Sequence record: PV625052.1
Strand: one strand, 5' to 3'
From: Klebsiella phage vB_Kpn_003_Koku
Length of the DNA stretch: 45,245 bases
Shown here: positions 1-45,245 of the stretch, in pieces
Numbering within the stretch: the first letter of the stretch is position 1
How the letters are laid out: each line of letters starts with the position of its first letter
Made by a program: the position numbers and the translations under genes
Notes under the pieces: model-generated
What the model saw: the letters and a program-made list of their open reading frames with translations, nothing else
What the model was told of the DNA's origin: nothing
The model's database searches: none

Positions 1-59
1 AGGATAGCAGCCATCTCGTTATAGTTAACATTACCAGCACCGTCGGTAGCTTGCGTCAT
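1..59 (-). CDS. First 19 codons (MTQATDGAGNVNYNEMAAIL...) of the metallophosphoesterase gene. The ORF continues in frame across the window junction into 44345..45245.
   Basis: ATG at 59..57 sits behind an AAAGGGG Shine-Dalgarno. revcomp(1..59) plus revcomp(45239..45245) reads ...AAILSD-MPQQAP with no stop, in the same frame as ORF 44345..45238. Confidence 0.5.
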   Translation of the reverse strand, partial: MTQATDGAGNVNYNEMAAI

Positions 60-107
60 AGCCCCTTTGACATCTGAGTCTTTAAACAATGAGCGTAGCT
101 TACCCAC

Positions 108-509
108 TTAACCTCCCTTCTTTGCTGCATATGCAAGACGTGCCTTGCGATTGCGCGCCTCTCTTAACTCCGCAGGTGTCTTATGCTTGTGATACAAGCG
201 GTCAGTCTGCGGCACCTTGTGCTTTTCCCAATAGGCCAGGAGGTTCTTAATCCACTCAATGCGGAAGTGCAGACTGTTGCCAGCCTTACCATAGCCTTCC
301 ACCACGGATTTAACTTTACCCTCTGCCCCATTGCAACCTCGACAGATAACTGCCCGGCAGAAACCTGTGTCGTGGTCATGGTCAAGCACCCGGTTCTTGG
401 GCGCAACCGCCTTTAGGCTCCCGCCACACAGTGGGCATTTCCAGCCCTGAGCGTTAAGCAGTAAAAGCTTATACTCATCTACCTCTTTCTCTTTTAGCTT
501 GATAGCCAT
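108..509 (-). CDS. Endonuclease VII-family Holliday-junction resolvase
   Basis: A CPLCGG ... LDHDHDTGFCRAVICRGCN zinc-binding/HNH-like signature typical of the recombination endonuclease VII family. It lies directly downstream of the exonuclease gene, as in phiKMV/SP6-like phages. Confidence 0.75.
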   Translation of the reverse strand: MAIKLKEKEVDEYKLLLLNAQGWKCPLCGGSLKAVAPKNRVLDHDHDTGFCRAVICRGCNGAEGKVKSVVEGYGKAGNSLHFRIEWIKNLLAYWEKHKVPQTDRLYHKHKTPAELREARNRKARLAYAAKKGG

Positions 510-1528
510 GTGTCATCATTACCCCATGTCATGCGGCCTTTAGCTTCTCGCCAGATGTCACCAGGGTATTGCGCCATGTGAGCAAGTCGCCCACACTCCA
601 GCATCAGGTCAACAGCACGGCCTTCCTTGTAACCACCTCGGTAGTTCTTGAGGAGTACCGTGCCATCGCCGTAGTGCTTCTTGTAAGCCCCGAGCGTCGC
701 CATGAAGAGTTCTTTCTCATCACGACAGGTGTCCAATAGGTCGAAGGCAAACTTGGGTCCTTTCCGAGGAATGCCCTTGTAGTTATCGACGTTGTCACCT
801 ATGATCATCTGGGCATAGAAGAACTTAAGGCCAGCGCCTTTAAGGTCCTTGATTGAGCCGTCAGCTTTACGCCGCAACTCTAACCAACCCATTTCGTCAA
901 CCCATTTCAGCTCTGCACCTTTACCTGGTTGCAGATGCCAACCTGGGACGATCATCAAATCCTTGTCAGCAGACACAATGACTGTGTTGCTAAACTCACG
1001 ATGCATAGGTGACCCGATTACGAAGTCAGCCCCGGCCTCTTTCCGAAATGCATTGTGACCTTTCCACTGCTCGATAGACATCAGGTCATCCGCCTCATCA
1101 CCATCACTCACGATGGCAGAGTGGACAACCCGAAGGTGCTCCCTCATCTGATAGAAGAAAGGAGGCTTCTCCGAGGCACGACCGCCCTTGTACTCATCGG
1201 TGAATGCAAGGTTGATACGGAAGTTCTTAGGTGAGTCTGTCATGAATATCTTGGCAGCATCACACTTGGCACCACGCACCCACATGTTGAGTATGGAGTT
1301 AATACGGTCGCAGGCAGACTTGCATTCCGGTGTCTCTTCCAGGGTTGCGAACTGACCATGCTTGATACGGGTATTTGCCCGGACCCAGGTCAGCTCGCTG
1401 ATTGTATACCCTACGATGTACGGGAGCATGTCACCATCAATGAGGGCGACTCTGTTACCGTCAGTCGGCCACAGGATGAGGTTATCGTCCTCCGTGACCT
1501 CAGCTCCATATTCAAAGTGGACTCGCAT
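494..1528 (-). CDS. 5'-3' exonuclease (FEN/T7 gp6-like)
   Basis: ALIDGDML and VIVSADKDLMI motifs match the FEN-like 5'-3' exonuclease family. Likely start is Met32 of the track ORF (ATG 1528), preceded by a GAGGAGG Shine-Dalgarno; the track ORF itself extends to 1621. Confidence 0.8.
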   Translation of the reverse strand: MRVHFEYGAEVTEDDNLILWPTDGNRVALIDGDMLPYIVGYTISELTWVRANTRIKHGQFATLEETPECKSACDRINSILNMWVRGAKCDAAKIFMTDSPKNFRINLAFTDEYKGGRASEKPPFFYQMREHLRVVHSAIVSDGDEADDLMSIEQWKGHNAFRKEAGADFVIGSPMHREFSNTVIVSADKDLMIVPGWHLQPGKGAELKWVDEMGWLELRRKADGSIKDLKGAGLKFFYAQMIIGDNVDNYKGIPRKGPKFAFDLLDTCRDEKELFMATLGAYKKHYGDGTVLLKNYRGGYKEGRAVDLMLECGRLAHMAQYPGDIWREAKGRMTWGNDDTWLSS

Positions 1529-1734
1529 GTAGGCCAAGCCTCCTCTAAGTTCTTCTCTATCCATGCACCTATGAAGCGCGCCATGCGAATACGGCTGCAC
1601 GTAACCTCTGGTGGCACCCACAGTTTGCCATAAAGGTCCTGGGTTACCGTGTCATAGATATACACTGCGTGGCTTCTGGAGAAATCATCATAATGCATTT
1701 CGAAAGAAAGTGAGTTCAAGATATCACGGCTCAT
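1411..1734 (-). CDS. Hypothetical protein (107 aa)
   Basis: Its start overlaps the stop of the upstream gene in ATGA fashion. It would overlap the exonuclease 5' end, so its true extent is uncertain. Confidence 0.35.
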   Translation of the reverse strand: MSRDILNSLSFEMHYDDFSRSHAVYIYDTVTQDLYGKLWVPPEVTCSRIRMARFIGAWIEKNLEEAWPTCESTLNMELRSRRTITSSCGRLTVTESPSLMVTCSRTS

Positions 1735-2268
1735 TTATTTATCTCCAATGGATATCACGAAAATTAAGCCCGCCCAAGCATCAGGCTCAGACGGGCAGGT
1801 TGTTACTGCTTCGAAGGATAACACATCTTCCTCTTTGAATTTAATCACTGTGCCACCAGCGCGAATCTCCAGCACGTTGTATGCAGAGAAGCAGCGGTAG
1901 CCCTTACCATTGGTGAGGTTCACACTGATCAAATCATCGTGATGCGCAATAGTGCTGGCACCACCTTTCAGGTCCTTCTTAACGCCAGTGCGGCAGGTCA
2001 TCTCCATGAAGAACTCTGTATGCTCACTGTACATGAGCTGATCTTCTGGAGACAACTTCTTAAACTCAGAAGGCTTAATGTTGTCCTTGAAGTTGCACTC
2101 GGCTTGAAGGTCTGCACCGACACACACTCCAGATAAGACATAAGAAACCTTAGGCTCCTTGCGCTTGGCAATGACGGTGAAGATACGACCACCATTCTGA
2201 CGAATGATAGCCTTGACCAGCTCTTTACGATTGGTGTCACGTTGACGGATAGACATGTTACTCTCCAT
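1735..2268 (-). CDS. Hypothetical protein (177 aa)
   Basis: Long minus-strand ORF in the DNA-metabolism block. I see no recognisable motif. Confidence 0.5.
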   Translation of the reverse strand: MESNMSIRQRDTNRKELVKAIIRQNGGRIFTVIAKRKEPKVSYVLSGVCVGADLQAECNFKDNIKPSEFKKLSPEDQLMYSEHTEFFMEMTCRTGVKKDLKGGASTIAHHDDLISVNLTNGKGYRCFSAYNVLEIRAGGTVIKFKEEDVLSFEAVTTCPSEPDAWAGLIFVISIGDK

Positions 2269-2337
2269 TAATTAAGTAACAACCTTAGGTCAGGCCGAGG
2301 ATACCTGGCACTGACCTCGGGCAGTGATCAGATCGAA

Positions 2338-2709
2338 TTAATACTCTTCAGCTTCGGTAACCGGAGCAGCGGGCGCAGGCTCGGAGGCATCAGCTGCCGA
2401 CTCTTCCTGGGATTCTTCCACGGTCTTCACCGGCTTGCCAGCGGCAATCCAGTCGAGATACGCGGCGACCACGTTGGCCTTGCCCAGCTGGGCTTTGTCG
2501 GCCATGCCCGGGAATTGCGCTTGTGCGAACGCCAGGCCTTCCGCCAGGTTGCCCAGACCGTCGATCTTCGCCTGTGCCTCTTCCTGGGTGGCGTAGTCTT
2601 TGGTGCCAGCAACCAGCGCGCCGGAAGCGTCAACGATGATGAAAGAGGTTTCGGTGACCAGTTTGCCAGCTTTAACAACGCGGTTAGAAATAGTTTCGAT
2701 AGTAAACAT
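2338..2709 (-). CDS. Hypothetical small protein with an acidic C-terminal tail ending ...TEAEEY
   Basis: Minus-strand ORF directly downstream of phage promoter 2756..2775. Its C-terminus is acidic and ends EEY, like the primase-helicase and the 268-aa protein. Confidence 0.6.
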   Translation of the reverse strand: MFTIETISNRVVKAGKLVTETSFIIVDASGALVAGTKDYATQEEAQAKIDGLGNLAEGLAFAQAQFPGMADKAQLGKANVVAAYLDWIAAGKPVKTVEESQEESAADASEPAPAAPVTEAEEY

Positions 2710-2755
2710 TTATTGGTTCTCCATTTGGGTTGATTCGCAGAATTGCGGTTTACTC

Positions 2756-2775
2756 TTCTATACTCGCCACTATTA
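2756..2775 (-). promoter_or_regulatory. Phage RNAP promoter (minus-strand TAATAGTGGCGAGTATAGAAG)
   Basis: The plus strand reads ttctatactcgccactatta, one member of a family of at least 12. A hairpin, gccact-ttTAATAGTGGC, overlaps its upstream edge. Confidence 0.75.
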
Positions 2776-3008
2776 AAAGTGGCGGGATAAATTACAGGAA
2801 AGTGGTGATCTCTCGCACAGATGAGGCAGGCCAGGTTTTACCCTGACGTGCGCCGTCTTTGCCCAGATGATTAACGGTTACGAAGCCTTCGCGGGTGATG
2901 ATGTGGAGGTCATCGACACCAACCATGTCTCTCATCAAAGATGAAGTCGGTGGCATGTTGCCCGGTGGCTTCTTTCTTAAGGCTGGACACGAACGAATTT
3001 TACCTTCA

Positions 3009-3815
3009 TTAGTATTCCTCTCCTTCATCCATATCCGGCGCTGGCACGTTGTCAGCAGGCGGAACATCCTGGGCTGGCACAGTGGCACCAGTGTCCAGAG
3101 GTTTCTTATCGTCAGGCTTGGCATCTTTGTCTGCCGGAGCCTTCCATTTCGGGTCAGCTTCACGGGCAGCTGCAATGATTGCCTCGACGTGAGAACCAGG
3201 AACTGACAGGTTCTTGGCACCATGCTTGTGCTCAGACATGAAATACTGGCGAACCAGGTGTGCCGGGATTGCATCCAGGACTTCCTTGGTGATGTCGTTA
3301 AACTTGACATGACCAATAGTCTTGATGCCTTCCTCTTCCGCAGCGGAGAGGACCAGCTTAGCCAGCTTGCCAGTACAACCAGCGAAGCCCTTGCTTGCCC
3401 AGTTGACGTACAGCGGCAGACCGTCTTCACCCTTCTCATCCGAGCCCTTCATGTTGGCGATGAAAGGAACACCAATGCATTCATCAAATCCGCTGAGTTC
3501 TTCTTTCGGGTCCAGGGCGTTCATGAGCACAGTCAGCTCAGCCTTGTCGCCGGACTTGAGGCCTACAGCACGCCAGGCTTCCATGCGGGAGCCATCTTCG
3601 TTCAGGTCTTCGTCGCCCATAAGGATGGCCTGGAGAAGGACGTAGTTGACAGGCTTCTTCTCTTCACGAGTGGAGCCTTTAACAAAGACATCCTGGTAAC
3701 TGCCGACGTGAATAACCGCGCCGAGGATGGCATCATGGGGACCCACTTCGGGGTTCTTGAATACCTTACCGCCGCCAGTTGCTACGTCAGCACCAAAGTC
3801 AAAATCGCGAGCCAT
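3009..3815 (-). CDS. Putative ssDNA-binding / replisome accessory protein (a T7 gp2.5 analogue by position and tail). Function is tentative.
   Basis: 268-aa ORF with its own promoter. Its C-terminus is long and acidic (...APDMDEGEEY) and ends in an aromatic residue, as in T7 gp2.5 and gp4. The body of the protein shows no clear OB-fold motif. Confidence 0.5.
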   Translation of the reverse strand: MARDFDFGADVATGGGKVFKNPEVGPHDAILGAVIHVGSYQDVFVKGSTREEKKPVNYVLLQAILMGDEDLNEDGSRMEAWRAVGLKSGDKAELTVLMNALDPKEELSGFDECIGVPFIANMKGSDEKGEDGLPLYVNWASKGFAGCTGKLAKLVLSAAEEEGIKTIGHVKFNDITKEVLDAIPAHLVRQYFMSEHKHGAKNLSVPGSHVEAIIAAAREADPKWKAPADKDAKPDDKKPLDTGATVPAQDVPPADNVPAPDMDEGEEY

Positions 3816-3936
3816 TATATCTCCTATTCATTCAGGTTAGTATCTGTGGTGTCGCCAGGGTGTAGCCTCTCCCTACTTGCGCGCCTACTGTAGAAGTTGA
3901 CGACACTCAGATACCCACTCAAAGAGTGAGCACCTG

Positions 3937-3956
3937 TTCTATACTCGCCAGTATTA
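3937..3956 (-). promoter_or_regulatory. Phage RNAP promoter (variant ...CTGGCGAGTATAGAAC)
   Basis: The plus strand reads ttctatactcgccagtatta, the 'cagtatta' variant. It lies about 120 nt upstream of the 3815 start. Confidence 0.7.
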
Positions 3957-4331
3957 TCCGACAAGCTTATCCAGCTCAGAGGAGAGAGCAGCGCGGCGAG
4001 ACTTGAGGTCATCCGCGATTGCCTGGGATACTACAGCGATGCTTGCCTTCTTGATGTCGAAGGAAGAGTCCAGCTGTTTGCAGTCCTTGTCGTACTTGGC
4101 ATACAGCGCATCCAGGCCAGCCTGCAACTCATCTGCCAGCTTCTGCTTGGCCGCATAGTGATCGGTGTGCAGTGACACCATGTTCTCGCTGCGCTTCTCT
4201 TCGGCTTTTGCCAGGTCGATCTCGGTGCGGAACAGCTCAGCTTCCAGCTTAGAGATAAGCTTCTTGCGAATAGAAGTGCCTACCTTACGGAAGAACTGAG
4301 ATACAGAAACATAGGTATTGATTAAAGACAT
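3954..4331 (-). CDS. Hypothetical coiled-coil protein (125 aa)
   Basis: ORF rich in K/E/L heptad-like sequence (LEAELFRTEIDLAKAEEKRSE...), directly downstream of promoter 4362..4381. Confidence 0.55.
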   Translation of the reverse strand: MSLINTYVSVSQFFRKVGTSIRKKLISKLEAELFRTEIDLAKAEEKRSENMVSLHTDHYAAKQKLADELQAGLDALYAKYDKDCKQLDSSFDIKKASIAVVSQAIADDLKSRRAALSSELDKLVG

Positions 4332-4361
4332 TTATTAGATCTCCAGGTTAAGTTTGTATTC

Positions 4362-4381
4362 TTCTATACTCGCCACTATTA
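4362..4381 (-). promoter_or_regulatory. Phage RNAP promoter
   Basis: The plus strand reads ttctatactcgccactatta; the start codon at 4331 follows about 30 nt downstream. Confidence 0.75.
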
Positions 4382-4600
4382 ACTCCAATCGGCGGCAACT
4401 TCTCTTGCCTTCGCTATTCCAGAAACCATTGCTTCCAGGATGTCTTCCTGAGAGGACTTTCTTTCAAGGCATACGTGGTTTCGATACACGGCTGGGCCAA
4501 GGAATACCTCTGATATCACCCTTGCACTGGTGTCTTCGAAGATAGCCACATCAACAACGATATCATCTTTTGTTTTGTACATCTTCTGGAACAAGAACAT
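4379..4600 (-). CDS. Hypothetical protein (73 aa)
   Basis: ORF preceded by GAGG-N5-ATG and by the duplicated promoter-leader module 4604..4674. Confidence 0.5.
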   Translation of the reverse strand: MFLFQKMYKTKDDIVVDVAIFEDTSARVISEVFLGPAVYRNHVCLERKSSQEDILEAMVSGIAKAREVAADWS

Positions 4601-4654
4601 AATAACCTCATTAATTTACGGGTATACAATTGAGGGCCAATGAATGACCCTCTG

Positions 4655-4674
4655 TTCTATACTCGCCAGTATTA
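4655..4674 (-). promoter_or_regulatory. Phage RNAP promoter ('cagtatta' variant); its TAA doubles as the DNA polymerase stop codon
   Basis: The plus strand reads ttctatactcgccagtatta, and tta 4672..4674 is the DNAP stop codon. About 50 nt of downstream leader is duplicated at 44243..44327. Confidence 0.75.
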
Positions 4675-7212
4675 GTGCGTTTCCGCCCAAGATTGACCAA
4701 TCTTATACTCACCTGCCATAGGGCAACGCATCTTAAGATACTGCCCAGCCCAGGTCATCGCCTCGGCAATGATTTGCCCTGCACGATGGTACTTACGGCG
4801 GCACTTAATATGGTCATCTTCCACGGATACAAGTGCTGCTGCTGACCACATTCGTCCATCCGCATCGATATGGATTCGCTTCTCCTCTGGGTCGAATGCT
4901 GCTTTGATTGCAGCCTTCTCAGTATCGAAGCCTTCCCTGGTGAACGGGATATCATAATCAAGTACGAGGACTTCATCTTCTGGAACCTCCATCTGAATCT
5001 CATCGTGGACGTTAGCCACGCCAGCAGGGTGCCCATCTGCATCCAAAGCCACACCCTCTCGGCGCATCACCGCAAAGGCCTTGACCGCTGCATACTTCAT
5101 ACACAGCGAGCCAGTCATTTGAAGCAGAACGTTCAGCATGGTATGCTCCTTGAGCACCCCGCCTTTGGAACGGATACGACCCCAATGCCCATCAGGGGCC
5201 TGTAGGTAGCCGTAGTTATTACCTGCTGCTATGACTGACTCGCGCAGACGTGCCAACGATGGCAACTCAATCTCGAAGCGTGCAACAACCTCACGCATGA
5301 CCTTCTCGGTGACACCACAGACCGCTGCCAGGTTGGCTATGCCAGAGCCATAAAGGAAGGCATAGATAAAGGTCTTAGCCATGTCACGCTTAGGCAGGCC
5401 TGCCTTTAACTGGTTATGTGTGTGGATGTCTCCGTGCAGAACAATCTCTTGGTACTCTGGGTCATTCATAAAGTGACTGAGGACTCGAAGCTCTAGCCCT
5501 GCACCATCGCACCCCAGGATGAGCTTACCTTTCCCTGCGATAAATAGGTCACGCAGAGGGAAAAGACCACGAGCGGGGATATTAACAACATTACGGTGGC
5601 GCATGCGAAAAGTAGAGGTCCCAATACTGATAGCCACTGCTGGAACTCGCCACTCAGAGTCGTCCTTATCAGACGTAGGCCAATACCCAAACCTTTCATA
5701 GTAGGTCTGCGCACTTATGCCAAGCTCTTTTGAGAAGGCTGCTGGCACAAGGCCACGACACTTTCTCTTACCAGCCTGCGAGGGCCAGATCCCCTTTTCC
5801 TTGAAGGCTTCAACGTCACCACGGTTGAGGATCTGACCACGACGGGATACGAGTATGTACCATCGCGCGATACCCAGGCACCAATCAGGGACTGTTTTAC
5901 CATCACGTGCGGCTGCTTCCTGCCATACCTTAATGGATTTTTCATTGATCTTACCACTCCAGGGTTTGGGTAGTTCGTTGTGCTCATCAATATAAGCTTG
6001 GTCGGTGTCATTGAACTCCACACCTCGCCACCCATACTGATAGATAATTTCCTTTACAGTGTCCCGGTTACCTAGGGGGATGTCCTCAAAGGTGACTGGC
6101 GTGTAAGGGCCAATATGCTTGATGCTGGGCGTATCGTTTCGATTCCCTCGGATGTGTGGGTAATCTTTCTTGACAGCAGCAGCCCAATCACCAGACTTAG
6201 TGGTGACGGACCATACAGTCTTCCTATCACCCCTACGTTCGGAGTACAGGAACGCCGTGTCCCCGAGACGTACAGGGATTCCATTTGACCTCGCCCACTC
6301 GTTAGCCGCAGCAACATATTCATTCTTCTCCTCTTGCTTAAAAGGTTTGGACTTGATACGCATCGGCATGTGCGGGCGGAAGCCTGCATCTGTGGCATCA
6401 ATCTCTTTATCCAGGATGGCGCAGCGCTCGATTGCCTTGTCGATGTCCAAGCGGAACCCACGTTCAGCCTGCCTGGTCATTTCCAGAGCAACTATGGATT
6501 CCATGTGGAACGCAGTCTCGATACCCAGCTTGGTCCTCGGGTTAAGACCGCGAGCCTTATGCTCCTTCCATTCGCCATTAAACAGCCAGAGGAACAGGTC
6601 ACGACCGATTGCCACGTCTTCCCTTACACGGTGTACCATGTGATCGGTCAGTTTGCTCCAATCTTCGTTCTCTGGCTTATAGCGACCGATACGTATACCG
6701 TGTGCCTCGATGGAGTGAGGCCCTACGTTACCCAAGCCTTTGGCGTAGGCCTGCGGTGGCAGTCTTCGGTCTGGATTGAGAAGACGGGACATCACCAGGG
6801 TGTCCATCACCTTTACAGGGCAAAGGTCAGAGCGATACGCCGACTTACCACGCTTCTCTGTGTGGTTGTACCCCTTGAAGATGGCAGGGAACGCCTTCTC
6901 CATTAAGAGGCCATCGTAGCCTAGCCAGTTTTGTGAGATGATAGCATCTGCATACCGAAGGAAATTCACGCCATCTTCGAGACTACCATCTTGATGCCCC
7001 TCCCACTCCACCAGGCGCTCCCTGGCTTCTGGGTCCCTGTCTTCATACGCATTGAAGAATAGGAACTCCTCTGTGGTAATAAGGTCCATGCAGCAAATGA
7101 TATGCACATCATGGTTGCCTTTGTCATATCGGATTGCATCAAGTAAACCCTTGGCCTCCGCATCCATAACCAGGAGACGGCCTTGGCCTGCTTTCTTCCA
7201 ATCAATTGTCAT
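4672..7212 (-). CDS. DNA polymerase, family A (T7 gp5-like), with an N-terminal 3'-5' exonuclease domain
   Basis: 846 aa. Motif B reads RDMAKTFIYAFLYGSG and motif C reads VHDEIQMEV. The exonuclease region (DAEAKGLL...) sits at the N-terminus. Confidence 0.9.
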   Translation of the reverse strand: MTIDWKKAGQGRLLVMDAEAKGLLDAIRYDKGNHDVHIICCMDLITTEEFLFFNAYEDRDPEARERLVEWEGHQDGSLEDGVNFLRYADAIISQNWLGYDGLLMEKAFPAIFKGYNHTEKRGKSAYRSDLCPVKVMDTLVMSRLLNPDRRLPPQAYAKGLGNVGPHSIEAHGIRIGRYKPENEDWSKLTDHMVHRVREDVAIGRDLFLWLFNGEWKEHKARGLNPRTKLGIETAFHMESIVALEMTRQAERGFRLDIDKAIERCAILDKEIDATDAGFRPHMPMRIKSKPFKQEEKNEYVAAANEWARSNGIPVRLGDTAFLYSERRGDRKTVWSVTTKSGDWAAAVKKDYPHIRGNRNDTPSIKHIGPYTPVTFEDIPLGNRDTVKEIIYQYGWRGVEFNDTDQAYIDEHNELPKPWSGKINEKSIKVWQEAAARDGKTVPDWCLGIARWYILVSRRGQILNRGDVEAFKEKGIWPSQAGKRKCRGLVPAAFSKELGISAQTYYERFGYWPTSDKDDSEWRVPAVAISIGTSTFRMRHRNVVNIPARGLFPLRDLFIAGKGKLILGCDGAGLELRVLSHFMNDPEYQEIVLHGDIHTHNQLKAGLPKRDMAKTFIYAFLYGSGIANLAAVCGVTEKVMREVVARFEIELPSLARLRESVIAAGNNYGYLQAPDGHWGRIRSKGGVLKEHTMLNVLLQMTGSLCMKYAAVKAFAVMRREGVALDADGHPAGVANVHDEIQMEVPEDEVLVLDYDIPFTREGFDTEKAAIKAAFDPEEKRIHIDADGRMWSAAALVSVEDDHIKCRRKYHRAGQIIAEAMTWAGQYLKMRCPMAGEYKIGQSWAETH

Positions 7213-7213
7213 G

Positions 7214-7528
7214 TCACCACCTTAATACTGTAAATGAGAGAATCTTATAGCCAACTTGATCTTCAAGTCGCCACAAATCATCTTCCGTAAGAGAGTCATG
7301 CTCCATTTCGAAATACTCTACCACTGTATCAATGTGACCAGAGGCTGTGATGTAGGTAACTAATATCTTAAATACCTTCATAGGCACCATCCGGTATGTC
7401 ATCAATTGGACGCGGCTTGTTTTGGAAGCGGTCATAATAATCCCAATCTGAATCCCATTCGATACGCATAATTTTACCCTCATGCAATTAATATGATAAT
7501 AGGCTGTCCAACACGTTGGACAACCCAT
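7214..7528 (-). CDS. Hypothetical protein (104 aa)
   Basis: ORF between the DNAP and primase genes. Its first codons are encoded by palindrome copy 7504..7523, so the start is uncertain. Confidence 0.4.
   Translation of the reverse strand: MGCPTCWTAYYHINCMRVKLCVSNGIQIGIIMTASKTSRVQLMTYRMVPMKVFKILVTYITASGHIDTVVEYFEMEHDSLTEDDLWRLEDQVGYKILSFTVLRW
7504..7523. repeat. 20-bp palindrome TTGTCCAACRYGTTGGACAA (copy 1 of 7)
   Basis: TTGTCCAACGTGTTGGACA on the minus strand, followed by GCC. Confidence 0.8.
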
Positions 7529-7534
7529 GACTTA

Positions 7535-7840
7535 TTAACTACGCCGCCGCGTGCGGGTCACCTTGGTTCCCATGTAGATACATTTGCTAGGCTCTGCATG
7601 CACCTCATCAATGACCTGCGCCTGCGTCAGGCTGTTCTCTTTGGCAACCTTGCGGGTCAGCTCAGCAAACAACATGGCCTGGCTGGTGATATGGCTCTGG
7701 GCCATCTCGTTACCTTCGATGTGCCGGAGGGATACCTTGTTAGACATGGAACACCCCCACGATACGACCACGATTGTTAAGGCGATACCAGTTTGCGATC
7801 TTCCACTTACTGGAATAATCCCGGAAGGACACCCGCTCAA
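7535..7840 (-). CDS. Hypothetical protein; the likely start is the internal Met at about 7747, giving about 70 aa
   Basis: The track ORF opens with a non-ATG codon. The internal MSNKVSLRH start avoids overlap with the upstream gene. Confidence 0.4.
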   Translation of the reverse strand: MSGCPSGIIPVSGRSQTGIALTIVVVSWGCSMSNKVSLRHIEGNEMAQSHITSQAMLFAELTRKVAKENSLTQAQVIDEVHAEPSKCIYMGTKVTRTRRRS

Positions 7841-8030
7841 GCCACTTCACACCGAAACTAAGCATCCGCTTAGTGTCTTCCATAGATTCGGCAATGGTGC
7901 CGCCGTAAGGCGTGATGAGGTGATACCGGAGCTTCCCGTTACGGAGTTTTACGATGTAACCTTTCATTCTACGTACACCTCTTCTGTGACGATAGGGTTG
8001 AATGTGATTGTGCAATCTTGCCTGTTGCAA
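7740..8030 (-). CDS. Hypothetical protein; the likely start is the internal Met at about 7967, giving about 75 aa
   Basis: The ATG of MKGYIVKL overlaps the stop of the 233-aa gene (ATGA). Confidence 0.4.
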   Translation of the reverse strand: MQQARLHNHIQPYRHRRGVRRMKGYIVKLRNGKLRYHLITPYGGTIAESMEDTKRMLSFGVKWLERVSFRDYSSKWKIANWYRLNNRGRIVGVFHV

Positions 8031-8665
8031 GTGAAGCCATGCTTCTTCCCAATAACATCCAGGATTGTATGGAAAAAGTTATCATTTGAACGATGAGGGG
8101 TGCTTGTCCCTTCATTAAACACGTGATCTGCGTTCCGGTAAGAGATGGCTTTACCTGGGCTGCACATGGCAAGGCCAACAATGTGGTAAGCAATGCCTGT
8201 GCTACGACCAGTTGCTCGGGTGTTGAACTCAACAAGCCCGCGTGCCGGACCCAGCTCCTTGACCATCTCACTTTGTGTCTTACCAGTGATGACATTGACA
8301 CGCTCACGGCGTAGCACCTTGCGCTTACCTGGGCGCTGCAAACCAGAGACGTCGCAAATGGCACGCAGCATGGTGCTACGAGAATCTGGAGTCATCAGGG
8401 AGGCATCTCGGTAAGCTGTGCCATAATCCAGCTGGGTTGGCGTCTGCGAGCCAGCAATTAACTCCAGGTAAATATGCGCCCTATGTGCATCGTAAGATTG
8501 CATCATGCCGTTGTCATAAACAACATGATATTCCCTGGCACTGGCATCCAGACTTGGAGTGCCGTGGTAAGATACGTCGTGAACAACACCCTGGCAACCC
8601 CGGCGCTTTGACATCTTATTGATATTACGAACGCGATCACCCACCTTCAACTTTAATACAATCAT
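7964..8665 (-). CDS. Hypothetical protein (233 aa), flanked on both sides by the 20-bp palindrome
   Basis: ORF with a GAGG Shine-Dalgarno. The N-terminus (KVGDRVR...) resembles a small beta-barrel. No catalytic motif is recognisable. Confidence 0.55.
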   Translation of the reverse strand: MIVLKLKVGDRVRNINKMSKRRGCQGVVHDVSYHGTPSLDASAREYHVVYDNGMMQSYDAHRAHIYLELIAGSQTPTQLDYGTAYRDASLMTPDSRSTMLRAICDVSGLQRPGKRKVLRRERVNVITGKTQSEMVKELGPARGLVEFNTRATGRSTGIAYHIVGLAMCSPGKAISYRNADHVFNEGTSTPHRSNDNFFHTILDVIGKKHGFTCNRQDCTITFNPIVTEEVYVE

Positions 8666-8695
8666 GTTAACCTCGATTCATTAAGTAAGTTAGGC

Positions 8696-8715
8696 TTGTC
8701 CAACACGTTGGACAA
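8696..8715. repeat. 20-bp palindrome TTGTCCAACACGTTGGACAA (copy 2)
   Basis: Perfect copy, lying between the primase-helicase stop and the start of the 233-aa gene. Confidence 0.85.
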
Positions 8716-8728
8716 ACCCTGTTAGACA

Positions 8729-10732
8729 TCAATACTCCGATTCTTCCTCGGGTGTCTCTTCTATACCCGCCACTATTGGTTCAGGCACAGTGCTGCCTTG
8801 ATATGCTCCAGTATCAAAGCTTCCGCTGCCTCCATCCAGCTTTCTTGCTTCCTTGAGGGGCAGCAAGCGGCCAGTGGAGAGGTCACCTTTAAGGCATACC
8901 TTAGTTCCAGTAAAGATGCCCTGGTCTCGGTCTTTAACACAGCTAATAAACGTTGTTGTTCTCTCATCAAGAGACTCAGCTCGTGTGTTGCGCTCGATTC
9001 CAAGGGCATAGCTCGCCCAGAACCCGATAGCCCCGGACCCCCTAAAATCAGATAGAATGACGTCTCCGCCTTCCTCATGCTGCTTGCGTTGTCCTCCAGG
9101 TCGCGTAAGGTGCGATACCAGGAACAAGGTAATAGCGCATCTATCTTTGATATTTCCAAGCCGCTTAACACACTCATCAAGTGCGCCCACTTTACCGCCG
9201 AATTGTCTTTCATCTAATTTAATCCCCGTTAGGTTATCAATTACGATGTTGCGGATACCCATTGCTTCAAACTCCAGGCAGGTCTGCTCAACCTTCTCCA
9301 TAGAGTAATCGCCCTCAAGGTCGGCGACGAACAGCTTACCTGTGTCGGACACATAGTCGATGGCTTCATCTGCCATTTCATCCGTATAGTCCAGCACCTC
9401 ACGGTAACCTGATTCTCGCGGGTCGTTGGTTGGTGGCAGCTCAATGCGCTTATCAATCCACTTGCCGATAAAGGCACGAGACACCTTGACTGTCGGGTCC
9501 TCTGTGGAGATAACCCCGACAGACTCACCATGCACCTCGATGAGATGCTTAACGACCTCTCGGAGGAACTCTGTCTTACCTACGCCGGACCCGGCACCGA
9601 TGATGAACAGCTGGTTCTTTCGGATGCCCAGGGTAATCTTGTTGAGTTCAGGCCAGGGCCATGAGAGACCAGGTTCCGGGCGGGCAGCTTTAAGCTTATC
9701 CTTCATAGAAGAGATGGACTTAATCTGACTACCAAAGACCTCCTCAGCAGACTTGGCATTAAACCAGGAGTCTACGAACTCCTTGGCTTTGCCAGCCATG
9801 AGCGCCTTGTTTGCATCTTTGCAACCAGTAGGGTATTCCAGGATGAAGGACTTACCAGGGAACAAGCGAGCCGCCTGCTGGTTAAGCTTCATACCTACTT
9901 CATCACCATCAAAGCCCCAGATGATTTGCTTGAACTGCGAGATGTTCTCACGGTTAGCCACAATCTCCTGGAGGCATGCCTCGCCCTTGTTGATAGACCA
10001 GACATGATAAGGCTTGCCCTCATACTGAGTACCCCTTGCGGAGTCCAGCAGCATCTGCTGTGCAGCCAGGGCATCCAGCTCACCGCCTACGATGAGAAGC
10101 TTGTCCTTGCGTCTCCCTTTGTCCAACACGTTGGACAAGGTATTCATGCCGAACAAATCCTGGTCACCGAACAGCTTACCAAGGTGTCCGAACTTGAAGT
10201 CCTTAGGTAAGGTGCGGCACTTGGCGCCTACTAGGCGTCCTTGTTCAAACCGTGGGTAATAGTGTCGATTGACTGCTCCATCTTCATCATGGCCGACACG
10301 AACATCATAGATGGCACAGATCTCACCTCGGATATGTCGGGATACGAGGTTCTTACGCTTAAGGGTTTGGAACCACTCGACATCGAGGTCCCACTCTTCC
10401 TGGATGGCTGCACGTTCTTCATCGTTCATCACCTCGTAGCGGTCTGCCATTCGCATAGCACCCAAGGCTATCGCACGGTCTGCCGCGTTGGTTATCTTAC
10501 CTTGCTTAACAAGGTCATTGAATTGCTTAACAGTCCACTTGGTGGAGCTAAGCGGCATATCAAGTAAGCTTACCCCTTCACCTGGGGCTTCATAGTAGGG
10601 CTTGCCAGATGTGTGGAAGTGACCACGGCTACAATACTTGCCACCATCCTCGAAATGGATAAGGTGGTTCTGCGTATTGTCATGTCCGTTCTTCATACAC
10701 TCCGGGCAACCTGAGTTGTTGATAATAGCCAT
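8729..10732 (-). CDS. Primase-helicase (T7 gp4-like)
   Basis: N-terminal Cys4 zinc ribbon (CPECMKNGHD...CSRGHFH), Walker A IIGAGSGVGKTEF, and an acidic C-terminus ...ETPEEESEY. Confidence 0.9.
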   Translation of the reverse strand: MAIINNSGCPECMKNGHDNTQNHLIHFEDGGKYCSRGHFHTSGKPYYEAPGEGVSLLDMPLSSTKWTVKQFNDLVKQGKITNAADRAIALGAMRMADRYEVMNDEERAAIQEEWDLDVEWFQTLKRKNLVSRHIRGEICAIYDVRVGHDEDGAVNRHYYPRFEQGRLVGAKCRTLPKDFKFGHLGKLFGDQDLFGMNTLSNVLDKGRRKDKLLIVGGELDALAAQQMLLDSARGTQYEGKPYHVWSINKGEACLQEIVANRENISQFKQIIWGFDGDEVGMKLNQQAARLFPGKSFILEYPTGCKDANKALMAGKAKEFVDSWFNAKSAEEVFGSQIKSISSMKDKLKAARPEPGLSWPWPELNKITLGIRKNQLFIIGAGSGVGKTEFLREVVKHLIEVHGESVGVISTEDPTVKVSRAFIGKWIDKRIELPPTNDPRESGYREVLDYTDEMADEAIDYVSDTGKLFVADLEGDYSMEKVEQTCLEFEAMGIRNIVIDNLTGIKLDERQFGGKVGALDECVKRLGNIKDRCAITLFLVSHLTRPGGQRKQHEEGGDVILSDFRGSGAIGFWASYALGIERNTRAESLDERTTTFISCVKDRDQGIFTGTKVCLKGDLSTGRLLPLKEARKLDGGSGSFDTGAYQGSTVPEPIVAGIEETPEEESEY
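8759..8777 (-). promoter_or_regulatory. Weaker variant phage promoter, embedded in the last codons of the primase-helicase gene
   Basis: The plus strand reads ttctatacccgccactatt, two mismatches to the consensus. It is positioned to drive the 7964..8665 block. Confidence 0.4.
10119..10138. repeat. 20-bp palindrome copy 3, inside the primase-helicase coding sequence
   Basis: tttgtccaacacgttggacaa, encoding LSNVLDK on the minus strand. Confidence 0.7.
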
Positions 10733-10747
10733 TAATAAGTTCCCTAA

Positions 10748-10894
10748 TTAAGACAGGCGAATGCCAGTACGTAGCCCTTCGAAGAAGGCGGAACACTCTG
10801 CCTCGGTGCCTGTGTAGATGACAAGGTTGGTCCATTCGTCCTTAACGTAGTAACCCGCCGCATCTTTGCCTACACGGAATCGATTATCAAACAT
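10748..10894 (-). CDS. Hypothetical small protein (about 48 aa, from the internal Met MFDNRF...)
   Basis: Its ORF tail lies between the RNAP and primase genes; the start is uncertain. Confidence 0.35.
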   Translation of the reverse strand: MFDNRFRVGKDAAGYYVKDEWTNLVIYTGTEAECSAFFEGLRTGIRLS

Positions 10895-10895
10895 A

Positions 10896-11081
10896 TCAGA
10901 CCTCCCAAGACTCGATGATGGTTGCGTCTGCACCCTTGCGGAATGCACCCTTAATACCACCGCCACGCTTAGGCTTGTGCATCTTATCCCGGCGACCTCT
11001 GGCTTCATAGTTGCGACCAAAGTCATCTTCCAGCATCTGCCCTTTCTTGATATTAAACTTACCTTTATTCATGGTGTACAC
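10896..11081 (-). CDS. Hypothetical small basic protein (61 aa)
   Basis: ORF directly downstream of the tandem phage promoters; Lys/Arg/Gly-rich. Confidence 0.5.
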   Translation of the reverse strand: MYTMNKGKFNIKKGQMLEDDFGRNYEARGRRDKMHKPKRGGGIKGAFRKGADATIIESWEV

Positions 11082-11105
11082 CTTGTGATTGAATTGTTAG
11101 TCCTG

Positions 11106-11125
11106 TTCTATACTAGCCACTATTA
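11106..11125 (-). promoter_or_regulatory. Phage RNAP promoter
   Basis: The plus strand reads ttctatactagccactatta, one mismatch to the consensus. Confidence 0.7.
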
Positions 11126-11157
11126 ACCTCTCTTCTCAGGAGAGAAGAAGAGGAGAA

Positions 11158-11216
11158 GAGGTATAGGTATACCTGTTTACCTAGGGCATACCTGGGAATA
11201 CCTAGGTATACCTATA
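11158..11216. repeat. Helically phased AGGTAT/CCTAGG repeat block, sharing a 24-mer with 23867..23890
   Basis: AGGTAT recurs 5 times at a 9-11 bp period in ggtatacctaggtattcccaggtatgccctaggtaaacaggtatacc. The segment acctagggcatacctgggaatacc is identical to 23867..23890. Confidence 0.6.
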
Positions 11217-11238
11217 ATCTCCTTCTCCGAAGGGTTTG

Positions 11239-11258
11239 TTCTATACTCGCCACAATTA
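11239..11258 (-). promoter_or_regulatory. Phage RNAP promoter ('cacaatta' variant); the first one downstream of the RNAP gene
   Basis: The plus strand reads ttctatactcgccacaatta. It is arranged in tandem with 11106..11125. Confidence 0.7.
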
Positions 11259-11260
11259 AT

Positions 11261-11280
11261 TTGTCCAACGTGTTAGACAA
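11261..11280. repeat. 20-bp palindrome copy 4 (one mismatch), abutting the phage promoter
   Basis: ttgtccaacgtgttagacaaGCC. Confidence 0.75.
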
Positions 11281-11285
11281 GCCCA

Positions 11286-11317
11286 GAACGAGAAAAAGGG
11301 CGACCCGAAGGCCGCCC
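11286..11317 (-). terminator. Rho-independent terminator immediately after the RNAP gene, analogous to the T7 early terminator TE
   Basis: The minus strand reads GGGCGGCC-TTCG-GGTCGCCC followed by TTTTTCTCGTTCT: an 8-bp GC stem with one G.U pair, a TTCG loop and a U-run. Confidence 0.7.
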
Positions 11318-11322
11318 GTGGT

Positions 11323-13959
11323 TTACGCGAACACGTATTCTGAATCCATGATTTCGTTGAGGTCAAAGTCTCCGAGTTCCGGCACCGTAATGCCCAGGTC
11401 ACACAGCCAGCGCTCCTCGTGCACCGCCACCAGGTCGGCCAGGACGTGACGGTCCTGATACATCGCAATCATCTGCCCTTTCAGGGCGTCCCGGAGGTCC
11501 GCCGTGCGGGGTGCGTGAGTACCGAAGGAGTCGTGAATAACCGCGATTGAGGTCACCCCTTTATCCACAAGGTCGCACACTGTCATGATAAGGTGTGATG
11601 CATCATGCCCGTGAACGAAGTTCGGAGCTGCCGCCCCCATCATTGCAGCCTCATCTACTATGTCGGTCTCAACCGACAGGTACATATTGATCATGCCCAG
11701 CAATTGGGTGCGCACCCGCAACAGGTCAGTAGACATAATTTTCTGATACAAGATAAAGCCAGTCGGCAAGGGGTACTCCAGGGCCTCATTCCGGCGTGCT
11801 GCTGCCCTTGCGAGGCTGCGTATCATCTTCATAGCAACCACCGGAGCCTTCACAACCTCAGAGATTGAGGGCCAAATAAGGGCGGTCATGTAGTTAAGGG
11901 CCTGCCCTTCTGTGATGTAGGAATCCCCACCGAAAGGGTGCACCGGGTTAATGCCGCGCTGCTCTTGCGCTGCCGCTTTTGCTTCCTTCTCCTCCAGGTC
12001 AGCCAGGTAGTCAGCCACGGCCTCACGGCAGGTGATGCGGGTAGAGCCATACGGCAGGGTCATAACAGGCTTCTTGGTCAGGGACCTGGTGATACCTATG
12101 CTCAACCAAGAGCGCCCCATCTCCCGCAACTGCTCTGCGTCCAGCTCAACACTACCCGATTTGAAGATAGTTCCATCCGGAGCCGATATGGCTGCATTGT
12201 TCTTTTCAATGACAACCTCAGCCACGCGCCCGTAGATATCTTGTGGTGAGTCTGACGGCTTAAGGTTGACCGCAGCAGCCCCAACGGAATCCCGGAGCAT
12301 TGCAGAGTAGTGCTGGATACCGGAGCAAGAGCCATCCTGGTGCACAGGTAAGTGGGTGTAGAACTCACCGCCACGGCCTTCTTCTACCTTATCCAGGTAC
12401 TCAGCGTACTCAAAGGCCCAAGCCAGGAACTCATACGGCTCATCCGCCTTCACCCACTGTGTAAAGGTCAGCGGGTCGCTGGCGATGTCCCGGCACATCT
12501 CCTGGAACTCCTCGGTCATTGCATTTGATACCCGGACATCAAAAGTTTTCTTGTCCCAGCCCCAAAGGTTAGCACCGCATACCAGGAACCAGCGCAAATC
12601 CTCCACCGTGAGCAGCTGGCGGCCTTCTTTGAACTTAAGCAGGGATTTACCAAGGTCATTGCTCTGAGGGCTTAGCGTGCTGCTCTGTGCGTATACGCGC
12701 GAACGGCTGTCCAGCGTGTAAACAAAATAAATATGCGGGAATTGTGCATATTTACGGGCCTGGCCCAGCATGCGAGCCACGGCGGCAGACTTAGAACCGC
12801 GCTTAGTCTCAGCGGTATACAGGCGTGCACATTCTGATTTCCAGGACAGGAAGGAATCCCACTGTTCAGGGGTCAATGCAGCCTTGAGTTCAGCCCCGCG
12901 AAGGTCCTGGAATTCAACAGGCACAGGGTTACCCGGCTTATTATCCCGGTCAATGATTGGCTGAAAAGAAGGTACACCATAGCCCAGATTGAGCCTTACA
13001 ACCTCTTGGGCGACATCAAGTACCTTGGTATTGATGACCCATTCAACGCGCTGCAATGCGTTAACGGCCTTGTATACCATAGGCATTTGCTTAATAGTGA
13101 GCTTGCGAACGTGCTCACGTGGGCCTTTGACCATACGAATACGACTAGCCACCTTCTCGGTGTGGAATCCGCCGTTAAACGGGGTTTTCCAGTCGCGGGG
13201 AGGGACTACGCAAGGACCATAAGCCGGGGCCAGCTGTGCTACATGCTCGCGGAATTCATGCACCCATGCACCGATAGACTCGGATGTTTGCAGCTTGGTT
13301 ATCTGTTTCTTGCCGCCAGCACTGGCAACATAACGGAAAAACACAGGCTCACCATTGTAGAACACCGAACCTTCCATAGCAGCCATCAAAGTTTGGCCCA
13401 CCTGGAGATGGATTTCTTTCGTCCAGGACTCCCAGCGGGTGACCTTGTCCTCATCTTGAGGGGCTGCCTTGTCTGCGAGTGACTTTTCAGCAGCTACCAT
13501 TACGCGATGCTTATGCTTATACAGCTTAGAGCGGGAGCGCTCCAGGTTCTTTTTGACCTTCTCCATGTACTTTTCAGCCTGAGAATCCAGCTTAGTAAAT
13601 CGCACCTGGTCTTCTATGCGCTCACCTATGGTAATGGCAATGTGCTGATACGATGAATCGCTGTGGAGCATATCCATAACCACCTTCATAGTGATGTAGG
13701 CGGCTACTTCATTCTCACAGCACTGGAGGAAAGGGAGGGATACGGCGCGGACACCTGGCTTACTCTCTGACTCCTCTTTGAATGCCTGAATACCAGCAGC
13801 CAGAGGTTCAATGAATTGAGAGATAAGGCGGCGATTCCATGCGGCATCGCTGGCATTACCTGCGTCAAGGTGGCGCTGCTGCGCCGACTCAAAGCGAGTA
13901 ATACCACCGTTAAACATCTCTTCTTCTAATTCAATCTGAATTGCCTGTAAATCCATCAT
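11323..13959 (-). CDS. Single-subunit DNA-dependent RNA polymerase (T7/SP6 family)
   Basis: 878 aa. [16 protein letters not shown] matches T7 [16 protein letters not shown], and the C-terminus ...EYVFA matches the T7 FAFA foot. Confidence 0.95.
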
Positions 13960-13960
13960 A

Positions 13961-14305
13961 TTAACCTTCCAATTCTTTTGTAAGTTTGACTACTGCTGCC
14001 TTGTGGTAATTCAAACGGGCGCGCAACTTCATGGTGCGGCGATAATCTGGGTCCTCTTTATAACGGGAGACCTGGTAATCTGTGCACCATTTGCTGTGCT
14101 TTGCCTTACCCTCAGGTGTGGAAAGCATCTTCTCCTTAGCACGCTTATCCTTTGCCTTGCCGCAAGCATCACAGCGATTGTCACTAACTCGCCGTATAAG
14201 GTGCCCGTGTTTGCATGGCCTTGTGGCTTCATAATACTTATCACCACGCGACCTGGCAAGGTCCCTGAGTTTTACATTGTCCTCGTGTTGTGATTTCTTA
14301 ATCAT
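13961..14305 (-). CDS. Hypothetical Cys/His-rich (zinc-ribbon-like) protein immediately upstream of RNAP
   Basis: Start refined to the ATG at 14305, behind a GGAGG Shine-Dalgarno. It contains a CKHGH...CDAC cluster. Its stop lies 2 nt before the RNAP ATG. Confidence 0.5.
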
Positions 14306-14367
14306 AACATCCTCCAGAAAACATAATGGGAGCCACAAGGATAATCCCTATGGCTCCGATATGTCAA

Positions 14368-15270
14368 CTATTTGCCAAGTGCTTCTACTGCTTCCTGAAT
14401 CAGGGGCCAGGCGTCATGGCCTTCACCATAACCCAGCTTGACCAGCTCACGCTTGGCCTTGTTCACTGCTGCAAGGCTCATAGACTGCTCAACACTCAGA
14501 CCTAAGCGGGCATACATACACTTAGATTTGAACTGTGGGAGCATCGGGGCGCTTGCTTTCTTGGTCTCGCGCGTCGCGGTTAGCTCCATGATGCGAGCAT
14601 GCAGGGCTGCGTTGTCCTCTCTCAGCTTTTTCAGCTCTGACAGCAACCCCTCTTGGATGGCATCAGGCACAACTGGCGCTACTGTGGGCGCTGGGGCTGG
14701 CCCTGCGGCCTCTCTAGTGTCAAACGGGGCATCACTAGCGCTTTCCCCCTGAGGAGCTGAGGATGGCGCAGGCTGCGTTATTTCGCGGGCCTGGCTATCA
14801 GCTTCCTGGGTTGCCTGCTGTGCTGCCAGCGCTTGCTTGACAGCGGCCAGGGCAGGAGATACCGCGCCTTTGGCGGGCTTGCCCAGCAACTGGTTCGCCG
14901 CTGCCGTGTCCAGCTCACCCACAGCAGCCAGGTCCGCCGCTTTATCCATCAGCTCGCCATCATCTGCAAACGGCACCAGCATCAACAGGACGCGCATGGC
15001 GACACCTGAGAACTCCTTACGGGTGGCGAATACACGGGAGATGTTCATCAGGTTGTAACACTGAGCCTTCTTGATGCCAAAGGTATCATCCGCCCACTCC
15101 AGAAAATCCCGCTGATTATCAAAATCCTCCTTACCCTCAGCCAGCAGAGCACCAATTTTAAGGTAGTTGCTGCCGATGTCATTCAGCAGGGTGATGATTT
15201 CAGCGGCCACTTGGTCACGAACCGGGGTAGTGTCCAGGATTTCAACGTTTTCGATGGTTGCAGTAGTCAT
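14368..15270 (-). CDS. Hypothetical early protein (300 aa), Ala/Pro-rich in the centre
   Basis: Long ORF in the early region, downstream of variant promoter 15343..15361. No motif recognised. Confidence 0.65.
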   Translation of the reverse strand: MTTATIENVEILDTTPVRDQVAAEIITLLNDIGSNYLKIGALLAEGKEDFDNQRDFLEWADDTFGIKKAQCYNLMNISRVFATRKEFSGVAMRVLLMLVPFADDGELMDKAADLAAVGELDTAAANQLLGKPAKGAVSPALAAVKQALAAQQATQEADSQAREITQPAPSSAPQGESASDAPFDTREAAGPAPAPTVAPVVPDAIQEGLLSELKKLREDNAALHARIMELTATRETKKASAPMLPQFKSKCMYARLGLSVEQSMSLAAVNKAKRELVKLGYGEGHDAWPLIQEAVEALGK

Positions 15271-15342
15271 GATATAGCCTCATTGAGTTATGTTAGGGAA
15301 CTTCACTATGCATCCCGAGAGATGCATAAGGCTGTTCTCTAT

Positions 15343-15361
15343 CTTATACTCGCCACAATTA
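15343..15361 (-). promoter_or_regulatory. Divergent phage-promoter-like site (...GGCGAGTATAAGATAG)
   Basis: The plus strand reads tcttatactcgccacaatta. The -17..-5 region is conserved but the initiation region differs. A 7-bp hairpin (atgcatc...gatgcat) sits in the leader. Confidence 0.45.
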
Positions 15362-15468
15362 CATAATCAGGCGATATGAGGTCCCGAGTGTCTCCTCTCG
15401 CATGTTAGCGAAAGCAAGAGAGCACTTAAGGCATACGCCATCAGAGAATAAGAAGTTATAGAGTTTCA

Positions 15469-15891
15469 TCACATATCCTTCTTACGTTTAACATCAACCG
15501 CTGTACTGTCGCAGGTGATGCCAATCTTACCAAGGTAATTAGTCAGATATGGCGAGGTAGCAAAGGCAATCTTACAGCTGCATGATGCACTACAATATGC
15601 GTCATCACCTTCCATGCCGGAGCCAACCGCCAGGGCATTAAACCACATATGCTGGGCAGTAACATCATATTGCTGCTCATATCCATATTGCGGGACCAGT
15701 GTAGATGTAAGGCTTGTGTAGGCAGATTCACCAGGGAACAGCACATCAACATATACATTATGATAAGTGTTACCGTAGGAATCCATCCAGCGGCGCGCCA
15801 GTATAGACACTTCACCCTCAAATTTCGCAGCCGTAGACATCTCGAACAGTTTACGGGCAGCTTCTTTATTTACCAGGTATTGAGTTTTCAT
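15469..15891 (-). CDS. Hypothetical early protein (140 aa)
   Basis: ORF in the early region, with a Cys cluster (YCSASCSCK). Confidence 0.6.
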   Translation of the reverse strand: MKTQYLVNKEAARKLFEMSTAAKFEGEVSILARRWMDSYGNTYHNVYVDVLFPGESAYTSLTSTLVPQYGYEQQYDVTAQHMWFNALAVGSGMEGDDAYCSASCSCKIAFATSPYLTNYLGKIGITCDSTAVDVKRKKDM

Positions 15892-15945
15892 AGGTATATC
15901 TCCAGTTGGTTTATCTTGATAGGCCAGCTTATGCCAGCCTTATCA

Positions 15946-16167
15946 CTACCGCAGTGTGCATGCATCATCTACATAGTAGCGCTCACCGCTATACACAATG
16001 TACTCCAGCCAGCCAGCAGCTTTACGTATCATTCTGCTGGTTTGCTTTCCATTATGATTAAATAAACAGTGACGCCCTGTGATATACACGGCATGCTCAT
16101 AATCTCCATTCTTACCAGCAATCATAGAGAGTGGGTAATAAGTGATATTATTCATTTGCATAGTCAT
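15946..16167 (-). CDS. Hypothetical early protein (about 73 aa, from MTMQMNN...)
   Basis: ORF downstream of sigma70-like promoter candidate 16246..16275. Confidence 0.45.
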   Translation of the reverse strand: MTMQMNNITYYPLSMIAGKNGDYEHAVYITGRHCLFNHNGKQTSRMIRKAAGWLEYIVYSGERYYVDDACTLR

Positions 16168-16245
16168 GATAAGTACCTTCATTGTTAAGGGAGCCTATCA
16201 AGATAAACCAGATTGTTAAAGAGCGTTACTTCGTACTGCGTATGT

Positions 16246-16275
16246 AATGTACCTATGTATGCCGCTTGTTGTCAA
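16246..16275 (-). promoter_or_regulatory. Candidate host sigma70 promoter (TTGACA-18-TACATT)
   Basis: On the minus strand, TTGACA at 16275..16270 and TACATT at 16251..16246. Confidence 0.3.
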
Positions 16276-16451
16276 CAGTTATTTAAGTGGTTTGTAGGTT
16301 ATCTTTATTTCATTCCATAAAGACTTAAGTTTGCGTGCTGGTATACGGCTCATGCCCTTATCAGGACACCTACGAATACGCCGTTTGAACCACCAGTAAC
16401 TTACACCCCAAACTTTCAGCATGCGTACATTCTTTAATACTCTTTGCTTCT

Positions 16452-16667
16452 TCACAGGAAACCTCCCTGCTTATGGCAAACATAGCAATCATGGATGAAT
16501 GACCAAGGTAGCTTGTGCTTACCATAGAGAGCCTTACGCTTACGTGCTGGCATACGTGCTGCCCGCTTGTTCTCTTTGATGCAATTTGCATACACCCGTA
16601 ATTCAAGGTCTGCAAAGTCTACCGCCAGTGCTTCAACTATGCCTACACAGGCTTTCCAGTCTTTCAT
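16452..16667 (-). CDS. Hypothetical early protein (71 aa); the first gene after the terminal non-coding region
   Basis: ORF with a GAGGGT-N7-ATG Shine-Dalgarno arrangement. Confidence 0.55.
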   Translation of the reverse strand: MKDWKACVGIVEALAVDFADLELRVYANCIKENKRAARMPARKRKALYGKHKLPWSFIHDCYVCHKQGGFL

Positions 16668-17041
16668 TGTGTAACCCTCATGTTATGAGCGGCATACACT
16701 AGGTACATTACATGTTGTTAAAGAGCATGTGAGAATTCCACTCACTCGGACTCGGATACCGTATCCGACCTGTTTCCTCCCACACCGATGTGCATATAAT
16801 TCAGGAGGGTTATCTCGCTGTTAGTCTCTCAGCGCCCTATCGTGGTTAGGGTTCCAATCATGCATTTGCTGTTACATGACATATTCAGTCTTACAGTGTT
16901 ACAAGGTTCGTCTCCAGTGGAAGAAGGTATTGACTGGCCCCTTACTCAAGCCTTGACGGACTATAGCCTCTAGCCAGGCATAACCGCTAATTCTCCGCCT
17001 TGTAACCCGGTCAGCCTTGCTACTTGCTTCCCGGTGATTGC

Positions 17042-17070
17042 AGTATGTATTAACAGGAAAACCCTGTCAA
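17042..17070 (-). promoter_or_regulatory. Candidate host sigma70 early promoter (TTGACA-17-CATACT), resembling T7 A1
   Basis: On the minus strand, TTGACA at 17070..17065, a 17-nt spacer, then CATACT. Confidence 0.35.
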
Positions 17071-17113
17071 GCACTATTTGATGCACTATGTGATATCTGT
17101 CACTACCCAGGTA

Positions 17114-17132
17114 TGTCCAACGTGTTGGACAA
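17114..17132. repeat. 20-bp palindrome copy 5 (aTGTCCAACGTGTTGGACAAgcc)
   Basis: Located in the terminal non-coding region. Confidence 0.75.
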
Positions 17133-17487
17133 GCCAAGGTATACCTATCACTTGCACTATGGTATGCACTATGTAATGCACCAAGGTAGCCATAGGTAGG
17201 CTGAGTTGTGGTGTCCTACTCATCTTCTCACCTACTGGTGAGACTACAATACTAGGCATGCACTATGACTGCACTATATAAGGCAAGAGATTGCACTATG
17301 GTATTCCACTATGGCATGCCTAGGTATACACATCATGTTAGTGATACATAAGGTATCGCACTATGGTAAGCCCTAGGTATACCCAAGAGATTGCACTAAG
17401 GTAGCCACAGAGCAACAAGGACAGTAACTAGGGATTCCCTCATGTATCCTATCGGTAACGGCAAGGACAGATACCCCGCACGCCCAC

Positions 17488-17647
17488 TTATCCACAGGTT
17501 ATCCACAGCCCAGCCATGAATTACCCACAGGCTGGCCTAGTTATCCACAGCATACACTATAGTTATCCACAGGTATCCCTCAGTTATCCACAGGCTATGC
17601 ACTATGGCCTGCCCAGATATCCACAGAAATCGACCGAGTTATCCACA
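17488..17647 (+). repeat. Array of 8 DnaA-box-like 9-mers: 6 perfect TTATCCACA plus TTACCCACA and ATATCCACA, all in the same orientation at roughly 21-22 bp spacing
   Basis: Box starts at 17488, 17499, 17521, 17541, 17563, 17584, 17617 and 17639. Each sits in a conserved gTTATCCACAGg context. Confidence 0.8.
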
Positions 17648-17886
17648 AGGTGACCCCGGCCCTGCCCAGGCACCCTATGGGGACCGAGCGGGTCAGGCCG
17701 AGGCCGAGAGACCTGACACACGCCTATATCAAATTTTGAAACTTGATGTATACCTTATGGCATGCACTATGGTATACCTAGGTCTGCCCTTCTTGACCGA
17801 GGTTAACCCTTAAACATGATCAAGGTGCGATAGAACAGGACAGCACCAATGATGCCTACAATAAACCAACCAACCATAATCACCTC

Positions 17887-17906
17887 TTGTCCAACATGTT
17901 AGACAA
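17887..17906. repeat. 20-bp palindrome copy 6 (variant TTGTCCAACATGTTAGACAA)
   Basis: Located in the terminal non-coding region. Confidence 0.65.
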
Positions 17907-17923
17907 CCAGCCACACAGGGAGC

Positions 17924-17946
17924 AATACCCAGGGATTACCTGGGTA
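17924..17946. other. Perfect 9-bp inverted repeat (ATACCCAGG-gatta-CCTGGGTAT) just beyond the last tailspike gene
   Basis: Seen directly in the sequence. No U-run follows it. Confidence 0.5.
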
Positions 17947-18004
17947 TCCAGAGCGGCACTCATAGGTGTGCTGTGAGTGGCATGGTTGTTATAGAAAGAC
18001 CTGC

Positions 18005-19941
18005 TTAAGCCTGTGCACCCACAATCACACCATCTGCATCTCCAGTTGGTTGACCTGACTTAATCATCAAGTTACCAGAAGCAGAAACCCAGAGGTGGTA
18101 GTTCCCCATCACCATATGCTGCACCGACCACCCAGAGGCCAAGCCACCATTATGACCTGTGTTCACCGGGCAGGAGTTTCGGTATACATTAAGGTTACCT
18201 ACCTGGAATGTGGTACTCGTAGAGGAGTAACCAGACACCTTGAATCGGACCAGGAAAGAACCTGACTCGTTGGGGTAGAAAGGTAGGACTACCTTCTGCC
18301 ATCTGTTGTCTGCATCAAGTAGTACGATGCGTCGCATGAGAAGCACACCAGCTGGTGTTAATACCTCTACCAACACACGTGTTGCTGGGCTGGATGAGCT
18401 ACGCTTAACATCGAAGTCAATCCAATGAAGCTTACCTGCGGTAGCACCTGTGATTGTGGCTACTGCACGACCATCGGCACTACCAACCGTTACCTCAGTG
18501 GCTTCTCCTGGCCCACCATATGAGTTTGCAATAGAAACCTTAGTTGCATCCACAACGGGGATGCCAGAGGTTGGCCCTTTGTACAAATGTGAAAACTCAT
18601 GAAGCTGAGACCCTGTCTGTACCTCCTGAGACTGAGGGTGTCCCACAAGCAACCCCATCTTGTCTTGTACACGAAACACACCGTCCATGTTTGACAATAA
18701 GCTAGGAACTTCACCTTTCTCTAAGGCTAGTGAGTTCTCAATTACGAAGAGGTTTGTACGACCCAGATTGACTATATCAGATTGTACGATTCCACCGGCG
18801 TAGTCTACGATACGAGAAGGCATCCCGTTGTCGTAGATATCATTGATGACCATGTTACCAATGTTTGGCGTGAAGGTGCGGATATAAGGTGCATAGTATC
18901 CTGCATTGGCAGAGTTGATGTTATTCTTCTCTGAGATTAGACCAGACAAGAAACCAACTGATTTAACCTCTGTATGCATACGGTCACCATTAAGGTTACC
19001 ACCAGACCCATTAGCCGAATCAGCAACAAGAATGTGTGCATCTGGGGATTTTAGGTTCTCTTGTCCGAACTTGTTCTTGCTCAGGATAAGACCCCGACCT
19101 GCGTTATTGGAGGTTGCCCCTGGCTCTATCCAGATATCATAAGAAGCACCTGCCCTGTCGCCGGAGCGATAGAAGTCATTCTCTGTGACATTGATGGGCG
19201 TAGGTGGACCATTACGCTCTACTCCGTTATATGCAACGGCAAGCTTAATACCATATCTGTTATCTACAAATTGGTTATTAGTTACCTCACTGCCCGCTGA
19301 CAAACCAGAGATACATAGACCGATAGTCTCCTGGGAAGGGTCGCCCATAAATGAAGAATCACGAACCTTGAGGTAAGGCATATCAATCGAGTTGTGACTC
19401 AGTGCACACTGCTTGTACCTTGACATACGAAGGCGCTCAAAGGTATGAAAGCTGGTGGCATTACGGGACTTAGACTTCATGCGTATGGCGCCAAGGCCAC
19501 CGTGGAAAGTCAGATCTGATACGTTAGAGAATACGGGGTTGTTATCCAAGTCCAGGAAGTACCTGTCACCTTGTATGAGTATCTTGGATGCAAGAGGGCT
19601 CATCCCTTTGATATTAAGTACAAAGGCCATGCCTGTGGCAATATTAAGGCTTGCCCCATCGAACACAAATGCCCCGTCCTCAACCAACAATTGTGGACCC
19701 TTTTGTAGCATGTAAGGTTGTTCACCTGACATTGCAGCGCGTCGCTTATAGGATACATCCATAAGCACGTCCCACCACTTCATGAATGCAGGGGTGTCAT
19801 CATGAACACCATCACCTACCGCACCGAAGCATTTGCGAAGCCCAGCAACACCATCAAGGAATTTATCCTCTACACTATTAGTGACAATAGCCGGAGGTCG
19901 TCCCTCATAAATCTTAACCTGTGTAGCTTTAGTTAAAGCCA
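18005..19941 (-). CDS. Tailspike / depolymerase 2 (right-handed beta-helix, pectate-lyase-like)
   Basis: N-terminal CFGAVGDGVHDDTPAF motif. Start refined to MALTKATQ (ATG about 19941, GGGAGGT Shine-Dalgarno); the track ORF extends to 20050. Confidence 0.75.
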
Positions 19942-19984
19942 TGTAACCTCCCTTAATTATAGGCATCCAACATGAATACCTAGA

Positions 19985-20021
19985 AGTAAGAAAAGTGCGT
20001 AAAGTGCGGCTTACGCCGCAC
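19985..20021 (-). terminator. Terminator-like hairpin between the two tailspike genes
   Basis: The minus strand reads GTGCGGC-GTAA-GCCGCAC followed by TTTACGCACTTTTCTTACTTCT. Confidence 0.4.
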
Positions 20022-20028
20022 ATACACG

Positions 20029-21666
20029 TTAGTTGGAACGGTCCTCGCACTTGGCTGTGTACTGGAAGTTTAAAGCATTAGCCAGTGAAGCAGACCCACT
20101 AAACTTAAACACTATCTGGGTGTCTGTGATGGCTTGAACAATCACAGTGTTGCCTGTATTGGCTACGTTGTCAGAAGCATCTAATACAGTAACGAACACC
20201 TCATTGGGAGACCGATAGAGTCCGTGGTTTACAGTCACCTTGGTCCCAGAGGGTGAGCCAGATGGTATCGATGCCTGCCCTGCTGTCTTGCGGGTACTGA
20301 TACCTGTCACATTAGAGATGGACCTTGGTCTGTGTGAGATAGCGGTTGACTGTGACATATCAGAACCAGACCAGTTACCGCCCCTTACAGTTACACCATT
20401 TGAGTTATCACGCAGGTTTAAGTAGCGGCCTTTTGTAATTACAGTGGTGTCCCTCAACACAACATTTGAGGTACTAGCAAGAGATAAGTCGCAGAATGTG
20501 CTGCTGCCAGCTGTGTAGCATTTACCACCAATGACCACATTCTCAAGTTGCGCATCTAACTCTGCATAGATAGCAGCAACGGATGCGTTCCTGCAATGCC
20601 CATCAATTTCGACATCGCGTACAAGACCTGAGAATACAAACCCGTAAGGTGCACCATCGAAAGCATAGTCCAGTATCCTTACGTTAGCCAGGTTAGACAT
20701 ACGAACAGCACCAGCATCTACGTTTGCGACGTACAACGAGTGTATTGTTAACTGCGGGTATGGCTGACCAGAGCCAGAGCCAACAACCTCCAGGCCATAT
20801 GTGGATTCCCCAACAAGTGCCTTTTGTATTGTGATAGCCCTGCCACCTTCAACCCGCAAGGATGCATTGGTGCGATCCTGACCAGTCGCCAGTGTACCTA
20901 TGTGTGCATTGACAACATTACGCAGTGTCACTGTTGGAGTACCAGACCCCTTAGACCCAGCTTCCCAATAGGTTACCGAGAAGTCTGTGATATTATCCAC
21001 AATACTCCCATAGTAGTCCCAATTGGTGTTTGCATAGTTGATGAGGCCAAATGCATCAGATGTGGTCTGCAAATACATAGCCTGCCCGCAGGTGTCATTC
21101 CCTGTAGTGATATCCAACTCAAGGTAAGACATCTTAACTGAGCCATTCGCCTTGGTTCTCAAAACACGACCAGGGTATCCGTGTGCCGTGATTTTCAACT
21201 TACAGGCCCTTCCTGTAAACACAATTGCTTGCTGTGCTCCAACAGGGTCTGCCTGTGAGTAATCCGGAGTGGCGGAGCCAAGGTGACCATCACCAATAAC
21301 CTTAAACTCAAACTCACAGTACATGGCATTCTTGATAGTCAACATATCGCCTGTGGTGGATAGGTGTTTTAAAGAACCATCTGAAACTACCTTACAGTTG
21401 CGAGACAAGGCACCACCCATCGTTACATCTAATGATGTAATGCCAAACACACCATAAGGTATGTGAAGCGCCCTGCACTCACCACCTGCCAGCCACTCAA
21501 AAGCCCTGCCGAAGGCAATGGTGTCATCCGAGCCATCACCTTTGGCACCGAAGTCTTTTATACTGATAGTATCAGACAACTTTAGACCAAGAACCCTGGA
21601 AATTGAATTTGAGATGCCAGAGGCCTTGAACCTGACCAACATAGCACTAAGTCTCTGTAAAGACAT
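20029..21666 (-). CDS. Tailspike / depolymerase 1 (pectate-lyase-superfamily beta-helix)
   Basis: 545 aa with an ISIKDFGAKGDGSDDTIAF motif. It has its own phage promoter at 21747..21766. Confidence 0.8.
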   Translation of the reverse strand: MSLQRLSAMLVRFKASGISNSISRVLGLKLSDTISIKDFGAKGDGSDDTIAFGRAFEWLAGGECRALHIPYGVFGITSLDVTMGGALSRNCKVVSDGSLKHLSTTGDMLTIKNAMYCEFEFKVIGDGHLGSATPDYSQADPVGAQQAIVFTGRACKLKITAHGYPGRVLRTKANGSVKMSYLELDITTGNDTCGQAMYLQTTSDAFGLINYANTNWDYYGSIVDNITDFSVTYWEAGSKGSGTPTVTLRNVVNAHIGTLATGQDRTNASLRVEGGRAITIQKALVGESTYGLEVVGSGSGQPYPQLTIHSLYVANVDAGAVRMSNLANVRILDYAFDGAPYGFVFSGLVRDVEIDGHCRNASVAAIYAELDAQLENVVIGGKCYTAGSSTFCDLSLASTSNVVLRDTTVITKGRYLNLRDNSNGVTVRGGNWSGSDMSQSTAISHRPRSISNVTGISTRKTAGQASIPSGSPSGTKVTVNHGLYRSPNEVFVTVLDASDNVANTGNTVIVQAITDTQIVFKFSGSASLANALNFQYTAKCEDRSN

Positions 21667-21746
21667 AAACCCTCCATTACTTCCAGCCTCTCACCTTGAA
21701 AGACTGCGAGTAATGCTGGTTGTTTATTGATCAAACCAAAGTACCC

Positions 21747-21766
21747 TTCTATACTCGCCACTATTA
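21747..21766 (-). promoter_or_regulatory. Phage RNAP promoter upstream of the tailspike genes
   Basis: The plus strand reads ttctatactcgccactatta. Confidence 0.75.
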
Positions 21767-21793
21767 ATAAGCTCTTGAGATAGAAGGGTTTGT

Positions 21794-22009
21794 TTAGTAA
21801 TTGCGCTCCAGCTCCAGGATGTAAAGCCCAAGCTTCACTGCATCAGGCTTGCCGAAGCATACCATGCTATCACGCTCAACCACGACCTCAAGGGTCGGTT
21901 TTACTGGCTTCGCCTTTGCTACCGTCTGCCCTTTCTGGGCGCACCCGGAAGTGCTCGCGATACCAATCAGCAGGGCTGTCATTAATGCGGTCTGCCTCAG
22001 CTTGCGCAC
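21794..22009 (-). CDS. Rz1-like o-spanin (outer-membrane lipoprotein)
   Basis: 71 aa with a signal peptide and lipobox LIGIASTSGC. It begins inside the Rz ORF in a different frame and extends past it (overlapped architecture). Confidence 0.55.
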   Translation of the reverse strand: MRKLRQTALMTALLIGIASTSGCAQKGQTVAKAKPVKPTLEVVVERDSMVCFGKPDAVKLGLYILELERNY

Positions 22010-22163
22010 TGTCTTGCTCCTTCTTAGCCTGGCGCTTTAACAGCAGCCCCATGAGGGCCGCCAGGATAGCCAGCAGGTTATTCACAGGTAATCGCCTGGC
22101 AAATGGCATCGGTTGCCGCATTGCCAGCGCCGTCGCCGAGATCAACGCCCAGGCCGACACCAA
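21888..22163 (-). CDS. Rz-like i-spanin (type II membrane protein); start uncertain (Met1, Met15 or Met19)
   Basis: An N-terminal TM segment (LPVNNLLAILAALMGLLL) is followed by a charged periplasmic segment. The ORF contains the Rz1 start. Confidence 0.5.
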   Translation of the reverse strand: MVSAWALISATALAMRQPMPFARRLPVNNLLAILAALMGLLLKRQAKKEQDSAQAEADRINDSPADWYREHFRVRPERADGSKGEASKTDP

Positions 22164-22224
22164 TCAGGGCCAGCGCCAGGGCCACCAGGGCCGCTACTAC
22201 TTTCTTATTCTTGAGGAACTTCAT
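22078..22224 (-). CDS. Small single-TM protein (49 aa; second holin or antiholin candidate). Not in the ORF track because it is shorter than 60 aa.
   Basis: revcomp gives MKFLKNKKVVAALVALALALIGVGLGVDLGDGAGNAATDAICQAITCE, preceded by an AAGGAG Shine-Dalgarno, and sits between the endolysin and Rz. Confidence 0.5.
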   Translation of the reverse strand: MKFLKNKKVVAALVALALALIGVGLGVDLGDGAGNAATDAICQAITCE

Positions 22225-22334
22225 TGAGTCTCCTTAGCCAGATCTTAAGCATCTCGGTGTAATCCTTGATGCCGTTAATGTCAAAGTCTGCGATTGCCAT
22301 ATCCAGCCTACGCAGACACCACTTTACGCAATGA

Positions 22335-22682
22335 TCATCCATGCCAGCGTGCCGCCGTGTCTCTCACGTCAATATGCGTGAAGGAGTCGTACTGACCAAT
22401 CCCGTACTTACCTTTGTATTTCTCAGTAAGGTAAGACCAGACTCGCGCGGGACTCACTCCTGGGATACGAATGTCAGCTGCCTTTCCAGTGGTGTGCATA
22501 GAGTTCTTGGCACCACCCACCGCTGCATTGTGCTTAGCGCAGCGATGACCGGAGTTGATAACAACAGGACCAAACTTCTCGCGTACATCAGTGATGACTT
22601 GGAGTAGCTCGGCATCCACTGTGGATGTACCGCACCCACAACGGCAAGCGAATTCACTACGCTTGAAATATTGGTTAAGCAT
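22335..22682 (-). CDS. Endolysin, peptidase M15 family (zinc D-Ala-D-Ala carboxypeptidase-like)
   Basis: SGHRCAKHN...H..D pattern (VINSGHRCAKHNAAVGGAKNSMHTTGKAADI, then HID), typical of the M15/VanY fold. Confidence 0.75.
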   Translation of the reverse strand: MLNQYFKRSEFACRCGCGTSTVDAELLQVITDVREKFGPVVINSGHRCAKHNAAVGGAKNSMHTTGKAADIRIPGVSPARVWSYLTEKYKGKYGIGQYDSFTHIDVRDTAARWHG

Positions 22683-22694
22683 GTTGTTCCTTTA

Positions 22695-23231
22695 TTAGGT
22701 GATAGACAGGGTGCAGGACACGGACTTGATTACCTTGCCGCTGAGGTCATACACTGTGCACTGGTATACACCAGCATCACCAGCTACCGCAGCTGCCTTG
22801 GAGAAGGTTGCTCCAGTCTGACCCGCAACCACTGTACCATTCTTGGTCCACACGTAGGTGTACGGGGCATAGCCACCAGTCACCACTACGGGCAGACTGA
22901 TTGCAGCACCAGTAGCCACGGATGCGGTTGCAGACAGGTTGGTTGTGAATGCCAGAGCAGCCACAGTTGCCGGGGTAATCGGGGTGCCAGCCGTCATTGG
23001 AACCCACGGGGATACGTTCTCGTCACCCAGGGCAACCATGCCATTGAGTGCACCACCAGCGCCTTCACGGATTGCCACGGCACCAAGTTGCTTGCCGGAC
23101 TCTTCGCGCTGGTTGATGATGTTTGCCTTGTCGGCGAATGCAGCAGTGGTTGCCACAGGTGCGGTGGAGCATGCAGCTACGCGGTAGGTTACCGACTTAG
23201 GCTGACGCTGACCAGTTGCAGATAAAGCCAT
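22695..23231 (-). CDS. Paralogue 3 of a small-protein family, fused to a C-terminal Ig-like domain (putative capsid decoration/adhesin)
   Basis: N-terminal residues about 1-90 align with the two 88-aa paralogues (SGKQ.GA ... G..PA). The C-terminus has Ig-like strands (...YTYVWTKNG...GVYQCTVYDLSGK...). Confidence 0.65.
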   Translation of the reverse strand: MALSATGQRQPKSVTYRVAACSTAPVATTAAFADKANIINQREESGKQLGAVAIREGAGGALNGMVALGDENVSPWVPMTAGTPITPATVAALAFTTNLSATASVATGAAISLPVVVTGGYAPYTYVWTKNGTVVAGQTGATFSKAAAVAGDAGVYQCTVYDLSGKVIKSVSCTLSIT

Positions 23232-23241
23232 TTGTTTCTCC

Positions 23242-23508
23242 TTATGCTGGGGTTACGTCAGTGCCAGAGGTTGCGATGTCCCACAGGTCGGTGGGTGCAG
23301 AGCCACGAGCAAACGCATACACTAACTTCCCTGTAGCCGTAAGCTGGCAGAGAACCAGGGCACCTTTCTGCTTACCAGAGAGTGCCGTGTTGTTGATCGG
23401 GTGAGCAGAGTCTGCCAGGTATGCCTGCGGCACGATAGGTGCGATCAGGTGAGTGGCGTAGGTCTGCTTAGCTACCGGGGTCAGCTGACCAGTGATAGGT
23501 AATGCCAT
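23242..23508 (-). CDS. Paralogue 2 (88 aa) of the small-protein family
   Basis: Shares LSGKQKGA, ARGSAPTDLW and a C-terminal G..V.PA with 23522..23788. Confidence 0.65.
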   Translation of the reverse strand: MALPITGQLTPVAKQTYATHLIAPIVPQAYLADSAHPINNTALSGKQKGALVLCQLTATGKLVYAFARGSAPTDLWDIATSGTDVTPA

Positions 23509-23521
23509 GTAACCTCCTTGA

Positions 23522-23788
23522 TTAAGCCGGGACTACCTGAGAGCCGATAGCCATAGTGTTCCACACGGAAGTGTCAGCACTCCCACGGGCGATATGAATG
23601 ACACCAGAGGTGTTCATGATGCATGCACCATCCTGCTTACCGGACTTGGTGATATCATTCACCACACTGGATTTAGCAGTGAGCTGTGCGGCAGGCACAA
23701 CACCATGCTGGATAGCTGTGCTTACATGCGGGACCTGCTTACGGGTGGATTTACCTGTCACACCCATAGAGCCATAATTGTTAGCCAT
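23522..23788 (-). CDS. Paralogue 1 (88 aa) of the small-protein family, immediately downstream of a strong promoter
   Basis: Motifs KSGKQDGA, ARGSADTSVW and C-terminal GSQVVPA; AGGAGAAcaaATG Shine-Dalgarno. Confidence 0.65.
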   Translation of the reverse strand: MANNYGSMGVTGKSTRKQVPHVSTAIQHGVVPAAQLTAKSSVVNDITKSGKQDGACIMNTSGVIHIARGSADTSVWNTMAIGSQVVPA

Positions 23789-23826
23789 TTGTTCTCCTAT
23801 AAAGAGTAATAAAGGAAAGAGATAAG

Positions 23827-23891
23827 AGGGTACTCTGTAGAGTACCCAACTAGGGCATACCTGGTTACCTAGGGCATACCTGGGAATACCC
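23827..23891. repeat. Perfect 9-bp-stem hairpin (GGGTACTCT-gt-AGAGTACCC) plus phased CTAGGGCATACCTGG repeats in the leader of the paralogue operon
   Basis: gggtactctgtagagtaccc, then ctagggcatacctggttacctagggcatacctgggaataccc. The 24-mer is identical to 11179..11202. Confidence 0.6.
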
Positions 23892-23921
23892 TTAAATACC
23901 TTAGTATTCCTTTTCTATTGC

Positions 23922-23941
23922 TTCTATACTCGCCACTATTA
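23922..23941 (-). promoter_or_regulatory. Phage RNAP promoter; its TAA is the large-terminase stop codon
   Basis: The plus strand reads ttctatactcgccactatta, and tta 23939..23941 is the terminase stop. Confidence 0.75.
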
Positions 23942-25837
23942 CCAAGTCTTTGAAATACGTGCAGAAATTGTGTTCCTGCGAGGTGAATAGTTGCGGCCTG
24001 TGCCGTTCGTCCGAGCCATCTGGAAGCCGCTCACATTGTGACCAGACCGCATCGAGCCGTGGTCCTGCCCGGTGAAATACTCCCGGCGCTTCCGTGGGTC
24101 GTTCATCATGTCCAGATAGTCCCGCATCTCCTTGGCCCTGACGCGATTAATACGGGTAGCCTCGTCATAGTCTATCTGCGAGGTGAGCTGGCGTATGGCC
24201 CCGTACAGGGCGTCCAGTCGGTCATCGTGCCGGAGGCATCCTTTCTCCAGGGTGATGTTCGAAATTTGAGCGAACAGGCTGTAAGACATACGGATTTCAA
24301 GCGGGTAGTGCTGGATGCTCTGGATGTCCTGGCGAATCATGTCAGCGTTAAAGATGACCCTGTGCGAGGTGAATAGAGGCTCAAGGGTCTCGATGATGCG
24401 AGTCTCCTTCTGCCCGGTGGCGTAATCCTCTTCCAGGGATACAGGCCACTCACGCTCGAAGTAGGGCTTGATTACCGCCTCGAATGCACCATGACCGAAG
24501 TTCTTCTCAATGAAGACCTCTTTAACACCAGCAAGTTTGCACTCATCAACAATGCGTTGGAGGTGCTGAGCCTGGTAGCCACCTGGCACGCCGAACACCT
24601 TGTACACGTAGACGAAGGTTCCCAGCAGGAATACGATAGCTACACCAGTCTCATCACCGTTCTTACCACCACCTGCCGGGTCAATGTATGCAATCCGCCG
24701 AGTGATAGGCTTCCACTCATAGGTTCGCGCAACAGGACGATACAGGTAGTCGGTGGGCTTATTGCCGAACCTTGGCGCGTCAGAGATCATGTTGATGCTG
24801 TCGTTAGACCAGGTTGGCATCTCGGGAACAACATCAGTACCGAAGGACATGAAGATGAGGTTGTTGAGTCGCAGTGGGTATCTGTCAGCATCCATCAGGC
24901 GGGTGTTCAGCATGAACTGCAACTGGAACTTAGCCGTACCCTGAGAGATCTCCTTCTCAATCAGCTTCTCATCATCATACATCTCTGGGCAAGTAGGTGC
25001 ACCCTGCATGCCATCCATGCCATACCCTAAGCGTAGGCCAGGGTCTTCCATCATATCCTGGATAATCATCGGGGCAAGGAAGTCGCCATAGCAAGCCTCT
25101 TGCTCAAGGGTTGGGTAGCGCCCAGGCCAGATGCGAATCTGATAACCACGAGCTGGTAGGTTGTTATAGATGGAGTTCACACTCTGAGGTGTACCCAGAT
25201 AGATGATATCACCATACTGGTTGATGGATTCGAACTCCTTGGTCAAATCCTCCAGCAATGCACGACCAGCAGCGGTACGCGAGTTCTGCAATGACTCTAC
25301 GTCATCCGCAAGAATGATGTCTGCACGAGCACCCTGCATGCCAGCCTCGATGGAGTAGCAGGCAACGGATGGTGACTTGTCAGAGCCACGCAAGGTGTAA
25401 TGCACCTCGAACCCCTTGATGGATGCTTTGTCACCTGCATAGATGTCAGGTAGCATAAACTCCAGGAAGTCCAAGCCACGGAAGATTTTGATAACCCAAC
25501 CAGCAATCTCTTCCGCACGCTTGGCTGTTTGGGATACGATCATGATTCGCTTGTGCGGCTCATGGATGATTCGGAATACAGCATAGATAGCTGCAATGGT
25601 TGTCTTAGCCTGTCCACGCTGTGCCTCGACCATCCGGTACTTCTTGCCCGAGAACAAGAACTTGAGGATGTCTGCCTGTACCCGGTTAAGGTCAGGGTTG
25701 CCAGTGATTAGCGTGTTGATAACCACTTGGGCAAAGGAGAGAAGGCCATGCACGGTATACGGGAATGTTTCCTGTAGCTCGCGCAAGGCCTCCCAGCGGG
25801 CCAGGGCATCAGCTTGTGATTCCCTGTTCCTAGCCAT
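23939..25837 (-). CDS. Terminase large subunit (T7 gp19-like)
   Basis: 632 aa, positioned after the fibre/holin/small-terminase genes. It carries an ATPase N-domain and a nuclease C-domain, and is similar to T7 gp19 in length and position. Confidence 0.85.
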   Translation of the reverse strand: MARNRESQADALARWEALRELQETFPYTVHGLLSFAQVVINTLITGNPDLNRVQADILKFLFSGKKYRMVEAQRGQAKTTIAAIYAVFRIIHEPHKRIMIVSQTAKRAEEIAGWVIKIFRGLDFLEFMLPDIYAGDKASIKGFEVHYTLRGSDKSPSVACYSIEAGMQGARADIILADDVESLQNSRTAAGRALLEDLTKEFESINQYGDIIYLGTPQSVNSIYNNLPARGYQIRIWPGRYPTLEQEACYGDFLAPMIIQDMMEDPGLRLGYGMDGMQGAPTCPEMYDDEKLIEKEISQGTAKFQLQFMLNTRLMDADRYPLRLNNLIFMSFGTDVVPEMPTWSNDSINMISDAPRFGNKPTDYLYRPVARTYEWKPITRRIAYIDPAGGGKNGDETGVAIVFLLGTFVYVYKVFGVPGGYQAQHLQRIVDECKLAGVKEVFIEKNFGHGAFEAVIKPYFEREWPVSLEEDYATGQKETRIIETLEPLFTSHRVIFNADMIRQDIQSIQHYPLEIRMSYSLFAQISNITLEKGCLRHDDRLDALYGAIRQLTSQIDYDEATRINRVRAKEMRDYLDMMNDPRKRREYFTGQDHGSMRSGHNVSGFQMARTNGTGRNYSPRRNTISARISKTW

Positions 25838-26136
25838 TAAGCCTCCTTAGCGTCTGTGAAGCTGATAACCTTACCACTGGATGCCTCACGAATCTTCTTG
25901 AGGCGCTTGGAGAGTGCAGAGGTCTCCACATTCTCCGCAGGGTTTGCCTTGACGCCGTTATCCAGCACCCATTTAGCCATAGCTGCAAGGTCCTTGGAGT
26001 CACCGATAACTAGGGCTGCGTCAGGGTCCTGCTCAATTTCATTCAGGATTGCTGCGGCCTTCTTGTTAAAGATGTTGGTAACGGCAGCATGCAGGATACC
26101 TACCTGGTCTTCACTGGCTGCGTGCTTATTGCTCAT
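25837..26136 (-). CDS. Putative terminase small subunit (99 aa)
   Basis: Called mainly on size and position immediately upstream of the large terminase. Its stop overlaps the large-terminase start. Confidence 0.45.
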   Translation of the reverse strand: MSNKHAASEDQVGILHAAVTNIFNKKAAAILNEIEQDPDAALVIGDSKDLAAMAKWVLDNGVKANPAENVETSALSKRLKKIREASSGKVISFTDAKEA

Positions 26137-26314
26137 CTTTCCTCCTTTTCTTCTTAATGCGAACCCACACCCAATCCGCCATTTGCATGGCGGTATATAT
26201 GGCGGTGAGGATATACACCCAGCTCTCCCAACTAATGCCTAAGAAGGTCGTGCTTGTCACTAGCGCACTAGGCACCCACTTAAGAAGCTCTGTGGTCCCG
26301 TCTGAGTTTAACAT
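26126..26314 (-). CDS. Class II holin (T7 gp17.5-like)
   Basis: From the internal Met: MLNSDGTTELLKWVPSALVTSTTFLGISWESWVYILTAIYTAMQM..., resembling my recollection of T7 gp17.5 (MLSLDFNNELIKAAPIVGT...FGLSLNEWFYVAAIAYTVVQI). AAGGAGG Shine-Dalgarno. Confidence 0.6.
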   Translation of the reverse strand: MLNSDGTTELLKWVPSALVTSTTFLGISWESWVYILTAIYTAMQMADWVWVRIKKKRRKDEQ

Positions 26315-26322
26315 GTTCCTCC

Positions 26323-27312
26323 TTATGCCAGCTGCACCCTGGCACCCACAGTGCACTCTGGGATGATCTCCCCAAAGTCGAGTACAGTCCCTGTGATGGT
26401 GTAATTGCTACGACCTTGGGAGAGTCCATCCAGTGTCACATCATCAATAGCTGACACGGAGACGCCAAGGTCAACCGATGTTGTGGAGCCATTAGCTGCC
26501 ACATGAATCCACTCCCAGGACCCTGGATCTGCTGGTGTGATATAAGAACCCACCAACACAGACACAAGTTCACCTGCACGCAAGGGTGGGTATGCCAGTG
26601 TGATCACATTGTTGTCGATCTCAAAGGCACCATCCTGTTGGTCCTGGTAGACACCGTCCCTGTGCACAATTGCAGAGGAGAAGTAGAACGGAGGGAATAC
26701 CATTGTCTCCCCTCCTGCCGCCCTGTATGTCCAAGGTGCTGTTCTGTGGCTGATATTGGAATCAAAGGCTTTTAGCAGACCATCAATTTGCTGGTCTTGC
26801 CTGTCGTTCCAAATGGTATGCTTCTGGTCAATACTCTCGGCCAAATCCTGGACAGCATCCAACTGACCCTTGTTAACAGCATCTTTGGGATCAACACCAT
26901 CACCCAGGTTGGTGATTAGCCACCCACCCATATTCAGGTTCTGCTTGAGGTAGAACCCATCAGGGTAGAACCCATCCAGAAGTTCCTGGGTGATTTCCAG
27001 TAGGTGGATGAAGGTGTTATTCAGCGATGCCATGTCCAGCATCACACCAGGCTCAAACTGAGCAAATGGGTAATCCTTGGCAGCGATACGGCGAATCAGG
27101 ATGCGTGTCCCGTTTGCCGGAGGGGTAAGGAAGGTAATCTGGTTGGTCCCAGATAAGCTCCACCCAGAGGCCGACACCCACGCGGTGCCGTTCCATGTGT
27201 ACACATTAACCTGGTTGGCAAGGAGATACCCCTTGCCTTTACCAGTAAACGCGAAGTTGAATGTTGTGGCTACACCATCCCCTGTTCGCTCGACGTAGCT
27301 ATAGCTCATCAA
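26323..27312 (-). CDS. Tail fibre / tailspike adapter protein (T7 gp17 N-terminal-domain-like)
   Basis: 329 aa directly after the internal virion proteins, with a short T7 gp17-like N-terminus. In SP6/K1-5-like phages this adapter anchors the tailspikes. Confidence 0.65.
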   Translation of the reverse strand: MMSYSYVERTGDGVATTFNFAFTGKGKGYLLANQVNVYTWNGTAWVSASGWSLSGTNQITFLTPPANGTRILIRRIAAKDYPFAQFEPGVMLDMASLNNTFIHLLEITQELLDGFYPDGFYLKQNLNMGGWLITNLGDGVDPKDAVNKGQLDAVQDLAESIDQKHTIWNDRQDQQIDGLLKAFDSNISHRTAPWTYRAAGGETMVFPPFYFSSAIVHRDGVYQDQQDGAFEIDNNVITLAYPPLRAGELVSVLVGSYITPADPGSWEWIHVAANGSTTSVDLGVSVSAIDDVTLDGLSQGRSNYTITGTVLDFGEIIPECTVGARVQLA

Positions 27313-30300
27313 TCCTCCAATAAGTCTACACTGGCCTTGGTCATCTGACCAATACCAATGGTGTTTGCTAGTGGGACCAGGCGTCTTACCTTGTCCACAA
27401 CCTGTCTCGTGGATACATCATCATCTCCTGTTGCATAACGAGACATCATATTGATTGCACCTACAGCATCGCCAATAACCCCGGCACCTGCAACCAGCTC
27501 ACCAAACCCTTGCTTCTGGAAACCTAAGCGCCCAGGTGCCTGCATCATTGAATCCGGCATGAGTCCAAAGGTAGCCAGTGCATCCCCAGCCAGGCCGAAG
27601 CCTGCAACCTGTGGCAGCTTGTTGAACACACCCATTGCCATGCTCTGAGTGGAGAACTTGTCACGAAGGAACTTATCACTATCCTCGCGCCCCAAGGCCT
27701 GCATCTGCATCTGGGTTGCGTAGGCAGCAAACCCCAACAAGGTGGACCAGCTCAGAATCATCGCTGCCTGAATCTTATCACCTCGCAGGTCATGGATGAG
27801 CTGCTTCTCGATAGACACAATGGAGAATGATTTAAACTGAGTAAGTGCCTTGCCCCACCACTTGTTCATCCAGATACCCTCATCACCAATGAAGTTACGC
27901 TGGATAAGACGACCACCCATGCGACGCACCGCAACACCAACGGTCTCCCGTAAGTCAGGCTCCATTGCATCGAAGTTCATCATACGCACCTGCTGACCAT
28001 TGTAGTCTGCGTGTGCTGGGTTGTCATCAAAGTGACGCTGCAATCTCTTCATGGTTGCCTCATCAAGACCAACCTCATCAAGGTCTGCCTGTGGTAGCTT
28101 ACGGCCTCCCGACAGGTGCTCCTTGAGTCGCTTGTTGATGGAGCGTGCCACAATCTTCTCAGAGCCACCCTGCACTGCCTTGAACCCAGACAGCCACAAG
28201 TTGATGCGGGAACCCATAGCCAGCCCGTTGTCGGCAATCTTGCTCAACCGCCCCAGGTTGTCCATAGACTCACCAAACTCATCATGCCTTACGTTCCACC
28301 CGGTAAGCCAGTTGTCCTCACCAATGTAGCCAATGAGTTCCTCCATCTCCCGGAGTTCCGGCTCAAGCAGTCTGCCCTGGGCCACACCGCCCTCACGGGC
28401 CGCACGGCTGCGCAGGAAGCGCGTGGCTGGCACGGAATGCAGGACTGTACCCAAGCCCATCTTGACCACAGATCGTGCAATCTCGGGCACCTGGGCGAAG
28501 CCCATCTGGCCCAAGCGGAGCAGGCCTGTAATCTCACGGACCCGGCGAGTCCCTTTGACAATCCCGGAGTTCGGGTCGGCGTCCACGGTATTACCGTTAA
28601 TCAGCCTGACGGAATCCCGGAGCATATCCGCCTCGGCCCGGAGCTGCTTAATCGCCCCAGCGTCCATTCCCACCATGTTGCGCCCAGCGCGTTCTGCGGC
28701 GTCGATAGCGTTCAGTGCACTCTGGGTAGTCGGGAAGCCCATTCGGGCCAGAGCGGCCCCGCCAGCGGCCTCTTTCGCGTAGTTGTCTGCCAGCTCTCCA
28801 ATGTTGGTGTTGAGCAGGTCCTGGACACGCATGCCGCCATAGCTTGCCTGGGTGTTGATGCCCATGCTTGCCTTGGCTCGGTTGGATACCGACTCAGCCA
28901 TTTCAGACAGCTCTGTGCCTTCGATGAAGTTATCAATGATGCTGTCAGGGACCCCGGCTTTCTTGAGGTCAGCGATCAGCACTGCCTGCTGCTCTTGAGA
29001 CACAACCCTGTCAAATGCCACACGGCTGGATAAGGTGGAATCAGAGCCACGAACATACTGGACTTTAGCCAGTGCATCAGCAGCTTTCTTGCCCATCTTG
29101 TATTTACCAGTCTGATAACCCAGGGATAGGAGGTCGATGACGGCCTCTTTGCTACCCAGACGGTTGACTGCCTCTGTGATTTTGATGCCATCGAAGATAA
29201 CAGGGACGTAATCCTTAGCAGACTTGACGTCTTCAAAGCCTTTCTCACCAGCAGACTTGCGTAACTCCAGGCCTTTCTTGAACTTGTCAGCGATACCCTC
29301 GGCAGCAAGTTTGACACCCGGTGAGGTATTCTCGGTGATACCGGACACAATCGCAGTGTATACCTGGTTGTTGAAGTCACGAGTAACAGCTGGGTTGAGG
29401 TAGTCAATGGCACGCAGGTTGTTATCCTTGATGAACTGAGAGAAACCATCGTTGTAGCGGTTCTTCTCAGCAGACCGAATAAGGTTGTTATTCACATCTG
29501 CAAGGATTGCTGCGGTCTTGCCATGATAGCTACCACCCTGGGCGTTCTCCAGGAGGCGCAGGCCAAGCCCACGGAACACAGGGTTCTTTGAGTTCATAAT
29601 GACCGAAGACACAGAACCCATGTTGCCTGCCCACTTAACTGGCTTAACCCTGGATGCATAAGCCTCACGGGCCAAGGTGTCCATAAGGTCTTCCATGCTG
29701 TCTGACAGGTCGAACTGCTCCCCCTGAATCTCAGAGCCTTCCACTCGGGCAGCTGACAGGTTATCCGGCTCTTGCTTGCTCGCCTGCTCTGCTGCCCTCT
29801 GTGCCTCATCAAACTTCATGGTAGGGGTCTGCCTGCTTGCACGCTCAGCCCGGATAGCAGCCAGGGCATCCTGCACAGCCCGTTTCATCGGGACAGGTTC
29901 AGGCTTGACATCTAGGCCCAGCTCTTTGAGCTTCTCTTCCCGTGACAGGTTGGAGAATCTCTTGAGTTCATCCTTGGCCTTCGTGACGTTATCCATCTTC
30001 GCCAGGGTCGCCTTGGCCTCTTCTATACGCGCCACTAAATCTGCATGCGGCTCATCATAGCGGCGGGCCAGGGCTTTCTTTTGGACTTCCCAATCCAAGG
30101 CCTCTGTCTTGGTCCGAGGAGCACCCGCCTTGGCAGCAGCCTCTGCCTGGGCATCTACCTTCTTGCTACGCATGCTTGCCGCTTCCGCCTCAAGCTCACG
30201 AATCTGCTTCTTCAAATTACCCTTGTCCTTGGAGGAGAAGCGATAGTTTGCATCAGCTGTGAGTGCCTCGGTGTGCTTGGCGATGCTGTAGTCGATATCC

Positions 30301-31148
30301 ACATCACCAGACTTGAGTGGGTCACGGTCGCGGACAGCCATGTAGGCATCGTACTCCATTGCCTCTTGCACAGCTTTGGATGCGTTGAGATCGAAGTCAT
30401 CAGCCCCATCCACAACAGTGCGCAGTGGGTTTCCGGGTTCAACTGGCGGGACGTCTGCATCGTCACCTAAGTTTCCACCACGGATACGCTCACGTGTCAG
30501 CGCACCGATAGTCCCACCCATAACTGCACCAAAGCCAAAGGCTAGCATGACGTTATCCGCATCTCGCTGGTAGTCACCTTCGCCAATTACAGCTTCTAGG
30601 GCAGCGTTTCCTGCGCCTGCAACGGCAGCAGTCTTCAAGATGCGACCGATACGACCAACTTTCCAAGCACCAGCCACCGGGGCGGCTACAATAGATGCAG
30701 CCCACCCAGCCGGGTCGGCAACACCAGCAAACAGCTGTGCAGCGAAACCAGTGAACCCATTACGGGCCAGGATATCATTGCGGTCCTTGTCAGCCTTGGC
30801 ATTTGCCATGTTGAATTGCAGTTGCTCTGGAGACCTAACGTCCTTTGTGATATCCTGTGCAACCTCGTAGCCATACAGTCGGGAAAGCTCGTCTTTGGTT
30901 GTGTCAGGCACAGAGTACCCTTCTTGTGGCGTGAAGGTGGTGTTGTGACGCTCAAGCGCCCGCTGTCCACCATACAGCGCCCACTCATTATCTACAGCCG
31001 TTCGCAGGACATGGTCGTCTGCACGTGCAGCCTCAGCCTTACGTTCTGATTCTGCCACCTGCGAGAAGGTTGGTGGCAAGGTCCGGCTGTCTGTGGGGAC
31101 CCAATTTCCATTCTGTTGCATGGTTACCTCTCTATTAATGACAATCAT
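27309..31148 (-). CDS. Internal virion (ejectosome) protein, T7 gp16-like
   Basis: 1279 aa, the largest ORF, in the last position of the internal-protein block. Confidence 0.8.
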   Translation of the reverse strand: MIVINREVTMQQNGNWVPTDSRTLPPTFSQVAESERKAEAARADDHVLRTAVDNEWALYGGQRALERHNTTFTPQEGYSVPDTTKDELSRLYGYEVAQDITKDVRSPEQLQFNMANAKADKDRNDILARNGFTGFAAQLFAGVADPAGWAASIVAAPVAGAWKVGRIGRILKTAAVAGAGNAALEAVIGEGDYQRDADNVMLAFGFGAVMGGTIGALTRERIRGGNLGDDADVPPVEPGNPLRTVVDGADDFDLNASKAVQEAMEYDAYMAVRDRDPLKSGDVDIDYSIAKHTEALTADANYRFSSKDKGNLKKQIRELEAEAASMRSKKVDAQAEAAAKAGAPRTKTEALDWEVQKKALARRYDEPHADLVARIEEAKATLAKMDNVTKAKDELKRFSNLSREEKLKELGLDVKPEPVPMKRAVQDALAAIRAERASRQTPTMKFDEAQRAAEQASKQEPDNLSAARVEGSEIQGEQFDLSDSMEDLMDTLAREAYASRVKPVKWAGNMGSVSSVIMNSKNPVFRGLGLRLLENAQGGSYHGKTAAILADVNNNLIRSAEKNRYNDGFSQFIKDNNLRAIDYLNPAVTRDFNNQVYTAIVSGITENTSPGVKLAAEGIADKFKKGLELRKSAGEKGFEDVKSAKDYVPVIFDGIKITEAVNRLGSKEAVIDLLSLGYQTGKYKMGKKAADALAKVQYVRGSDSTLSSRVAFDRVVSQEQQAVLIADLKKAGVPDSIIDNFIEGTELSEMAESVSNRAKASMGINTQASYGGMRVQDLLNTNIGELADNYAKEAAGGAALARMGFPTTQSALNAIDAAERAGRNMVGMDAGAIKQLRAEADMLRDSVRLINGNTVDADPNSGIVKGTRRVREITGLLRLGQMGFAQVPEIARSVVKMGLGTVLHSVPATRFLRSRAAREGGVAQGRLLEPELREMEELIGYIGEDNWLTGWNVRHDEFGESMDNLGRLSKIADNGLAMGSRINLWLSGFKAVQGGSEKIVARSINKRLKEHLSGGRKLPQADLDEVGLDEATMKRLQRHFDDNPAHADYNGQQVRMMNFDAMEPDLRETVGVAVRRMGGRLIQRNFIGDEGIWMNKWWGKALTQFKSFSIVSIEKQLIHDLRGDKIQAAMILSWSTLLGFAAYATQMQMQALGREDSDKFLRDKFSTQSMAMGVFNKLPQVAGFGLAGDALATFGLMPDSMMQAPGRLGFQKQGFGELVAGAGVIGDAVGAINMMSRYATGDDDVSTRQVVDKVRRLVPLANTIGIGQMTKASVDLLED

Positions 31149-31156
31149 AAAGGCCT

Positions 31157-31175
31157 GTCCAACGTGTTGGACAAG
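31157..31175. repeat. 20-bp palindrome copy 7 (TTGTCCAACACGTTGGACAg on the minus strand), in the gp15-gp16 intergenic region
   Basis: ctgtccaacgtgttggacaag. Confidence 0.8.
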
Positions 31176-31190
31176 ACCTTGAGTTTATCA

Positions 31191-34127
31191 CTAGACCGAA
31201 AGTGTTCCCACTCGGGAGTTCTCTGTCAGCTTACTAGGCCCATTCACCTGTAACCAGCCATCTTTGCCAATCTTGGATGCCAGGCCTTCACGGAGGAAGT
31301 TGGCAATATCAGCAGAGGCGAACTTGGCATACATGGAGCCATCTTTATCGGTACGCACTTGGGTAATCTTGGGCATACCAGATGCAGCCATAGCCATGTT
31401 ATAGGCCTCAGCTCGACGACGCAACAGGCCTGGGCTACGTGCTCCCTTGGTGTAGTTGGTGTCCAGCATGTTGATGAAGCCCTCAGTGAAGCGCCCAGCC
31501 TTGAAGTCGGCATAGGCCTTCGGTGCATTGGCGATACCTTGCTTGCCCAGGTTGTAGGACAGGTCAAGGATACCACGCTGCACGCCAGGGTGCATTGAGT
31601 CAAATGGCACAGCCCAACCACTGGTAGACGGCTGGTGTGCCTTGATGTCCTGCTCCAGCAGTTGACGTGCACGCGCCGGGGTTAACTCGGACTGACCTTG
31701 GCGGAACGGTACTTTCTCATCACCGATAGTGACATACCCGTTACGCTTCTCTTCTTCTGTCAGGAGGTGACCAAAGCCAATGTTATCACCACCCTCGTCG
31801 CGGTAGACAGAGTACGTCCCGGCTCGCGGGTCAAACCCAGCGTTGATGGAGTTCTCCGCCTTGGCGACATAATCATAAAACATGTTTTGGTTCTCCTTAT
31901 ACCCAAACTCGAAGTTACTTGGTAGGTTAGCGCCATCTGCGAATGCAGGTGACATGAGGAAAGAGCTGATACCCATCTTGCCAACGTTCTTGGCAGTAAC
32001 ATCCTTGGGGTCCTTGACGGTAGTAGGGCTAATGCCCCATGAACCCATCTTCATCTGCTGCTCACGGAATGCCTTGTTGCCGTCATCACGAGCCTTGACC
32101 TCTGACTCATAATACTTCTTGAGCAGGCCCTGAGCTTTAATCTCAGAGAGAGGCATGGCTGGTGTGACAGGGGTGCGACCGGAGCCAGCACGGATGGTGA
32201 ACAGGCCACGCTTCATATCCACATCGAAGTATAGGTCTTTCTCATCCATGCCACCAGATGCATCCAGAAGTGCCTGCTTGTTGTCATTGAGATACTGACG
32301 GAGAGCAAGAGGCATATCCTTCTGGTTGGTCTTGAGTACTTCACCCAGGCCACGGACATCACCTTTCACCAGAACACCAGAGGTAAAGAACCCCTCAGAC
32401 AGCTGGGAATACTGACCCTTAAGGTACTCGGTGAGGTGCCGCTTGATGGTGTCATTGTTGTGACCTGCCACCTTCATAGCACGGGCAATCTCACCTGCAT
32501 CCTGGAGCATCAGGTCCTTACCCATGTCAGACATGTTGTCGCCACGGGTCAACCAGGAGCCACCTGCGACATCACTGACCACACCATCCACATCGCTGTT
32601 AAGCTCTTTGAGGACACTGGAGGGAAGCTTGTCGCCCTGGCTTGCTGCCTGTGCGAACTCCACAGCCTGGCCTGGGTTGTATCCCATACGGGTTGCTCGC
32701 TCATAGTTCTCGGCGAATGCATACTCCTTGTCACCCATCACCGCACGGCGTGCATCCTCTGGGATTGCATCACGGGCCTGCATCAAGGTCTTCATGGCCT
32801 CTGGCTCAGCCTTCATATCTTTAAGGTTGGCCGAAGACATAGACATCAGTGCCTGGTATCGGTCAGTAATGTTAGGGTCCTTGATAAGCTGCTCACCCAG
32901 CTTGGCATAGCGGGCACGCTCATACTTACCACGGATGGCCTCTGCCTCCTCACCCGTTGCACCTGTCTTGAGGATTTCATCATCAGCGAGCTTGGTGTAC
33001 ACACCAGAGATTGCCTCGGCATAGCTCTTGCGTTCCTTTTCGCTAATGTCCTGCAAGCCGAGAGGTGACCCACCTTCTCCTCGCTTAACAAGGTCCGCCA
33101 GCTGAGCCGTCTTGGCATGCTGCTTGGCTACGTTGTTAAACAGGGTGGTAATCTCCCCATCCGACCAGGCCGTGCCACCAGAGAGCTTATTGTGATTCTC
33201 CATAATCTGGAGCATCTCATCCTTGTTCAGCTCACCCTTGGTGTATGCCTCAATGGCTGCGTTCTTCTTCTCGAACAACTCAACCTGATTAAGGCTCGCC
33301 CAGGTTCTGTTGGCACTAATCTCACCAGTCATGAGCTTACCATTACGCTCATAGAGGGATACGCCATCCTTGTCCTTGAGGGACTTGGTCGCCTCAATGA
33401 AAGAGGAATCACCAACGGATGCCTTGCTCAGTGCCACATCAGCCACCATAGCCTCGTACTCTGGCTTGGTCAGCTGCATGGTAAGTGCTTCCTGCTGGAG
33501 CTGGTGGAGGGCCTCATTAAGGGGTTCACCAGAAAGACCTTTGGTCACCAGGAGGATGCGAGATTGCATTGACTGCGCACGCTCAGCACCCTCCCGCTCC
33601 AGCTTGGCACTCTGCCGTGCAGCAAACACCTTGGGCTGCTGCTCCATGAATGCGTTGGTGATAATCTTGCCAGTCTCTTTGTCAGCACCCAAACCTGGGT
33701 ACTTCTGGATGACCGTATCTTGAATGGCGTTGCGGGACTTAACGACGTGTTGCTCCCACTCAGCATCATCCCCAGTGAATCGCTTGGCGTCCTCCTGTAG
33801 CTGGGCCGTGGATGCAATCACATCATTCTGCAACTGCACCAACATGTGAGCACGGGTGCCGCCCACGGTGGCCTCATCGCTCGGAAGAAGACCACGGAGT
33901 GCTCGGTCATACTGGACAACCTTATCATCCTCAACACTCCGATTCATGATGTCGGTAGCCAGGCCTGCTACTGAGCCAGCAGCGTTAAACAGGTCATCCA
34001 CAAAGTTACCTAAGCCAGGTTGGGTTTGCGGAGTGCCAACCTGGATTGCTTGAGTGGCAGACCCACGGGGTCCACCTGTTGATTGGACAGGGGCCAACCC
34101 CTGCACTGCTTGGCGCTCAATAGCCAT
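31191..34127 (-). CDS. Internal virion protein with a C-terminal lysozyme-like (muramidase) domain
   Basis: 978 aa. The C-terminal region (GFGHLLTEEE...LLEQDI...GVQRGILDLSYNLG) resembles T4-lysozyme-family peptidoglycan hydrolases, as in SP6/K1-5 internal proteins. Confidence 0.75.
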   Translation of the reverse strand: MAIERQAVQGLAPVQSTGGPRGSATQAIQVGTPQTQPGLGNFVDDLFNAAGSVAGLATDIMNRSVEDDKVVQYDRALRGLLPSDEATVGGTRAHMLVQLQNDVIASTAQLQEDAKRFTGDDAEWEQHVVKSRNAIQDTVIQKYPGLGADKETGKIITNAFMEQQPKVFAARQSAKLEREGAERAQSMQSRILLVTKGLSGEPLNEALHQLQQEALTMQLTKPEYEAMVADVALSKASVGDSSFIEATKSLKDKDGVSLYERNGKLMTGEISANRTWASLNQVELFEKKNAAIEAYTKGELNKDEMLQIMENHNKLSGGTAWSDGEITTLFNNVAKQHAKTAQLADLVKRGEGGSPLGLQDISEKERKSYAEAISGVYTKLADDEILKTGATGEEAEAIRGKYERARYAKLGEQLIKDPNITDRYQALMSMSSANLKDMKAEPEAMKTLMQARDAIPEDARRAVMGDKEYAFAENYERATRMGYNPGQAVEFAQAASQGDKLPSSVLKELNSDVDGVVSDVAGGSWLTRGDNMSDMGKDLMLQDAGEIARAMKVAGHNNDTIKRHLTEYLKGQYSQLSEGFFTSGVLVKGDVRGLGEVLKTNQKDMPLALRQYLNDNKQALLDASGGMDEKDLYFDVDMKRGLFTIRAGSGRTPVTPAMPLSEIKAQGLLKKYYESEVKARDDGNKAFREQQMKMGSWGISPTTVKDPKDVTAKNVGKMGISSFLMSPAFADGANLPSNFEFGYKENQNMFYDYVAKAENSINAGFDPRAGTYSVYRDEGGDNIGFGHLLTEEEKRNGYVTIGDEKVPFRQGQSELTPARARQLLEQDIKAHQPSTSGWAVPFDSMHPGVQRGILDLSYNLGKQGIANAPKAYADFKAGRFTEGFINMLDTNYTKGARSPGLLRRRAEAYNMAMAASGMPKITQVRTDKDGSMYAKFASADIANFLREGLASKIGKDGWLQVNGPSKLTENSRVGTLSV

Positions 34128-34796
34128 TTAACCTCCTAATCCAGACGAATACTTACGGGAACTATCCCATGCATCTTTAAGTGAACTTGCAGTCTTGGCA
34201 CCACCCACGAATGCGGATGCCGCTGAGCCAACACCAGATACCAGAGATGCAAAGGCAGAAGGTTTCTCGAAAGACCGCATCTGCATCTGGCCTCCCGTTC
34301 GGATAGCCTTGGCTTGGTTGACGAATGACTGTTGCTGATTCTCATAGTTGCGCACAATGGTGCTCTGGTTTCTCCCGGCTTGACCATTGAGGTCACTGAG
34401 CATAGAGGAGATAGAGGCACCGCCAGTGCCAGAGGCACCAGCAAGCAGCTCCACCTGAGCACGTTGTTGCAGAAGACTAACTTGGTTATCAATGAGCTGC
34501 TCACCATACTCCTGGTTTGCCGCCGTCTGAGCCTGCCCGAGCTGCCTGTACTGCTCTCGGGTGTTAATCATCTGCTGCTTCCACTGCTCGTTCTGCTGCT
34601 TACGCAATGCTTCGGCTTGGTCGCCTTGTCCCAGGAAGCCAGTGAGTGAACTGAGCAGAGACCCACCCATTGCCAGCAGGCCACCTCCCATGCCACCACT
34701 ACCACCCAATGCGCTTATGGCACTCCCGGCGACACCACTGGCCCCCAAGGAACCAAGGGCGCTGGAACCCATAGCTGCTAATCCTGCTATTGCCAT
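34128..34796 (-). CDS. Internal virion protein (Gly/Ala/Ser-rich, gp13/14-like)
   Basis: 222 aa of low-complexity G/A/S-rich sequence with a Q-rich coiled region. Position as in T7 gp14. Confidence 0.6.
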   Translation of the reverse strand: MAIAGLAAMGSSALGSLGASGVAGSAISALGGSGGMGGGLLAMGGSLLSSLTGFLGQGDQAEALRKQQNEQWKQQMINTREQYRQLGQAQTAANQEYGEQLIDNQVSLLQQRAQVELLAGASGTGGASISSMLSDLNGQAGRNQSTIVRNYENQQQSFVNQAKAIRTGGQMQMRSFEKPSAFASLVSGVGSAASAFVGGAKTASSLKDAWDSSRKYSSGLGG

Positions 34797-37186
34797 TATA
34801 CCCTCTTTCTGGTTGGGTTATAGGAACCACTCCACTCAATGTCCCTGAGCTGGAACGTGTGAGGTGAAATGGAGATGATGCGGTACTCCACATCCGTACT
34901 CAGTGCTCTGAGTGGGAAAGAGAATGTACCACTTGTGGGTTTTACGTAACCCACCACGTTGTTCCTGGCACCGCCAACCCTGTTGGATGCCTTGGCGACC
35001 CTTACGGCCCCAGACTTCCTGTTGGTAATCTCCACAGTAAAGTCAGGATACCTGTCAAGGTTAAGGTGAACCAGTCCAATTACAGGGACGTCCTGGTATG
35101 ACACCCGGTCCTGGCTGTCTCGGATGATGACATCTGTAGGCACGAACTCTACCTTGTACATCTGACCCACCTTAGCTGCCAATACTTGGGCGGTATCGCC
35201 AAGACCATACTTGGTTGAGATGACACGTGTGCTAGGGTTATATTCGAACAAGAAGGCGCCACCTATATAGGCGGAGTTGCCACTCGTCAACACAGCCTCC
35301 AGCATCTCAACCTGAGTAGGGACCCAAGGTAGTGGAGATGACTTCCATGATAGCGTGGCTTCGTCCCATGTGAGGTTGACGGTTACCGTGCGGTCCATTC
35401 GAACCTGGTCGGAGCCGGATAGCAGTGGGTCGCCCATATACATAGCCTCAAGGAACACACCATCATTCCTCTTTATGATGAGGTACAAGGTCTCACCAGA
35501 GTAGTACAGGCCGCCGATAGTTGCTCCGTAGAACTCCCACTTGTGCCAAGCAGATTGCACCTTGTCTGTCCCCTGCCATAACCAGTCATAGACAAAGACA
35601 CGACTGCGATTATCCTCAGACAGAGCAAACAACCTGTTAAAGTTGGTGCTGCTTGCCATATGGTAGATGCCACCGCGTATCAGCTTGTTGACATGGCTAG
35701 TGACTGGCTGGGCCTTCTTGGTATCCGAGTAGGAGTCCGTATAGAACTCACGGATATTAGAGTAGGCACCGTCCTTCGTGGCGAACATCACAGCCTCACC
35801 TGTAACCACCGGGGCTACATTGGTGTCCACCTCAAAGGTTGTGGTGGGGCGCAACAGTGCGGTTGCCTTGGTCAGTGGCTTATCACCAGGTAGGATGAAC
35901 TGAGCATTGTCTGAGAACAACACCGTATCACCATCAAGAACCTTGGCATGCTTGAGGGCATACACCTCACTTGCATCTGCAAACACATCAATCGGGTCCG
36001 TATCCACAGCTGATAGTACCGTCTGCCGGAAGAACTGGAAGAAGTAAGATGTGCGAGACATAATGCAGGACTCTCCAGCAGCCAGGCATAACCTGTTTTG
36101 CACCATGAAGATATCACTGAGGCTCTGGTCAACAAAGGACGGCATAGGGTTGGTCAGCTCATCACCCACCGCCCGGTCATCCCAATAGCCTTGCTTGATG
36201 GTGAACTGAGCGATGCCGCCAACAATATTGGTGCGCTCGATGATGTATGGCATGGTTGCCCCATTAAAGCCCAGCACCTCATCTGCACCAAGAGTTTCCT
36301 GCCAGGTGACAAGGTTGCCATCCGCAGCCTCCGCCTTAAGCCAATAGCGAGACTCGGGCTTACTTCCGGTCGGCCATACCTGCACCAGGTATCCAACAGG
36401 GGCCTTGCTTGGGAGCAGGTCAGTCGAGGTCACCTTGTACTGGATGGCTACCAAATCTTTGCCCTTAGAGCCATCCTCCGTGTCCACCGTGAAGCTTGCC
36501 CCGCTGTGGCTAGAGATAACAATGGTAGTGCCCATGCGGGAGATAGAGTAATCACTTGCACCCGCCCAAGTTAACAGGTTGGTGTAGAGCTGTTCTGCAA
36601 TTACCTCTGTACGGATAGTCTCAACGTCACTTGCGCTCCCACCAGATGCTGTCTTGTACTCAGCTGCCTTAACACCATTAATGATAATCTGGTAGTTGGT
36701 CCCGTACTGACCATACGCACTGAATACCAGGGCAGTGCCACCAACAGCCTGGGTCTTATCTGCCCTTGCTCGAACAATCTTCGTTCGGTTAACCACAAAG
36801 GTAGTGTCGCCTACAGTGAAGAACTTGTAATCAACCCGAGGGTTATTACTGTTGAAGTAACTGGCAGCACCCTCGGTTTCCGTTACGGTACACTTGCGAC
36901 CTTGCTTGTCGAAGATGTCCGGGATGCCGAGTGGGTTGGTTATCATCCAGTATTCTTCCACATCATCACCACGACGATAATGATGAATGTTGGTGTTGTC
37001 CTGGATAAGGCCAAGGCCGCCAAGTCTTGCAATGTGCACCGTGCCTGGTCGGCTCTTGGTTCCCTCTACCACATCCATACTACAGTTGATTGCATCGGTG
37101 CACTGACCAGGTAGCCTCACAGATGCAGGCTGCTGGCTGATACCTTGTATCTGCCGACCTAACGAGCCTTGAACTTCCATTACCAC
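34796..37186 (-). CDS. Tail tubular protein B (T7 gp12-like)
   Basis: 796 aa. GISQQPASVRLPGQ matches T7 gp12 GISQQPDILRYPDQ. Confidence 0.9.
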   Translation of the reverse strand: MVMEVQGSLGRQIQGISQQPASVRLPGQCTDAINCSMDVVEGTKSRPGTVHIARLGGLGLIQDNTNIHHYRRGDDVEEYWMITNPLGIPDIFDKQGRKCTVTETEGAASYFNSNNPRVDYKFFTVGDTTFVVNRTKIVRARADKTQAVGGTALVFSAYGQYGTNYQIIINGVKAAEYKTASGGSASDVETIRTEVIAEQLYTNLLTWAGASDYSISRMGTTIVISSHSGASFTVDTEDGSKGKDLVAIQYKVTSTDLLPSKAPVGYLVQVWPTGSKPESRYWLKAEAADGNLVTWQETLGADEVLGFNGATMPYIIERTNIVGGIAQFTIKQGYWDDRAVGDELTNPMPSFVDQSLSDIFMVQNRLCLAAGESCIMSRTSYFFQFFRQTVLSAVDTDPIDVFADASEVYALKHAKVLDGDTVLFSDNAQFILPGDKPLTKATALLRPTTTFEVDTNVAPVVTGEAVMFATKDGAYSNIREFYTDSYSDTKKAQPVTSHVNKLIRGGIYHMASSTNFNRLFALSEDNRSRVFVYDWLWQGTDKVQSAWHKWEFYGATIGGLYYSGETLYLIIKRNDGVFLEAMYMGDPLLSGSDQVRMDRTVTVNLTWDEATLSWKSSPLPWVPTQVEMLEAVLTSGNSAYIGGAFLFEYNPSTRVISTKYGLGDTAQVLAAKVGQMYKVEFVPTDVIIRDSQDRVSYQDVPVIGLVHLNLDRYPDFTVEITNRKSGAVRVAKASNRVGGARNNVVGYVKPTSGTFSFPLRALSTDVEYRIISISPHTFQLRDIEWSGSYNPTRKRV

Positions 37187-37905
37187 CTCCAGGGTCTTAC
37201 AGGATATCGGTCATAAGGTGAGTGATCAAACCCTGCTGTGTTGTTAGGACCTCCCGCCATAATGCCGAAGTTTCTCTGGGTTGGGTTGTGTACCAACATG
37301 TTGAGCCTGCTCTGCTTAGACTCTTCCACCTGCATTCCGGTGTGAAGGTTGGCCGCCATTTGCATGTGCATCTGCAACTTGGTCTGGTCTGCATCCTTGG
37401 ATACGATAAACTCAGCAGCTGCCTGGTACGCAATGGCTTGCAGTACATTAAGTGGCATGTGCTCAAATGGAAGCATCAGCATCAGGTCTAACCAAATGAA
37501 ACCATCAGGACCTACCAGCGGTGACACATCAAATGAGTGCAGGGTGGTAGAGTACAAGCGGCCAGCACGGATTGTGATGTCAATCTTGCGGGTGTTAAGC
37601 GTGTACGCCTGGATGACCTGCAAGGTGTTATTAGGCAGCACCACCTCTCCATTAGAATCTGGGGCAAATGACCAGCGAGGTTCCCGATTAAACCACCAAC
37701 CTTTACCATCATTGTACTGTAATCGCTGGGATACAATATCAATCATGGTGTCTGCATCTTCTGCATCGAGGTCGCCAGAGGTAAGGTTGTCAACCCCACT
37801 GCGCCCAATGGCACGCATACATAGATTGACGGCATCCAGCTTGGTGCTCAGTGAGTTAAACTGAGACTCCGCCATGATGCTAGGGGTATCACTTTGAATT
37901 GGCAT
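37180..37905 (-). CDS. Tail tubular protein A (T7 gp11-like)
   Basis: VNLCMRAIG...LTSGDLDAEDA aligns with T7 gp11 VNDILASIG...LEGDANADAA. Start refined to ATG 37905 (AAGGAGAG Shine-Dalgarno); the track ORF extends to 37986. Confidence 0.85.
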   Translation of the reverse strand: MPIQSDTPSIMAESQFNSLSTKLDAVNLCMRAIGRSGVDNLTSGDLDAEDADTMIDIVSQRLQYNDGKGWWFNREPRWSFAPDSNGEVVLPNNTLQVIQAYTLNTRKIDITIRAGRLYSTTLHSFDVSPLVGPDGFIWLDLMLMLPFEHMPLNVLQAIAYQAAAEFIVSKDADQTKLQMHMQMAANLHTGMQVEESKQSRLNMLVHNPTQRNFGIMAGGPNNTAGFDHSPYDRYPVRPWRW

Positions 37906-38012
37906 TATCTCTCCTTTCAGCCACAGACACAGGACCTGTTGCCAGGACATAGCACCAGAAGCCAGCATACAAGAGTAAGGTAACACAGAGTAAATAATAC
38001 ATGTTCCCTCCT

Positions 38013-38050
38013 AAGCAAAAGAACCCCACCCCTCAGATAGAGAGATGGGG
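38013..38050 (-). terminator. T-phi-like terminator after the capsid gene
   Basis: The minus strand reads CCCCATCTCTC-tatct-GAGGGGTGGGG (an 11-bp stem with 2 G.U pairs) followed by TTCTTTTGCTT. Confidence 0.6.
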
Positions 38051-38056
38051 CTTGTA

Positions 38057-39148
38057 TTAGCTTACCGCTTTGGTCAGGATAACCTTGCGGTTCGCACGTT
38101 TGGTAACGACGGTGTCGTCAGTACCAGAGCCGCTCGGAGCACCAGTAGAGCCATCACGTGCAGTGGTGACAACAGACACAGCTTCCCAGCGATCCGGGAT
38201 TGCACCTTCGGCCAGGTAGGTGTCGATGTAGAAGGTCTTCTCCTTCTTCTCCCAGAAGATGTCGCCAGTCAGCTCGATGGTACGACCGACCAGCAGTGCA
38301 TCCATAGAGAAGATTACCGCCACCGCGCCAGCCATCGGTGCCGTGGTGTCGTAACGGAAACCGTTATCGGCATTGGACAGCTTGTGGTGCGCCGCGCCCT
38401 GAGAGAATTTCGGGAAGCGGTTAGACGGAACAACCGGGACGTTGAAGGATTTCAGAGCGAAGCCCTGTACCGTGCTTTCGTCAGCCAGGGTATAGCTGCG
38501 ATCGACGATACGATCCATGTCACGCAGTGCGTTGAAGAACTTCCACGGCATCAGGATGACCAGATCGGAGATGTCCACTTCCTGCTCCAGCTGCTGCTCC
38601 AGCGCATACTCGATAGCAGCGGCCAGATATTGCGGGGAGGTTTCAGCGGTATCCGCCGTGATGTTCACGTTGATGGAGAAGCCATGACCAGGCACGCGCG
38701 GGTTGGTGCGAAGAGCTTTGGTGTTGCTAATACCACCCAGCAGCAGCTGCTGCACAACCATCTCATCTTCCAGGCGCTTAAGCTGCTTGGCCTGGTTTAC
38801 AGCGATCTTCGGCTTGAGGCTGTCGATGTCACCCTGGACATCATGCAGCATTGCTACAGTGTTACGGGCGATAACGGTGGTGTCGATGACAACCTGGTTT
38901 TTATCGGCCTTGGTCGGGGTAGCTGCCGGAGACTGGCCCGGTGCCAGCACCTGGATTTCAGTTTCACCCAGGTATTTGTTGGACACGGTGTTGGTGCCAG
39001 TTACAGTTTCCACCTGGAAGTGGCTCAGCAGGTTCTCGCCTTTCAGATACTGCTCGCGTACCTTGCCGTTAAACTTCTCGATCAGAAGACTGTCAACCTC
39101 ACCGGAGTGGGATACGGCAACGTTAGTCAGTACGTTAGGTGTAGACAT
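38057..39148 (-). CDS. Major capsid protein (T7 gp10-like, HK97 fold)
   Basis: 363 aa with a dedicated promoter and leader hairpin. Its position and size match T7-like major capsid proteins. Confidence 0.9.
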   Translation of the reverse strand: MSTPNVLTNVAVSHSGEVDSLLIEKFNGKVREQYLKGENLLSHFQVETVTGTNTVSNKYLGETEIQVLAPGQSPAATPTKADKNQVVIDTTVIARNTVAMLHDVQGDIDSLKPKIAVNQAKQLKRLEDEMVVQQLLLGGISNTKALRTNPRVPGHGFSINVNITADTAETSPQYLAAAIEYALEQQLEQEVDISDLVILMPWKFFNALRDMDRIVDRSYTLADESTVQGFALKSFNVPVVPSNRFPKFSQGAAHHKLSNADNGFRYDTTAPMAGAVAVIFSMDALLVGRTIELTGDIFWEKKEKTFYIDTYLAEGAIPDRWEAVSVVTTARDGSTGAPSGSGTDDTVVTKRANRKVILTKAVS

Positions 39149-39206
39149 TATTTCTCCTTATAAACTATTGAAATAGTAGGGAATTACGAATGCCGCGATT
39201 CCCTGC

Positions 39207-39226
39207 TTCTATACTCGCCACTATTA
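39207..39226 (-). promoter_or_regulatory. Phage RNAP promoter for the capsid gene (phi10 analogue); its TAA is the stop of the scaffold C-terminal ORF
   Basis: The plus strand reads ttctatactcgccactatta. The leader contains a GGGAAT...ATTCCC hairpin. Confidence 0.8.
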
Positions 39227-39589
39227 AATGCCGCGAGCCATCCCGGCACGACGGCGCTCATCCAGTGCCTTCTCTGCGGCAGCGGCCCCAGCGCGGTCAC
39301 CTTTAAACTTGGTGCTCAGCTCAGCGATGGCCTTCATGTATTCCGCAGAAGTCAGCGGGCCATTCTCGTTGGAGACACGGGCCGCATCAGCTTGGATGAG
39401 GGTAACCGACGGGTCGCCCTGTGCAGCAGCACGGCGGGCCTCCAGGTCCTTCACAGCGAGCTGCTGGAAATACATGTTGCCTGAGCGCATGCTCTCGTTG
39501 AACTGCTCCAGCTCCTCATCGCTGAGGGTTTCCAGGGCGAACTGCTCCAGGCGCGACCAACCTTCATCACCACCTACCGTGGCAGACAC
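39224..39589 (-). CDS. Scaffolding protein, C-terminal part (-1 frame relative to 39574..40077)
   Basis: Acidic helical protein (EELEQFNESMR...), placed between portal and capsid as T7 gp9 is. The ORF opens about 100 nt before the upstream ORF closes. Confidence 0.55.
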   Translation of the reverse strand: MSATVGGDEGWSRLEQFALETLSDEELEQFNESMRSGNMYFQQLAVKDLEARRAAAQGDPSVTLIQADAARVSNENGPLTSAEYMKAIAELSTKFKGDRAGAAAAEKALDERRRAGMARGI

Positions 39590-40077
39590 CAGGCCATATC
39601 GCTCGGTATCCGCAGCCTTGGCGCTGGGCAGCTTCCCGCTCCTGGGATCGCAAAGAAGTTTTCGTTGGTTGCCTTGAGGCCGGACAGGTAGGCATCCACT
39701 GCGAATTTACCAAAGGCTTCATAGAGCTTGCCCTTGGTTTCTTCGGACAGCTCAAACTTACCTTCCTTGCTGTAAAGCTCAGCAGCAATGGCTTTGGCGT
39801 CCAGACCTTTCTCACTGAGGGCCGTGCTGACATCTTCCGGGATGTCGATGCTTACACTTACGTCACCGAAGAAGTATTCCGGCTCTTCCACGGGCGCGGG
39901 GTCATCTGGCTGAGGTTGACCATCCTCTCCGCCATCTCCTTGTTCTCCTTCCGGTTTCTGCGATCCATCACAGTCCGGGACATCAGCTCCCACAACAGGT
40001 ACAGTATCAGGAGAAGTATCAACAGATTGCTCATTGGGCACCTCAGTAGTGATTTCAGTAGTAATTTCAGGTTCCAT
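39574..40077 (-). CDS. Scaffolding protein, N-terminal part
   Basis: Highly acidic N-terminus (EPEITTEITTEVPNEQ...DGGEDGQPQPDD) directly after the portal gene. The last 25 residues (...AIPGAGSCPAPRLRIPSDMAWCLPR) look like frame-shifted read-through. Confidence 0.55.
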   Translation of the reverse strand: MEPEITTEITTEVPNEQSVDTSPDTVPVVGADVPDCDGSQKPEGEQGDGGEDGQPQPDDPAPVEEPEYFFGDVSVSIDIPEDVSTALSEKGLDAKAIAAELYSKEGKFELSEETKGKLYEAFGKFAVDAYLSGLKATNENFFAIPGAGSCPAPRLRIPSDMAWCLPR

Positions 40078-40215
40078 TATAACTCCTGTAAACCTTGGTT
40101 AATGACTTGAGGGATGGCCTGTGCCACACCTTCATTGAGTGTTTGGTCTGCTTGTTGTTCCTGTGCTTGCTCCGCAGCAGCCGAGGCTTCCTCTTCGGAC
40201 ATGAGGAATGGGAAG

Positions 40216-41646
40216 TCAGCCGATATCTGACCACGAACCCAATCCATGTACTCGGTAGGCTTGATCGCTTGCTTGCGCCCACTGAGGCCAGGTGGCGGTT
40301 AGGGTGATGTAGTTTGAGAACTGAGCAAGCTTATCCAGCTCAGCCATACGACCTAACGCCTCAATACCTGTGATGATTACCGGGTCGATGAATTCTGAGC
40401 CAAAGGACCCAGCATTCTCCTGCAAACCCCAAATAGCCATCGGCTGCTGCATCGTTACAGAGAACAACGAGTACGCACCACCCAGACTCTGCTCCACTTC
40501 CATAGCGTCGCGTTGAATCTCTAAGGCAGTCACGCGCTCAGCATCTCGCCGCACCAAAGACTCCATCATGAAGACTACGCCAATCCTTCGGACGTACTTC
40601 TCTAATACTGCATCGATGGGTGTAAGGTCAGCGTACTTGCCGAGCTGGACGATGTGGATGTCTTCCTCAACACCCGTGATTACCTCACCAGTGCCAGAGT
40701 TAACGAAGTGTTCCACATCAGTTTGAGCACCTGGACGAATCAGGTACTTGATGTCTGCCATAAGCGCAGCACCACGTGCCACCGCCTCAGACAGGAATTG
40801 GATAACAAAGAGGTCCCCAGAGTAATCCTCACATAAAGGACGACCCCAATCCTCACCATAGGACCGCTTCCAGGTAAGCACCATGAACGGAAGCTTATCC
40901 GTCTTGACCCGGCTAGATTTACCGACTGGCAAATCATCTGCCGACTGCTGCACTTTCCAGAAGCCATCACCCTCATAGCATGCGTGAGTATAGAGCTTCA
41001 CGTTATCGCTATCCTTGAGCTGCTTACCACGTCTTGCCGCCTGAATGGCAGCACGCAGGGCAGGCTCGAAGGTGCGTAACGCTTTCTCCTGCAACAGGAT
41101 GATGTCCATTAGCTGACCATTGGTATCCCGCTGGACAGCATAATGATGCATCGGGATGCAGCTGATAGGGCCAGCTGGGTCGTTTGCAGACTTAACTGGT
41201 TTGTACAGCATGCAGTTGCCAGCCACCAGTAGGTGCTTAAAGGCCTCAACTACCGCAGGGCGGAATTGCCGAGCGTCGAGTGCCTTCATGGCCTGTGTCT
41301 CTATCTTAGCGAACACCGTGGCAAGCTTGGTCTTCTGGTATCCCCGCTCAAGCAGCGCCTTCTCACCTTTAACCGTAAGGTCAACACGGAAGAACGATCG
41401 CTGGGCAGGGAACAATACCTGTGCCAGTTTGTTAGCCAGGTGGTTCGTTGCCTGTGCGCCTGTGCCTTGCCAGCCATTCTGGGCTGACTCATTGTTACCA
41501 GGCTCGTTGAGCAGGTAGGGAAGGGTAAGCCTTGCGTAATGCTTGGCCCTGTCCAGGAACTCATTACGCTTGCGGGAGAGCTTCTCCCAGAGTTCAGGGA
41601 TCTTACTCTTCTTACCGCTATATGAAGCCCCGCCACGGATGTCCAT
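40216..41646 (-). CDS. Portal (head-tail connector) protein, T7 gp8-like
   Basis: WQGTGAQATNHLANKLAQVLFP and LLVAGNCMLYKP match T7 gp8 PWQAVGARGLNNLASKLMLALFP and LVVAGNVLLYLP. Confidence 0.9.
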   Translation of the reverse strand: MDIRGGASYSGKKSKIPELWEKLSRKRNEFLDRAKHYARLTLPYLLNEPGNNESAQNGWQGTGAQATNHLANKLAQVLFPAQRSFFRVDLTVKGEKALLERGYQKTKLATVFAKIETQAMKALDARQFRPAVVEAFKHLLVAGNCMLYKPVKSANDPAGPISCIPMHHYAVQRDTNGQLMDIILLQEKALRTFEPALRAAIQAARRGKQLKDSDNVKLYTHACYEGDGFWKVQQSADDLPVGKSSRVKTDKLPFMVLTWKRSYGEDWGRPLCEDYSGDLFVIQFLSEAVARGAALMADIKYLIRPGAQTDVEHFVNSGTGEVITGVEEDIHIVQLGKYADLTPIDAVLEKYVRRIGVVFMMESLVRRDAERVTALEIQRDAMEVEQSLGGAYSLFSVTMQQPMAIWGLQENAGSFGSEFIDPVIITGIEALGRMAELDKLAQFSNYITLTATWPQWAQASDQAYRVHGLGSWSDIG

Positions 41647-41647
41647 A

Positions 41648-41854
41648 TTACACCCCCAGGCTGGAGGCTACCGGACGAACCAGGCTACGCTTGCCTTTAC
41701 CGCCAACACTGTTGGAGTCATCAGCACCGATAGTGACTGCATCCGCACCAACCTCTGCTTGACGCTCAAGCTGCTGGGCAGGTACTTTGGTTTCAAGGGT
41801 GGGTGTCTTTGAAGCCAACCCAACAGCCTTGAATGCCTTGTTGACAATACTCAT
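41648..41854 (-). CDS. Hypothetical protein (68 aa)
   Basis: ORF between the GNAT and portal genes. Its stop sits 2 nt before the portal ATG. Confidence 0.45.
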   Translation of the reverse strand: MSIVNKAFKAVGLASKTPTLETKVPAQQLERQAEVGADAVTIGADDSNSVGGKGKRSLVRPVASSLGV

Positions 41855-41862
41855 CTTGTCTC

Positions 41863-42324
41863 CTAAAACTTGTGATTGTACACAGTGCCGAAGGGTGAAA
41901 ACCCAAGAAGGTAATACATCTTACCGACACGCTCCTCATTGATACCAGAGGCCAGAGACAGTCTTACTTCCTTGCAACCTTGAGATTCAGCCCAATTGCG
42001 CCAGGCCTTAATCAGACCCATGCCGACAGCTGTACCACGAAACTCTGGGGTTACGTAGAACAGGTAATCGCTGGCAACTAAGGTTAAGTCCCACGGGGCA
42101 AGCATGTGAGTGCCGCCCCATAAGAAACCAACAACCTCATTATCTCGCACAGCTACGTGCAAGAACAAGGCTTCATGGGAGATTGCCAAGGCAAGATGGT
42201 GGGCGCTCTCAGCTGCATTCCAGCTTGCCGAATGGTGGCCCACAGTCTTGACCTCTTGCTCAACGTAACGATTACCAAGGTTGATAATCGCTGGTACATC
42301 CAGAAGGCAAGCGGGTCTTATCAT
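41863..42324 (-). CDS. GNAT-family N-acetyltransferase
   Basis: 153 aa with an acetyl-CoA-binding-like RGTAVGMGLI motif (the R/Q-x-x-G-x-G/A pattern) and a GNAT-like beta-alpha layout. Confidence 0.65.
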   Translation of the reverse strand: MIRPACLLDVPAIINLGNRYVEQEVKTVGHHSASWNAAESAHHLALAISHEALFLHVAVRDNEVVGFLWGGTHMLAPWDLTLVASDYLFYVTPEFRGTAVGMGLIKAWRNWAESQGCKEVRLSLASGINEERVGKMYYLLGFSPFGTVYNHKF

Positions 42325-42497
42325 GCATTTACCTGTATGTTGTGTTCGATACAGGCAAGGATGTGCCGCTTACATTCATCCCACACAAGCTGCTCGTGCG
42401 TCTTGGTGACGCTAGGTGCGCTCGGGCGGAGGATGTTATCAACAAGGATGCGATAGGCTTCCTCGTTCATATAGGCTTTCTTATTCGGAGTCTTCAT
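42321..42497 (-). CDS. Possible small ORF (58 aa; MKTPNKKAYMNEEAYRILVDN...). Not in the ORF track because it is shorter than 60 aa.
   Basis: It fills an otherwise empty 156-nt gap and has ATGA-type overlaps with both neighbours. Confidence 0.3.
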   Translation of the reverse strand: MKTPNKKAYMNEEAYRILVDNILRPSAPSVTKTHEQLVWDECKRHILACIEHNIQVNA

Positions 42498-42672
42498 CTT
42501 CTACTCCGTAGATCTCTTCCACTTTCTCCCGGATTGCCTCAACAGACAACCCGAGTTCCTCAGCATCTGCCAGGAGATTGTAACCTGGCTCCATGCCACA
42601 CGACAGGCTTTCGAAGATAGCCTCAGCTACCTCAACTGCCCGTGTGGCTCGCATTGAATCTAAACTACGCAT
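42481..42672 (-). CDS. Hypothetical small acidic protein (about 63 aa, from MRSLDS...)
   Basis: ORF immediately downstream of the ligase; its N-terminal extension in the track would overlap the ligase. Confidence 0.45.
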   Translation of the reverse strand: MRSLDSMRATRAVEVAEAIFESLSCGMEPGYNLLADAEELGLSVEAIREKVEEIYGVEDEDSE

Positions 42673-43624
42673 CGGCGTCCTCCTTATCATGCCGCAGCTC
42701 GCCAACTTTAGGAAGTCGAATCTTCCCTTTGCTGGAGTCTTGCAGACCATAGACAGTGAAGATGCGACCGATTACATTAAGTTCGCCGCCATTCTTAATC
42801 TCGTTATACATACGGGTTGCATCTTCATGAGACCAACCCTTCCCCAGCATAGCCTTCACCTTCTGAGTGCCATGCCACTTGAAGATAAGGTTTGCCACCT
42901 TACCTGTGTATTTGCCTTTACCTTCTTCCCAGCCGATGCAGCGTAGGTCATACGCAACTGTGCGTACAATCTTCATCTGCCGCCAGCCTTTGTGGCCTGC
43001 CTCCCAATCAACATCCCGCTTGAAGACAGCACCCTCACGACCAGCATCAATGTGCTTTTGTGCGAAGGCCTCGACCTCTTCCCAGGTATTGCACTTGGTG
43101 ATTGGTAGGTAGTTGTCATAGACACAAAGGATGTTCGGAACAAGGTGTGCCGTGATTCGCTTGACCAGACCAGCATGACGCTTGGTGAATGGTGCAACAG
43201 CAACGCCACCTATGAAGTCTGACAGCGTGACCATATCAAAGAAGTCGATATACAAATCATCTTTGATTTGCTGACCGATGAAGTCCAGGTCATTCACACG
43301 GTCAGGGTTGACCACACCAGACAGGGCTTCCAGGTAGATGTCCACAGCCATAGACTGTAGCTCACCAAGATATACACCAGCTGGCAGGCAGGAGAACCGA
43401 GACTCCAGGTGCTCAACATTGCTGAGCTTCTTACCTGTACGCCCGAAGATACCCACCCTGCCATCGTGGCGAACCACAGTTGCGCTAAAGATACCATCAC
43501 GTTTTACCTGGGCATACAGTGGCAATTGCCGCTTGCTCTCCGGGACTTCCTCCATGTGCTTGACCAGCTGCACCGGGTGATTACGGTGGTCCCAAGATAG
43601 ACCCAGGAATTCAAAGATATTCAT
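42665..43624 (-). CDS. ATP-dependent DNA ligase
   Basis: 319 aa. The adenylation motif I YAQVKRDG (a KxDG lysine) lies near the N-terminus. Size and position resemble T7 gp1.3. Confidence 0.85.
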   Translation of the reverse strand: MNIFEFLGLSWDHRNHPVQLVKHMEEVPESKRQLPLYAQVKRDGIFSATVVRHDGRVGIFGRTGKKLSNVEHLESRFSCLPAGVYLGELQSMAVDIYLEALSGVVNPDRVNDLDFIGQQIKDDLYIDFFDMVTLSDFIGGVAVAPFTKRHAGLVKRITAHLVPNILCVYDNYLPITKCNTWEEVEAFAQKHIDAGREGAVFKRDVDWEAGHKGWRQMKIVRTVAYDLRCIGWEEGKGKYTGKVANLIFKWHGTQKVKAMLGKGWSHEDATRMYNEIKNGGELNVIGRIFTVYGLQDSSKGKIRLPKVGELRHDKEDADA

Positions 43625-43836
43625 AGGTCACCTACCGGGATTATGACATGGCTTTTTACACACATCCACGTTGTTGGGTATTTGTCTGACTTGTTTGAAA
43701 TGCACAAGTCAGTCCCTTTTCTCATAAAGGAGAAGGCATCCGTGTTATATACAAAGGCAGAAGGTCTAAGGCACATTCCACCCCCTGGCTCTGCAAAGAA
43801 CAACCCGCTCTTTTTCTCACGAATCAGAAATCTCAT
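43621..43836 (-). CDS. Hypothetical protein (71 aa)
   Basis: Its start overlaps the MazG stop and its stop overlaps the ligase start, a translational-coupling signature. Confidence 0.45.
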   Translation of the reverse strand: MRFLIREKKSGLFFAEPGGGMCLRPSAFVYNTDAFSFMRKGTDLCISNKSDKYPTTWMCVKSHVIIPVGDL

Positions 43837-44228
43837 TTGCGTAACTCCTTATCCAGGAGGAACATGATGTTAACTGCTGCGTGTGCCAGGTGAAGCTCAC
43901 CAGACTCTGGGTCTACCTTCTCACCCTTGTGATGCTGGGTGAGGTGTCGCATAAGTGCATCCAGGTAGCGCATCTCACCTTCTGGGACTTTATCCCAATT
44001 ACCAACGGCATACTTGTCGGCCCCGAAGCCAAGCAGCGTGCCAAGCTTCTCGAATGCATGCGGTACTTCTACCAGCACCAGGCCAAGACGTGGCTTACCT
44101 TGGTCGGCCTTGACGCCAACCGGGATTGGTTTGCAATCACAGTAGGGTAAGCCCCTCTGGCAGGAGCAATTTGGGTTATGATTAACCCCATATACTTTTT
44201 CTGCGCTTGGTCCATCTACTAAGCTCAT
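43833..44228 (-). CDS. MazG-like nucleoside triphosphate pyrophosphohydrolase (tentative)
   Basis: Start refined to MSLVDG (GGAGGTAG Shine-Dalgarno). It carries an EExGELxHAAVNIMFLL-type helix typical of all-alpha NTP-PPase/MazG proteins. Confidence 0.55.
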   Translation of the reverse strand: MSLVDGPSAEKVYGVNHNPNCSCQRGLPYCDCKPIPVGVKADQGKPRLGLVLVEVPHAFEKLGTLLGFGADKYAVGNWDKVPEGEMRYLDALMRHLTQHHKGEKVDPESGELHLAHAAVNIMFLLDKELRK

Positions 44229-44242
44229 GCTACCTCCAATAA

Positions 44243-44327
44243 TTAATTTACGGGTATACAATTGAGGGCCACACCTCACCTCCCTCGGATTAAACATACA
44301 ATCATGTATGAATGGTGTGACCCTCTG
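44243..44327 (-). repeat. Leader module duplicated at 4604..4654 (ttaatttacgggtatacaattgagggcca ... tgaccctctg)
   Basis: Near-identical 30-mer and 10-mer segments flank a variable insert. Both copies lie directly downstream of a 'cagtatta' promoter and form a GAGGG...CCCTC hairpin at the transcript 5' end. Confidence 0.7.
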
Positions 44328-44347
44328 TTCTATACTCGCCAGTATTA
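44328..44347 (-). promoter_or_regulatory. Phage RNAP promoter ('cagtatta' variant); its TAA is the phosphoesterase stop codon
   Basis: The plus strand reads ttctatactcgccagtatta. Confidence 0.75.
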
Positions 44348-45245
44348 CAACTTGCCTACCCAGCGGCCTTCAAAGTCTGTCTGCATAGGGACAACCTGTG
44401 GCACACTGTCAACAATGACAATGCAGCCAAGGGCTGGCTTATACTTAGACTCCTTGCCATAGGCGAAGGCCTTGGATTCCTCATCCACCAGGCAACCACC
44501 TTGCGCCGCCCAATACTGCTCGCGGGTATTGCGGGCATACTCAATGGACATCTTGCCATGCAAGTGACCACAGATGAGATGGGTGCGCTCGTGGGCTGCA
44601 TCGGTGAGCACCGCACCTGCTGGTTGGTGCTTGAAGGACACCAGCTCACCGTTAGGTAGGCGTAAGGTGTGGGTGTGTCGCCACTCCCAGCGCTGCCCGC
44701 TCCCATCCGGGAAGAACACCTCACGGTAGGTTCGCAGGTACTGCACCGGGATACCATGTGCATTAGCCTTACGGAAATGCATGGAGCCATGGTTGGAGTG
44801 ACACAGGCGCATCACCGGGAACATGGTGTGCAACTTACGCATGAAGACACGGGCACGCTCCAGCTCCTTGCCTGCACTATCCAGGTTTGGGTCTGAGTCA
44901 TGGAATGACATAGCGTGCTTGTCTGCCTCATCACCCAGGTGCACCACGGTGTCCGGGCGATACCGAGCTGCCACAGCTGCCAGGAACTCCAGGGTATCCG
45001 GGTGTTCATACGGAGCATGGGTGTCCGGGATTACCAGTACACTTCGATGAGCCGACTCAGGCAGTGGTACAGTAGCCAGATCTTCATACCTGTCAGGGCT
45101 GCGCACTTCACGTTCTTCTTTGATAGCTCGATTTGCTTGAACCAGAGACTGATAGTCGTCGCCGTTCTTCTTATGCACCTCGAACTGTTTGGCCCAATAC
45201 CGCGCGAGCTGGCGAGTGACTGGAGCCTGTTGAGGCATATCCGAC
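44345..45245 (-). CDS. Calcineurin-like metallophosphoesterase (Ser/Thr phosphatase-like); the 5' end wraps to 59..1
   Basis: Motifs VIPDTHAPYEHPD (GDxH-like), HLGDEADKH (GDxxD-like) and HSNHGSMH (GNHE-like). The reading frame stays open to the window edge and continues in frame at position 59. Confidence 0.75.
   Translation of the reverse strand, partial: SDMPQQAPVTRQLARYWAKQFEVHKKNGDDYQSLVQANRAIKEEREVRSPDRYEDLATVPLPESAHRSVLVIPDTHAPYEHPDTLEFLAAVAARYRPDTVVHLGDEADKHAMSFHDSDPNLDSAGKELERARVFMRKLHTMFPVMRLCHSNHGSMHFRKANAHGIPVQYLRTYREVFFPDGSGQRWEWRHTHTLRLPNGELVSFKHQPAGAVLTDAAHERTHLICGHLHGKMSIEYARNTREQYWAAQGGCLVDEESKAFAYGKESKYKPALGCIVIVDSVPQVVPMQTDFEGRWVGKL

Follow-up and report, generated by a model that had tools for sequence, protein, structure and literature searches.

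Among the closest described systems is that of phage SP6 (Zindervirus, Molineuxvirinae), whose promoters read ATTTAGGTGACACTATA-GAAG (here and below, the hyphen precedes +1). For this enzyme family, coupling analysis and experiment identify T7 positions 748, 756 and 758 as the main specificity determinants (PMC11880802), and according to Zhu et al. the SP6 and K1E clusters fit the T7 rules poorly. The window analysed here (45,245 nucleotides; Klebsiella phage vB_Kpn_003_Koku, PV625052.1) is the circularly permuted genome of a Klebsiella phage of the genus Gansuvirus. It belongs to the same SP6-like subfamily, is collinear with SP6, carries all of its genes on the minus strand and encodes an RNA polymerase (RNAP) 72% identical to that of SP6. 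Its repeated motif has the length (-17 to +3/+6), the TATA-GAAG core and the start of SP6 promoters. In both genomes a terminator follows the RNAP gene, a terminator-like hairpin follows the capsid gene, and the RNAP gene is preceded by an early TATA-AGA site. However, 8 of 17 positions differ: the window has TAA for ATT at -17 to -15, TG for GT at -11/-10, CG for AC at -8/-7 and G for C at -5. The -12 to -5 block is GGTGACAC in the window versus GTGGCGAG in the SP6 genome, with TATAGAAG common to both. The original prediction of likeness to SP6 from -4 to +4 and divergence from -12 to -5 is thus correct against the SP6 genome itself, and comparison of promoters bears out that the recognition block is unlike those of SP6, T7 or K11.

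The motif TAATAGTGGCGAGTATA-GAAG occurs in 11 copies at ≤2 mismatches in the whole window. The repeated unit is 20 bases long, the copies spanning exactly -17 to +3. A search of the whole window with the 22-mer TAATAGTGGCGAGTATAGAAGA (≤3 mismatches) likewise returns 11 minus-strand and no plus-strand matches, with none expected by chance (100 dinucleotide shuffles). A weight matrix built from these 11 sites (-17 to +5; threshold 12 bits) adds two divergent copies, at 15340-15361 and 30019-30040, for a total of 13 sites on the coding (minus) strand and none on the opposite strand, against an expectation of 0.07. The strong sites score 34-40 bits, and the two divergent ones 21.4 and 18.2 bits, respectively. 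The information content of the aligned sites is concentrated in a sharply bounded block, -17 to +3, which is the footprint of T7/SP6-type promoters. The motif is also the commonest 10-mer family in the genome, as is the cognate promoter in SP6, K1-ULIP33, a Vectrevirus and PP1. All strong sites lie at gene junctions or fall within the final codons of the preceding gene, with the next ORF 27-136 nt ahead. These results confirm the promoter family as originally proposed; the positions given there for its copies mark the lower coordinate of the TGGCGAGTATAGAA core, to which 2 must be added to obtain +1. Natural variants carry C at -12, T at -13, T at -7, G at -6 or C at -17. The CTGGCGAG variant is indeed present in three copies (3937, 4655 and 44328). 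Two of these were originally described as sharing a duplicated leader; in this window the leaders at 4655 and 44328 have GAACAGAGGGTCA and short patches in common, and their counterparts in phage F4M1D have the entire leader in common.

The strong sites, all predicted promoters on the minus strand, are distributed as follows. The site at 44326..44347 (+1 G at 44330; TAATACTGGCGAGTATA-GAACA from -17 to +5) provides the TAA stop of a phosphoesterase-like ORF (44345..45238) and precedes ORF 43833..44297; the orthologous SP6 promoter has its +1 at 17445. At 39205..39226 (+1 39209; TAATAGTGGCGAGTATA-GAAGC; SP6 +1 22430) the TAA is the stop of the scaffold ORF, and the site, whose leader forms a strong 5' hairpin, is predicted to drive the major capsid gene (38057..39148). 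The TAA at 23920..23941 (+1 23924; TAATAGTGGCGAGTATA-GAAGC; SP6 +1 37790) ends the large terminase ORF (23939..25837), and the site at 21745..21766 (+1 21749; TAATAGTGGCGAGTATA-GAAGG; SP6 +1 39927) lies upstream of a 545-aa tailspike-region ORF (20029..21666). Two sites follow the RNAP gene. That at 11237..11258 (+1 11241; TAATTGTGGCGAGTATA-GAACA; SP6 +1 6135) is the first past the early terminator and has a leader hairpin, CCCTTCGGAGAAGG, conserved with SP6; that at 11104..11125 (+1 11108; TAATAGTGGCTAGTATA-GAACA; SP6 +1 6304) has a T at -7 that is fixed in 5/5 genomes. The site at 8757..8778 (+1 8761; CAATAGTGGCGGGTATA-GAAGA), a variant also fixed in 5/5 genomes, falls in the 3'-terminal part of the primase/helicase gene (8729..10732), and its SP6 ortholog (+1 8428) is likewise within the primase 3' end. 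At 4653..4674 (+1 4657; TAATACTGGCGAGTATA-GAACA) the TAA terminates the DNA polymerase ORF (4672..7212) and the leader forms a strong hairpin. An exact consensus at 4360..4381 (+1 4364; TAATAGTGGCGAGTATA-GAAGA) is followed 33 nt downstream by ORF 3954..4331, whose stop is in turn the TAA of the site at 3935..3956 (+1 3939; TAATACTGGCGAGTATA-GAACA; SP6 +1 13022). The leader hairpin of this last site is the strongest of all (-18.7 kcal/mol). A second exact consensus, at 2754..2775 (+1 2758; SP6 +1 14303), lies 49 nt ahead of ORF 2338..2709.

Across five Gansuvirus genomes, 1/220 columns vary within -17 to +3 compared with 145/627 in the flanks (Fisher p = 7e-20), and site-specific variants are fixed at orthologous sites. 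The sites in the window and the SP6 promoters pair off one-to-one, junction by junction, and they agree in finer points as well: the base at +4, a hairpin in the leader that follows the RNAP gene, and a location within the 3' end of the primase gene. Based on the positional match with SP6, the strand and junction placement, the near-invariance within the genus and the covariation with the RNAP loop across six SP6-like genera, it seems very likely that these are the promoters of the phage's own single-subunit RNAP, in an SP6-type system. This assessment applies to the explanation as a whole, including the transcription programme, the distinct specificity and the early site discussed below. The start sites and promoter strengths in Gansuvirus are those we infer from the sequence. 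No published description of the Gansuvirus consensus was found in the literature.

The cognate RNAP (878 aa; 11323..13959, minus strand) is 35% identical to T7 RNAP, contains the Pfam domains RNA_pol and RPOL_N, and conserves the catalytic residues equivalent to T7 D537, D812, K631, Y639 and H811. Its specificity-loop segment (residues 741-769, equivalent to T7 739-770) is encoded at 11653..11739 (minus strand). Within it, R748, R750, M756, N758 and Y760 occupy the positions of T7 R746, N748, Q754, R756 and Q758. The loop alignment suggested in the original prediction shows differences both from Vectrevirus (K1-5/K1E-type) and from SP6, where N758 and Y760 are K and S, M756 is D, and TCLMGDIKMSLQ stands in place of a 12-residue Gansuvirus stretch. 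N758 and Y760 align with T7 residues contacting -9 and -8. The equivalent of the T7 AT-rich recognition loop (residues 65-73) is encoded at 13741..13767 (minus strand), and the 14 residues aligned around it correspond to EGKKGRAPRALAFL in SP6. Y210, which adjoins the conserved Arg of the intercalating hairpin, also differs in SP6. These residue-to-base assignments are taken from the T7 complex; the PDB holds no structure of an SP6-type RNAP, the solved structures being of T7 only. In the Gansuvirus enzyme the T7-746 position is still Arg, yet the promoter has G at -7 instead of the usual C, and the simple T7 contact map is therefore not fully right here.

Each SP6-like genus examined has its own -12 to -5 block, and the RNAP specificity loop changes alongside. 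SP6 and K1-ULIP33 (Ulipvirus) have the same loop and the same promoter, whereas loop and block are both distinct in each of Vectrevirus, PP1, Era103 and Gansuvirus. None of the SP6, K1-5, PP1, Era103, T7, T3 or K11 consensus sequences was found in the window at ≤4 mismatches, and the Gansuvirus consensus was not found in the other phages' genomes compared. The residues changed between Gansuvirus and SP6 match the promoter bases changed at -17 to -15, -11/-10, -8/-7 and -5. Since the changes in the loops and hairpin match the changed bases, the enzyme and promoter should have a specificity of their own. Distinct promoter specificity of the Gansuvirus RNAP, as originally claimed, is thus well supported by loop/promoter covariation across six SP6-like genera; orthogonality itself we infer, and the pair is probably largely orthogonal to SP6, K1-5, T7, T3 and K11.

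The intrinsic terminator at 11289..11317 (minus strand), GGGCGGCC-TTCG-GGTCGCCC with its stem at 11317..11298 followed by TTTTT, is real and lies directly past the RNAP stop codon. Early transcription by host RNAP probably ends here, a reading consistent with the presence of sigma-70-like promoters as well as the terminator. One such candidate (17042..17070, minus strand; TTGACA-17-CATACT), a consensus match only, corresponds to the element that the record of phage FBKp16 labels a promoter; sigma-70-type matches show no statistical enrichment overall. The original prediction also held that no copy of the motif lies between the terminal region and the RNAP gene. This is contradicted by its own 'degenerate' copy at 15343, which corresponds to the minus-strand site at 15361..15340 (TAATTGTGGCGAGTATA-AGATAG; +1 would be A 15344). 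From -17 to -1 this site matches the promoter at 11258..11242 base for base. A 300-aa ORF (14368..15270) starts 74 nt downstream and the RNAP gene ~1.4 kb downstream, and the site is kept in all Gansuvirus genomes checked (F4M1D, KPN7 and PmP19, and FBKp16 with one substitution). TATA-AGA sites upstream of the RNAP gene also occur in four other genera, in SP6 (+1 2121), K1-ULIP33 (2596), phage 6949 (10294) and PP1 (2710), each with the genus-specific recognition block. Given the conserved site and these counterparts, the phage RNAP probably transcribes its own gene from 15361..15340, which is most likely a weaker, A-initiating promoter. The other divergent copy, at 30019..30040 (minus strand; +1 30023; ATTTAGTGGCGCGTATA-GAAGA), lies within the gene for a 1279-aa internal virion protein (27309..31148). 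Both this copy and the AGA-start site might bind RNAP without productive initiation.

Three other explanations bear on these conclusions. The divergent copies could be non-functional relics or chance near-matches, leaving the early region effectively promoter-free. Their low scores are in keeping with this, as are the lack of G at +1 in the early copy and the divergent -17 to -15 and C at -6 of the internal one. We consider it unlikely, given the perfect and conserved -17 to -1 of the early copy and a second AGATA-type copy in KPN7. Relics also cannot explain sites with their own blocks before the RNAP gene in other genera, and the internal copy shows no variation between -14 and +6 in the five genomes, in contrast to the codon positions around it, which do vary. 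That the repeat is primarily a recombination or module-boundary element, or a site for another phage replication or packaging protein, appears highly improbable. Where Gansuvirus genomes part in gene content, the breakpoints do fall exactly on promoter-plus-leader cassettes; a single leader type is found at two loci in F4M1D; and an array of 10-bp repeats resembling a replication origin has a site on either side. However, in its 3' half the motif is identical to TATAGAAG, the core of the SP6 promoter as determined by experiment; the sites all point the same way as the genes and take the place of SP6 promoters site for site; and from genus to genus the other, variable half changes together with the specificity loop of the RNAP. 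Recombination at promoters would be a secondary effect of identical repeats, compatible with promoter function.

The sites may instead be true phage promoters that are not exclusive, the RNAP cross-recognising SP6- or K1-5-type promoters or SP6 RNAP reading those in the window. This presupposes that the changed bases are weakly discriminated and seems rather doubtful. The two polymerases are similar overall, their promoters agree at -14/-13, -12, -9, -6 and -4 to +4, K1-5-type promoters share TGG at -11 to -9, and the variants at -17, -13, -12, -7 and -6 indicate some slack. On the other hand, five of the eight positions unlike SP6 fall within -12 to -5, including -8, a base that discriminates SP6 from T7 promoters. 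The residues aligned with T7 R756 and Q758 are both changed, the AT-rich-type loop is largely rewritten, and the SP6 and Gansuvirus consensus sequences are each absent from the other's genome.

With the motif read as a set of phage promoters, a transcription programme and recognition scheme can be proposed by analogy with SP6 and T7. Early transcription would be carried out by host RNAP, starting at sigma-70-type promoters near 17070 and 16275 and continuing through the RNAP gene to the terminator at 11317..11298. The phage RNAP would then initiate at the 11 strong gene-junction promoters, at the G of TAATAGTGGCGAGTATA-GAAG (-17 to +4), with mostly GAACA starts at DNA-metabolism genes and GAAG starts at structural, packaging and lysis genes; it would also transcribe its own gene from the A-initiating early site. 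The hairpin directly past the major capsid gene (38012..38052, minus strand) would act as a terminator analogous to T7 T-phi. The AT-rich-type loop would read -17 to -13, the specificity loop about -12 to -7 in the major groove, and the intercalating hairpin would open the TATA at -4 to -1.

Other known systems show similar combinations of likeness and difference. T7 (TAATACGACTCACTATA-GGGAGA) has an enzyme of the same family and the same promoter architecture, with an identical -17 to -13 (TAATA), a T-phi terminator past the capsid gene and two promoters past the RNAP gene; however, 7/8 bases of -12 to -5 differ, as does the start (GGGAGA versus GAAG). No phage promoter is known immediately ahead of gene 1 in T7. 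K1-5/K1E-type (Vectrevirus) promoters, ATTTACTGGACACTATA-GAAG, also share C at -12 with the three CTGGCGAG copies, but have A, C and C at -8, -7 and -5 where the window has C, G and G, and their RNAP has S, E, K and S at T7 positions 748, 754, 756 and 758 where that of the window has R, M, N and Y. The promoter of Pectobacterium phage PP1 (Axomammavirus), AATTAGGGCGGACTATA-GAAG, shows the fewest differences from the Gansuvirus consensus (6/17). It has its own G/C-rich recognition block and shares G at -7, but differs at -11 to -8 and -5, and its T7-746 position is Val rather than Arg. A precedent for the same type of claim is the SP6-like Vibrio phage phiA318, for which a novel promoter, AATAAAGTTGCCCTATA, was predicted; its distinct -12 to -8 block was taken to keep other RNAPs out, and a phage promoter preceding the RNAP gene suggested autoregulation (PMC4099482). 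Its sequence, host and genus differ from those of the window, and both analyses are computational. Recognition bases of its own with a matching loop are thus an ordinary feature of an SP6-like phage, and the Gansuvirus consensus, so far undescribed, is a new case of a known type, promoters with distinct blocks in SP6-like phages.

The 22-mer TAATAGTGGCGAGTATAGAAGA matches the window 11 times with up to three mismatches, always on the minus strand, and not once in 100 shuffled sequences. A weight matrix built from these 11 sites (+1 at 2758, 3939, 4364, 4657, 8761, 11108, 11241, 21749, 23924, 39209 and 44330) and applied at a threshold of 12 bits returns 13 matches, every one of them on the coding strand, against 0.07 expected. 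The original prediction of at least 12 near-identical promoters is borne out by 13 matrix sites, 11 of them strong. It had described three copies as degenerate. Two of these, at 15343 (15340-15361) and 30020 (30019-30040), are the matches gained by the matrix and do fall outside the 11-site set, but the third, at 8759 (+1 at 8761), belongs to it, with a score of 33.7 bits. The three copies said to carry CTGGCGAG are present in the window, and the sites at 4655 and 44328 do have the start of their leaders in common. A further match at 10630 within the primase gene (TGGCAAGTATTGTA, three mismatches) lies below the matrix threshold and was therefore taken as chance.

Over the 11 sites, information content is concentrated in a sharply bounded stretch from -17 to +3; it is weaker out to +6 and absent upstream of -17. 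All strong sites, like the internal one at 30023, read TATA/GAA (the slash marks the start), and the early variant has TATA/AGA. The motif thus has an A-T-rich melting element at -4 to -1 followed by a purine start. A block of ~20–23 bp extending from -17 to about +6, repeated in a genome that encodes its own RNA polymerase (RNAP), is characteristic of single-subunit phage RNAP promoters, and 13 copies of such a block are found here. The polymerase itself (11323..13959) is a protein of 878 amino acids matching PF00940 (RNA_pol, 295.6 bits) and PF14700 (RPOL_N, 98.4 bits), and is 72% identical to SP6 RNAP and 35% identical to T7 RNAP. The equivalents of T7 D537, D812, K631, Y639 and H811 are all conserved.

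The placement of the sites is highly regular. The long ORFs of the window are all on the minus strand, and 13 of 13 sites are oriented with them. Eleven are intergenic or overlap just the end of the upstream gene, 27–136 nt ahead of the next ORF; of the remaining two, the early-region site is intergenic and the other (+1 at 30023) is internal to the gene for a 1279-residue internal virion protein (ORF 27309-31148). The site at 8761 falls within the last codons of the primase/helicase gene. Six promoters open with a TAA that also serves as the stop codon of the gene before it (44345-44347, 39224-39226, 23939-23941, 4672-4674, 4379-4381 and 3954-3956, all minus strand). The genes ending in this way are the phosphoesterase-like ORF, two small ORFs and those for scaffold, large terminase and DNA polymerase. 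A similar overlap between promoter and stop codon occurs in SP6 at the ends of its terminase gene and gene 23 (AY288927 numbering).

Genes in the window follow the order of an SP6-like podovirus in circularly permuted form. From about 17100 down to 14000 runs the early region, followed by RNAP (13959..11323), primase/helicase, DNA polymerase and exonuclease and, after the wrap, by ligase, portal, scaffold, capsid, tail tube, internal virion proteins, terminase, lysis genes and tailspikes. Along this collinear genome the promoters are positionally orthologous to those of SP6, the list of which was re-derived from the SP6 genome sequence. Site for site (+1 in SP6 to +1 in the window), 6135 corresponds to 11241, 6304 to 11108, 8428 to 8761, 13022 to 3939, 14303 to 2758, 17445 to 44330, 22430 to 39209, 37790 to 23924 and 39927 to 21749. 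The shared junctions comprise two after the RNAP gene, one inside the 3' end of the primase gene and one downstream of DNA polymerase; others precede the homologues of genes 18 and 20 (AY288927 numbering), the capsid gene and the tailspike, a further one follows the phosphoesterase homologue, and one lies at the stop codon of the terminase. The base at +4 (GAACA versus GAAG) usually agrees at matching sites, and the first post-RNAP promoter keeps its leader hairpin (ACCCGTCGGAGACGG in SP6, AACCCTTCGGAGAAGG in the window). The promoter core supplies the most frequent 10-mers of five SP6-like genomes and, although outnumbered by another repeat, ranks among the commonest in the sixth, that of Era103. 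The pattern noted in the original prediction is correct, and its reading of the copies as promoters of the phage's own RNAP appears mostly correct in light of the SP6 correspondence, the junction placement and the RNAP gene.

Megablast with the window identifies about 20 Klebsiella phages at 92–95% nucleotide identity, including KPN7, F4M1D, FBKp16, Kp7 and PmP19, and no identical genome among its matches. NCBI taxonomy places these relatives in the genus Gansuvirus (subfamily Molineuxvirinae, family Autosignataviridae). Phage Koku was dropped as a nearer outgroup; it is an Ulipvirus, the genus of K1-ULIP33 with its SP6-type promoters, and nothing was gained by it. Neither the physical ends nor a terminal repeat of the window could be located; the window has nothing corresponding to the first 1 kb of F4M1D. 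Two tailspike-region ORFs of 681 and 545 residues (18005-21666, minus strand) have little or no counterpart between the window and F4M1D, a divergence that is the usual swapping of receptor-binding proteins.

Within the genus the promoters are strongly conserved. All 13 sites occur at orthologous positions in F4M1D, KPN7 and PmP19, and FBKp16 retains 11, the two missing being absent together with the genes downstream of them. Variants specific to single sites are also kept across the relatives: the primase site has CAATAGTGGCGGG, the second post-RNAP site TGGCTAG, and the early site an AGATA start. Over the ortholog groups just 1 of 220 columns varies within -17 to +3, versus 145 of 627 in the flanks (Fisher p = 7e-20), where the rate is somewhat inflated because part of the upstream variation reflects differences in gene content. 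The contrast also holds downstream, and the edge is abrupt, with 4 of 11 groups varying at -18 and none of 11 at -17. Five genomes agree at every base of the internal site (30019-30040, minus strand) between -14 and +6, yet differ at adjacent codon positions. Internal sites are present in neighbouring internal-virion genes of other genera (+1 at 29410 in SP6, 30333 in K1-ULIP33 and 34050 in PP1), although at positions differing from that in the window.

In comparisons with four other Gansuvirus genomes, the promoter-plus-leader cassettes at 3939, 4364, 4657 and 44330 lie exactly at gene-content breakpoints, where promoter and leader are identical and the upstream flanks unrelated. In F4M1D the 4657-type leader is also found downstream of the 44330-type promoter. 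Cassettes at breakpoints and this reuse of a leader suggest recombination at repeated promoters among these genomes.

The recognition region of the promoter is distinct from that of SP6, as originally claimed. At -12 to -5, SP6 has GGTGACAC and the window GTGGCGAG, differing at five of eight positions; over the upstream region, 8 of 17 positions differ. Ahead of a common GAAG start, the consensus is TAATAGTGGCGAGTATA in Gansuvirus, ATTTAGGTGACACTATA in SP6 and K1-ULIP33, ATTTACTGGACACTATA in Vectrevirus, AATTAGGGCGGACTATA in PP1 and ATTAACCACCCAGTATA in Era103. The window contains no SP6 consensus at up to five mismatches and no foreign consensus at up to four, and the Gansuvirus consensus is absent from the other genomes. 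Specificity-loop residues were read from a MAFFT alignment with T7 RNAP, the register of which is validated by the correct placement of T7 R746, N748, R756 and Q758. The residues at T7 positions 746/748/754/756/758 are R/R/D/K/S in SP6 and K1-ULIP33, R/S/E/K/S in Vectrevirus, V/K/R/E/S in PP1, R/S/R/R/S in Era103 and R/R/M/N/Y in three Gansuvirus genomes. At 748, 756 and 758, the dominant determinants of specificity according to coupling analysis and mutagenesis (PMC11880802), the Gansuvirus combination R/N/Y thus differs from R/K/S in SP6, S/K/S in the K1-5 type, K/E/S in PP1, S/R/S in Era103 and N/R/Q in T7. The proposed comparison of this loop with those of SP6 and K1-5 therefore yields a difference from both. 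Where loops are identical, as in two of the genera, so is the promoter; each differing loop goes with a differing -12 to -5 block. Relative to SP6, positions -11, -10 and -8 change in parallel with the loop residues, and -12 and -9 are as in SP6.

Other parts of the polymerase vary in a similar manner. The loop aligned with the AT-rich recognition loop of T7 is rewritten in the window RNAP (the SP6 counterpart is EGKKGRAPRALAFL), paralleling TAA in the window versus ATT in SP6 at -17 to -15. The residue after the conserved hairpin arginine (T7 R231) is tyrosine in just two lineages, Gansuvirus and Era103, both with G at -5, and is alanine, threonine or glutamine where -5 is C; in the window this pair is R-Y at residues 209-210. 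Arginine is kept at the T7-746 position (residue 748 of the window RNAP) while the promoter has G at -7, contrary to the pairing of R746 with C(-7) in 91% of mined RNAP-promoter pairs (PMC11880802). In the work of Zhu et al., SP6/K1E-type pairs failed to transplant into T7, and these enzymes departed from T7-derived rules (PMC11880802). The PDB holds no structure of an SP6-type RNAP. Both the loop residues and the bases they would read differ, by sequence, from those of characterised RNAPs, as expected of an orthogonal pair. A specificity separate from that of SP6 appears well grounded, because loop and promoter covary, the AT-rich-type loop is rewritten, the hairpin tyrosine is present and foreign consensus matches are lacking.

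The early copy (15361..15340, minus strand; TAATTGTGGCGAGTATA/AGATAG) is identical from -17 to -1 to the promoter at 11258..11242; only the initiating bases set the two apart. A 300-residue ORF preceding the RNAP gene begins 74 nt downstream of this early-region copy, which is conserved in four of four relatives, KPN7 having a second copy of the same type. The original prediction had stated that no copy lies between the genome end and the RNAP gene, which this site contradicts. A TATA/AGA site upstream of the RNAP gene is also found in SP6 (+1 at 2121), K1-ULIP33 (2596), phage 6949 of Vectrevirus (10294) and PP1 (2710), so that five Molineuxvirinae genera including Gansuvirus have one, each with its own genus-specific recognition block. 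Persistence of place and unusual start, with a recognition block that tracks the genus, is difficult to account for unless the site is a functional target of the RNAP. The copy is probably a weaker, A-initiating promoter for autogenous transcription of the RNAP gene, and its distribution suggests a feature of the whole subfamily, in which case SP6-like phages in general would boost their own RNAP synthesis by positive feedback. A similar arrangement, with a phage promoter before the RNAP gene, has been proposed for vibriophage phiA318 (PMC4099482).

Genus-specific promoter prediction is routine for new T7/SP6-like phages (PMC6989608, PMC4099482), and a mining study of 840 genomes, published in 2025, yielded 11,218 such promoters (PMC11880802). 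The finding is unsurprising in kind, because every phage of the family is expected to have such a set. However, a full-text literature search for TGGCGAGTATAG gave no matches, the papers found on Gansuvirus and its named members cover isolation or taxonomy without describing promoters, and literature searches found no transcription-start data for the genus. The deposited annotations of four Gansuvirus genomes that were inspected list no phage promoters, and a report of new phage RNAPs (PMC13029058) includes neither Klebsiella nor the Gansuvirus motif. No paper or GenBank feature stating the consensus was found, although the 2025 mining dataset may already list it computationally. An exact 15-mer scan of IMG/VR returned 52 loci, with more than one copy only in contigs 93–96% identical to the window; the other 37 loci are single chance matches. 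The results provide a transcription map (13 predicted start sites and two or three terminators) for a genus of Klebsiella phages being collected for therapy, and nominate a natural SP6-family polymerase-promoter pair of a type useful as orthogonal transcription parts. The main interest lies in this candidate pair and in the further example that it offers for recognition rules, the latter being more valuable because SP6/K1E-type enzymes disobeyed T7-derived rules in the largest mining study (PMC11880802). The chances seem evenly balanced that the pair is a naturally orthogonal member of the SP6 family with a recognition code unseen in characterised enzymes (asparagine and tyrosine at T7 R756/Q758 reading G-C-G at -9 to -7, arginine at T7-746 despite G at -7, and tyrosine beside the hairpin arginine paired with G at -5), and that SP6-like phages generally have a dedicated A-initiating promoter making RNAP synthesis autocatalytic.

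Early transcription could start from two sigma-70-like candidates on the minus strand, at 17070..17042 (the same element is annotated as a promoter in FBKp16) and 16275..16246. These are candidates only, because sigma-70 matches in the window are not enriched over shuffles. The 'promoter' features of FBKp16 in GenBank are sigma-70-type predictions, none of which coincides with the motif. The intrinsic terminator originally proposed after the RNAP gene is indeed present, as a stem and T-run (11317..11298) directly after the stop codon. A further hairpin (23828-23847, minus strand) lies ~80 nt downstream of the terminase-junction promoter, and its counterpart is annotated as a terminator in FBKp16.

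Several of these features recall T7. A terminator-like hairpin with a 13-bp stem and T-rich tail (38052..38022, within 38012-38052, minus strand) directly follows the capsid gene, as does T-phi in T7. Three leaders (39165-39209, 4613-4657 and 3895-3939, minus strand) would carry strong 5' stem-loops beginning at +3 to +6 (-13 to -19 kcal/mol, z -3.3 to -4.0), in a position that recalls the phi10 leader hairpin. The region between the two post-RNAP promoters (11126-11236, minus strand) consists of the leader hairpin, about five 10-bp TAGGTATACC-type repeats (11164-11214), a CT-rich tract, a hairpin and the second promoter. This layout is found in all six genera (6135-6304 in SP6, 6591-6748 in K1-ULIP33, 14273-14457 in phage 6949, 6930-7078 in PP1 and 7156-7300 in Era103), with AGGTA arrays of a similar kind downstream of the terminase promoter, and it resembles the primary origin of T7 between phi1.1A and phi1.1B.
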